Origin: Phoronis australis
Taxonomy: Eukaryota > Animalia > Phoronida
Reading direction: 5' to 3'
DNA: 64,000 nucleotides
Assembly (NCBI GenBank): GCA_002633005.1
Contig: NMRA01000496.1
Location: forward strand, 1,005 to 65,004
Shown here: one piece after another, positions 1-64,000 of the stretch
Layout: each line of letters begins with the position of its first letter
Position numbering within the stretch: position 1 is the stretch's first letter
The notes under the pieces: model-generated
The model's input: the letters and a program-made list of their open reading frames with translations, nothing else
The model's database searches: none
Told to the model about the DNA's origin: nothing
Made by a program: the position numbers and the translations under genes

Positions 1-2428
1 TCACACTTTATTTCGAGCGCATGGACTTATCGTGGTCACCAGTGCAAATGGTTGGTAGCATCTTCTGCCGTGTACTAAGAATGAGTGAGTTATTGAAATT
101 GAAATTTCTAGGTCCAAAGTACACCACAAAACTCCAATAATACTCAACAAATTTCTCTTTCAAAATATTCATTCTCTTCCTGCAGTTATAGGAGCCAAGT
201 CCTGGCCTTGTTAACATCCGAAGTAGAAGTAACGCCTGCTCTACACGTGACATTTTTTGGAATTTCTTCACTTATGACACATATTTAGTGCCAAGTAAAC
301 ACAAATCGGTATCACGTGGTATTTTGTTGCTAACCAGCCTGTGTTTCCATATTGGACATTTTTCAGTGCTGTACAAAGTTGAGCTATTTTGAGGCTTTTG
401 GTTGCATACAAAACTAGTTGTTTAATACCTTAGCAACACTAAACTCAAACCGTTCTTGGGAAACTTTGGTATATGTATTAATACGAACATCACACTGGCG
501 GATTTCAACGATAGAGGTGCATTTTAACGGCGATTTGATGTTTTATGTTTTATGTTTGCCCCTGCAACTCCGGACAATGAGGTAAATATCTGTCTGTTAG
601 CAAGATGATGACACACTCCGATTTTCAAGACGGCTGAGATAGTTTGCGTCACTCGGGAGCCATTTTTGTGATATTGATGAACACTTCTAGAAGCTTGATT
701 TTAGCCGATGAACTATTGGTTATTTAAACCCTTGGAATTGCTTTAGTTACCTGCTATGCCTATCCTGTGTAATGCCAGTGCTTCGAATATAGTGAGACAT
801 TTACATGTAACTCTACACAAAAATAAAAACAGATCCCTGAACACTTTTTTGTTCCAAAGGTTGTCAAGATTTGACTCGTTACAAACGGAACAGACATTGT
901 CACATCAATGAATGTGAAACCATATTTACTTGAAAATAGTAAAAAACACCTATTGCCTTTTAAGATCGGTTAAATTGCGATTTTGTAAAGAGGTCATTTA
1001 GTAAAAATTACCATAATTTCAGCTAAGTGGTGTGCTAGAAAGATAATTTTCAAAATACAAATCTTAAACGTTCAGATTTTTTCAAAGACATCAAAGAGAT
1101 ACAAGAACATACATGAACAAAAACGACTCAGGAAAGCCTCAACATGTAGTCACGAGACCAAACACAATTGTGATAGCTGCCAAAATTGCGTAAGATGTTA
1201 TCTTTGATGCAAACAGACGGGCTTAGAAACATCACTTGAAAACTGCATGACAACTATTTTTACACAAGAACATTTTTTGCAGGACTTACTCTAGGAAATT
1301 GTTAGCCATGACACAAAAAATTAGTGTAAATAATTCCTGTAAAACAAATTCCTAGTGGATTTGTGAGATTGTGAAATTCACGATAACTGAAAAATAATAA
1401 ACGGGTAATTTGGCATGACCTTCTCTCACAAAACGCAATATGCTGTATACAGGTAGTCTATTTGGCAGCCAACAATTCATTCATTGTGTTAGACGTCGTT
1501 GGTCATTGACAGGAAAAGATTAAAAGTAATTGGGCACGGACAACGCCTGTTTGAGAGCTCTCCCTTTTTGAAAACAGTGATTCTATGCAATTTGATTCAG
1601 ACAAGCCATAGAATATTAAAAAAAAATCTGAATCTGAATGGATTATAATTTATCATAAAGTATCGTCATTCATTTGACAACTGTAACCTTCCTTTAGTAC
1701 ATGTATGTCTCACCATCAGGGATGGCACTGTCGTTTGATTTGAAGTAAAGTTCGAGTTATAGGTGATCTTGTTGGTCCTCAATATTTTTGAGTCACGGTT
1801 TAATTCCTACCTGAGCCAACTTCAAAAAAAATTTGCGAATGCTGGGTTGAATGGACAGTTTAAGTTGCACGTGACGGCTAAGACAGGCATTTGCTTGTTC
1901 TAAGTATACGGCTGTTGGCTTTTCACACTTTAACTCACGTTTTGCTCTGCCTTGGCTTTTCTTAAACACAAACTGCTTGCTAACGGGAAATTAAGCAGGA
2001 AATTTTCCGGAATATTCAGGAGACGTACAGATAATTTGGATTTTCAAAACATTTTGCTTGTCCACAATCACTTTTAACCTGAATCCTGTAATGCAGAGCA
2101 TTTTGTCAGTTTCAAGGCATCTTTTTTTAACTTCTTAGTAATTGCATGCAAACCATGGTTTTGGGGTCAAACTGCTGATTGTGTTCGTATTTTTTCAAAA
2201 TAACCAGCTGCACTTCCGGGATTCATAAAGATGGAAAGTATTACATTGGAATCAGTTTCAAGAGCCTTTCTTGAGTGCCACTAAGTGGTGTAATAACACA
2301 CTAATGACCCCTGCAGATGTGTTATTGCGGCGCAATTCAATGTTAAATCCACCAGTTTACTAAATAATATTTATATCCAAGTGGTTGTTGAGTATTCACA
2401 TAAAATTGGTCACCATTGTCTCTCATAC

Positions 2429-2601
2429 CTGGTCCCTTTATTTCACTTGACAGTTTTTCCACCAGTTCTGCAAGTTCCTCCAGATGGAGCTGGTGCAGCA
2501 TGTGGGTTAATTCACTGTAATCTCCAATATTAATTATCACTTCCCGCTGAAGCTGTTCAAGAAGTTCCTGAGTGCTTGTTATATTTTGCAGTACTGCTGG
2601 T
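2429..2601 (-). CDS. Exon: second half of death effector domain
   Basis: Acceptor ttgcttttcag, donor CCAG|gtatga; 173 bp, phase 2->1. Encodes PAVLQNITSTQELLEQLQREVIINIGDYSELTHMLHQLHLEELAELVEKLSSEIKGP, which fits the helix 3-6 pattern of DEDs. Lies within ORF 2343..2636. Confidence 0.8.
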
Positions 2602-3329
2602 CTGAAAAGCAACAAGACATTCAAAATCACATCCATCTAAAATCACGCCTGCTCACAAAAGCCTGAGCAAAAGTTGTACATGAGAATAAAAAACCTTCGT
2701 GATACAAATCAGGACGATTCCACAGTTCTCAAATAACAACATTGATGAAGATCCTCAATAGTTTTAGCTCATCAGTTTCACCCCCATGATTACCTCAGTG
2801 ATGGGACTACTCTAAAAAAGAGTATCACGGGGAGGGTACTCTAAGATTTAACATTACGTATTGATATTCAAATTTCTTGAACCGATGTTAAGCCCCCGTC
2901 ACACCAGAGGAGCGGTGCCACCACGGATTTTGGTCAAAACAGTCATTACGTAGTGACACCGTCAGTGGTATTTTCATAGTTTTCCCCTACCCGTCACACA
3001 TGCTTTCTTACGGTGCTACTCAGGTACAGGAGCGGAGCCACGGCGGTGTCAAGGAGGACATGGAGATTCCATGAGGTACCACTGCAGCTTGATGGCGGTG
3101 CTATTGCGATCATTGGTGGCTTGACTGCTAGGCAGCTCTACGGGACCTGTGAGGTGCCATTGTGGGGAAGGCAGTACTACTGAGGCGCTACTGCGTGGAC
3201 GCTGCTGCTTCATAACGGCTCTAAGACGTACGCGCAGTGGTTAGTATATGGGAGGTGGTATTTGGTGCAATTCCGTCCCATATTTGCTCCTGCGGAGGAC
3301 TTTGCTACAACTGTTATTGTTACTGTTAC

Positions 3330-3625
3330 TGTCACATTCTGAAGCCGCTGAAACTGTCAGAGTGAGGAAAGCCAGCAAGAAGCACATGACGAGTCTTCAC
3401 AGGATGAGCACGCTGATTGTGCTTCTGGTGCTGAAGATGCTGCAGAGTCTGACCACCAGTCCGTAACTAGCCAACCAAAGAATAAAAAGTCTGCACTGAT
3501 CTTAAAGAAGAGGACGTCATGTCGGACTTGCCATGTGGCCATCCGGAGCTTTATAACAAGAAGCTCAATGCTCATAAAGATAACATGTAGAAGGACTCTT
3601 CGTGGGCTCAGCAAGCAGCCAGGCT
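3330..3625 (+). pseudogene. Harbinger Myb/SANT (MADF-like) ORF remnant
   Basis: One frame reads ...HPELYNKKLNAHKDNM*KDSSWAQQA..., similar to the MADF-type ELYxxxxxxYKDxxxKxxxW pattern. It converges on the transposase as expected for Harbingers. Confidence 0.55.
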
Positions 3626-3639
3626 TGATAAGCCATTAG

Positions 3640-4350
3640 CATTCCTGCTGATATGGTATCGCGCATCAGACGTGTATCCATCTCCACCAACATCTGTCCA
3701 GAGGAATTGGTATTCAGCGTCAACAACTCCCATCAACACCATTGAATAGAATCCTTTTTAATTGTGAAAGAAGCTTCCACTGCTGGGAGGTTTGCGAATT
3801 GCGACGTGCTTTCCACCCAGAGCCCCACAGCAAAGGGACGTCCTAGCGCTGCTTGAACTTGTCAGCTACAGCTTTACATTCGTCTTGGGTCGTAGGGCAC
3901 TGGATCACCTCGTCTTTAGACGCTTCAGCAATGGCCTGGCAGACTTCCTTGACCAACACAGATACTGTGTTTGCTGGTATCCGGAAATCGAGCTTGATTA
4001 GAGCCCAAGTGACGAAGAGATGCAGCCACATTCGTCCCTGTGTACAACGCCTTTCTGTACTTACTGTCCTTCTTTGTGATATGTGATCCAACCCTGACAA
4101 GTAACTCATCAAACATCTCGGACTGAATCTAGGTGAGGGAATTCTGGCACCGGGCTGGACCCTCTCTACTGAACTCGACCATAAGCTGGTTGTAGTGGCC
4201 AAAATGTTCACGTCTCACATCGCCCAGCTGAGGTCTGTCCCAGTGTCTTTTTCGTCTTGGTCGTCTTCTTCTTCGCTCCAGGGCAATCATTGGTTGCTCA
4301 TCTTTTGACTGGTATTGCTGCACATGCAGCAACTGCTGTATGACGATCAA
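3640..4350 (-). pseudogene. Harbinger/HARBI1-like DDE transposase remnant (frameshifted)
   Basis: Fragments FDELLVRVGSHITKKDSKYRKAL, FRIPANTVSVLVKEVCQAI..DEVIQCPTT, then GALGGKHVAIRKP..SG..F and V.DAEYQFLWTDVG are typical of Harbinger transposases. Confidence 0.85.
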
Positions 4351-7300
4351 ATTTCTATTGTTATCTGTTATTCCGTTGAGCTTTCAATACTGACTGTCGA
4401 TCTCAACTCAAGATTTTTAGAACACTGAAATTTAAGATGAAAAACGAACCTTTTATTCTAAAAATTAGGATTGCCGTAGCACTGCGCAAGCACCTCGGTG
4501 CAATCTCGGTGGAAATGTCATTGCCGCAAAAGCAGCTCAAAAACGCCGCCGTGGGATCGAAGTAGCACCGCAGTAAGATGGCCAAATTCCTCGCTGACTC
4601 CTCAGTGGTATTCCCTTACCCTCAGTGCTTCTATGGTAGTACTGCAGTAGAACCGTTACGAGATCGCCGTAGTGTCGCCAGTCTACGTTTTAGCTGATTG
4701 CACGCAGTTGAACTGAGGAAGCACGGCGGTGATGGAGGTGCTTCTGCGGTCCCTGTATGGTGCCACGGCGGTCATGAGAATGTACTGGTGATCCCACTGC
4801 AGAGCATGTTCAAAGTTTCCGCCGTTCCATGGCGAAGGTCGGCGGTTTTGACAGTTTGCCGTGGTGCTACGGCGACCACTGACGGAACCACTGCGGTACC
4901 AAGAGTGGTATTTGACACAAACTTCAAATCACTTGTACTATATCTCTGGTAGATACATGTACATTGGAATCGTGTCCAATTCCACGATGATCCACGGGGG
5001 AAATAGTATTGAACAGCAAAGTAATAAATATGGCGCTGCAACAGTCTAACCCAGTCTGTAATCGTCGACAGTAGTGCACGTCAAGGTAGAAACACGTCTG
5101 TCAATTTTCATACGTGAATTTTTCTTTACACTGGTTAGTCCAATAGGTAGGAAAATTGCAAAACAGTTTATATGCATTAGGAATGACCAAAAGCTAACAC
5201 ACAATATGTTGAATCCATTTAAAACATTGTTATTGTGTGTTGGATAGAATTCATTTACCATGCTTCATGAAGATCCGTGAAGGATTTAAGAAATGTAAAC
5301 AACCATTTCAGACAAATTTATTAAAGATCCTGCATGACGTTTAGGACCATATACCACCACAGACGAAAAAACAAACAAACGTCATAAAGAGGTGCCACAG
5401 CAGTCGAAACTTTCCCAAAGTCAACGTTAGCTGTGGTGTTCTCGGTAGAAATACATATGTCAGTTTTCAAAATGTTAAATATACTAGAGACTTTACAGAG
5501 AAGTGCGTCAATAAACATTTTATAAATTCAAGAAAAATGGTCACTGGCACTAAATGGCTTAAAATACGTCAATAATATACACAGTCATAGCTATATTCGC
5601 TTTTACACAAACTACCCTACAGTATATGCCAACTTTTACAACAATCCGTCTAAGCAAGTAATAATTACGGACGTAAAGGAGAAAACAAATAGCCATTAGG
5701 TGGTGCCACCGTTGTGAAGAGCCATCGAAAAATTATCGTAAGCCGTCTGCGTCCCAGAAGGACCACGTATGTGTTCACAATCGTCCTTAACGTATATGAA
5801 TATGCCAATCTCATGTTAATATGTCAATCCTTAAAATAGCTTGGTATAGAGAAAGCGGACGCCAAAAACACTTAATGACAATTAAAGCGGCAAATCCGTG
5901 TTGGTGGTGCAGAAAACATGCACGTCAATTATCTCCCTGCAGAACGAGAAGACGGTGACGCATTCTTTAAAAATACCTACTTCCCAACTTTTATGAAAAT
6001 TCACTCATAATTTGGAGCATACAAGCCGAATCGTAAAAACCTACATCGCAATTAAGCGGCATTCCACCGCGTAATCGGATCCGTCCAAAATTCGGTCATA
6101 CCGTACAATCCATGATACGAACATGTCTGCAAAGTTGACAAACATCCATGCAGAGGTTTTGGAAATAAAACAGCGAATGAAGGACAGATGACCACCGAGC
6201 AAACGAACGTGGCACGAAAGGATGCCGGTAGAGGATGACTGTATGACGCATTCGCACATACATTGTACATGAACAGTGTAGGCATATGGGTGCATAAAAC
6301 GAGAAAGGATTGAACAACATTGTAAAACAATAAACTGCAGCAAAATTGGAGGTGAAGAGAAAATATTTTTCAAAAAAAGGAATTAAAATGGTAAATGTGT
6401 TTAATCTACGGTTCAGTTTATGAAAAAACGTATACAGTACATTATACGTGTTACCTATCTTGCACGTTCTGTTTGGAAATAGACATTTAACCCCAAGTTG
6501 TGGCTGGGTAGCAATTGATACAGGTCACTAAACAGAGTGATTATTGATTGATTGTTTCCACGATCTGGCATGGAAGGAAAACTCGACAAACCTGTGAAGC
6601 AGAGTGACTTTTGCAACTAAGAGTGTCGACAATCTATTGAGAATAAGTCACTGTTGTTTCCTCATGAAACTGTATAGCTGGCGAGCTGTTGTGAACTGAA
6701 GTAATACCAGTTTACACGTTCTACAATTTGAGTGTTAAACCTTCCATAAAAAGTGTTAATTTCATTCACATATAAGTCCACGAGTATTTATTATTCAAAA
6801 ATAATGAACTACTTCCAACTATAATGAAATTAAATTTTCATTGACAACAGCGTTTAACTACTAGGCTATCTTTGATGTTCCATCAAGATTATTTAAAAAC
6901 AGTTGGAAAGCGTGAAGATAAATGAGATATCTAATAACATGGAACGTACAGGTTGATATATGAGACTCAAGTGTTGAAATTTGGTATAAGGTCACAAGTC
7001 AAACTCTACAGGCTTTGTTGTTTCAAAAAAGATTTACAGTTACTGAGATATAACTACGATTTTGAAGATATTTCGCAGAATACATGATAAGGTTCTGAAG
7101 AATTGAACCCACACAAACCTGGAACACGTTCAACATGAGACGGCGCCAGTGGTGCCATGTACACTTGTTTTTCAGTAACTCATTTCAAGCGAAATCTCGT
7201 AGTTTTGGCCATTAAAAGCTTGTTTTCGAGCAAAGGCGAGTGATTTCGTATGATTCCTCTGACAAAAATGGAGTCGTAATTCATGTTTTTGTGATCGATA

Positions 7301-7493
7301 TGGCGCTCTTTGGCTATGCTGACTGAATCAACAGCTTCTTACGCATTTTGTTTCATTTTCAAATTGGCATTTCTTGACCGACCAAAGTGGTGCTGTAGAA
7401 AACTTTATGACGAAGATTGATACACGGGCGATTACTTTCAGTCACTGTGGAGCATATGATTTATTCGTAAACATGTTATGTTGTTTTTCTTAC

Positions 7494-7605
7494 GTAATCC
7501 AAACTTCACACAACCCCCTTAGACTTTCAAAATCACGACCAATGACACGTTCAGCAACTTCATGTAGCAGCTGTTGATGAAGTTTCCTTGCCACTCGCCG
7601 TTCTC
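7494..7605 (-). CDS. Exon: first half of death effector domain
   Basis: Acceptor tatttattctcag, donor ATTAC|gtaaga; 112 bp, phase 1->2. Encodes ERRVARKLHQQLLHEVAERVIGRDFESLRGLCEVWI(T), similar to the DED pattern F/Y.qLL.ei.e.L...dl.sLkfLc.d.I. Its phase matches the 2601 acceptor exactly. Confidence 0.8.
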
Positions 7606-7824
7606 CTGAGAATAAATAGACACATTTCTTAGTTACGTTAACATTACAGATAGCCGTTGTTGCACATGATCTAGCTGTCCTAGACATCGTTCTATTTAGT
7701 ACCCCATTGAATTGAGGAGAATCACAGTTGTTGGGAGCTTTCCATCATAAATATTTCTAGTGTGTTTAATTTTGGTCGTTATTTTGGCAAAAACGAGTGG
7801 ACCCCGTGATAGTTAAGTCACGAG

Positions 7825-9760
7825 ACATTCTTTCGATGGCAGGCATGAAATATTAAAGTTCTTGAGTTTTAGCAGTACTCTAGAAAAGTGTCCAAATTTA
7901 GCCAAAATCTTATCTGAAAAATAAACGACCATATTGATACGAAACTTTCAAACACCATGTTTTATCCATCGATTTTTAAAATTTTAGATCAGAATTTGTT
8001 TTTAAAAGTTTGATATTCAGCATGAAGCATTATCAAATATATTATTCAAAAGGTTGTTTGAAATATATTCTAAAAAATCAGTGCAGGCGGTCTGATACAC
8101 GTTGTACCAGACGTGCGCAGGCCTCACATGTGGGCCCATTGCACTGATCACCTGATTGTTTGAAATGAACAAAGAGAGGAAACTTAGAGAACTGTGATAT
8201 ACATGTGGTCTTCATCTTCAACATCTACATTAAACGAAAATTAACCATGCTATTAGAACCTTGCAGTAGTGTTGCAAGGTTACGTTATATAATCACGTCT
8301 ACTTCATACGTATATTGTGTCACTGGAATGCTACCACTACACAATACTTCCAGCACACTGAACTGGGTTCCATGATGGTGAGATTTTTCATGATGCGGAC
8401 TAAAAAATGACTATACTTTGTTGTTAGCAGGAAGAACATTTGAAAATACAAAACGTTGACAACCGCTAATGGATATTCCAGCTCTTCAGCAAACTGTTTA
8501 CCGTGTTTTACGTAGCCACAATACGATGTGACCATGCCTCAATACTACAGTACATAAGCTGGCAATCCAGACTGTTGGAGAATGTTGTCAAGTCTATCAA
8601 TGCGGTAGGGTGCTTCACATATAATGTACGGTAATATTTTAAGGAATGTTTCGTCATCTTACTATTTGACGTCGTCTTTCTCTGTACACCCTAGGCAAGC
8701 CGACCAGGAGGGCGTACCGACAGTGAGGTAATAAGTGAAACAAGCAAACTATACCAAGATCTTCCGACGTGGAGGGGATTCAACGGTGCAAGTGCATGCT
8801 TGGGGGATAACTTGCATATCCAGGTAAAACTCCTAAATGCACAATTTGGCAGCGCTACAGAAATGATTGTTGTTTAGGAAACGATACCTCTTTTAACAAC
8901 ACAAATGTGAAAGCGTGGGCTTTCAAACATGCCGAACCATTGGTAGTTTTGACACAGCACCTCATTTACAGGCATGTTGGAAATTTCGTGCATGTAATGA
9001 ACAGCTGCAGTCAAAGTGAATGAAAGTTGAGGTCGAAATATTGTATAATGATACTGAATACACTATTTAAATTGGGAGCGCCGATGTTTCGCTTGGGCCG
9101 TGTGGGTAAGATAATAGATTACAGATTTTAGGACGAACACCAGGTTGATTCCGGCAAAAAATCCCAGCTTATTGTACAATCCAATATCACCAACATTGTA
9201 GTTTGTGCAGCGATCACCATTTTTTCCACTCAAGGTCAGGCTAGTAAGTTCGCTAGCATTCATATAAAACACAAACATTTCACTAAAGTGATTTTGCGAA
9301 GTATTCAGATATCTTGCTTTTTGGTAAAAATAGGGCTACGCAGTGTTTTTCCGTTATACGCCAATATGGTGAGTCAAGTTCACGCTATGGAAACTCAATT
9401 TTTCTTACCCGTTGTAATGGAGGTTAGTAGAATAGCAGATGGCGTTCCGCTTGCCGACTCTTCCTGAAACGAAAATGAAATTCAAAGCACAGAAAAAGTT
9501 AATAGTACAGCAACATACCCTCGAGGTAAATCTGTTAACCTGAAAAACACAAGACCTGGCAAAGATCTCGAAATTACTATGGATGGTTTTATGCTTTGCC
9601 TCTTAATTATTTACTGTATTTACCGGGATAATAAACAACAGGTGGGTCAAAATTGCTTCAAAACTCATTCATTTTAAGTTCATTAAAATAACATGTTTTA
9701 AATTTCGAAGAACTGTACAGAGACATTAAAATTGAAGGCCTCGGTGTTGCAATGCAATAT
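7825..9760. repeat. Diverged direct duplicate of intronic segment 16620-17600
   Basis: Shared blocks include cagtactctagaaaagtgtccaa, ttgtttgaaatgaaca, gttcacgctatg.aaactcaat, ctcttcctgaaacgaaa, gttaatagtacag and gcctcggtg.tgcaatgcaata, in the same order. This copy has about 1 kb of extra sequence. Confidence 0.75.
8755..8832 (-). CDS. Candidate linker exon after UPA (EFYLDMQVIPQACTCTVESPPRRKIL)
   Basis: Acceptor tgcatttag and donor TTG|gtatag; 78 bp, phase 0->0, open, and reads plausibly after ...AVKVH. A further 0->1 exon would still be needed to reach 7605. Confidence 0.3.
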
Positions 9761-11002
9761 ATTTCAATGCTGTCAGATTTTTTAATATGCTGACGGGAAG
9801 TGATCCCTCGGTTGTTATCAGCATAGATAAAACAGTCCATAACAATACCATAAATAATACAAAAAGCAGTAGTTTGATCAATTACATCGGTAATTGCCAC
9901 AATTTATTACCACAATACTGTACATGAACATACATATACAGTATGCAGAAGAAATAAAAACTGTTCACATGGTGCGAGTAGAGCGCTCGTAGGAAGTCCA
10001 CCCGATACAGGATAAGTGCTGGTGCATCCTGGATAGTTTAATCTTTGAGCAATTTTGATTCGCAAAAAACCTTTATCTTTTGAAAAGCTTGCGAAACACA
10101 AGGCTAAATGGATCCTAGATTGATCCGTTCTGTAGCATTGTAGAACTTTAAATTCTCTATACGTGGCGGTGATTCTTATAGTAATTGAAAAGTAATCATG
10201 TCTGGCCACTTTAACTGGGCTTTTTCTCATCCATATATTATTGGGTTGGATTATGTGTTCTGCAAGCATAAACTAAATCATATTATTCCCCATACTTTGT
10301 ACCCTCTTGATATTATCTGTTGTAGACAATCTGCCGCAAAAACCTGGACTAAACTCCACCCCCCCCCCCCAAGCCAAATAGAAAAATCTGAATTTAATTC
10401 AGCTATAATAGATTTTTAAAATTTTGATAGTGATCTGGGCACGTTTCAAATTCAATCATAACAGCGAAAGGTCTGACGAAGACCCGGTTAAAATCGATGC
10501 CTAAGCGTCTAGGTGACCTCTGGAGACGAACAGTACTGCTATGTGACGTTATTCCCAATCAGTGGCATGCCTCCTGATGTGCAATGTACTTACTCTTTTA
10601 CACAAGTTTCGCACTGTTCCCACACAGTTACCAAAGCATATTCGACAGTATTTTCAATGTTTACAGTCACATGACTTCCTGTTCTGACTGAAGCTTTTAC
10701 CTACGCAGTTACGTAACATCACAAAGGGGGTAGTTTGAGGCTGCAAAATACCCGAGGTATTCCCAATGAACTCTAAGACGATGGTGGTCCTATGTAGGCG
10801 TTTGTAAAGACTAAACAATTGTGAACATAGTATGTTACGTCGCTGGCGTCAGAGTTCAGCGAATGTTTCCGGGGCATTTACATGTAAATGAACTGTTGTG
10901 TTGACCGGGTGCATTCAAATGTTCGACCTGGGTGCGGCAGTCGAGTGCCAACAGTAGAACTTTTGCACCGACAGTGAAGGTTGTAACATAAGTTCGGCGG
11001 AC

Positions 11003-11891
11003 CACAGGCACCTTTAAGTAGCTCTCTACAATATATCATATAAAGAGAAAGGTACACAACTGACATTCAATATGGACGTCTGCCGGCCACTTCCGGAATA
11101 ACCCAAGCACGTCAAATCTGAGAGTAATTTAACTCAAACATTTTATCTGCGACAGCAACACGTTCATTGCTTCCATTTGTTGACATATAAAGCAATAAAT
11201 ATCATAAATACCTCCAGATCTTCCTAGTTCAATCCTCAACATTCAGGAACAAAGCGAAAAGCAAGAAGGCCTCGTATCAGTTTCGTCTAATGCGCATGCT
11301 CATAAGGTCCCTCGCGACATCTTCAGAGCGCTGACATCAACTAAAAACAGCAACATTCAGAGAAGAGGCTCTTGACAGTAATTTACGAATATGTCGTCCT
11401 ACCTAGCATGAGCATGTGAAAAAGCAGAGCTGTCTGTGGCCTCTTGAAAGTTTGACCTATTTTTGCTGTACCCAATCAGCGTGCTCATAGAGTAACATAT
11501 AAATAATGTAAATTACTGTCAAGAGCCTCTTCTCTGAATGTTGCTGTTTTTAGTTGATGTAAGCGCTCTGAAGATGTCGCGAGGGACCTTATGAGCATGC
11601 GCATTAGACGAAACTGATACGAGGCCTTCTTGCTTTTCGCTTTGTTCCTGAATGTTGAGGACTGAACTAGGAAGATCTGGAGGTATTTATGATATTTATT
11701 GCTTTAGATGTCAACAAATGGAAGCGATGAACGTGTTGCTGTCGCAGATAAAATGTTTGAGTTAAATTACTCTCAGATTTGACGTGCTTGGGTTATTCCG
11801 GAACTGGCCGGCAGACGTCCATATTGAATGTCAGTTGTGTACCTTTCTCTTTATATATTATATTGTAGAGAGCTACTTAAAGGTGCCTGTG
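11003..11891. mobile_element. Non-autonomous foldback element with 384-bp inverted arms and 7-bp TSD (P-superfamily-like)
   Basis: Arms 11003-11386 and 11508-11891 are near-perfect reverse complements around a 121-bp spacer. Termini are CACAGGCACC...GGTGCCTGTG, flanked by GGCGGAC on both sides. Confidence 0.9.
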
Positions 11892-13863
11892 GGCGGACTA
11901 ACTGGGGACCACGAGATAACGGTGTTCATATCGGATGCTGAAAGGAAGGCACTGACCAAAAATACACGATGTACAAGCTATGTGGAATACTAAGCTGGGC
12001 TCTAACTCGGTAATATTAGTTTGGGTGCCACATGGACATAGTCAACACAGTTAGGATACATATTAGTGTTTGTGTGTAAACGCTTACGGTTGAAGCTTAG
12101 TTAATTATTGTTTATTTAAATGTAACTTTTCTACTGAATTGTCTGATTAAAGTCACGTCGTGACTGCGTTTCCTGGTTTACTTTTATAGAACCAAAAGTG
12201 ACTTGGGCAGTTCATTTTGCCATCCCCAATGAAGTGTATGTCATTAAAACTCATTCGCATTTTCCCGTTGCTCCCAAGTTGTTCGATTCTATAGCCCAAC
12301 AACATGTTGGGAAGTTTACCCCTGCAGCCAATATCTTACATCACTGATTAACTCCATTCTGGCATTGATGACTGGATGGCCAGCTCTCTTTTGTTCGATA
12401 ATTGCTCTAATCTCCAATAAGATCATACCTACCTTGACTGGGCTCTGCTTTAAAAAAGAAAAGTTAAGTAATACCATATCTGAACATAAAGCAATAGCAT
12501 TTCTGAAATCTTTCTCAAATGTCAAAAGATGATCATTGTTTAGTTTGTGAATCGCCAAAATCCCACAACTTCAACTGAAGTTACAATAATCTACTCTTTC
12601 TGAACACACCAATTCACTCTGAGTTTCCCAGCGTTCACACGTGGTCTGTACTAGGCCTGGTAAATTATTGGCCTGCTTGTTGTCATAACAGACAAAAAAG
12701 TGTTCTTGGCAGTTAACAAATAAGCTAGATGTTATAACATGCACGTCTGGTTAAGTCACCGAACGGGAAATCACTGTCACGATAGGGTCAAGTTCGTCTG
12801 AATCATAAAGGTGTAGCACGGGTGACGGGTACGTAACTAAAATTGTCAACATTCCAGCAATTTTTGATGAAATTTGTACGCAAGTTTTTGGTGATTGCTT
12901 TTCCAGTATTTATCCCCCACCCTTCGGTCAAACCACTAAAATTCCCACGCCCACGGTGTGTTACTAAATCGCCAACCACAATGGTGCAGAAGAAGACGCG
13001 ATGAAAGTTTGAAATTGTGGGCCACGTAGACAGGGGAAAAGACTTTTCCAAAGTGGAATTTATTTCTGCCCTACAATAATATTTACGTCCATAAAGGTCT
13101 GTCCTGCTTAGAGAGAAATCAAGTGTAAGTACAACATTCCTCATCCAATCAAAACACATTCCAACAATATTCTTTTGCTCGCCGGTGTAATGTCCTAAGG
13201 CGACAGGTTCTCGTTTAATTCACCTGATTACATAAGCCCGCCATAACTTCAGTCTATTGTATACAAAATCCTTAATCCCAAAGACGCATTGCCATCTCAG
13301 ACGTGTCGCTGCATTGGTGTACGTTCAAAAAGATGAATCAAATGTCCAACAACCTCCCATTCACACTAGCAAGAATTCATCAAGGGGAAGAGCGATACTC
13401 TCGTTTTGTCCCACTGGATAAAGGTGTGAACCCAAGGGACATCTCCCGAGCACACAATGCGTAGAGAACCAACTCGGATTCATACTCTGGCTCAAATGTC
13501 AGGTATTTTAAACTAAATTGTTATGGCAAACAGGAGGGCCTACAACGTCGCATATTCAGGATCGTCTTGGGGTCCGCTTCATCGTCCCCATCAACGTAAG
13601 TATAAAGTATGTTTCATACAATATGGAATTGTATTAAAACAGGGAATTCATTAACTGCACGAGTCCCGGCGGATCAAATACCTGTAGTTTGGATCAAGGA
13701 GTAGGGTTAGATGAATGGTTATTTTTCATTTACGTCATTGCCAATTCAAGCCTTTCCAGCCGTTGTAACCGAAACGCTGACTCCTGATTCATACTCCAAT
13801 ACACCACACTCAACCTGCAGTCCCACACTCAAAAAAGACAAGAGAAACGAGTAATGTACTTAC

Positions 13864-14708
13864 ATGAACCTTCACAGCCCCGTCCATCAGCGTTTCCTTG
13901 TAGATAATTTCCTTCACGCGCAGTCTAACCTTGTCAGCCACAAGTGCACGAACACTAGCTTCAATCATCTCAAAAACTGTACATGCTCTTTCACAATGAT
14001 CCCTTTCAAGTTCAAACCCTTTAGAGGAAATTTGTTTCTTTTTGTCATCCTCAATGCTCCAGCATAAAATTCCAAACAACAACGTGGCGCTATTTATCAA
14101 ACGCATTTTGTAACTTGTACACTCGTGATCAATGTCATCAGTACACTCCACGTCCACGCCATGACAAAATAGTTTAACTATCAACCCTCCATCCTGTCTT
14201 TCTTTTATGTACGGGCATATCCTGCACATGTATGACGCTTCGAGTATATGTTTGATGGTCGTAAACACGCCAGTAGTGATAGGTGATGTGCAATCTGCCA
14301 GCCAAGCAATATTAACCATTGAGCATGTTTTAGAGTAGAAGATTATTTCCTTCCATTGCAGCCTGACATTGCATTCTTCAGTAATGTCCGTCACTTCACC
14401 ATCTTTTTCATGCAATATGCGAAAGTCTTCGCTCTTTAGTCGTTGATCATCCACTTTTCCCAACATTGCTGCAACAGTCACTCGCACTTCGACTGGCTCC
14501 GAGAATGTTAGATTTCCATCTGTGCAGGTCACGCATATTCTCTGAGAATAGAGGTTAGCTCTGCCTTGGGTGTCGTAATGCACTGCCCGTGCTAACAACA
14601 ACTGATCTACAAACTCAATTTCTATGTTCCCGGATATTGCATTTGGTGGTACTCTGAGTTGAACCCCTTTGTACCCAAAAACTCCACCGACTGCTCCATC
14701 AATAGTTG
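13864..14708 (-). CDS. Exon: ZU5 domain plus probable UPA-like domain
   Basis: Acceptor tatccctatag, donor GTTCAT|gtaagt; 845 bp, phase 1->0, no stops. TIDGAVGGVFGYKGVQLRVPPNAISG and YSQRICVTCTDGNLTFSEPVEVRV match ZU5 motifs (GG..GV.L.IP.GA; SP.V.C.P.G..F..PV). The UPA call rests only on position and beta-rich composition. Confidence 0.8.
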
Positions 14709-15037
14709 CTATAGGGATAGAAATGACATTTATCAGTACTTGGGAAGGATTGCAACGAAAGTCAATTAAGTTCCTCGTTTTCTTAGCAAGTAGCTTTTAT
14801 TAGTGATCACTTCAATGTGCAGACTTTGGCACATATTATCTTAGTAATTTTGAATTTCCGTTATCAATTACAATCCGGGAATGAGAAGGTGACGATGGCA
14901 CCCTTTGTCCTTTTTATCGCTATAAATTTGAGAGTAAAAAAGCATGTGTGAGAGTAGCTATTCGGTTAAGCAGAAAAATACCAAGCATTCCCCTTTTTTC
15001 GGAAAGATCGTGCCCCTGAACACGGCCGACCTCGTAC

Positions 15038-15065
15038 TCATTGCTCGGACTGCTTCACTTGGAAG
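15038..15065 (-). CDS. Candidate 28-nt phase 0->1 linker exon (LPSEAVRAM)
   Basis: Acceptor caattttag, weak donor ATGA|gtacga. It restores frame between the ankyrin cap exon and the ZU5 exon. A 7-nt alternative exists at 16327-16333. Confidence 0.3.
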
Positions 15066-15242
15066 CTAAAATTGAATTGTTTGTGAGATTTGTTGAATGT
15101 TGTGCACACTCTATTTTCACGAAAAATCGGGGGCACTTAGACATTCCGGGAGTGACGTCAAACAACCTACATAATTTCTTCTCCCTTCCGTTTGATTCAA
15201 AGGACCAACTTTAAAATTCCTGAAAAATTACTGAGCGATTAG

Positions 15243-15610
15243 TTTGCAGGGTGGACCTACTGATCTGGTGATACAGGGTGGTTCTACTGGTCTCAAGACA
15301 CAGGGTGGTCCTACTGATCTCAAGATACAGGGTGGTTCTACTGATCTCACTATACAGGGTCGTCCTACTGATCTCACGATGCAGGGTGGTCCTACTGATC
15401 TGACGATACAGGGTGATCCTACTAATATGACGATAGTGGGTGGTCCTACTGATCTGAAGATACAGGGTCGTCATAGTGTTCTTACGACAAAGGGTGGTCC
15501 TACTGATCTCACAATACAGGGTCGTCATAGTGTTCTTACGACAAATTGTAGTCCTACTGATCTGACGATACAGGGTCGTCATAGTGTTCGTACGATAAAG
15601 GGTGGTCCTA
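15243..15610. repeat. 27-bp minisatellite (about 13-14 units)
   Basis: Unit cagggtggtcctactgatctgacgata, with a variant cagggtcgtcatagtgttcttacgaca alternating in the right half. Confidence 0.95.
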
Positions 15611-16619
15611 CATGTCACAACAAACCTTTTTACAGCTTTTAAAATTGTTCAGTACATGTACTACATCTCTAATACCAGAGTATTTAACATGACACGTGTA
15701 AGTTAGACAGACACTAAAAATTCTAAATGAAAGTTTATCTACCATTTCTATACTTAGTTTTAATCTGCACAAGTGGACAAAGATAACAACAGTTTACAAT
15801 AAACGCAAACGTATGACAATAAATGCAACAAAAACCTGTTTCGTTATGCACTATCCTTTCTAACAACTATGGCCTTCCCACTGCATTTCAAGGAATCAGT
15901 TGCTACCTGGGTGTTGGTGAAATTAAGGGCGATTGGGAACGTATAGTGACTTATGGCAATCGGGAGAGGCACTGCAGTTCTACCACGCCTAAATTGGGAC
16001 AAAGATTTATAATGTGCAAATGAACACCACGCCTTTTGTTTTTGTACGAAGGTATATTTTGATGCTAAATTACAAGGTAGGAGAGACAACTTCGAAGACG
16101 CTTCCTAATAACAAGAATTGCCTTGACTCTTTGCAAAGACGCAAATTTTAACTAATTTACCCACTCCAGTAATAAATTAAGGGACAAAACCTTTCTATAT
16201 ATTAATTGTACTTTTTTCACTGACTTGTGAAACTGTGACCAAAATATGGAGGAAACTGATCGGGAATTTCCTTGGCTACCAACCACCCGCGTTTCAAGTC
16301 TATTAGGCTACAGACAGGAAACTTACACTGGCCCTGTTTTCAGTAAAACATCCACGCACGTTAAGTTCTCAACAAAGAAAATTCCTCATCAACTCAAAAT
16401 ATTGAGTTCTTCACCTCAATTTCTTAAACGGGCACGCGTGCTTTTTTAGATAGCCCCCCCACCAGAGCACCGGAGTCTCCCAAATTATCCTTAAATGTGA
16501 CGTTCAATCCTTGATATAAACAACACAATGGATATTCCAAGCCTTAGACAGTCTAACTTCTTCAGAGTATGCGATATATCCGCTTGCAATATTCAAGATG
16601 AACAACTCTCACTTAGCAT

Positions 16620-17600
16620 CCCCATGAAGATTTCAGAAGTTTTACAGTGTCATGCCTCTTTAAGGTCCAGCAGTACTCTAGAAAAGTGTCCAACTTTATC
16701 TACCGCCGCATCTCATCTCAAAAATAAATGACCATATCAATACAAAACTTCACACATCATGCTTTGTCCATTGCTCTCACAAATTTGGATTAAGAAATGT
16801 TTCTAAATGTCAACAGTTTAGTATGAGGGATTAACAAATATACAAGTAGGACTCAAAAGATTGTTTGAAATGAACACGGAAAAGTAACTAAGAGAACTTT
16901 AAACAGTGTTCATCACATTAGTCAGTGGTGTTGATACGAATGCGTATTTTGCTTCACTGTATTCATAATTGAACATTCCAATTTCACCAAAAAAAAAATA
17001 GTTTGTTCAGTGATGACCACATTTCTACTGTAGGCCAGGCCCGTAAACTGCCGGCTAGACTTCTGAAACACGTTTAATTCAGGAACGTAATTTTGCGAAG
17101 TCTTGAGATAGCTTGACTTTTTCGAGAGAAAATAGGTATACAAAACGCATTCCAAGTAAACGTCACGAAGAGGAGACAGGTTCACGCTATGAAAACTCAA
17201 TCCTTCTTACCAATTGGCGGTGCAGCAGATTCCGCTGTTTCGAACAGCTCTTCCTGAAACGAAACAAAATTCAACGCACAAAAATAGTTAATAGTACAGT
17301 AGCGTCTCTTCGAAGTAAATCAATTAACCTGAGCAACAAAATACCTAGGGAAGATCTCAAAATTACCATGTATGGATTTATGCTTTGCGACTTCACTGAC
17401 ATTTTCCTCGCTGATAAATTATTTTATTCCTTCCAATAACTATTGTATTTGCCGACATAATAAACAATAGGTAGAAGTCCAGACTAGTTTGCATTGGAAT
17501 TTATTCCTTTTAAATACATTAAAATAACACTTTTAAATTTCAAATAGCTGAAGAACAGAGGAATTTCCATTTGGAAGCCTCGGTGCTGCAATGCAATAGA
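16620..17600. repeat. Diverged direct duplicate of segment 7825-9760
   Basis: Contains the same ordered blocks listed for 7825-9760. Confidence 0.75.
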
Positions 17601-18481
17601 TTTTGGTGATTTGTTTTTTTTATCATGTAAAAATGAATTGATATGTAGGTTGAAATAAGCATTGATTAAACACTATTCTGCCCTCCGCAGAGTAGGCGTG
17701 TCCACCAATTGACTGAAATCAGTTGAAAAGTCTGTTGACCTAATGACTTTGTGGAAGTCAGCGCATACGCAGAGGGAGAATACCTGAGGAGTTACCAGTA
17801 TTTTTCAAAATGATTGACATTTTTAAATCAAAACAGCTTACAAAATAAATGAGAAACTACAGTCAAGAAATTAGCAAGAAGGGCAAACACTGGAAAACTA
17901 AAATTCGAGAACCGGTAGAAATAATGTGGAATATACTAGAGCTCGACTCATTGGTTTACTTGTAAATCTACGCGGTGACCACTGCGTTTCCAAGTGTATA
18001 TTTTCACGGTCAAAAGCATTCATTGACAAGACGGAACCACTACAGTGTAGTTTCCACGTCTAGTGGTATTACACAGTACAAACAAATCGTAAAACAACAA
18101 TATGTAATTACAAACAAAAAGGTAGCGTAATGTGTGTGTCTGTTTGTGTGCGTACGTGGGAGTGGGTGTGGGTGTTAGTGTGCATGTTTGTGTTATTTCA
18201 TCTTGAAATTAGAAATGCCATTTTAGAGAAAGTCCCACGGGATTTCCATTTACCTGATAAATCATAAAAACGATGGAAATGCCGACGCACAAATTTGCAC
18301 CAACGGCTTCATTTTTGATCTGAAATTCCGCAACTTTGCGTTTATGCGGTATTAGATGCTGTATTCAAAATTGTGAAAATTACATAAAAACGACTCCATT
18401 TATTAAAACCTTAATATTATCACACAAATACTGTCAACAATACTTATACACTAATCACCCGATAATTTCCATGAATGCTAC

Positions 18482-18565
18482 CTTAAGGAATTCCTTGATG
18501 TTTTCTGCAGTTGATTCCTTGATCCTGCGTCCACGTCCACAAACGTCGTAAGCGGTTTCTACAGC
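18482..18565 (-). CDS. Exon: C-terminal capping ankyrin half-repeat
   Basis: Acceptor ttttgttgcag, donor CTTAAG|gtagca; 84 bp, phase 0->0. Encodes AVETAYDVCGRGRRIKESTAENIKEFLK (TAYD...I.EFL cap pattern), continuing ...VVNK from the previous exon. Confidence 0.75.
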
Positions 18566-18883
18566 CTGCAACAAAATGTTTCAATGGAAGACGAATATTA
18601 CGTAAAATTACAAGACCCGAGAATTGATCTTATGTAGACATGAACCTACTGCTACTTTCTGCTCTTTCTGAAATTATTGGCAGCAGAAATTGACTTTTAA
18701 ATACTTCGTCAACCGCCGATGTAGTGCTAAAATGACCACTACATATTGAGTTATTAATGTCAATAGTTTATGCCAAATACCGATTCTTCCAAAACTGGCT
18801 GTTGCTTATTTTCATCAACACTTTTGTTGTGCTCCTTAGAGACTTGAGAGGAAGCAGAATCGTTGCCATGTAAGCATATACGT

Positions 18884-19232
18884 GGTGATGTTAGGTTACA
18901 CCAAGAAGTGCTGTAGTAGATACAGTGTACCCTGGGGATGCTGAGTTACACGAAAGACTGTTGTAGAACGCACAGTGTACACTGGTGATGCTGGGTTACA
19001 CGAAGGAGGTAAGTAGAACATACAGTGTACACTGGTGAGGCTGGGTTACACGAAAGACTGTTGTAGAACATACAGTGTACACTGGAGATGCTGGGTTACA
19101 CCAAGGAGTGCTGTAGAACATAGTGTACACTTATGAAGCTGGGTTACACGAAGGAGAGCTGTAGAACAAACAGTGTACACGTGGTTATGCTCGGTTACAC
19201 GAAGGAGCGTGTAGAACATACAGTGTCAACTG
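18884..19232. repeat. 50-bp minisatellite (about 7 units)
   Basis: Unit ggtgatgctgggttacacgaaggagtgctgtagaacatacagtgtacact starts at 18884, 18934, 18984, 19034, 19084 and onward. Confidence 0.9.
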
Positions 19233-20535
19233 GTATAACCAGTGGGTTGGAGATCAAACACGACGGCCTGACCGCCCCAGAGACTGGCGTTGGACGTGTA
19301 GACCCTGATGTTTATTTGAGCACCAGCCAATCCATGTTAGGTCAGGCCAACCCGCTCTTGAGTGCAGCCATCTAGTATAGGAGTCCCACAAGTTGGAGCA
19401 CCGGTCACTGGGTTTTGCAATCCAGCAGGTGGTTTGGAAGATCGATCAATCGTTGATTTCCGCTCGTTATTTCTGACGACAGCGCCACTCGTTTAACGGC
19501 CCACGAGCAAAACTCAAAGCACATTTCACGTTAGTTACTCCATCATGATAATACGCTCACTAACACCTTTTCGAGCAACGTGTTAAGTCATTTATGGACT
19601 GTTGATATTATTGGTGTTCCACAGTAATTTTATGTGGTAACCTGAGACTAGACTATTTTTTTCTGAGTTACAAAACAATATGTGATATCACTGGTCCACA
19701 TTTTGATCACGTGATTAGTATAATGTTGGGATTGTTTTCTTTCACAGAGGTAATTCCTAATAACAGGATCACCCTAAAGTCTAAAAGTCCATTTTTGTTC
19801 CAACATGATATGTACATGTAGGCTTGGTTGATGTTACACGAAACAAAGGCACAGAGAGCTTACTTGTTATGAAATAATCTGAAGAAGTACATTGTAATGG
19901 ATTAGAAAAGGAATTGCCAATAAAAGAAAAAATCATTAGGACAGCAGTATGAACGGAAGTGTCGAAAATGAAAAATACAACATGACATATTTTCAGACTC
20001 AAGATAGGACAAACGTTGTACCACAATCGTCATTATTAAAAACAGTGGGAAAACAAGCAAATCATTTTACAAACGTCGGACCTTATTCAGACTTTGTGTT
20101 CACAGCCCATCTGGCAATGAGACCATTTTCTCTGACATTTCTCAATTGGTGATTTTACAGACTCTTTGTCTTCTGGATTTTGGTAGGTGCGCCTTAAACC
20201 ACTGCGGTGTGACATTTGACCCACCATTCCAAGTTGTTTTTAATATGGTAGACCGGTTTCACGCCGGTTTAACTTCGGAATTTAAGAGGACACTTCAGTG
20301 GCTCTTTAACTGGATTGCAATGGTGCGATAACAATATTGTGTTATGGCATGACTCGGAAATATTCAGTAATTTACTGGTGAAAAAATTCTGAGAGAGTTG
20401 TATTAACACCGCAGTCAGAATCGATGTTTTCAATGAAATTATGCCTTCCACTCTAATAAGAATTTCATAATATTCCTTTCTGCGATATGATTCTATTTCT
20501 GTCAACAACAATGACATCTAAATCATCAGTCTCTG

Positions 20536-20690
20536 GAGTTGACCATACCGTAAATTGTGCATTCTAAAGTAGCGCAAGACAGTGTACTCATCGCCTTCCA
20601 CTCGAATTGACCATACCATAAGTTGTGCACTCGAAAGTAGCGCTAGTGTACTCATTGCCTTCAACTCGAGTTGTTCATCTCATAAGTTGC
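20536..20690. repeat. Short tandem duplication, about 64-68 bp x 2.3
   Basis: The block ga.ttgaccatacc.taa.ttgtgca..c.aaagtagcgc...agtgtactcat.gccttc.actc is repeated. Confidence 0.75.
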
Positions 20691-23600
20691 GACTTCACGC
20701 CAATAATGCCCACCAACTTGAACTTCGTTTTTAGCCAGATAAACAGGGTGAAAGATTTGAGTGCATCTGTACTTAGAGATTAGACCCCTTGGCCAGAGTG
20801 CAAGACATAAGGTAAGAATTTTTTAAATTTTATTTTAAAAAATTATTAAAGAACTTCAAAAACCTAGAAGATCAACTTCAAAATCTACTCTTTCCATTGA
20901 TTTAAAGTACTAAGCGAACCAGAGGTTTCAGGGGATATTTCTAAGCATCTCATTACCTTTCTTGCATACTTCACGTTTTATTCAAATTTTCAAAGTAAAT
21001 AAATATTTGTGTTCAAAGTGAAATGAAAACTGGATGCCAAATACTGCCAAGCAGGATTTTGTAAGGCTGTGGCCACTTTTGGACATAACACGGTTGAGAA
21101 GAAATTTGGGGAAGACCAACATGCCGTCAGCGTTTTGACTGCAACATAAACCGACGCACCATTTGTCAGTGCCCAAGTCCCCTACGCATGAAGTACGAGA
21201 GACTTGATTTATTAGATAGTACAAAGCAGTGACTATAATTACGAGGTGGAAAAGATTGCAGTGACATTACAGTCTAGCTCCAGTGTACTACCATCTGGAC
21301 CGCAATTGGGAACTAGAAATCACCAAATTTGGAGAAATGCACGATTAGTTTAAGTCCAAGCACCAATTCGCAATGTTTCATGCAAGTTGACAAAACGCTT
21401 AGGTCTGGCACAGGGGGTTAGTGGGTGCTGAGCGTTTTGTTGGTTTTCGCTATATGCGGACGACGTAAGGATTATAATGACGTGTATGCAAGTTAAAAAT
21501 GTTTCAGGTTTGCAAACGAGTCTCCAATTTGTAAGTAATTAGAAATAGTAATTCGTGAATCGTAGACTTTCGTCGATATTTTCAGATAAGCAAACATGCA
21601 AACCAATAGCAACGAATCATTCCCATGTTGCTTCAATTCACACACAGTTATCAAATTAAATGAAACTACAACTCTCCATTTTTCTACACGTTTAGTTGCA
21701 AGGTTTTCGTTGAAGTCTGCATTGTTCAGCAAGGACCTCTTCGGCAATTCATCTAGGTATGAGTTCAAGTTTGTCTAGCAGTTTGTAAGTAAAAGTTGTA
21801 GGAGATCGAAGTTCTCAAAGCTGAGTTTGGGTCCCCTTAATTGTTTGAAATTTAGGTGAGAAAGGTTTTTCTGAGATCAACCTCAGCGTGGAGTCAACAT
21901 TCAACACCCGCAATGGCAGTCTTACGCCCTGTTAGCGCAGTTTCTCCGCTTCACACTTTACACTTAACTTAAAGTCCTTCTTGCAAACTGCCCATGTGGT
22001 TCCAGTATCCGAAAATATTTACTACATAAATTCTTATTTTCGACACCCTTTCTTTATATTCCTTTCGCCTTTCTTGCCAAAAACGATTTTTCAACCGTAT
22101 TTGACCCTTTTCTCTGAGCGTATGATCATCGGTTATTTCCGTACCCACATTTCCGGCTCATCAGTTCAGGAACTTGTCCTGAAAGCCGCCATTTTTTCCT
22201 CGTAACTGAATGTGCTATCGCTTGCTCGAAAAGTCTTCATTATTTTGTTCTATTAGTAATATCTCGTGATTCGTTTGCATATGTAATGTATTTATAGTTT
22301 GTAGTTAGTGGTCGTTGATGTTTTTTGGAATGTTACGCGTACTTAGTATGTTAAAATAGCATTGGTGTTTAGTTCCTTACGTAGGCCGGTCGAACCTAGG
22401 AACCAATATGGGTCGAACCTTTTTTTTTTTCGGTTTTATTTTTTTTCTCGTTTTGAAAAAGTACTTTGCTATCATCGGAAAGGTAGTGCATTCTACTCAG
22501 TAAAAATCAAAAAAGTATCAAAATCTGGGCAAGCAGTGTAAAGTTAATGCAAGTTTTGTGGCGAAATTTGGGTCACTTTGTTTGGATCGCGTCGGCCATA
22601 TTGGAGGACAGCGGGATAAGTTACGAGTTTAAAACTTTGTGTAAATTGTTTTCGCCAACAAATTACGGTGAAATTTAGTTAGACATATCTTTACTTACTA
22701 TTCTGCACGATTTAACAGTGTTCACCAAATTTCAGCCTCGCAGTTGTTACTCATTAAGTGATAAATGTGCTCACAATTCCCGTTGGACTTCGTCTCATTT
22801 CTGGCGGCACCGACAACATGGCGACTTTTGCTGAACTCAAAGGCACGTTCAATCGGCTACTTTGTAATTTGTGAAGATTTAATGTTGATACATTTTGACA
22901 AACGTTGCTACAAAAAAGAAACTTTGTTCAATTTTCGTGTTTTTTGTGCAAAAATCTAAGATGTATTTGAATTATTTTTCTGTAAATTTCCCATTCAGGT
23001 GATCTTACACTAAGCTGAAAAAATAGTTGAAATAATTTTGAAATGTTTTTTGTTTGACTGTCAACTGCTGTTCAAGACTTGATTCGGTGTCACAAAATGA
23101 TTCATATTTTTCTAAATTTTAAGTATGTCCACTTTTATATCATGGAAACTGTTGCTGTTGAATAGTGTTTGTAATGCTAAATGTAAAGTATCGTGCATTT
23201 TAAGTTACTTATTATGTTAAAATTTTGAATCATTTTGGGTTAATGAATAAAAAATGATAACATGTTGTATTGGACTTGTCATACTTATGTGCTCGAACGA
23301 ACCCCCTTTTTGGAGAACTGGAAAAAGGTCTGCCTCAGTCACAAAAGCACGAATTCCGAAAAAAGTAGAAAATGAGACAATATTCCACATAATACAGGAA
23401 ATACCAAAATTTAGAGTCTGCAATTCATAGCTCTGAACATACCCACTGAATCTTACAGTAAAAGATAGACATTCCTAAAAATTCCAGCCCCCCCCCATTC
23501 TCTTAGGCTTGGTGCGCTCATACAAAGTCTGGGAAAATCTCTATTGAAAGCCAACAACTTTGCACAGTTCGCCAGAAGTACCCAAGTTCTAAATAAACCT

Positions 23601-26069
23601 CGTTTGAGCGAGCGCTGTGGCCAGCGACCAGTTAGGCCTAAGGGTAGCCTTGGCGCAAAGCTGTATAGGCCTAACAAGCTGTATTTTGACGATAGTCTTC
23701 ACTGGTTGCTGGTGACTGAGACTAACTAAAGTCTGCCGCGGCAGTGTTACACAGGACTAACCAGCCCGTAATTTCATGCAAGTATCTGAAACTACCCTTG
23801 AATATATGCAGCATTTATCATTTGACCATTTTACTTCGACGAAACAGCTTGCAACCGCATGCATTTACCGTTCGCCAGTGTCTGGTCTCGATCCGCACCG
23901 GGTCCGATAGGCTGCGGTCCCGAGTCTGGCAAAATAATTTCTGTCAAAATTTATTCGCCACATTTCTTCAGCAAATTCCATAAAATTGTCCGTAGTTTGA
24001 TTTTATCAAAATTAAGGCGCGCTGTCGATTTTTTTATCCCCGTTTGCTGGCTGGTAACAGTACAGGCACTGCTCCAGTCGCACTGACGGCGTTTTCTCGG
24101 CCTGGGTTCCTGAATGAATTGTACTTCGGGTTCCGCGGCAAGTTCAAAATGGCGGTGGTTCTTCGGGTGCGAATCGTGAGTGGCGCGTTCATTTAAACTT
24201 TTTTCGAGTACGGATCGTGTATTAGTTATGGGGTAGGTACTTCTTGGATCCTTATAACATCTTCTAACCATGTAATAAGGGTTAACAACGCGTGAGAGAA
24301 GGACTTTAACGATTGCTGTTCATATATGTGCGCGTCCAAAAACAGGCCAAAACACCTGCACACGCCGAACGATGCTGTTGTCCAAATTATATAATTCTGT
24401 TCAAATGCTTTGCACGTACAGTGTAGATGCGTGTGTTTCAATTCATTTGTTGGTCCAGGTGCCTTTCGTAAACGGGATGTTTTTATTTTATTTTTTCATC
24501 AAGGGTCAGTACTTTGCATTTGACTAAATGTACGTCAATGTTTGCCATTTTGCATCGCATAAACACAATCAAGGCGCATGGCATAAATACGCGCACACGC
24601 AGCAAGCGGAACGATAAAGATGAATGGCTGCATTCATGTTACTTGGGCAGGTACAGTGTCGTATTAATGAGCAAAAGTGAGAGTATGGTTCGTGCTTATA
24701 TCTCAGACAATCAGAGGTTGACAGGGGTATTTTCTTGAGTGCAGGCCGGGCGTCAGCGTCAAAGCTCGGCTAAGTTTAACTTTTTGTCAAGTTGCAAAAG
24801 TTTTTGATTTAACGACAAGCTGAAACATGTGCAGCTACATTGGGAAGATAGGATTTTCAGCAATACAGTCAAATCTTAAGAAATTTGAGTATGTTAACAT
24901 ATAATCACGCTCCCTTAAAATCCACTGAAATGTCTGTTGACACAGTCAGTACATGTTTTCCGTGGGGGGCAGTCGTGGAAATTTATCGGTAAAAGGGACA
25001 ATAGCTCATTTGAAGAGAACATCAGAATCAAAGGATGAAGCAACCATAGTTGAATTTTCAATTTTGAGGCCAAGAACCGACGACTTTTCATTTTATATCA
25101 TTGTCAACAGGGACAGCACCACCCCTTTCAAATGACCGATAATTCACCAGACTGCAAGCTGCTTCGTGCAGTACAGTGTCGCAACCCTTTGAGAAGTTTA
25201 AAAAGCCTCTTCAACAAGTTTGAATTGCTCTGAAGAGTCGTTTTAAAAGAGTGGCGTAACATTTATCAAACTAAAAAGATCATCAGGGGAAAATCTTAAT
25301 CCAGTATTTTCATATAGGATCTTATCTTATGCTTCATTCATACAGTAAATTAAGTTGTATGTCTTTGTATGTGCGCATGCTTTTGCGTACTTTTGTATAA
25401 TTTTTTAATTCTACTCAATTCACTGTATCAAAATTATCCACTGCCAGACAATTTCAGTGGCGGAGTGAACTCAGTATTTTGATTTGCAATTAAAGCTTCG
25501 CTCATAAATTACGGTCACAGACAACTAGGGGAATCAGTCAAGATAAAGGGCACCAATCTCTATCAACATTTCCGCGACAATGATGGATGTATTTCTTGTC
25601 CCGACACTCCCAAGTTATGCTTCTGATCAAGACTGTTTCACAAGAAGTTCACTGTATATCATATTTAAAAGTAAACCCAACTTCACCGACACATGTAGAC
25701 CATCGAGACTTGCAAACAACACTATGCTTAGTTTAAACAACAAGGCGCAATTAACAGCAGGCATTTGGTGACTTAAAGGTTTCTTTTTTAGAGAGTTTCG
25801 GTCAATTTTAAGGTTTTTAATGAATCAGACAATTTAGCCTGATGTCGCTTGTGCGAAGAAACATTAAAAACAGTGCATAGCACAAAATTAACCGTCCGAA
25901 TGAAACCGACGTGAACCAACATATTTCGTGGCACCGTGTAAAACTAAACATCAACATTGAAATGATGAAATATATCATTACAGCCTTAGAAGTTTTTGCA
26001 ACTACATGATACAACTGATAAAACTAAAACTGATACTTTACTAACGGGAAGATAACACCACATCGAAAA

Positions 26070-26315
26070 GCTATAGCAAGGTTAAATGACATGCTCACTA
26101 TTCAGGTAAAGTTATAGCGAAGTTAGATGACATATTCACTATTCAGGTAAAGTTATAGCAAAGTTAGATGACATGTTCACTATTAAGGTAAAGTTATAGC
26201 AAAGTTAGATGACCTGTTCACTATTCAGGTAAAGTTATAGCAAAGTTAGATGACATGTTCACTATTCAGGTAAAGTTATAACAAAGTTAGATGACATGTT
26301 CACTAATCAGGTAAA
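26070..26315. repeat. 41-bp minisatellite, 6 units
   Basis: Unit gttatagcaaagttagatgacatgttcactattcaggtaaa; the array ends about 40 bp from an ankyrin exon donor. Confidence 0.95.
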
Positions 26316-26357
26316 AGTGTGTCTTACCACACAGTTCCATTTACATTCATGTTTTAC

Positions 26358-26456
26358 CTTGTTGACAACTGTGACGTCACCATCCTTTTCCACGAGGAGT
26401 TTCACAACGTCCAGATGGCCGTATTCACAAGCACCGTGCAGCGGTGTGTCGCCATT
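26358..26456 (-). CDS. Ankyrin repeat exon 5
   Basis: tttgatgtag|...AACAAG|gtaaaa; 99 bp, phase 0->0. Encodes NGDTPLHGACEYGHLDVVKLLVEKDGDVTVVNK. Confidence 0.95.
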
Positions 26457-28845
26457 CTACATCAAATAAAACAGGCTTAAATAAACAAATACGAGTACAA
26501 AGCGAGATACTTATCTGCATGTATACAATGTAACAGGACATGGTTGGGTAAGTGGCAATGCTTTAGCAGTTTCACGCAAATTGTAAACGAACATTGACAT
26601 GTCTTAAACCGAAATAAAAACGACCTAGTTATAATCCATCACTTCCCACGAACTTATTGAACAAAGCGATTTTCCGCTTGGTCAACAGAGCGACAAAAAC
26701 AACACCTTCAGTGAAGATGTGAAAAAATAAACCCACAAGGAAAATCAAACATAACAATACGGTTAATTACCAGGAACCAAAGTGAAACTATTCTCATTTA
26801 TCCTGCTTACATGTTCAGTAATAATTTTCTGATCAACGTGTATTTAATTAGCTGTTGCCACACCAGCATCTTTCTTCTCGGAATATTCCATGTCGCCGAC
26901 CACCATTGGACATGCACGACTGAGTACCGGTAGCAATCGGTTAGTCACGTACATGTACAACTCCCGGAAACCAAGCCGAGCGTTTAGTTTCTAATTAAGG
27001 ACGTATTCAATACATTAGTTAAAAACTCCATTACTATTTAGCCTATTGGTCCACTTCACAGAGCATGTCTAATGTCTGCAACTCGTACGGATTGTCAATG
27101 TTTCCGTAAACATACATGTACCGTAATCCACGGAATACAAGGCCATGACCTGATGGTACTGTATAGCCGTTTACTGGAACATAAGGCCACAGCTGTATAG
27201 GATGGGTCATTTCTATTTTAAAGTGCTCTGTAAAAGTTCGTTACTTTGCCTATAATGCCATAACAAACGTAGCACAAAAACGTGTAAAAGAATGCGCGTG
27301 ACAATATTATTAATAATGTTAAAATAATGATGATTAAGTTAAGTAAAACAAGATACGTGTGATCACATCGCACAACACCATACAGCACAGCTACTCCGCA
27401 CCCAGACAGTGTTCAGTGTTTGCCATTTCGGAATTCGCGGCATAGTTTGCTTGCCATTTTATTGTTCTTTACCATTACATAAAGTTTTTGTCCTGATTGG
27501 TAAGCCAGAATAACGCCATTGCCTTACATAGTACGGGTCATTTGCATTTTAGTGTTCTAAAATGCATTATACGTTTAGTTCCGCACGGATGTAATGTACA
27601 TCGTTTGTTCAAAGAAAAATGCTTAAATATTCCACAAGCACTAGCAATGGATCATCCGCCTTAAATTAAGCGATTTTTTCAGGGTTGGTACATTTTCAGT
27701 ACTTTTCATTTAACAAAAAATTGCAAAATTGAATAAACGTCAATGTTTGCCAATTAGTTTTTCAAATTTAACAAAACAAAAAGTAAAGGAGCCATGTTCC
27801 TACAGCTCAACACGGTTGTGGAATTGCGTGACGCAGAAACTTCAAATTGTAAAATTGACAAATAATTAAGCAAAACCAAAACGTTCGAGTTATTATTCAT
27901 TTGAATCAAGTCCCCCGGGATTAGCGGAGAGTTTACTCTAGCCGAACAGAGATAAGAGACACTTTCAGTCAGAACTGAAAAGAAATAGATATCAGAGAAA
28001 AATCAAACACGTTAATCATGTACGTTATCGACACTTTAAAAATTAAACCACTTCCACTGATTTGGATTTTATCGAGCAACAGTTTGACAATTACTTTGTA
28101 ATAGCCAAGCTTTTCAACGGCAAGTGCTACACCAGCGTCTTTTTGCGGAATAGTTCGTTTCGCCGACCATCTTCTTTTCACCGATGTGATCTTCCGCTAC
28201 TTGAAACCGATATGCGTTTTCAAATTTTATATGATCCAATAATCAAGCCGTGTTTTAATTTTAATTTCAATTGAAGGACTATCCCAATACACAATTTCAG
28301 AACAACATAACTGTACAATATACCTCGATTATCAATTAGCATTCAGTTGGCAATTTATTTTAATTTCACGTCCCAGCTTCTCTTATTCTTTCGTTACTTG
28401 TTCAGGTCCATGCATATCTTCAGCTGTGCGTTTGTATAAAAAATCGCTCGAACTTCCTACTAGCAATCGACCACCACTCTTAAAACTGAGTGTTCTAGCA
28501 TCGTCATTGGTACATCTTCAGAACCTTGCCTTTAAAGCAACATGTCAACGTTTAACAAGTTGTACTTGAAAAGTCCATTTTCACTCACGAAATCTTTTAC
28601 TCCTGTTCACGACGGCAGACTCAGTGAAATTGGCAGAGTCTGCAGATTTGAAATTTTTCGCTTTAAAATCAGTATGGACAAGATTGCACGATGTTCTGCA
28701 GCCGTTCTGCGACAGATTCGCGTGCGAACTGAGGGTGTCGGATACCAATCTTTGGAGTTTCTAACCAAATGTATTGTCGAAACATTACGAGTCACAATCA
28801 TTTTGCCAAGGTTCAATTCTATTGGACATACACAATGTGTGGAAT

Positions 28846-28870
28846 CATAGACTATAGTCTATAATCTAGG
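28846..28870. mobile_element. 25-bp fused-TIR remnant with 7-bp TSD (probable P-type excision footprint)
   Basis: GTGGAAT|CATAGACTATAGTCTATAATCTAGG|GTGGAAT. The first 13 nt are identical to the element end at 59738. Confidence 0.7.
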
Positions 28871-31800
28871 GTGGAATGCAGTTGCAGACAATTTCGTGTT
28901 TGACTTCATAAAACGTCAATAATGTATGCACAAACCGGAAGCGTTCGGACTTTACGGTGGTGGAGAATAAGGAAGACGTGCAATTTCTTTACCGAGGGTC
29001 AAATTGAGCGGAAACATCATACTTCAGTTTTACTTCAGATTGGTGCAGAATGTGCAACTTGGGAATCCAGAATCTGTGATTTTTTGAAGATTTATGAAGC
29101 TGCTTCATCAAAGGACACCCAGGGTCGGTATTTGGCGCCCGCAGAGAGCGCACCCCTCACGATGTTCTTTTTAGCTTAGTTACTGGAAAATCAGTTCTTT
29201 GATAAAATACATGATTGTTAACTGAACTACAAACTCAAAGACGAGAGTCAGTTACGTCTTTTGTGTAGTCTATACCTGTATGACATCCACACTAAATTTA
29301 CATATTATAATGTTTCAATAATATGACTTTGGACGGGTGAGGAAAGCGAAGACACTGTTGACAACCGTAATCATAAAAATGACCTAACTTCTTAATAAAT
29401 TATGAAAACAGCCATAATTTGCATTACTGTAAACAAGAGACACTGCCACTTATTTTACGATTGTTATGTTGCTAAAGAGTCTGCACTGTGAAAAATAAAA
29501 ATATAACTTAGTTCCTGACAAATAGTCAATGTTACTTAGATCACTTCCTGTCATAGTTGTCAGTGTTGGAGAAAGAAAAGTGACAACTTGATAGCAAAAA
29601 AATCTGGGTCTGGTAAAAGAACGAGTGAAATGATTGCAGCAACAGAAGAAACTAACCTACAGCGTTTTTGTCGAACGAAGATTACGAGTGTCGCAACGCC
29701 AAAGCGCAAGAAATTTTTGAATTTAGTCGACTGCAAACTTAAACACGTTGTTTACTCAGTTTATGAATGATAGCTACTGAGTCATAGCTCACGAGTATTT
29801 GACGACGCACCAAGGTGTGTTCGACACCTAGATTGTACAATGTATTTTTACAAAGCGCACACTACCTGTATGATGGTGACATTTTTCAATCAGATTTGTC
29901 ATTTGCATTTTTTACTTAAAGAGTGAGGCAAAATGCTGCTAAGCCCGTCAAGATGCCCAACAACTTCTACACGAATATATCCACCTAGGTCCGAATAAAA
30001 ACACCTTGACCAACTAAATTCAACTGCAACTGAGCAAACGAAATAGTCTGTTAATCCCTTGCGAGTTTGTAAAAACCTGGGAAAGCGAGGATTCCACTCC
30101 TTGATTTTGTTTCTCGTTTTATTGATCTAAAATTAACAGTTTTTGCTCTACTGAAGTCATGTTTTTGAACTTGGGTAATAAATATAATTTCCATGTTTAC
30201 AAGTGAAGTCAACCTCACCGACACATGAACACCATCGAGACTCACATACCGCTATCTTTTGTTTTAACAACAAAAAAGGGCATTAACCTGAACTTTTGAA
30301 ACATAAAAAATACCATCTCGGTGATATATTTGTCGATTTCAAGGTTTTTAGTGAAGCAGGCACCCACTCGTAATCAATCTATTTTGATGCAAGATATTCC
30401 GGCATCAATTTGAATTCTTTCAGCTTGAATTTGGTGAACTTAAATAATTGTATCGATATTATAAGGGCAAAAAACGTGTCACTTATAACAAGCAGTCGGT
30501 ATTTATAGTTTTGTTACTGCATGTGGCGATTACGAAGGGATTCTCAATGCAAAATTCCCGACATCACTGGCTTGCGCGAGAGGAACTTAAAAGAATACTA
30601 CATAGAGCAGAAATAACAGTTTTTATGAAAATGGCGTTCACAAACACATTTCATGGCTTATAAAGAAATAAATGGCGCTTCGATTTAATAATAGAAATTA
30701 AATATGTACAGAACTGGTTTTAAAGCAAGATGAAGGTCTTTTTGATGGAATAGGTCGTTGGTAAATGAAGAAATCCTCAAACTCAGAGTATCCTGTGAGC
30801 ACTACCCACAAAACTGTAAAATCAGTTCCGAACATCAGGTGTATTCATTCTCCAATGTGGTGGACCTCAGATAAGTTCCTACATCATTTTGAAGTTCCTG
30901 TTGTACATTTTAAAAGCAGTAAATGAGATATTTGGACTGGTTAATGTATGTTTGACACATGAAACTTTTGATAACGTGGCCACCAACACAAATCACGTCC
31001 AGACCTAATCAAGATGTTTCAAAAAGAAATCACGTACGACAACACAAGCCCCACGTTGAAATGATGAAATACATCCTTATAACCTTAAAAGTTTCCGCAA
31101 CTAAACAATAAAACTTGCTGACATATCAAGAAGACGAGAGATCAACAAAATAAACACCATACCGTATTTTTGAGACGAGTGAAGCAGACGACAGGTATAA
31201 AACACGGTACTGTTTCCGACAACAAAATTCATGCAAAAATCGTAAACAAACCAGCTTCAGTGTATACACAATTTAAAGCACCTGCACATGTATACACAAA
31301 CTTTGAATTTACATATTGTATTGTGGACCACAGCTCGTTTACTAGGTTCACAGTGCTCGGCTTGGCACCGTGATAAAAGGACTTGTGCTTTCGACGGACT
31401 ACCTGGGACTTTGCCTCAGTCACGCCCTAGATTTCAACTTCATAGAATAGTAAATCCGACCATGGCAGGAACATACACGGTTGTTTGGTGGTTTTGAAAT
31501 ACATGTACAGTTAAGCCACGGGGTTAAAACACACGGATAAATTGATTGCTAAATAATCGTTATATTGAAACAAGCGAGACTAAAACCTTCAGAAATTTTC
31601 TAAACGCGCATTTGATTCCTTGCAGTGACTCGAATATAAACCTGCATGTTTTATAAATAATGAAGCGAGAAAATCTGAACCTGTGGCTGTTGTCTATTTT
31701 TATTTCGTGCCGAATTATCGCGATTAGACAATCTGCTTTGATCCATTGAGTGTTATGGGAAGGTACATGCAGTGAAGAAGTGACTTTTTTGTGTAACTCT

Positions 31801-31925
31801 ACGCAGGAGACAGATCATTTTTGACGACATATTTATTACAAGTGAATAGTGTTCGAACTCATAGTACATTTAAAACACATTTATTACAGTCTCAGCTAAA
31901 CAAGAGTACAACACTCTTGCAATAC

Positions 31926-32027
31926 CTTGTTGACGGTATTGACGTTGCATCCGCTTTCCCTGCACAGTAGTTTCACTACCTCTGTATGTCCACCTGCAGA
32001 TGCCTTGTGCAGCGGTGTGTCACCCCA
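31926..32027 (-). CDS. Ankyrin repeat exon 4
   Basis: cttactgtag|...AACAAG|gtattg; 102 bp, phase 0->0. Encodes WGDTPLHKASAGGHTEVVKLLCRESGCNVNTVNK. Confidence 0.95.
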
Positions 32028-32576
32028 CTACAGTAAGTGAACAAAAATAGATAATGTTGATCAGCATTATACAGTAGTGATGTGAGTGGGTGAACAGGTC
32101 GAGTTTTATACTTTTCCAGTTTAAACTTTAACATCAGTTGCAATACTGATGGAGGGTGTGACTCAACAGGACAGATTAAAACCTGACATTTAAACTCAGA
32201 CATAACTTGCGCGGGATTTTTAAAAAGTTCCTCTGACCTGATATAGTCACGTGATTGAAAAGAGTGTTTTAAATATCACAACTTGATCTTATACATTACA
32301 ACAGAGAACATTCATTTAATGAGTGCTGTGGAAATGCAAGTAAAGAACCACATCACTGTGCAAGTCTAGGTGAACTAAAACTGTTTATAATTAGTTAAAG
32401 TCGCGTGCACGTCACGTCACGTGCGGTGGAATGCAACAAAAATGTCAATGTTTAAAATGAAATCATAAATCACGATTAATTAAATCATTGAATGATTCAG
32501 CCAAGTCACATGTTGTGTGTTCATCACGGTGTGTAAACAACTAGTTCAACTAAACAACCTGTGTGTCATTACTTAC

Positions 32577-32678
32577 CCACTCATCACGTACATCTACACT
32601 GGCCTTGTTGGCCAACAGCAGCTTCACTGTGTCTGTATGACCACCCTCTGCTGCCTCGTACAGCGGTGTCCGGTCATC
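32577..32678 (-). CDS. Ankyrin repeat exon 3
   Basis: attacatag|...GAGTGG|gtaagt; 102 bp, phase 0->0. Encodes DDRTPLYEAAEGGHTDTVKLLLANKASVDVRDEW. Confidence 0.93.
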
Positions 32679-33038
32679 CTATGTAATATATAATGGAGAT
32701 GTGGGAATGGACGATCAACGTTTAGAGCTAAGTAACATACACGGGGGAACGTGAACTTGTAAGGTGACATAAATGAAACATTACGGACCCCTCTAAGACG
32801 CTACAATACTTGTAATGAATTCAAGAATCAGGTGTTACAGATTTTAAAACGTTACAGAGCATGTTACAACTCTACGCAGCTTTGGTTCTTCACCAAGAAA
32901 AGCAGACGACATTGAACTTGTCATTGTTTTAGGACAATAAATTGTGAAAAATATCAACAAAACTTGTTCCTAAATAGTTTTAATCATCGTGTTTGTTAAC
33001 AACTAGCTCAACTAAACAAACTGTGTGTCATTACTTAC

Positions 33039-33137
33039 ATCATCACGTACATCTACACTGGCCTTGTTGGCCAACATCACCTTCACTATGTCTGTATGAC
33101 CACCCTTTGCTGCCCAGTGCAGCGGTGTCTGGCCATC
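33039..33137 (-). CDS. Ankyrin repeat exon 2
   Basis: attacatag|...GATGAT|gtaagt; 99 bp, phase 0->0. Encodes DGQTPLHWAAKGGHTDIVKVMLANKASVDVRDD. Confidence 0.95.
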
Positions 33138-33702
33138 CTATGTAATATATAATGGAGATGTGTGAATGGACGATCAACGTTTAGAGCTAATTAACATACA
33201 CGGGGGAAAGTGAACTTGTAAGGTGACATGAATGAAACATTAGTAACCCCTCTAAGACGCTACAATACTTGTAATGATTTCAAGAACCAAGTGTTGCAGA
33301 TTTTAAAACGTTGCTGTAAGAACAGAACATGTTGTAGACGTCCATTGCCAGAAATTACAGAGTTCCTCCATAACTTGACAGCGATCCCGCCATGTTGTAT
33401 TTCTTCACCGATTTTCTGGCTTCGCGTTTAATATAAAGTTGTAATGTTGAATGGACGATTGTTATTAAGAATAGAAAAGTATCAACTTTAAGTCGACAAA
33501 TATATTGTTGACACAATTCAAACCTCAATTTTTCTTAAGATGCATGTACACAGTACAGACTGAAAAATATTTGTTGAAATCATGAGATATGAAAAGTGTA
33601 TTTACACACAAAATATTTCGTTAAACTTCAGATAGTCTACAGCTTTTGTAACAAAGATAACATTGTCTTAATTCTAATGTCGTCTCAAGTAATTGCTATT
33701 AC

Positions 33703-33798
33703 CCAGTCTAGCACTTCTACATCGGCCCCACCCTGCACCAGCACCCTCACCACCTCCGTCCTGCCCCACACTGCTGCTATGTGAAGTGCTGTCAGGCC
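33703..33798 (-). CDS. Ankyrin repeat exon 1 (first recognisable)
   Basis: ttgtttctgcag|...GACTGG|gtaata; 96 bp, phase 0->0. Encodes GLTALHIAAVWGRTEVVRVLVQGGADVEVLDW. Confidence 0.93.
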
Positions 33799-34589
33799 CT
33801 GCAGAAACAATGAACAAGTTATAGCAAACTTCACAATCACTAACTTCACTGTGAATCTTAATTACTTGTCATGCAAAGGTTGAAATATCACAATTGTACA
33901 CAGATTCTCTGTTAATTTGATATGAGTAAAAGATTTAATTAAATTTTCCTTTGTTAGCCACCTGAACGGGTATTTTGCTAAAAATAATTCTTAACACAAA
34001 ATACGATATAATAAACAGCAATGTTGAAGCTAATGTGCTCTGTATGAAAGCAGCGATTATAAGGTTAAAACTTACGGGGTCGCCTGATATTCTTAGTATA
34101 TCTACCCGAATACCTGATGGGTGCATCAATTGAAAAAGACGTCCAGTTTCACTTCTGCCCGAGGTCCAAAATAGTTTCTAACGAATTTGGGTCATTAACA
34201 AACAGGAACGAAATTATGAAAAAGCATCAATACCTGATTGAAATGATATTGGAATTGGCTATTATTAAAATACAACTGAAGTATGAAGTAGTTTAATGAA
34301 TATTCAATTAGGCAATCTTTGGTAGGCCTATATGGTGTTTTACTGATTAGGAACAAATGCAGAGAGAACACATTCAACTTGTCAATGACTTGGTAACTGG
34401 TAAAACCTCCTAGAAAAGAATACATGTAAACCCTTCTCTACAAATTAAGCACATGATGAAACACATTTTACCAAAACCATTCTTCTAATAAGACTGATGG
34501 TCAATCAATCACGTGGTTCACATATTGCCGAAAATACAAACGAATTGTTCTGATGTTCTGAGTCTCCAGACGTCGAGGCAGTGGTTTGG

Positions 34590-34740
34590 CCAAGCGAACT
34601 GCTGCTTTTAAAAAGAGCGCTTTGCCGGCCAGTTTTCGCGTGTACACGCGATAAAGTGATACATTGGCCTGTTCTTGAATATATATAAAGGGGCATTTCC
34701 TTATCACAAGGAGCCAATTAAAGAGACTACGACCATGACA
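34590..34740. repeat. Inverted copy of 37040-37166 + 40976-40990 (the empty LINE target)
   Basis: The reverse complement reads ...gtctctttaattggctccttgtgataaggaaatgcccc...ttcaagaacagg...gtgtacacg.gaaaactg...ggcaaagcgctctttttaaaagcagc, matching both flanks of the LINE. Confidence 0.8.
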
Positions 34741-35089
34741 AATATCATGAAACGTACTGCATCTTGAGTTTATCGACACGCGTTTGACATTGTAAATGCT
34801 GTGTTTCGGCATGGACACTATTTTCAAACTTGCTTAAAAAGTTTGACAAGATCAATGACTTACCTTATTCAACATTTTGTTTTTGATGTTGCGTAAAGAA
34901 CGGAAAGTCAAAAATATGCGGTGTCCAAGACTTTCATATTCAGTACGGAACGATCACGACCTTTTTATGACAAGCAAACAAGGACTACAAAAAAGTCAAC
35001 ATCAACATAAGCTGCCTCTACTTGCCTACGGCCACTTGGACCCGACGGTGACTTGGATAAAATATAGAAAACAGACGTATAAATAACGT

Positions 35090-36760
35090 GCAAAAATGCA
35101 AAATTATGCGTCATAGAGTCATATCCTCCATACCAAAAATAATGATAAAATGTTGCACCGCAAAAGTTAAATTTATCTTTTAATCAAATTCTCATGAAAT
35201 TACCATCTCGCCTAATACAGAGGAGTTCACTTTCCCCTTGTTAATAAATTTACAGAAAAATCACACATTTGCAGTTGACAGATTTTATTTTTGAAATTTG
35301 GAAATAAAAGAAAATGCTCTGTCATCAACAGAAATTAAAAATATTTACGAACAAAACTGAAAAAGACCAGGTGAGCTGGTTGAAATGTGTTTCAGTGGTG
35401 AAGAATTACATCCAATATTTCAATTTAGTTTGCTTATCGGGTTCCAAGCCTCTAATAAAAGATAATTTGGGAGTTAATAACTAGACATGCATTTGCAGGT
35501 CAACACTGCATTTCATTTCACTGAAATGTTCAAAACCAACATTTGAGCATTCAATGGCTTCTGAGTTAAATCAAGCAACGCAATAGCGATCGTTTCAATT
35601 GTGTTGAGAAATAAATTTTTAGTTCACAATATATTAGTGACTATTAGAACAGAGAATCTGGTTTAAAGATCAAGAATTGGCCCATGTCGCTTCTTACTTT
35701 ACAAGCGTAATTCCCAGACCCGAGTGTTCACTAGTTACATGTACCTACAGCAGGGTGATAATCACTCGTAGTGATTAATTTCATGACCCACTTTCATCAA
35801 ACGAGAGACAATGAAATTTGAAAAGTCAGCCACACAACCATGACAAGAACGTCTCTCATTTAAAACACAGTTGCGTCGTCACCGTTAACTAACAGCTATT
35901 ATTGAGCACATTCTCCACGCGTTAGAATGTTGCAGTAGTACAACTGTACAGACTCAAAGTCTCATGCAAGCTGAGGATTTGGCCACCGGTATCAACTTGC
36001 AATGTGCGGCTTGGAATTTCAAACATATGATTAGTGAGTTTTTATATATACATGTACATTTCTGGCAGATACATGGCAAATATGGTGCAATTCCCATGGA
36101 TCCTACTATCATTTACTTGTTGCCAAACGAAGTTCAAAGGAACACTAACATTAATGTATTGGCTGTAAACACACATGTATCGCGTGAGTATGAAATAGTG
36201 CTGAATACGTGATCACTGGTCACAAAACAGCGATGTATCCAGTAATTCTGTGACGATTAACTGAACAAATTATATGGTGGAAAGGCGTATTGTTTTAAGT
36301 ATTGTGTTGAGATATGTCCAATTACAATATCCTGGACAGTACCGTATTGCTACACTGTTCGGTCCCGTTGTTTGAGGTAAATGCAGGGAATCTTGTTTTG
36401 GAAATATCAGGCAACAGCCTGTTTGAACATGTGTCACATTTTTTCTTTTCATCGCAAACGACATCAAACGACTGAATGACAACCCTAGGCATACTAATAG
36501 CCGAACCTCAGCCACGACTTGGGTTTCAGCAGACCAGTTTTGGGCTGCAAACTATTGCAAAGTAGACGCGACATTTATCGGAACAAGCACCCAGTGCTCT
36601 ATAAATCACCACCTTTAACTCTTGAACATCTTCAATAAGGCGCCAATAGCTATGGCAAGTGCCCACCTTTCCTTTATCTCTCTAAAATTAATTTTCAAAA
36701 CTTCAAGACGCGTTTAAAAAGCGCTAAACGGACCAAAGTTTGGAGTCGCAATGTTTTATG
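35090..36760. repeat. Old direct duplication, copy 1 (copy 2 at 41270-43210)
   Basis: Ordered shared blocks: gcatttg...gtcaacactg; actgtacagac.caa...tcatgc.agctgag..ttggccac; acatgtatcgcg; gcctgtttgaaca; acaaccctagg...actaatag; aacaagcaccca; ggaccaa.gttt.gagtcgca. Confidence 0.75.
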
Positions 36761-36775
36761 TTTGCAGTGGTCGTC

Positions 36776-36792
36776 AGGGTTAGGGTTAGGGC

Positions 36793-36823
<31 letters not shown>

Positions 36824-36890
36824 CTTAGGGTTAGGGCTTAGGGTTAGGGTTTAGGGTTAAGGTTAGGGTTAGGGTTAGGTTTAGGGTTAG
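36776..36890 (+). repeat. Interstitial telomere-like (TTAGGG)n array with CTTAGGG/TTTAGGG variants
   Basis: About 115 bp of TTAGGG units are directly visible. Confidence 0.95.
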
Positions 36891-37230
36891 AAATATGGTT
36901 CTCCTCTCCTCCGTCTTGAAAAGACGTGGCAGTGGTCTGGCCAGGCGAAGCGTTGCTTTCAACCCCATTTAAAACGTCTGTACGTCAAATGAATGTCAAA
37001 CAACTCAAATAGAAGAATTATAGCTTTATGGTGATTGGCCATGGTCTCTTTAATTGGTTCATTGTGATAAGGAAATGCCCCTTTAAATATTTTCAAGAAC
37101 AGGCAAATGTATCAATTTATCCCGTGTACACGTGAAAACTGTAGCCTAAGGCAAAGCGCTATTTTTCAAATTCACATTCAAATTCATGTATTTCAACATT
37201 TAAGGCCTTGGACCACATGTTACATAAAAT

Positions 37231-40200
37231 TTACAGGATAACGCTGAGAAGCTTTTCCCTGAGAGCAGTGGCGTGAAATACAAATTTCATTAGATTAATC
37301 TGAGCGATGGGCTCCGACATTTTCATTAGTTTTACAAATTTATGTTTATTTGGTTCACGCCAGCACCACTCAGGTACAAATGCAGTTCTCAGAGAGCAGT
37401 ACATTTTACAAACACATATAAAATGGTATTCATCTTCAATTAAGGACACACAGAAACAACACACACGTTATTTTTGGTCCACGAGAGTATGTCTACCATT
37501 CTCTATCATCAAGTTGTGGTTGGAACAACGTAATTTAGCCATAGCTGCTAAAAAGATATATGGTATATCACGCAACAGATAGGATTCCATTTCAAAATCA
37601 ATTTTAAATGAGAAATATGTATTAAGTGTTGAGCTATTCTCCACAGCAAAGCTCCAGTCTTGTAAAAAACAATCTTTAATTCGCTGCTCAAAATTGACAA
37701 GAAACGATGCTTCGTAGCCAACTCCCTGATTGTACCATACCAAACCAAAACCATACCTTTGCAGCAATTTCCTAACAGATGAAGCCCAATTTTTACTACC
37801 AGCCTCATCCAATGTGACAAGCTTGTCATAGACAGATTTTGGATTTCGATGTGCTGGCATTTTTAACAATTTAAACCAAAACTTGATCGGTTTAACAAAC
37901 AGCTTTACATCAATTGAATACCTTCCCAGTTCTCCCAGGACAGCATGATTTGGACAGTTACTTCCAACACCCAGCAGTTGCTTACAGAATTTCAATTGGA
38001 CTTGCTCGATACTAGAGTATTCTTTAAATCCCCAAATCTTACTTCCATAGCTAATGATTGGGTTTACCATTTTATCAAAAATCTCGAGTGCAATTTTCGG
38101 TGAAAGTCGTCCACATTTTGACTGAAAACGTTTAATTGAAAAAATTGCTTTCTGTGCCTGGTGAGACAAAGTTTCCGTAGCTTGCGTCCAGACTAACTTA
38201 CTGTAGGTGTAAGGCAAATATCCAGGTACTTATATGATGAGACGACATCAATTTTGTCATTTCCAAAATGCCATTTTTCGTATTTTCTCAAAGGTCCGCC
38301 CTTTCTAAATACCATTATTTTTGTTTTTGCAAGGTTGACTTTCATACCCCAATCCTGACAGTATTCATACAGAGCGTTAATTTGTTGCTGTAGTTTAAAT
38401 GCTGTCTCTGCACAACCAACCATATCATCAGCGTAAAGCAACATACAAATTTGAGGCACATTCTCATTTACGTAAATTCCGCTAACTGAAGATTCTCTTA
38501 AGTAATCAACAAACTCGTTCAAATACATACTAAATAAAAAGGACTAAGCATACACCCTTGGCGAGTACCAATATTATTACTGAAAAAGTCAGTTAACCCA
38601 CGCTCAGTTCTTACACACGCTCTTAGCTTTGAATACATACTTTTCATCAATTTTAAAACACTACCATGTATTCCTATTTTTGAAGCCTATTCAACAAAAA
38701 TTTATGTGAAATGCTGTCAAAGGACCGAGAAAAATCCACGTATATAGCATAAAATCTGCCCCTGCGCTTACTCAAGTACTTATGAACAATTCCTTGTAAG
38801 GTAAAATTTTGGTCTATTGTACTATACCTCTTTCTAAAACCAGCCTGAGCTTCGTTAAATAAGTCATTATCGTTGGCCAAACTTGTTAGACGAGCTTTTA
38901 TGAGTTTCGTAAAAATTTTCCCGAGAACAGGCAGAAGTGAAATACCCCGATAATTATTTACGTCATTGACGTCCCCTTGCTTATGCAATGGACATATTAT
39001 AGCGTCACACCAGGACTGAGGAAATTCCCCTGATCGTAGAGCACTATTAAAAATGTTTGTCAAAACATGTGTTACATAATCTTTGGTGGACTTAAAGAGT
39101 TCATCAATGAGTCCGTCAACACCGGAAGCCTTACCGTTAGGTAGTTCTAGAAGAACGACAAAAATCTCACTTTCGCTAAAATCATGATTCAATTGATTCG
39201 GGACATCTACCATACAATCCTTACAATACACATCATGACTTGCCAAGTTTCTTTCTATTTGTGCAATCACACGTCCATTATCAGGATTTTCTTGGTTTAA
39301 GAGTGAGTGAAAGTGGCAAAACCATTCATCAGCAGAAATAGAAGTATCTGACGTCATTTTCCTAGAGCATGATTTTACTAGCTGCCAAAACGCTCTGGGA
39401 TTGTTAACATTTTCAATTAAGTTTTTCCTCAGTCCATCTTTAAATAACTTTTCTTTTGACTTAAAAGTCACTTTGAATTTTTGTCGCAATTCTTTGTACT
39501 TATTAAAATTAACCTGATTACTATAGTGTCGGAAACCAGTCAATGCACTATTTCTCTCTCTTTTCAGCACCTGTAACTCCTCATCCCATCATGATGGTTG
39601 GATTTTCAAAAATTTAACCGCAGCATTGGAGTGTACAATCATGTCGCAGGCAGCTGATTTATACACTTCATTTAACAACTGAACTGCGTCTTCAACCCGA
39701 CAACTCTCAATAAGATTCGCTATATCACTAGAGAACACTTGGAACCAACTGACAAACTTGTACATGAACTGACTACATCTTTCAGCCTTCCATCTAACTC
39801 TGTCATATTCACGGACGACATAATTTGTGCTATGAACAGTGTGATCCTGTGACTGAGTGAAGCCGTGAAAAACACAAACAAGAGGAAGATGATCAGATAC
39901 ATCCAATAAATCAACTTTAAAATCTGATACAAAATCAAACAATTCAGTGGACAATAGTACATAATCAACTACACTACACCCTTTATTAGATAAACACGTA
40001 AACTCTCCTTCCTCATCACCTGATAATCTACCGTTACATGCATGGACATTTACATCGCAACACATTCTCACAAGTGATTTTCCAAATGAATTAATAACAT
40101 GATCTTTACTAATCCTTGGAAAATTAAAGGCATCTGAGTCGTACCATTCACCTGAAGGCAAAAATCTGCTGAGTCGTCTTGAATATAATCGGAGAGTTTG

Positions 40201-40690
40201 CCAATTCTAGCATTAAGATCGCCAGCAACCAAAAGAGATACATCATCGTGGGCATTCAAAAGGGCATCTTCAATACCACTTCTCAAGATTTCTACACCAT
40301 TCTTTTCAATTTGATTTTCATACACTGTCGCACCCTCAGGTGGCAAATAAACACCACAGAATAATACATCCTTTTCAGTACACAATAGACTCTTATCAAT
40401 TAATAGAAAAACACCAAAATCGAAATCATATTTCACTCGAGTTACATGCCGAGCTAAACATTTTTTACAAACACACATACTCCACCGGAGTTTCTACCAA
40501 ACCTCTTTTTCTTTGAATTAACTTTACTAAAACATTTGTACCCAGGCAAAAAGTTATCAAATTGATTTTCGTTCGTTGCCCAAGTTTCCGCAACTCCAAC
40601 TAAATCAAAAGAACATAAATAATCAACGATACTTTTCTTCTCTGTTTTGCTACCTAATCCGTGTACATTCCAGACTGTTGTACGTATTTC
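37231..40690 (-). pseudogene. LINE ORF2: APE endonuclease + reverse transcriptase + C-terminal CCHC motif, several frameshifts
   Basis: Motifs WNVHGL..VAETW, VYLPP, AGDLNAR, SVVDY, SDHLP, NYRGISLL, QAGFR, VDFSRSFD, LLYADD and CCFC..EDEYHFICVC occur across ORFs 40068-40478, 39589-40161, 38674-39570, 38193-38528, 37468-38217 and 37231-37464. Confidence 0.95.
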
Positions 40691-40965
40691 ACTGGTCCTT
40701 GAAGGCTCTGGGCCATGGCCAAACTGCTAGGCATTTCTGTAGATATCATGCTAGATTTCTTTAACCATTTTCTCTGCATCATCGTAAATAAACTGTTTTC
40801 CACGCCAATAGAGCTTGTTGAATTGTATAGTTGCATTCTCCATATTGTTTTCGTTTGAAAGCTCCTTTCGGGCTTTTCTTACTTTCATCGAAAAATCTTC
40901 AGAGATGTGAATTGATTCATTGGTTATTTCCTTCTTTTTGCTCATCACTTTGCGTTTGTCTTCGA
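40654..40965 (-). pseudogene. LINE ORF1 C-terminal remnant
   Basis: KKKEITNESIHISEDFSMKVRKARKELS..ATIQFNKLYWRGKQFIYDD matches the I.EDF...VR..R..L...A....KL pattern of LINE ORF1 C-termini. Confidence 0.75.
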
Positions 40966-41269
40966 CGCTATTTTTAAGAGCAACGGTTAGAATTTTCTAC
41001 TTCGCACCACAAGTTTTAAGATAATAGATAATTTACTTTAGGGTGTTGTTTTAAGAGGGAAATGTTAAAAATTTTGAATTCTCAAAGAATTTCATATGCA
41101 AAGGGACGATCACGATTGCTTTGATGACAAACAAACACGAAGTACAAAAAATTCTGCATCTTGAACATAAGCCGCACTTTGATGTTACGTCACGACTAGC
41201 AGACGGACACTTGGATCACACGGTTAGTGTATGGACAAAATAAACAAAAATACGTACAGATGTGTACAA

Positions 41270-43210
41270 ATGGAAAATGCATAATAGAATATGGCACTCA
41301 TACCCAAAATTATAAAAACATGTTGAGCCTTAAAACAACTGTCTGTTTGAAAACTATCTACATGTAAGCAAAGCCTTAAAATATCGTTTATCAAAAGTCA
41401 CCCAAGTACAATGCATCATGTGAACATCAATCCATCTATTAATAAAAGACAATCTGGAAATCTATAATTAGCATGCATTTGAACGTCAACACTGTACTGC
41501 GTTTCACAATAATTTTCAAAATCTAATATACAATGTAGCAATAAAGATGTCGTGGGATTGAAATCAAGCCAACGTCATTATGTTCGTTTGAATTGTATCT
41601 GCTCCCCCCACCCCACCCCCTTGACTGCCCTAAAAATGAAACATTAAGCGCGTGAGGAAAAACTGAGTTCATTACTTAACCGCAGTAATGAACGGCTTGG
41701 TTTGCAGTAAAATTTTAGAATTCCGGTTTATACTGGGTACAGTACGTGCTCGCGAATGGCCGAGACAAAATGTCGCCCCCTTTGTGATATCCTAGATCCG
41801 CCACTGTATTGAATTCATTCTCGACACGTTACTAATGTACTACTGTACAGACCCAACTTTTCATGCGAGCTGAGATTTTGGCCACTCGTATTGTGTCGCA
41901 ATATGCGACTTGGAATTTTCAACATAACCGTACTGAGTTTTTACATGTACACCTCTTGGTTGAAACCTGGCAAATATGAATCAACTCATGAGTGTCTGAA
42001 CATAATTTTGTTGCTGCCGAATTAGTTCAAAGAACACTAACGGAGAAGAGCCAGATAAATGTCTAGCGTTTGCAAACATACATGTATCGCGAAAACATGA
42101 AATAATCCTGAAAGGGTTTTTGTTGAAATGTACTTTGGTTACTTTTTCAAATATTCGGATGCCCAGGAGAATATTTCAGACCACGTGATAAGACGTCACA
42201 AAACGGTGACGTTTACGATCAAGTTACCAAACTTTGTCTTGGAAAAAACATGTAATTTTTTTTGAGAAAATTGTCCGGATTATGAAATTATATTATCCCA
42301 GATCATGGGCGACGCAGCAATGAGGAAAGTTAGGGTTATAGCCCCTAGACCCCTTGTGGAGCACCGCCCGTACTCCATGGGCAATGAAAACAGTGGAGGG
42401 TACAACCACCCACAAACCACTATGGTGCGACGCCCGTGCAGATAATAGATCCCATTGCGACACTGCTTGGTATTGTTCTTTGTGCTCACGGTCGAGTCCC
42501 GGCAAGGGATCGTGATTCGGTAATGTTAAGTAACGGCCTGTTTGAACACGCGTCCTGTTTTTTCGCAAAAGACAAAGTGAGTAAATTACAACCCTAGGTC
42601 CACTAATAGGCAAACGACGTCTTTTTCAGCGGAAAAAGTTTTGAGTTGCTACATATACAACTATTGCAACTTATTTTTAAACAAGCAGACATAAAGTTTT
42701 GAGCAATCATTTTATTCCTTTTATTCGCACACACCATGCCAATTTTTTACTCCCCAGATCATAAGTCGACTATGTCACTGATTTATAAAACTTGCTTGGG
42801 AAAAAATATTGTTCCGACTGAAACGTCAGCCAAAAAGAGTTAAGAATTTTGCGGGTGGCTAGAAAACACGTGGATGTTAACGAAATCCACACATTCGCGC
42901 CTTGGTGGTGCGCGTTGGACAAAAATATGGCGTTGCATCATTTCTTGCTATTCCAGTCTTTTGATGTTTTAGTACGCAACCATTTGGTAAAAAAAAAACT
43001 AAATTTGCGCCTATTCTTTACCTTTGAAACATTTTGTAACAAGCACCCACTGGTCTACTATTCGCCACTCTTAACTTTTGACAAAATTCAATAAACCGCC
43101 AACAGCTCTAGCAAGCCCCACCATTAATTTCCCTCACTGAAATTCATTTTCAACACTGCAAGATGCGTTTAATATGCGGTAACCGGACCAATGTTTTGAG
43201 TCGCAGTGTA
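41270..43210. repeat. Old direct duplication, copy 2 of 35090-36760 (with extra insertions)
   Basis: Contains the same ordered blocks as copy 1. Confidence 0.75.
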
Positions 43211-46200
43211 TTAAGTATGTGGGGTCCACGGAGACATCGAATTCTGTAAGAGACTGCGTGGTTTGAAACTGTCATCTACGATGTCTATAGTCGGTCACAC
43301 ACTTATTGTAGTTAAGAGTAAATTTGTTCTCCAAAAGAACCCCTCCTTTTATCAATACTTAAAAGCAAAGTCCCGGATTCGGTTGATGCCTCCGAAGGAG
43401 AATTAACCCCTCCCACATGCATGTTGGTTTCACGTGTCGTTTCTAGGCTAACATACATGTATATTCTGCAAAATTGTATGGCACGTACAGTGTATCCGGT
43501 CCCAAGGAGCAAACTCGAATTACACGGTAATGGGAAACCGCTCATGTATACATATACTACTTAAAATCACGTCAAGACAGCACCCCAAACCTCGCAGCAA
43601 CTCGTTCCAAGAATAACATATTCTTCGACAGGGTTGTATTTGGATGGTCCTAATGCCTAATATCTCTGATCACAGCATATTACTAAATTAGGAGACAATC
43701 TACAAACGCGGTTGACTGGAAAGAATTTAAAAATATACCATACTGCATGACGACATGCTGTGAATGTTCTAATAGTGTTTCAAAGTATTTTCTGCAAAGT
43801 TAGCAAAATAAAAGATGAATCATTTGTTTCTGTCATAGATCAGAAACATTAGTCCAAGGATGTCTTGTTCAATAATATAGTGCATGGAGTCGTATAAAAT
43901 GTATGTAAAAAATTCTCCGATGAAGCCTTCCGCCAAATAGCATCAGAACTGGATCAGCAACAACACTTTAAAAACATGCATCAAGCAAAAAGAGAAGTCT
44001 ATGATTTTTTTTAGGTTTTCACGAAATCGTTTTTTTTTTTAATTCTTAGGGATAAACTTAATTATAGCATGATTTTGTGATTCAGTGAGTCCTCTGTTTA
44101 AGCTATTCCGCAGTGCTACCTAACAAAAGCATCATGTGACTTTGGAACAACACTTGTCGATGGGAGTGGCTTCGCCCCTAACACACACTCTTGGCTACAG
44201 CCACGATTCTAGCTCGCAGTGTTTAGTACATGAACGCCCAGCCCACACCAGAAGTTTGTTGAGACGGACAACTATACAGGCCCAAAAATTATTGGGTTGG
44301 GCACAAATCATTTTTACTTCGCCAAACAACCCCCACCCTTCGCCACCACCTCCGCCACTCCCCCCTCCCACGTCCGCTCTAGGTGGGGGACACAGTGGAG
44401 GATTCAGGGGTGGCCAGATTCCATTTGGGTGCAACTTTCTTACGGGTAGAACCCTGGTTAATACTCTGCCCTGCCCCTCCCCCCTTAAAACCCTAGACAA
44501 TACCGAGTCAAGAGTTGAGTAACCGTGAACCAACACGGAAAGTAAGAATGGGCCTGGGGCCAGTACACTGACCGGTAGCAAGGAGCTGACTCTAGTAGCT
44601 GTAGCTGAGATCTAACAGTGTGAAAATTGGAAATTGCAGGAGATTTAAAGCTAGTTTCTGGTCAGCTCAGCTGTGATTTAATTGAAACCGACAGCTCGTA
44701 CCGACCGTCTGCCTTCGCTCTAAGGTCAAGATTTGTTTTTTGTGATCCAGTTTTGGGAAAACGTTATTTCCGTGGATTCTGCGTGGGCTAACTGCATGGT
44801 TATATCTTATTTTTAGCGTGGGCACGTCAGTCATGACGTGAACGCAAATAAGGACAAGTAAATAAATCAGTTTCGAAGAGCAAAAATTCATTGCTCAACA
44901 CTACTGGAAGCTAAACACACCTAGAAATTGCAAACACAACCTTTCCAAGCAATATGTTTAATTTTATTTATATAGGGATTTTTAAAACGTTTTTGCTATC
45001 TACTGTTTTTGAGTCCGAAATTCATCAATGTCTTTGAGAGTTATTTTAGATATGCAAAAATCTTCTATATGTTTACTTTACTATTTGGGGATCAGATTAT
45101 AGAGTTTTTCCAACTTCATGGTGCAATTAAATTCACTGAAACATAGTCATATCTTACAAGATTAGCTTCTAATTGTCAAAAATCATTTATGAATCTATCG
45201 ATTTTTGTAGCTACATAAACAAGTAAATCAGAAACCAACGAATTTGTTTGACGGGTAACCAGGGGAATGTGGGAGATGGGGCATTAAGGTGTGTTTGTGC
45301 TCGTTTCAGAGGTACCTTTAACAGTTCACGAGGTAAACTTGAAATCCACTGACAAAAAAACGACGAAATCTTTGTTTATGATTGCGAGAGTTTTCTGAGT
45401 ACCCCCTTTCGACATGTACAAACTCATCACAAAAAGTAGCCTAGACAGCAGTTTTTTGTACATGTGGGAATTCCTTACAAACAACTCATAGTAACCATCT
45501 CCAAATCTTAAGATACTACGGGAAACAGTAAAATTATTTTATAACTAACCATCGGAATTAGTCCTTTTGTGTAATTCACAAATAGTTGTCTTCATGTTCT
45601 TCAAAAATCCACACTTTCGATGGCGGCAATCTTACTGTATTTTTCACATTTTTGGTTGTTTGGGTGGAGTGGCTGTGCTGTGCACGAATGTTTTGTCTTT
45701 TTTGATAATTTGGAATCTTCATTGTGAATACTTGGCAGCGTCGGATTTAGTTGAACAGAGGGACAAAGGGACATTTCTCCCGAACTGCTCCAACGAGAGA
45801 GGGTACCGTCTGAAATGGGACACCTTGAGATGAAAGATTAAACATTATTAAGCTTGGAAAAAAGTGTGACAGTGCATTCCGCTGTCGTGTGGCCCGAAAA
45901 CGATGTAGGGAGTGACCTCTTTGAACACGAAAGCCGGTTGCACGATTTCACAAAAAACCAGCAAAATAGAGGTAATCGATTCCAACAGTGGGCCCTCTCC
46001 GTGAGCGGCCCCTTAAAAATTTATCAAATAAACAGAAAAACGGGGGCCACTTGAGTGACATCAATGGGGTCCTTCAAGGGCGGAGCCCCTCAGTATGAAA
46101 ATATCTATTTTTTTCAAAAACCAGTAAATGCGCAGAAATCGATGTTATCTGCCAGTTCAACAATTTTTCTCAAGTTTTTAAAAGTTGTCTCCGTTTTCCC

Positions 46201-49066
46201 GTGCCAGAGAGAGGAATATGGAAAATGTAGTTTTGCATTCGCAAAATTGACTATATGAATTTAAAAATCCGATAAATTAGTACGCTCCGCAAAAGCTTTG
46301 CTTTACAAATTAGCTCGATTTTTGGAAACTTATAAATGATTGATTTCGTGCACGTTTTCAAGTGCCTTTAGACGACCTCTGCTGCAAAATCGGAGACACT
46401 AACGACAATGTCCTGGTCAGGGTCCTCAAAAGGTAAACCATACAGTGATGCTTAGTTGTTAGATGTTCTCTTGAACTTTCTCTCTTATCCGTATTTCTCA
46501 ATCTTTTTTTCTCGACTGTGCCTGGCCCCACGCCTATGTCGGTTGCCACGGTTTAATCTTGACGCCTGAATTTTTTGGGGGGCCGGTGCCCCCCCCCCCG
46601 CTTCCTACGGCTCTGCTATAAATTGAATAAATTGATCAGCGGGAACACAAAAATGAATGAAATAATTTTTTCAAGCTATAGCAGACTTCAACTAAACATC
46701 AGGCAATTATATCAAATTTGTGTACGGAACAAACAGAATATAGAGGGGTAAGGGAACATCAGTATCGAAATGTGATATTAAAATAGGTTATTGACTGGAA
46801 AAGCAAGTTGCTGCAGGTGAAGCTACAAACAGTGATCTGACGTAACTTATGAGATACAGTACAGGTGCGGTACTTGACAGAGAATTGGTAGATAACCCCA
46901 GCAGTTTATGGAAAATGACGTCATAGTGATTCTCAGATTCGGGATGAGCCGTTCTAAGGTACCTTGGTCACGTATGCGCAGTTGCCTTGAACAAAAATCT
47001 GTGAACGAAATTTATTATCAAATTTTTCCACGTTTTTCTAAGGATTTATTGATAATTCTGTTACATGTATTTATATAACTGAAAAAGAAGTCCACGAAAA
47101 AATCCTCACGGCACTTTAGCAGATTTTGCGGTTACTCTAAAGGAACAATCATAAATTTCGCATTTTTCAGATATTTTACATTAACCTTCACATGTGTCTC
47201 TGGTTTTAAATGCACCCTGTTCACCATTTCATAAAAAATGTACGAGCTTGTGTTAACAGGTATTACTGATTCCAGACGTAATATTTGCCCAGTTGCCATT
47301 CCAAATGCAGTTTATGGTGAAACGTATATTATCCGGGATATAATTTTGACAAACATTTTACATATTCAATATTTTAACGAGATAAGTTAACTTTGTCATC
47401 ATATCAGTTGGTTTATATCATGACGAAGGACGTCAGGTGTAACCTGCCATTGAGTTGAAACTGCTCAGTTTTGAATGGGTTTTCAATTCCGTCAAAACTA
47501 GTTGCACTCTGAAACTTTTCGTATTCGTTTTTTTCTTCTTTTAACGAGAAGATTCTCTGAATGTTGAGTCAAGGCATACGCATGTAGATATAATATTCAG
47601 TCATGGTTACAGAATGGTTTGCAAACACTTTTGTGTCGATAATATACGAAAACAAAGTGTTAATAAATAGTGATTTCAATGTCAAAAACAGCATCTGGTA
47701 CAGATATGCTGAAGACTGCTAAACCGCAACAGGGGCTAAACTTTTTAATCCTGATGCCACCTATAGGAAACTCTGATAACAAGATTGCCTTAATTTCTGT
47801 GAACTTCTAGGAATGAACACTTGTGCACGAAACAAATTGGAAATTAAAACAGTCAGACCGTGAATGTGACAAACTAAAACCCTATCATTGAAGACAACGT
47901 CACAAACAAATCAGTATTTTCACTTGCTAGAACGCCTTTCGAAATCCTAAGTGGACATATCCTATAGTCAACTATATGTTACATACTAAAGCGAAGACAC
48001 AAACTTTGATTCAAAAACATCAAGAGAGAGATCTATAAAATAAATACATTATACTGATCAAAGACAAAACAAACAATCCGTTGATTTTTCAAAAAATTAA
48101 AACAATTTCACGGTGCGGGAACCTGTACTACGTGTTTGGAATGGTCGTGAGGAGTGCGGCGTCGTCATGAGCATATTGATGTAGGAACACAGCACCAGTC
48201 GAACAAGACAGTCTTTAAAATGTAGAAATCGATCCTATATGTAATTAAAACAGTTTTGTCCAGTAGCTTAGGAGTCGTGGCAAGCTCTGAAATCTTCTTA
48301 CGTTAGTGTGATAAGGAAAGACAGGCCAGTGCAACAAGGTAGCCCTGGTGAAGTGAAAAATGAAGAATATCGGTGAAATTTTCTCATAAAATGATACATT
48401 ACAGTATGTCGGTGATTTAATACAACTCATACTGTAAGCAATATTCCATGCGTGTGCTGAAAAAGTTTCAGCTAAAATTGTGATTGATTAACAAGGACAT
48501 GGAAAGAGCAAATTAGGCAGTAGGACGAACGACAGTGTGGACTCGCCAGTGAGATGGTTAAGAATTAGTCAAATTTTAATCAGAATAGATTGTTTAGCTT
48601 TATAATTACCAGCTGTTCTCGAGAAGTATTGTCGGATATGTTATTTGACAAAGATTGGATGTATTTGCAAATGGTGTCCTAAAGTAAGAACACAGACAGG
48701 AAGTGTCAGGCCATTGTCATTGACTATTTTGGACAGAGTGAAATCGATGTAAAAACATTTTACATTTTTTCTGATCAACCAGTTTTAAGTGTTGATAACT
48801 TGTATTGACAAAGATCACTTTGCTGAAGTAATTGGCCACGACGATCAAGTACTATAGATAAGGTATCTAACATTGCACGAGCGCGGCGGTTTGGAACGTT
48901 TCAGAGTAAAAATATATACATGTAGGCACATCTCAACTCTGCTTTGGGGGAGGGCTGTGAAACCAGGAGGAAAAGAGTTTGATCACAAGGGTCCATTTAT
49001 GAAGAAGTCAAAAGTACAATGAGATGGCTAAGATGACAGGTCTAGCACGAGAATACAGAAATATGC

Positions 49067-49211
49067 GATATCACACCACGCATGATCGATGCTTTGAAAA
49101 CAATAGGGAAGTCAAACATCTGAATCAAGTTTGATAGGATGATAATAGGTGATATCACACCACGCATGATCGATGCTTTGAAAACAAAAGGGAAGTCAAA
49201 CATGTGAATCA
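49067..49211. repeat. 61-bp direct repeat, 84-bp period
   Basis: gatatcacaccacgcatgatcgatgctttgaaaacaa.agggaagtcaaacat.tgaatca occurs at 49067 and 49151. Confidence 0.9.
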
Positions 49212-49229
49212 TCTTATTAAACTTGGCAC

Positions 49230-49735
49230 GTCCCGTTTAGCTGTCTTACTGTTTTTAGATGTGTCAGAAATGTTACCTTCGGCAAGACCGTAACAGTGAG
49301 GCACTCGAACGACATTGCAAAGTATTAATCGGATCAGATACAAACTTTCTTTGGAAAAAATTGAGATTTATTTGAGAGTTCAAGCATATTGGAATGGAAT
49401 TTGGCAGAGATCCATTAGAATCGAAAATACGCTTTGCTGATCCAAACCTTAAGCAACTGCCTACTCCTGGAATTATACATGACCTTGTTGATATCGCTCC
49501 CAAAGCGAGTGCGTGTCAGTTAAGCGTTGACGACGAGAAGATAAATTTCGAAAAAGCAAAAACTGGTGGTGACACTGACCTGTTCGGCTACGAAGACGAA
49601 CCAAATTTGAAAGACGGAAAGCTAGGACTTACGCAGGAAGATGAAAAAGTTAAGGAACTGAGAAATTTGTTACAACTGCAGTCCATTAGGGGCAAATATT
49701 TTAACAAATCCCACCGTATCTGCGCTTGGAGTTGA
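49230..49735 (+). pseudogene. Decayed ORF of an uncharacterised, probably mobile-element protein
   Basis: Across frameshifts it reads LAVLLFLDV..RYKL.GKKLRFI*EFKHIG..SKIRFADP..TPGII..LSVDDEKI..GGDTDLFGYEDEPNLKD. From memory this resembles the N-terminal part of invertebrate proteins that carry a YqaJ (lambda-exonuclease) domain; not verified. Confidence 0.45.
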
Positions 49736-51783
49736 AAGAATGTATACACAAAGTATACATCATTTCGTCACTGAGATTGAAAGAGTTAGTCCCACTGAGA
49801 AGGGGCGTGAACTAACATTGTAAAAATTCAAAAAGATATGCGGTCCTACATGCCAAATGTGGAAATCAGTGCCAAACCTTGAGTCATTTGACATTTTTAT
49901 ATCAAGTAAATGGTTTTAAAATATAGGAATACGTTACTTTCTACAAGTATCGATGCATAATTAGACGACAACAATTAGTTGAAAACACCACCACTTCAAT
50001 GCGTACAGTTTCTCATGACGAGATCGGACAGTCACGCGAAACTCAAATATGACTACTCCCTACAGACACTTTGAGAGTAGGCCTAGCTGTCATAGAGTGC
50101 TACATAACTTAGAGTACAGTTTACAGTCACGTGTATCAATTATACTTCTCATGCTAGTTGTCTTTGGTAACATGGTAGTACTCAAACACAAAAATTAGCT
50201 AAACAAGAAAGCGTGTAAAAAATTGACCCGCAGTACATGTCCAAACACCGTGAATTTTCAGCTGTTAGAAATGAATTAGGCAAGTTAAACACGACAAAAT
50301 ATTAAACCTTTTGCAAACACAAATACATGTACATGTAAGGTTTCCACAACGTAATGGAACATCGTTCATTCATAAACAATACGCGAGCAACGAACAAAAT
50401 GAACTGCTATCTTATTATGTGTTCTTTTCTTGGATTACTTCACAAGTAAAACAACGCCTGAATACCCACATTTGTTTTCGAGCAATCCAGATCAACTGCA
50501 AAATTTCCAAGAGTCCCTTGCACATGTCAAATATTTACTAGAAAAAGCCAATGTAGATAACTGTGATCGCACCAACTATATCACAAATAACACAACCATA
50601 AGGATATATCTATGCGGACCGCCCGTTTATTCAACTAATATTCTACTAAAAGGAACTCAACCTACTATACGAAAGCTGGAATTTATTATAATACCAACAT
50701 GGAAAAAATCAGAATCACTGCAGTCCTATAACCATCCAAAATTATTTCCTGAAATTGCATTGAATAAAATGCACAACAATCCCACTATCAATAACTTTTG
50801 AGTTACCATCTTCAGTTTGGGTTGATGATTGGAAAGCTTACCATATCTGACCGGGACGAAAATGTTTAATTAAGAAATACAATAAAAATACGAAAATGGG
50901 TCTAACATTTGCCACCGTTCTACTTTGCTTCTACTTCTGCAAAGTTGTCTCATATGGAATATCGGACACTCTGTACATACTCTTCACTTCAGGTACATGT
51001 ATCTATCCAATGAGGTAGTACGACTAGACAGGGTTTTCAAAACTTTCAGTCGCCAGACTCGTTAACCTAGGGATACCGAGAGCTAGTGTACTGAGACGTT
51101 CCTTCTGGTCTACATAAATGACTTCCCTAGCTCCAAAATCATCTATATCAACGATTTTATCCAAATCTCGAACACATCCCAGAAGCCTCTCTATCCAGCT
51201 GCAATTGAATTTTAGAGGGCTCCAAAAGTCACGTGAACTTAAAGACACGTGAACTTCACGACTGAAGTGTTGAATTCTGCGTTTACTAGATGTCCCAATT
51301 ACAGATTGACCCAATTTTTATCCGAACCTGGATGGTGAACATATTCCCCACGAACATTTGTAAAGACATATAGCGCCCCGGCTAACCCGCGATCGAGAAC
51401 GACCGGAAGGCGATCAAGAACGAAATTTGGCGCGAGAAGCAAAGCCGGGCAAGGTGAGTAAATTTGATGAATTTTCGTTGTTTTTACTTCCAATGTGAAA
51501 ACAGACATGAGTTCAAGGCGTAACACATTGAGGAAGAGCAGGTAGAGGTTTAGGTTAGTGTCTCTTCCAATTATAGGAGAAAAGTTACGTTGACAGAGGC
51601 ATCGCTTAAGCCAAAGGTGATTTGCATGATATATTGGCAAATTGTCGGTGTTTTTGGCACTAAATCAATGAATGTACCATAGAGTTATGAAGAAATGACG
51701 TGTGAAAATATAACGCAACGCTTGTTTTTTGTACATGTAGCTTTGTCAGGATCTCTGATTTTTCGACGCTCATCTGCTGAAAG

Positions 51784-51913
51784 CACAGGCGCTTGGGTTT
51801 ATCGCAAATGACGTCACAAAATAATATATATAAGAAAACATATGTTTTCTTATATATATATATATATATATATTGTTGAGTGACGTCATTTGCGATAAAC
51901 CCAAGCGCCTGTG
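51784..51913. mobile_element. 130-bp palindromic MITE with 8-bp TSD
   Basis: GCTGAAAG|CACAGGCGCTTGGGTTTATCGCAAATGACGTCAC...(TA)n...GTGACGTCATTTGCGATAAACCCAAGCGCCTGTG|GCTGAAAG. Confidence 0.92.
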
Positions 51914-53457
51914 GCTGAAAGATGCAATCGAGAACGCAACGAAAAGCTATCGAGAACGCAAAATTGTGTTTGTTTATGCGATCGGGAACGCATTGTGATG
52001 TGTCGAACAGTAATGGACTTTTTACTTGTAAAACGTGTAAAAGGTTACAAAATATGTGTGGTGCAATGAATTAATCACATTTTGTGTCATTACAGTGTTC
52101 CTTCGTATCAAAACTGAACAAGTTCAAAAACAACACAGCATATTTTCATTAAATTGCCATGAGCACTACATATACATCAAGCATAATTTTAGTTTCACAA
52201 ACGAATTTATTTTTATTTCAGGAAACAGGTTCACTGTTATTTTGAGGCGAGTTTCAACTAACATGTTACACCCTACCAGAGTTTTGAAAAGTACAGGCAT
52301 CTACTTTTAGACCAAACCACTGAGAACAAGGGTTTCTAAACTGAAGACTCCCCCAGGAGTTGTTCCATGTTGAGTGTAGGCAGGGGTAAACAAATTGTTG
52401 CAGCATATAAAAGCGAGTGTGGAATCTTCTTGTAAAATTGTGACAGCAAAAGGAAAACAACAAATAGTCAGTGACGTCAAAGAATGATGATGAGCTTGCC
52501 CATGGGGAGAGAGGGGAGTGCGGCAACACTTCACGAGATGATTCAAAGATTCTCACTCATAAACGTCTGGGATCTAAGTATTGTCCAGAAGTTGTGTAAA
52601 TTGGTGTGCTGATTAAACGGGATTTTACTTGATGTTTTACTGATAACATCGATACAGAGATGAACAGATTTACTTGTGGCATCGTGTGGCTTGAATGTAC
52701 ATTGTGTTTGACTTTTCTGTTTTTTAGTCTTGGTCCTAAGTTCACCTGCATCACCAGTTCATGATGTTGAGTTAAATGTGACATTGAAAAAGTTTGAGCT
52801 AGTTATAATACACATATTATATTGAGATTTTCTCAAAACGTAGTCAACATGTTGTCATTAACGTCACTGCAACTACACACTGTAAGGATTTACACAGGAA
52901 ATCAACAATATTATAGGATTTCTATTATAATATTAATCTTTTATCACACATACCTCAAAATTGGTCTTACAAAAATATATAAATTTATTGCTTTAGGGAA
53001 ATCAACATAACAAATCCATTGAAGATTTCCAACAAATTACTTTTGGAATGTGTTAGACTAAATCATCACTGAGTCTTAGACAATATATTTAGGACTGATT
53101 GATAGTAAAATAGTCTCTGACAGGCAATCAACAATAATATGAAAGCAATTTCTACAATAATCATAGACATATATTTTCATTTAAAATACTAATTGGTCAG
53201 AACAACTGTATTTAAGTACATTTGTATTGCCCAATGACACTTAGTGTGGCCATTTAAATCTACCTAAACACTACAAAAATGTACTGGTTCTGTTAAAGAT
53301 CCTTTTGAAATAACACAACTATAGAAAGAAACTTTAGGAAAAAAGGTTCAAAACAAAACGTCAAAATACTATCACATCAAACAACTACCAACCACAGACT
53401 CTGTAAATCTGAATAAACTATAGTGACTTAACAACCTTCACTTCTGGACTTAATGAT

Positions 53458-53700
53458 TTTATTCATTACGCTTCTGCTTGCTATGCCTGTAGAAGCAGGC
53501 ATACTGTTTGCATGGCATGCCACATTCACCACAAAAAGGGTTGTCCTCGTGCTGTGACGCAGTGTCGCGTCAGGCTCACTCTTTCCATGAAACGTTGATC
53601 ACAGACAAGACACTGAATCGATTTGGTTCCTGAGCACGATGCTTCATGATGTGTTTTACTATACTGGTAAATACTCTTGAGCATGCAATGCGTCAATCAC
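53458..53700 (-). pseudogene. Frameshifted C2H2 zinc-finger array remnant
   Basis: IQCLVCDQRFMERVSLTRHCVT, then after a frameshift QHEDNPFCGECGMPCKQYACFYRHSKQKRNE*. A partial third finger lies upstream. Confidence 0.6.
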
Positions 53701-53801
53701 AGGGCTGGTAAAGGTCTTGCTTTGTTCAAGTAGTGTCTCTGTATTTTATTGCCATGTGGTCGTACTAAGTCGATTTCTTAGTTCCTGAACGAGGCTCCAC
53801 A

Positions 53802-53806
53802 ACACA

Positions 53807-53842
<36 letters not shown>
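53802..53842. repeat. (CA)n microsatellite
   Basis: Directly visible. Confidence 0.95.
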
Positions 53843-53844
<2 letters not shown>

Positions 53845-56800
53845 AAGGGTTCGGAGTCGGATACAATCAGATGTCGTCAGTGGCCAAAAATATCATTCCA
53901 GGTTGTCCAAACCGGTATTCAAATGTTTGCACCTCAAGTTGTCAACATAGTAAATAATCAACCAATATAAATTCGAATAGGGTAGAGTTCAATAATGTTA
54001 GGGCCTCGTTATGCCCTTTGCGAGAATACGTGTCTATTAAAACGTAAAGCTCTTCCAAAAGATTCCGGACACCTTACAGCCAAAAGTTTAATTAATATAT
54101 GAGAAAATAACATGTTGCTTGCTTAAAGCCATTACAAATATAACTTTGACCAAATGGTACAGCAAAAGCAAACAAAAACAGCGCTTTAGTTTTGCTCACG
54201 CTCGATTACAAATGGCCTAGATTACGTGTAAGGCCACGAATTAACATTCGATTTTTACTACCATACTCATTTTTATTACATTAAAATACACCAAAAATAC
54301 ATTTTGGGTGTACGACCATGTTGTCTATACACACAAATGTACACACAGGAACGTATTCAGACAAGTAAAAACGTCACAAGATACAACTCCAAAACAACAT
54401 AATCAATCATATAAAAGCGATTCAAAATACTTCCAATGCAGCAAGTATACAAGTACAGTATATCTGTTGACTTAGTTTAAATGTTTCTAAATAAATCCAG
54501 ACTAAAACATGTAACAAAAGTATTTTGTATGTGCTGAATTGTGCCTTTGGGTTTTTGTTTAAATAAGTTGATTCAAGTTAGGGAACTTACATTTTATACT
54601 AATACTTTTCTCAGAAAATCAGTAAAAAGAGGGCCTCTTTAGTTTAAGTACATGTATATCTTACCCAATTTGATAGTCCATTCGTTTTTATCTACACTGC
54701 AACACCACAAAATGACGTTTATCAGATTCATTACAGAAAGTGCAAAAATCATAATCGGCAGTTCTTTTAAAAAAATGTGGGTTTGGATAAGTTGCGAATT
54801 AGTGTAAAATAGTTAGAGCCGTTTCATTTGAGAGTCTGAAAAAATGATTGATGCAATTTGTAACTGTATTCTAATCGATGTTTTCATCGGTAATGTTTTA
54901 GGGTTTAAGAGAGATTCTACTTTAGTTTCCGAAAGGATTAAGTGTACTTTTTTCAAATACTTTATGGAATCGTTTGCACCTTTCTTTGACTACAGAGTAC
55001 GTGATTAATACAAGATGAATTTCGGAAGTTCAAGTAGAATTTGCTGATATTCAAACCAATCTTTCGTGTTTCTTGAAAGGTACGGTATGTTTCACTCGAG
55101 AGCAAAATTAACGGTAGTCAAAAAGTCTTCATGAAGAATGAATCAAGTCAACTACACATTAATGTTCGTTATAGATAGAAACTCATAAAATCCTTTAAAA
55201 CTATTCACTGTAGACGTAAGATCATCACAATAGTTAATGCAATTTACCTTCCAAAAAGAGTTTCCTAATTTGACGTGATGAATGTACGTAAATTTAATAA
55301 TAATGAGTCACGCTACAAAGTTGTCTCAGTGTTGCAAAACTAGATAAAAGTTTCTTAGAACCGGCTAATAAAAATAGAGAAATAAACTAACAGAATAAAG
55401 AAATAATACACATGTAAAGCATTCGTTTGAATGAAAGCGGTATCATTAACAAATGAATAAAAATTAATTTCAAAACCGAATTTCTCGGAAAAGAATTATC
55501 CTCTAGTAATTTTCAAGCAAAATGAAATGCCCCTGACGTTTGGATGCCCAGGTGTACTAAACACCGACCTAATGCCGCTGTCAACGCTGAGGGAAATTCT
55601 GGTCGGTGCTTTCAGATAAAAAGAAACGTTTTATGTGGCATTTATGCAGTCGTATACTCACCTAAAAGTTAACTTAAAGCAATGCAATGACGCCGTATTT
55701 CGTCACCCAGCCCTAAGGGTATAGTAACACACATCGAAAGAGGAGGGGTCGAAGAGAGGTTTGACCGAGACTATGACACGGGGGCACTTGGAATTGGTTG
55801 ATCTATTTTCATCAATTAAAGCGGTATTAATCCCTTGCATCTGATCAAAAAACAAGATTTGATCGTTGACACTTACCAATATTCACTCAGTTGACCATAG
55901 ACATGTATCATTTGTGTTGTATTGGGCCTCAAGTTATGGGAATTACGTGTCAAATTCGGTAAAACATAATTTCAAAGATGATAACTGGGTCGCACAATTT
56001 CTCGCTCCTCCACCAGCTCACGAGTTCTACACCCCCCTCAACAACTCGCAACCTCTGTTCACCATAAACAGAGTTACATGAAAGCCCGAAGTGATATCGT
56101 TACGGATGCTCGTCAAATGTGCACACCTACTTTACCAAGATTAAACTTTCATGCAGTTGACCTATATGTATACTGCAGAAAGAAGTTTTAGCGGGAACTT
56201 CGTGGCCCCTTCATGTAATGTTTAAGTCTTTGCCAGGCTAAACTGACTTTATCTATTTTAATTATTAGGTGGAATATTAGAACACCAGAAGTAGGTAACG
56301 TACAATGTACATATATGTATTTCTAGGAGCTCTATATAATGACTGAACTGAGTATTCCTTATCAATAGAAGGCATCCAAAATCCGTGTTAGAACAACGTC
56401 CTGCCTTTACGCAGGTCATGCTCTGTATACAATTTATAATGACAGTTTAACAAAAAAATATTTCCCTCAGTAATTGGTGGCACTCAAGAGGAACACTTAA
56501 GACTTCTTTTCTCTGAAAGCGCAAATTCCAAACAGTGATCAGATTGAGAAATTTATTTTTATGTTAATGCCATGGCACCTTAAGGTCCTATGAAGGCAAA
56601 TTACGTGTACGTCAAACCCAATAACAAAGCGATGAATTTAACTGTAACTACTGTAATAGACACCAAAGGGATGAAACCGATTAATCTTATCTGCAGTGGC
56701 AGTGAAATGGTAAACATGTTTTGGTGATGCATAAAATATTCAACATAAAGTCATTTAATTTGAAAGGCAACGGTTGCAAAGAATATTTTCAAGGTTCAGT

Positions 56801-57881
56801 TTAGGAGAATGCTCATGTATGCATACTTACAATACTCTGCAGTGGTTGGTTAATGTTCCATTTATTCTTGATCAATTTCTGAAGAGGCGCACAGTCGCCT
56901 TCTTTCGCGGCTCTTATAACCTGAAAATGATAACAAATAAATATGAATTACACTTTACACAGTGTACATGTACTATCGTCATCGAGTCATTTCAGTGGTT
57001 CACACTTCCAAGTGTTTGAACTTCCCGTCAGTTATGACGTCAGCTGATACAGATCAAGATGCGTCTTGTTCCTAACGGTGACAAGTTTAGAAACAATTTT
57101 AGGAAAACTAGCTGCCACTATTATGTTGCTGTAGAAACTTTTAGTCATTTACCGACTATCTTTTTGACTGCACGCTAAACAAAGGTCGTAAAACAGAGAT
57201 TTTCCAAGACATTGAACAATACCCCGACATTCACTAAGCTTATTCTGAATTCCCTCATGTGTTTCACAAACCCAACTTTTTGCTTAATAGATTAAGAAAA
57301 TTGGTTGCACTGGCAATACGGCTCTATTTGAAAGTTCGCTACAATTCGATTTCATAACATTTGATGCTAAAACTGACGGAGTTTAATTCTTAATGTTTAA
57401 AATAGCTTATTGGGGACAAATAAAATATCATAAGAATAATATTATATAAGTTTTATGTTGCATTGGTAATCCTCATCTGTTTATTGTGTAATCTCTTTTG
57501 ATCATTATCAACATGACAGTGTACAAAATGTCGTACATTAACCCTAAAATTGATTTATCTATCTATTCTTTACAATTGGTAATGTTGTACACTTCACTGA
57601 AGTTCTTGTTTCATTGATGTTTGTATAACTAATTGTATATGTATTTATGTGGGTTTCTCTTCCAATACTGATATACATGTATATGTGTACTGTGCGATCT
57701 CCCTCTTTTACGAAACTCACATTAACAAAATATATGCTCAGAAAACGTGAAGACAGTTTTTACATAGTAAAAATGAACATGGCATGTACCAAAAACTAGT
57801 TTCAATATGTAGACTAAAAACATCACGCCCCGCCCATTCTCAGTCATAAACGTTCTGTCTACATTACTTTAGGTCTCCATC

Positions 57882-58810
57882 ACATCAAACTACATTTCAT
57901 ACATTGTATACATGAAACTAGATGTCATGCATTGTATACATCAACCTACATGTCATACATTGTATACATCAACCTACATGTCATACAACGTATACATCAA
58001 CCTACATGTCATACATCGTATACATCAACCTACATGTCATACATCGTATACATCAACCTACATGCCATACATTGTACACATCAACATACATGCCATACAT
58101 TGTATACATCAACCTACATGTCATACATTGTATACATCAACCTACATGTCATACATTGTATACATCAACCTACATGTCATACATNNNNNNNNNNNNNNNN
58201 NNNNNNNNNNNNNNNNNNNNNNNNNNNNNNNNNNNNNNNNNNNNNNNNNNNNNNNNNNNNNNNNNNNNNNNNNNNNNNNNNNNNNNNNNNNNNNNNNNNN
58301 NNNNNNNNNNNNNNNNNNNNNNNNNNNNNNNNNNNNNNNNNNNNNNNNNNNNNNNNNNNNNNNNNNNNNNNNNNNNNNNNNNNNNNNNNNNNNNNNNNNN
58401 NNNNNNNNNNNNNNNNNNNNNNNNNNNNNNNNNNNNNNNNNNNNNNNNNNNNNNNNNNNNNNNNNNNNNNNNNNNNNNNNCATACATTGTATACATCAAC
58501 CTACATGTCATACATTGTATACATCAAGCTACATGTCATACATCGTATACATCAAACTACATGTCATACACTGTATACATCAACCTACATGTCATACATT
58601 GTATACATCAAACTACATGTCATACATTGTATACATCAAACTACATGTCATACACTGTATACATCAACCTACATGTCATACATGGTATCCATCAACCTAC
58701 ATGTCATACATTGTATACATCAAACTAGATGTCATACATTGTATACATCAAACTACATGTCATACATTGTATACATCAACCTACATGTCATACATTGTAT
58801 ACATCAACCT
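57882..58810. repeat. 28-bp minisatellite spanning an assembly gap (N 58185-58480)
   Basis: Unit catacattgtatacatcaacctacatgt on both sides of the gap. Confidence 0.97.
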
Positions 58811-61384
58811 GCAAACCTGTTGCATTCGTGGACACAAAGAGCTTTTTAAACAAATTAAGCGTCACTTGTCAAATAAAAATTCCACTTCCTGTCTTATCAA
58901 CTTTTCTATTAATCACTTTTATTGTCTCAAATAATCACAAAATAATCCCAAAGTGCCTTTTCTCCCGTAAGACCGATAATGTTCGTTAAACAAAAGCCTT
59001 TACAATTATCATTACCGAATCGGCTATCCCCATCGGCTGTATTGTACCGATGAAATTATTCCGAAAAAACGCCCAAGCGTTCTAAATTCTGGTGATAAGT
59101 GTCCAGATAGCGGGGCGTTTGTTTGAAGAATCTCATCTGTCACTGTCCGGGCGTTTATTTGGGGTCACTTAAACGTCTGAAGATGCTCGTTATCCGAATT
59201 CACGCTCACTGGCTTATATACGGAATATCCCAGGAGCTATAGGCGCCGCGGAAATAGACGAGGCTCGGGGGCGGTTAAACAGTCATTCCACACGGAAGGG
59301 TACACTCCAGGGTTAGCGGCTCATTTCTTGAACAACTTGTGTGTTCATACATCCTAGTGAGATATGCTCAAAATAATTTTGGGCAATGACTTTTAAAATA
59401 AAGTACCATGGATATTTTGTCTCAAATAGCTCGCTTTGGGTTCGAAAAGGTTCAACTCGAAGATGGTTTTAATGAGAGACAAAATTTGACACAGACTTAG
59501 CAATAACGTTCAAACATTTGTACCATTTTAATAATGTTTTCAATTTTTAGTTCAGATATCGATGTGTTGCATGTGCTTTGTATTTCAGTGAATGAATAAC
59601 TTTTGGTTCGTCCCTTTCATATAGTCTCAAACCCTTAATTCAAACTCTTGCTTTAATAAAAGAGTTGTTGAAAAGATTATATAGCGTAACCGAATGGAAT
59701 TATTTGTTTTATGTAAGTCTCGAATTATTCGTGGCGACATAGACTATAGTACATGGACCGCCAACTCCGTATACTTTCAATGGACGAAATCTGTGACCTT
59801 ACGCACAAGCCCTTACGTCATTATTCACTGGCGACACCTGGCTAAATTATCTGGTGTAATTTCCGGCAAGTACGTCGTCTGCTAATCATAGACCCTATTC
59901 ACGCGGCGGCCATTAAGATCCAAAGCGAGGCCCACTGCGATAAACAAAGTGAAAGTAGACATTGTGTGAGTTAAATAGCCGGTCTTTCGAGTCCAACCTG
60001 GATATTAAATTTTAATGATATGTCGACAATTAACCACGGAGACGTAGAAAATTACATTAGAGAACAAGTTAAGGCGCCAAAGAGTTGTCTGACGAAAGGG
60101 CTTAATTTTTTTCGGAAAACTAGGTTCGAAACATGAAAAGTAAATATGACCAAATTCCGGCGATCGTAGTGTTACGGATTAGATATTATGCTGAATGCAG
60201 GGTTCCGTTTTTTCTTGTAAATTGTTGATCAAAATACTTTCTAAGCGGACCAGGTCATCTGCTCGTATTGTTGATGAGTTGAAGACATATTCGACAGTGG
60301 TGTCTGTCATGTGCAATTAGTCACATCTGGTTTATTTGTTGATCAAGAATATTAACATCAAGCATAGCCTGATCCTATGCACTCACTGGGACTAACAGTT
60401 GATTTGTCATTGGTCTGAAAGAATGATTGATGTTATTAAATATATTTTATTAAAATAAAAAACCGGGCTCGTAATTGAAAATAAAAATTATTTGACCATC
60501 AATGCTTTCTTGGTTGTAATAATTCTTACGTCTATTTTATGTGTTAGATTTCAAATATCAATCTGGACCAAGTTGAATTTTAAAATTAAAACACCTAATT
60601 CGTTCGTCCAAAACATAACATCGTTTTAAAACTCAATTTCAGTTAACTGGACAATGCAATCATAGTTATCATGTTTCTGCAGGAGTCTCTTTCATCCGAG
60701 GGGAACGGTGCCAGTGCCTACTGAGAGGCGATTTTTTCGCCAACTGAGGGCGGGAACAATCTACCTCCCGATCACCAACAATAGCACCTCCGTCCTGTTG
60801 CAAGCTCTCATAGGCTCTGCCTCAATTTAAAGTAGTCTTTTGTGCTCTTAAAAATTGTCACCTGTGTGGTTACAGGTGATGTGAACTCAGAGAGATTTTT
60901 CACTAGGGGAAGTTTTATCAGTGCCTCGTGGGGGGAATTTCGGGTGATATTTCAATATGTTTGAGTGGGGAATAGGGCCGATATTGGGCCCCAAATTTGA
61001 GGGATTGAGGGCCCAGTGCTTTTTGGAAAGAAAAATTATAAATGTTTCAACCCGTAGCAGGGGCGGATCCAGGTTTTTCAGTTAGGGGGGGCAGGGCACA
61101 GGAATAAGCAGCATTTCGGCAGATGCGCGCGCCCAGCCTAAACTCTGGGGATGCAGGGGTCTTGAATTCTTGGGTTTGCGGACCTGTTGACTAAAAAATG
61201 GTAAACGGGGTTCATTCAGCGCCTATACGTTGTTTATTCACCCACCAAGACCCGCCCTGGTTGCGCACGTGTGCTAGTCAGCAATTCGCACCCGAACTCA
61301 NNNNNNNNNNNNNNNNNNNNNNNNNNNNNNNNNNNNNNNNNNNNNNNNNNNNNNNNNNNNNNNNNNNNNNNNNNNNNNNNNNNT

Positions 61385-61957
61385 CTCGCTGGTTCCCTGC
61401 GTGCTTAGCCCAGCCAGCACGCAGGTATCACGCAGTGGCACGCGCTTTAGCATTGGTCGATGTAATCTTGGCAGTCATTGGTTAGCTTTACAACACCGTG
61501 AAAAAATGGCAGACTGTGAATGATTTTAGCCTTGTCATGCAAGTGGCGTCGCAGCAACTATTTCGTTTGTGCAGTGATGTTTAATAGCCGCGTGCTTGAA
61601 GTACATACATGCACAATAAACACTTATTACGGTGTGTTATTCATACTGTACAAAGACGCTATCGTAAACAAAAGTCATCGACAGTAGAAAGATGCATTCC
61701 GAAAAGGCTCAATCACAATTTCTAGGCTTCACATTTCCTGAACATAATTTTAAGCACCGGTTTGCCTGTACAACAGACCACATTTACACTTCAGTCCATC
61801 AGCCATACCAGTTTGTTTGCGCAAAGCGCTGCCTGTTGACGAATCGACTAGCCAATCAGAAACGCCGGTGTAAAAAAATTTACAGAGGAAATTTAAGTGA
61901 TACCTGCGTGCTGGCGCGGCTACCGCCCCACCTAGCGGCACGCAGGGAACCAGCGAG
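61385..61957. mobile_element. Nested MITE with 20-bp TIRs
   Basis: CTCGCTGGTTCCCTGCGTGC / GCACGCAGGGAACCAGCGAG, plus a subterminal inverted pair GCCAGCACGCAGGTATCAC / GTGATACCTGCGTGCTGGC. The left flank is in the N gap, so the TSD cannot be checked. Confidence 0.75.
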
Positions 61958-61984
61958 CGCTCAAATAAGACTACAATGTATCTG

Positions 61985-62731
61985 CCAGCACCTTGACCTA
62001 CATTCTGCTGCTGCTGACTGTAGCCACAGGTCACGAGAGTTCATGAACCAGACAGTGTATGTCTTGATGAGTGACGATTTGGTGTGGAAAAGAAATCTTT
62101 GTGTCCGACATTCCATGTTTAAAACCCCATTTGTAATAACTATTTGTAACATATAATTAAGATGAAAGGGTTAATAATCTAAGCTGTTGTGGTTGCTTGG
62201 CCTAAACGCTGGGGTAAAATATATATTCAATGAACGTGACCATGGTGAGGCTACTAAACCGGGCCCGGCCACTATAACGCCCGGCGAGATTTTGGCAACT
62301 CAACAACCATAATTTTAATTAGGTTGAAATATAACCACTATATTTTTTAAATTATGCTTGAATTATACATGGTGATATACATGTTGGGTTTTATTCTCTT
62401 GCGATATTTTCTTTTCGTTCAGTGTCTCGTTAGCCAACAACATGGAGCCCAGCAGACCGGACTGGCCGTGGCACGGCACGGCAGCTGATGGTTCACCAAG
62501 TAGAAACGTCTGTAATATTTGATGTTCTATCAACACTAAGGCAAAAGAGAGTGGTTTCAACTGATATAGTATCTATTTAACGAACTGAACCATGCACTAT
62601 GAACATGTTGGTGGCCATGATTGATAACAGCTGACGGTATAAACAAAAAGTGAAGCAATGAGCTCATCATTTTACGTTGTCACAACGGCGATGTGACGTC
62701 AGCAGCTGTAGAATGTAGGTCAAGGTGCTGG
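61985..62731. mobile_element. Nested element with about 34-bp inverted termini, no TSD seen
   Basis: CCAGCACCTTGACCTACATTCT...GCTGCTGAC and GTCAGCAGC...AGAATGTAGGTCAAGGTGCTGG. Confidence 0.65.
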
Positions 62732-62937
62732 GTCAAGATTCAGTTCACAAAGAATGTCACATGGCTCTAAGCAGCGCTGCCTGTTAGTAAAGCATCATTG
62801 CATCCAGCGCCATCTGTTTGCCGTAAAGGTTTTGGATGAGCGGGTACCTTTTGCACAGAACTATGCCGATAAGCTAACAGAGCTATCGTAGCGAGCCTCG
62901 TTTTGAAATGCGCCTCCTGTCGGCGTGAATAGGGTCT

Positions 62938-63132
62938 ATGGTCGGCTACTGTGTGGCCGGTTGTTCGGCCACACACGCAAAATGCAAAGGTATTAGCTTC
63001 CATACCATCCGAAGACCCCATAATCGGCTGTGGGAAGAAAACCTTACTTCTTGTGTCAACGTGAATGGCAGCTGTTTCAGCAATAAGCCTTTATACATTT
63101 GTTCAAGGCACTTCGAAGATGAATGTTTTTAA
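62938..63132 (+). pseudogene. THAP (C2CH zinc finger) domain ORF, transposon-type
   Basis: MVGYCVAGCS..ISFH..W..LYICSRHFEDECF* has the THAP signature C..GC, FH, W, CSRHF. It stops immediately afterwards and no transposase core is seen. Confidence 0.85.
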
Positions 63133-63886
63133 GAGACTCTACTACTTAATCCTGTCTTCACAAATCCATTTTTGTTTTCTCTGTTTTGATAAAAACTATC
63201 TGGTAAAACTTTTTGACGAAAATTATCCGCTAAATTTCTTCCAAAAGTAGTGACTCGTAAACTCTTGTCCTTACGAGGAAGTTCAGCCATAGCCTAGTGA
63301 GCGAATTAACCAAATTACTCTTCGCTGGCCCTGACCAGACGGTTGGTCTCAGCAGAATGCGGACATTTGGCCAGGATTTGGATCAGCGATTTCAACAAAT
63401 TCACATTCGTGTACAAATTAATAGAACGCTGGTGAAACCTTTAACATCAATAAATATTACATTAATAATTCATAGATAACCACCCGGACCAGTCAAAATC
63501 TATCTTGCAATTCAACAGCAAGTTACACACTCATTTCATGTTGAAGATATGCCGCACAAAATCTCTCGACTGCAGTCTATGAAAATGCAACCAACTTCTT
63601 TGAAAACATGGAACAAGAACACCAGAGGGGTGTAAAGGTTGTTTATATTCTTCAATGTTAAATTTTTTGTAAGCGGACATATGTGTTTTTAATTTTCCGC
63701 CGTAAGTCCTAACATTTCTAAACTTAAGCCTTTCAAACGAACGTTTATGACGAAAACAAAATTCTTCAACCAGTTTTGTAAAGTCCTATGCCACCTGTAG
63801 AGTACATAATGAGCAAATCCCACTCTTAATGTAACAAAAGGGTCCCGTGCATAAAGGATACTAAGTATTGCCCTTCTGAAATATTA

Positions 63887-64000
63887 CCGTATGCGCCCTA
63901 ATAAGCGGCCAGGGTGCTTAGAAAAATCCGCTTCAGGAAGGGGGCGCTTATTATAGCCCAAAAGTGGTTGAAACCCGGTCTCCGAAACAGGTGAAATCGT
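63887..64000. mobile_element. Possible left end of a TA|CCGTA-type (Tc1/mariner/pogo-like) MITE running off the window
   Basis: TA|CCGTATGCGCCCTAATAAGCG followed by the internal inverted motif GGCGCTTATTA. Only one end is visible. Confidence 0.4.

Follow-up and report, generated by a model that had tools for sequence, protein, structure and literature searches.

A transcribed gene with ankyrin repeats, a predicted ZU5-UPA module and a likely death effector domain in the phoronid Phoronis australis

An eleven-exon chain on the minus strand of a 64,000-nucleotide stretch of the Phoronis australis genome (contig NMRA01000496.1; hereafter the window) is a real, spliced and transcribed gene, its transcripts being seen in reads that come from other alleles or paralogues. 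Taken whole, the reading of this locus as a transcribed, cytosolic ANK-ZU5-UPA gene with a likely death effector domain (DED), whose product is probably a fast-evolving intracellular sensor or scaffold, stands at an even chance.

Exon chain and transcription

The chain runs from 33798 to 2429 with canonical AG/GT flanks at 11/11 exons, phases that agree along its whole length, and a spliced product of 603 residues with no stop; when exon lengths were kept and chains drawn at random, 0/20000 were stop-free, a control that leaves a reader's choice of exons unmodelled. The exon order, strand, splice sites and open frame described in an earlier note on this DNA are thereby upheld, and the nine exons that it listed are retained; its list was incomplete, the chain also needing two linker exons (17253-17211 and 9463-9409). 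Junction RNA-seq, which that note had named as a check, agrees: a joint is listed for each of the 10/10 exon pairs, from reads of other alleles or paralogues, read orientation agrees with transcription from the minus strand, and the single-gene order of ankyrin, ZU5, UPA and death fold stands. The RNA-seq runs (small share, 0.07) carry the same species label, and most aligned reads are <95% identical to the window copy; being short, they do not prove transcript continuity from the first exon to the DED. Several similar copies of the gene likely exist. Each run holds more than two types of sequence, for which pooled animals are a possible source instead of paralogues. An open reading frame at 12316-12570, considered as an exon, was rejected, having no Pfam match and sitting in a repeat covered by reads on both strands.

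Ankyrin repeats and variability

Five of the six N-terminal exons pass the gathering score of the Pfam Ank profile (PF00023; 35.9-44.5 bits vs 21.1): exon 1 at 33703..33798 (phase 0-0; 36.2 bits), exon 2 at 33039..33137 (44.5 bits), exon 3 at 32577..32678 (35.9 bits), exon 4 at 31926..32027 (39.8 bits) and exon 5 at 26358..26456 (40.7 bits). The sixth exon claimed as ankyrin (18482..18565) has no Pfam match and resembles a degenerate cap, and the protein accordingly carries five full ankyrin repeats followed by a putative capping repeat; a profile built from four of the ankyrin exons found only five above chance in the 64-kb window. Splicing along the array is documented by joints from exon 1 to 2 (an X1 contig, 2 reads in X2 and 1 in X3), 4 to 5 (10 reads in X2, 13 in X3), 5 to the cap exon (X1, plus 8, 5 and 1 reads) and the cap exon to the first linker (17 and 43 reads).

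Exons 2 and 3 arose by recent tandem duplication (91% identity over 325 bp), the latter being one codon longer, and 10/10 of the base differences between the two exons change an amino acid. Repeat number varies between transcripts, with joints indicating an extra repeat at exon 4 (20 and 13 reads) and others passing directly from exon 2 to exon 4 (17, 4 and 11 reads), and variants are present at differing shares inside one run (e.g. 9/45, 19/38 and 25/35). Non-synonymous changes make up 39/42 of the coding differences listed (P 0.002 vs neutrality), a share that falls to 39/47 and is not significant (P 0.11) when 5 unlisted differences in the ZU5 exon are taken as silent. Such variation among copies is in keeping with a putative sensor role; the excess of amino-acid change is compatible with relaxed selection too.

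The predicted ZU5-UPA exon and its linkers

The ZU5-UPA exon (13864..14708; 281 full codons, phase 1-0), with a stranded depth of 44 vs 0.45 in X2, is predicted to encode a ZU5 domain followed by UPA. Its ZU5 part, as claimed earlier, is recognised by Pfam below the 21-bit cut-off (E 0.0015-0.007; 17.1-19.2 bits) and by the Atlas, where the top clusters are ZU5/UPA (0.96, 0.95 and 0.95, the best sharing 186 features), with echinoderms and sponges as their commonest taxa, followed by UNC5, FIIND (0.92) and DTHD1 clusters; recognition of the exon in the Atlas was 2081, under the 2300 mark. The UPA half of that claim draws on the Atlas, with UPA or UPA_2 clusters at 0.96 and 0.93, the C-terminal 139 residues of the exon having no Pfam match. 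A single-sequence AlphaFold model was uninformative (pLDDT 32.6) and had no Foldseek match at E 0.001, and tblastn found no second ZU5 or DED copy within the window.

Self-cleavage of the kind seen in PIDD is unlikely from the sequence because neither HFS nor SFS is present in the exon; TCS, which retains only the Ser, occupies what we infer to be the cleavage site (about 14328-14320). In the self-cleaving ZU5 proteins PIDD1, CARD8 and NLRP1 the HF/S or SF/S motif closes ZU5 with its Phe buried, and the Phe is important according to a section of PMC3210808.

The flanking linker exons, 17211..17253 and 9409..9463 (both phase 0-1, with RNA joints, on both sides for the first), are paralogous to each other, flanks included (67% over 730 bp). 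The joint 9462-13863 is covered by 9, 9 and 7 reads, and in some transcripts the second linker is shorter by 21 or 36 bases. The first linker and the ZU5-UPA exon form a frame-neutral cassette of 888 bases, whose computed removal leaves 307 amino acids in frame with 0 stops; no joint skipping the cassette is among the joints listed.

The likely death effector domain

For the last two exons of the chain a death fold is supported, with DED as the best-scoring subtype at a weak score. The second of them (2429..2601, with a phase-1 donor end) matches Pfam DED (PF01335) over positions 33-81 when scanned singly, on which the profile match rests (E 0.005; 17.4 bits vs a cut-off of 35.9), and the alignment is gapless over 49 positions. 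The first (7494..7605), with RNA joints on both sides and probably encoding helices 1-2, has no Pfam match alone; its length suits the 32 DED positions missing from its partner. Pfam Death, CARD and PYRIN gave no match at E up to 10. Among named Atlas clusters the last exon scored highest with DED (0.85 and 0.82), followed by Death (0.79) and PYRIN (0.78), and 10/10 of its named matches lie in one clan; its two best matches are unnamed bacterial clusters (0.90). Co-folding of the two exon peptides lends weak support (0.36 vs 0.01 for the best control; pLDDT 74), with runs sharing at least 94% of contacts, on a mark that was reached by 51/78 solved complexes and 2/108 mismatches and that memory of solved death folds can help to pass. 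Single-sequence AlphaFold modelled the last exon alone as a hairpin of two helices, for which Foldseek returned no match at E 0.001. Of the earlier claim of two DED exons, the death fold thus survives, and the DED assignment is the best of the subtypes at a weak score.

Neither an FL dipeptide nor R-x-D-L (RxDL) occurs in chain residues 518-603. Extending the Pfam match without gaps places a Gly-Leu at what we take to be the FL position within the DED, the register of exon 7605-7494 not being aligned by any tool. In the relevant passages of PMC4915230, almost every DED is said to conserve FL, which chains require, and RxDL to be present in nearly all, caspase-10 being without it. Because both are missing from this DED, the direct engagement of a caspase-8-like protease, proposed in the earlier note, appears somewhat weakened.

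Gene ends

The claim of a DED at the C-terminal end of the protein was not confirmed. Exon 2601-2429 terminates at a GT splice donor, and read depth in the bin 2002-2668 corresponds to coverage of that exon only (computed 43.6 and 31.5, the ZU5 exon having 44 and 36.1); on these grounds the gene likely runs on past window position 1, with its last exon outside the window. Within 1-2400 no convincing next exon was found, ten candidate acceptors giving 2-23 residues and read depth across the interval being at most 1.6. At the other end, the start codon lies outside 2429-33798; three candidates combining an in-frame ATG with a donor occur in 33800-45000, and only the minus-strand candidate end of a first coding exon at 34864..34875 (4 codons, phase 0) has a strong, consensus donor (AG/GTAAGT), with no RNA joint among those listed.

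Relationship to known proteins

The ZU5-UPA stalk is known with a death domain (DD) in UNC5, ankyrins and PIDD1, and with a CARD in CARD8 and NLRP1. UNC5B, like UNC5CL and DTHD1, has one ZU5, then UPA and a death fold, the order predicted for the Phoronis protein, and likewise lacks HFS at the cleavage position, having Leu for Phe (a passage of PMC3210808); UNC5 differs in its membrane span and extracellular Ig/TSP domains, where the Phoronis protein has an ankyrin N-terminus, and in ending with a DD where a DED-like domain is found here. CARD8 and NLRP1, in which FIIND (ZU5-UPA) precedes a CARD, resemble the predicted protein in having a sensor region, one ZU5-UPA and a death fold able, at least potentially, to recruit a caspase; here TCS replaces SFS, ankyrins replace the disordered or NACHT-LRR front, and a DED-like domain replaces the CARD. 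One dog FIIND protein is labelled 'ded' in figure legends of PMC3210808. PIDD1 (LRR-ZU5-ZU5-UPA-DD) similarly sets a cytosolic repeat array atop a ZU5-UPA-death-fold stalk, with LRRs in place of ankyrins, two ZU5 domains in place of one, His-Phe-Ser and a DD; no LRR or Death match was found among the scanned exons. Canonical ankyrins, given as 24 ANK-ZU5-ZU5-UPA-DD in an excerpt of PMC5135030, have the same order of ankyrins, ZU5, UPA and death fold and one-repeat exons, in contrast to the five repeats, one ZU5, fast evolution and DED-like end seen here, and the gene is judged by its architecture not to be their orthologue.

Related arrangements are known from marine invertebrates: a ZU5(-UPA) expansion with a suggested defence role in sponges (PMC3482391, in part); Death+Death+TRADDN+ZU5+UPA and ZU5+ZU5+UPA+Death architectures in coral, sea urchin and amphioxus (PMC8195603 supplement, in part); and amphioxus receptors that swap DD, DED and CARD (a portion of PMC2575513). 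A ZU5+DED pairing occurs at 0 of the 90 ZU5 places covered (of 96) in the PMC8195603 supplement, which centres on other domains and is not a census. The literature searched held no ANK-ZU5-UPA-DED protein, in agreement with the earlier note, to which no characterised protein of this architecture was known. Sequence searches for ZU5-UPA relatives gave 0/4352 candidates among longer proteins and 0/671 at near lengths, those for the DED exon 0/117, and 0/393 pattern matches in metagenome contigs were confirmed; searches of solved-structure sequences returned chance matches only. Two matches in a 1.84-billion library were discarded as spurious: both are repetitive proteins that lack a ZU5 domain and align over just 24-47 residues.

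Proposed function and alternative readings

The protein is reasonably taken to be cytosolic, as had been proposed, because no membrane span is found (the best 19-residue hydropathy window reaches 1.19). By analogy with UNC5B and ankyrin-B, the UPA and death fold could pack back onto ZU5 and hide the DED, as in the autoinhibitory fold-back of ZU5-UPA-DD proteins (PMC9162469, within section 7), and no self-cleavage would occur. Binding of a putative target to the ankyrin face might then free the DED, which could recruit a DED partner (FADD or a caspase-8-like protein) independently of a death receptor. UPA promotes oligomerisation in CARD8 and NLRP1, and may do so here by analogy. A more ambitious version, in which the locus belongs to a hypervariable ankyrin receptor family whose exon-duplicated arrays bear positively selected surfaces and whose autoinhibited ZU5-UPA-DED stalks feed DED-caspase assembly with no death receptor or DD, is doubtful.

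A DED with Gly-Leu at the presumed FL position, and no FL dipeptide, might instead act as a decoy or chain terminator, joining a FADD or caspase-8 assembly from one side, being unable to extend it, and so damping death; caspase-8 F122G/L123G offers a precedent, losing self-filamentation and keeping FADD binding (a passage of PMC11074299). Such a role is unlikely: no tool aligned the register of exon 7605-7494, surfaces may have co-evolved among invertebrate DED partners, and caspase-10 is likewise without RxDL (PMC4915230, in part). The same erosion of functional motifs, the empty searches for protein relatives and a non-synonymous share at or above the neutral one (22/25 of listed ZU5-UPA differences, and every difference between ankyrin exons 2 and 3) could mark a young paralogue that is transcribed, drifting and functionless under relaxed selection, which we consider distinctly unlikely given that the 42 listed differences contain no stop, that all three length changes observed (3, 21 and 36 bases) are in frame, and that splice sites are intact in 11/11 exons over 31 kb.

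It is quite improbable that the helical domain is an ordinary DD or another death-fold subtype and the gene an invertebrate ANK-ZU5-UPA-DD protein: the sub-cut-off DED score, the closeness of Death to DED in the Atlas and the loss of both DED hallmarks lean that way, but Death, CARD and PYRIN profiles are silent where DED aligns without a gap, and the first DED exon is long enough for the missing positions. That the DED exons form a separate gene in chance juxtaposition is highly improbable; no single read or listed contig reaches from the ZU5 exon as far as the second DED exon, and the exact joint of the window form, 9409-7605, is absent among the joints listed, but joints lead from 13863 to 7585 through a short linker (2 and 7 reads), from 9441 to 7585 (5 and 4 reads) and from 7495 to the last exon (4 + 4 X3 reads), with exon phases that match throughout.

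For the gene as read here, origin by exon shuffling is likely, because the 888-base cassette is frame-neutral and the linker exons are duplicates. If the DED assignment is true, it would show that the ZU5-UPA stalk also connects to the caspase-8 arm; should the ankyrin array be a variable sensor, it would be a candidate route to diversity of intracellular recognition in invertebrates that lack adaptive immunity. Domain shuffling of ZU5-UPA and death folds is already well documented in marine invertebrates; new here are transcripts differing in how many ankyrin repeats they carry and in the length of the linker, with 39/42 listed coding differences protein-changing.

Gene structure and transcription

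The proposed ANK-ZU5-UPA-DED gene is a real minus-strand gene of 11 exons, each preceded by AG and followed by GT (11/11), with a spliced chain of 603 residues containing no stops; among 20,000 random chains of the same exon lengths, none was stop-free. The ordered minus-strand exons with canonical splice sites and no stops proposed in the earlier note are thereby borne out, and the chain requires two short linker exons absent from that list. In transcript order, five ankyrin exons (33798-33703, 33137-33039, 32678-32577, 32027-31926 and 26456-26358) are followed by a probable degenerate cap (exon 6, 18565-18482), linker 1 (17253-17211), the ZU5-UPA exon (14708-13864), linker 2 (9463-9409) and two likely death effector domain (DED) exons (exon 10, 7605-7494; exon 11, 2601-2429), the last of which closes at a phase-1 GT donor.

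Four RNA-seq runs (X1–X4; contigs in X1, reads in X2 and X3) were mapped to 1-20000 and 17201-37200. First mates over the ZU5 exon fall almost entirely on the plus strand (X2: 44 versus 0.45), the pattern that common stranded library types give for a transcript of the minus strand. Joints (splice junctions seen in RNA) are listed for all 10 neighbouring exon pairs with uneven support: exons 4 to 9 are linked by exact or near-exact joints, in most cases with 5-43 reads in each of X2 and X3; the 1-2, 2-3 and 3-4 joints come mainly from X1 contigs with differing letters at the joint; the 9-10 joint occurs only in shorter linker forms; and the 10-11 joint has 4 + 4 reads in X3. An X1 contig of 483 bases, with equal depth at three joints, apparently spans ankyrin exon 5 into ZU5. 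Because most mapped reads (repeats included) are less than 95% identical to the window, they derive from other alleles or paralogues; this exact copy may be expressed too. The whole gene is not covered by any one molecule.

Depth over exon 11, estimated from the mean of bin 2002-2668 with only the 173 exon bases covered, is 43.6 in X2 and 31.5 in X3, matching the ZU5 exon (44 and 36.1); it is ~4 at 2402-2422 and at most 1.6 in bins across 1-2001. Since exon 11 ends at a donor and depth is confined to the exon, the transcript likely splices onward to a further exon lying outside the window, past its start, and a protein that ends in the DED is only a candidate reading. Were the donor read through, the frame would run on for 28 residues to a stop. 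One candidate start, the end of an ATG-bearing exon with four codons, lies at 34875-34864; none of the listed joints leads to it.

Domain content

The Pfam ankyrin cut-off is passed by five of the six N-terminal exons, and a profile built from four ankyrin exons found only those five above chance across the window. The sixth of the ankyrin exons originally claimed, 18565-18482, has no Pfam match, and a degenerate cap is its most plausible reading. The ankyrin repeats are encoded one per exon, always in phase 0.

The ZU5 half of the ZU5-UPA exon scores 17-19 bits against a Pfam cut-off of 21; Pfam gives no match to the UPA half. Atlas, a cluster comparison scoring likeness to protein families, clusters the exon with ZU5/UPA at 0.96, 0.95 and 0.95 (commonest taxa echinoderm, sponge and echinoderm), followed by UPA_2, UNC5, FIIND and DTHD1 clusters, at a recognition of 2081, under the 2300 mark. 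Taken by themselves, these neighbours make the source a probable marine invertebrate, possibly an echinoderm. Judged by position and pattern, TCS presumably occupies the cleavage position. Self-cleavage is unlikely, because the exon contains no HFS or SFS and, in PMC3210808, the Ser is required for cleavage and Phe-to-His cripples it; UNC5B is there given Leu at the Phe position.

The second likely DED exon aligns without gaps to Pfam DED positions 33-81 (E 0.005; 17.4 bits, where the cut-off is 35.9). Two unnamed bacterial clusters lead its Atlas list at 0.90; among named clusters DED ranks first (0.85, 0.82), ahead of Death (0.79) and PYRIN (0.78). Exon 10 is long enough for DED positions 1-32, with no match alone. 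The two peptides co-fold with weak support, at 0.36 against 0.01 for the best control (pLDDT 74; runs agree on at least 94% of contacts), a mark that 51 of 78 solved complexes and 2 of 108 mismatches also attain, where memory of solved death folds can give a pass and low passes are more often wrong than right unless likely beforehand. An FL dipeptide and an RxDL motif are both absent from the domain. The DED subtype is likely.

Variation and origin

A recent duplication gave rise to ankyrin exons 2 and 3 (flanks identical at 164/175 and 44/48), which differ at 10 coding bases, all 10 of which change the residue; about half of the changed residues, by repeat numbering, presumably lie on the concave face. 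That face is described as the binding face of ankyrin arrays in PMC8229355. In tables of the best-supported differences (with a further 753 and 687 rows beyond them), 22 of the 25 in ZU5-UPA and 7/7 in exons 6-7 are non-synonymous. The pooled figure is 39/42 (P 0.002 versus neutrality), or 39/47 (P 0.11) when five contig differences absent from the table are counted as silent; for ZU5-UPA the differences rule out strong purifying selection (P 0.0004 at dN/dS 0.2). These counts suggest positive selection. Fourteen of the 22 listed ZU5-UPA amino-acid differences, several reversing or removing charge, sit in exon residues 59-92 (14432-14532), a possible variable surface.

Linker 2 also comes in versions that lack 21 or 36 bases and stay in frame. 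Ankyrin content varies between transcripts: direct exon 2-to-4 joints have 17, 4 and 11 reads, and other joints run back to the start of exon 4 (20 and 13 reads) or of exon 3 (X1, and 7 and 3 reads), the latter kind also explicable as circular RNA. Ankyrin exon bins reach 15-45 in X4 with only 1.8 over the ZU5 exon, which suggests relatives sharing only the ankyrin part. At 31929, two X1 contigs leave ankyrin exon 4 for sequence that the window does not contain; inspected by hand, it resembles a further capping repeat, which points to a relative whose array has fewer repeats. In three X2 reads, exon 11 is joined from its end back to its start (2602 to 2435), from circular RNA or a tandem exon copy in a relative.

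The linkers and their flanking introns are duplicates (67% over 730 bases). Linker 1 and the ZU5-UPA exon total 888 bases, phase 0 to 0, and their removal leaves an open 307-residue ankyrin-DED frame; no joint skipping this cassette is among those listed. From this arrangement we infer assembly by exon shuffling.

Possible mechanism and relation to known systems

A cytosolic sensor or scaffold is the most likely function, and we hold it at about even confidence. By analogy with UNC5B and ankyrin-B, whose UPA and death domain fold back onto ZU5 (PMC9162469, section 7), the DED would stay hidden until a target binds to the ankyrin array; once freed, it would recruit a FADD-like or caspase-8-like DED, and UPA would help the complex assemble, as it does in CARD8 and NLRP1 (PMC11874512).

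An unlikely reading is a decoy capping DED chains; in its favour are the missing FL dipeptide and the caspase-8 mutant F122G/L123G, which still binds FADD but no longer self-assembles (PMC11074299). A drifting young paralogue, to be set beside the high share of non-synonymous differences, is quite improbable, and a plain death-domain protein is a doubtful proposition at best. Death is the next named Atlas family after DED, and exon 11 has no Death, CARD or PYRIN match in Pfam. Separate genes, to be set against joints at every exon pair and their uneven support, are scarcely credible.

The gene product would act like ZU5-UPA-death-fold proteins, but the defining features of the canonical ankyrin, PIDD1, UNC5 and CARD8/NLRP1 families place it outside all of them. 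Full-text literature searches, with most subscription papers outside their scope, returned no paper describing ANK-ZU5-UPA-DED. Figure legends in PMC3210808 label a dog FIIND protein 'ded', and PMC3482391 describes ZU5 genes that have expanded in a sponge and may serve in defence. Supplement file 4 of PMC8195603, compiled around other domains, contains many ZU5 fusions from corals, sea urchins and amphioxus; across 90 of its 96 ZU5 places none carries a DED domain, and 30 of the 66 in file 6 gave the same outcome. The likely DED swap and the variability are what merit follow-up.

Neighbouring repeats and elements

The intron after the ZU5-UPA exon holds a long inverted repeat (10991-11903; 90.7% over 922 columns; reads on both strands) of fold-back or MITE-like type, and intronic repeats at 21870-24537, 12007-13340 and 8072-8154, where reads pile up on both strands and loose ends are frequent, are probably dispersed elements. 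Frame-broken minus-strand ORF pieces at 3357-4383, without a supporting Pfam match, resemble a PIF/Harbinger transposase. A broken LINE-type retrotransposon in several frames lies on the minus strand at 37468-40493 (reverse transcriptase match, E 1.4e-11, at 38674-39588), and an interstitial telomere-type TTAGGG array of ~18 copies (36776-36890) lies ~3 kb upstream of the first ankyrin exon. Minisatellites occur at 15247-15611 (27 bases), 18883-19234 (50), 26067-26315 (41) and 57882-58810 (28), the last spanning an N gap.
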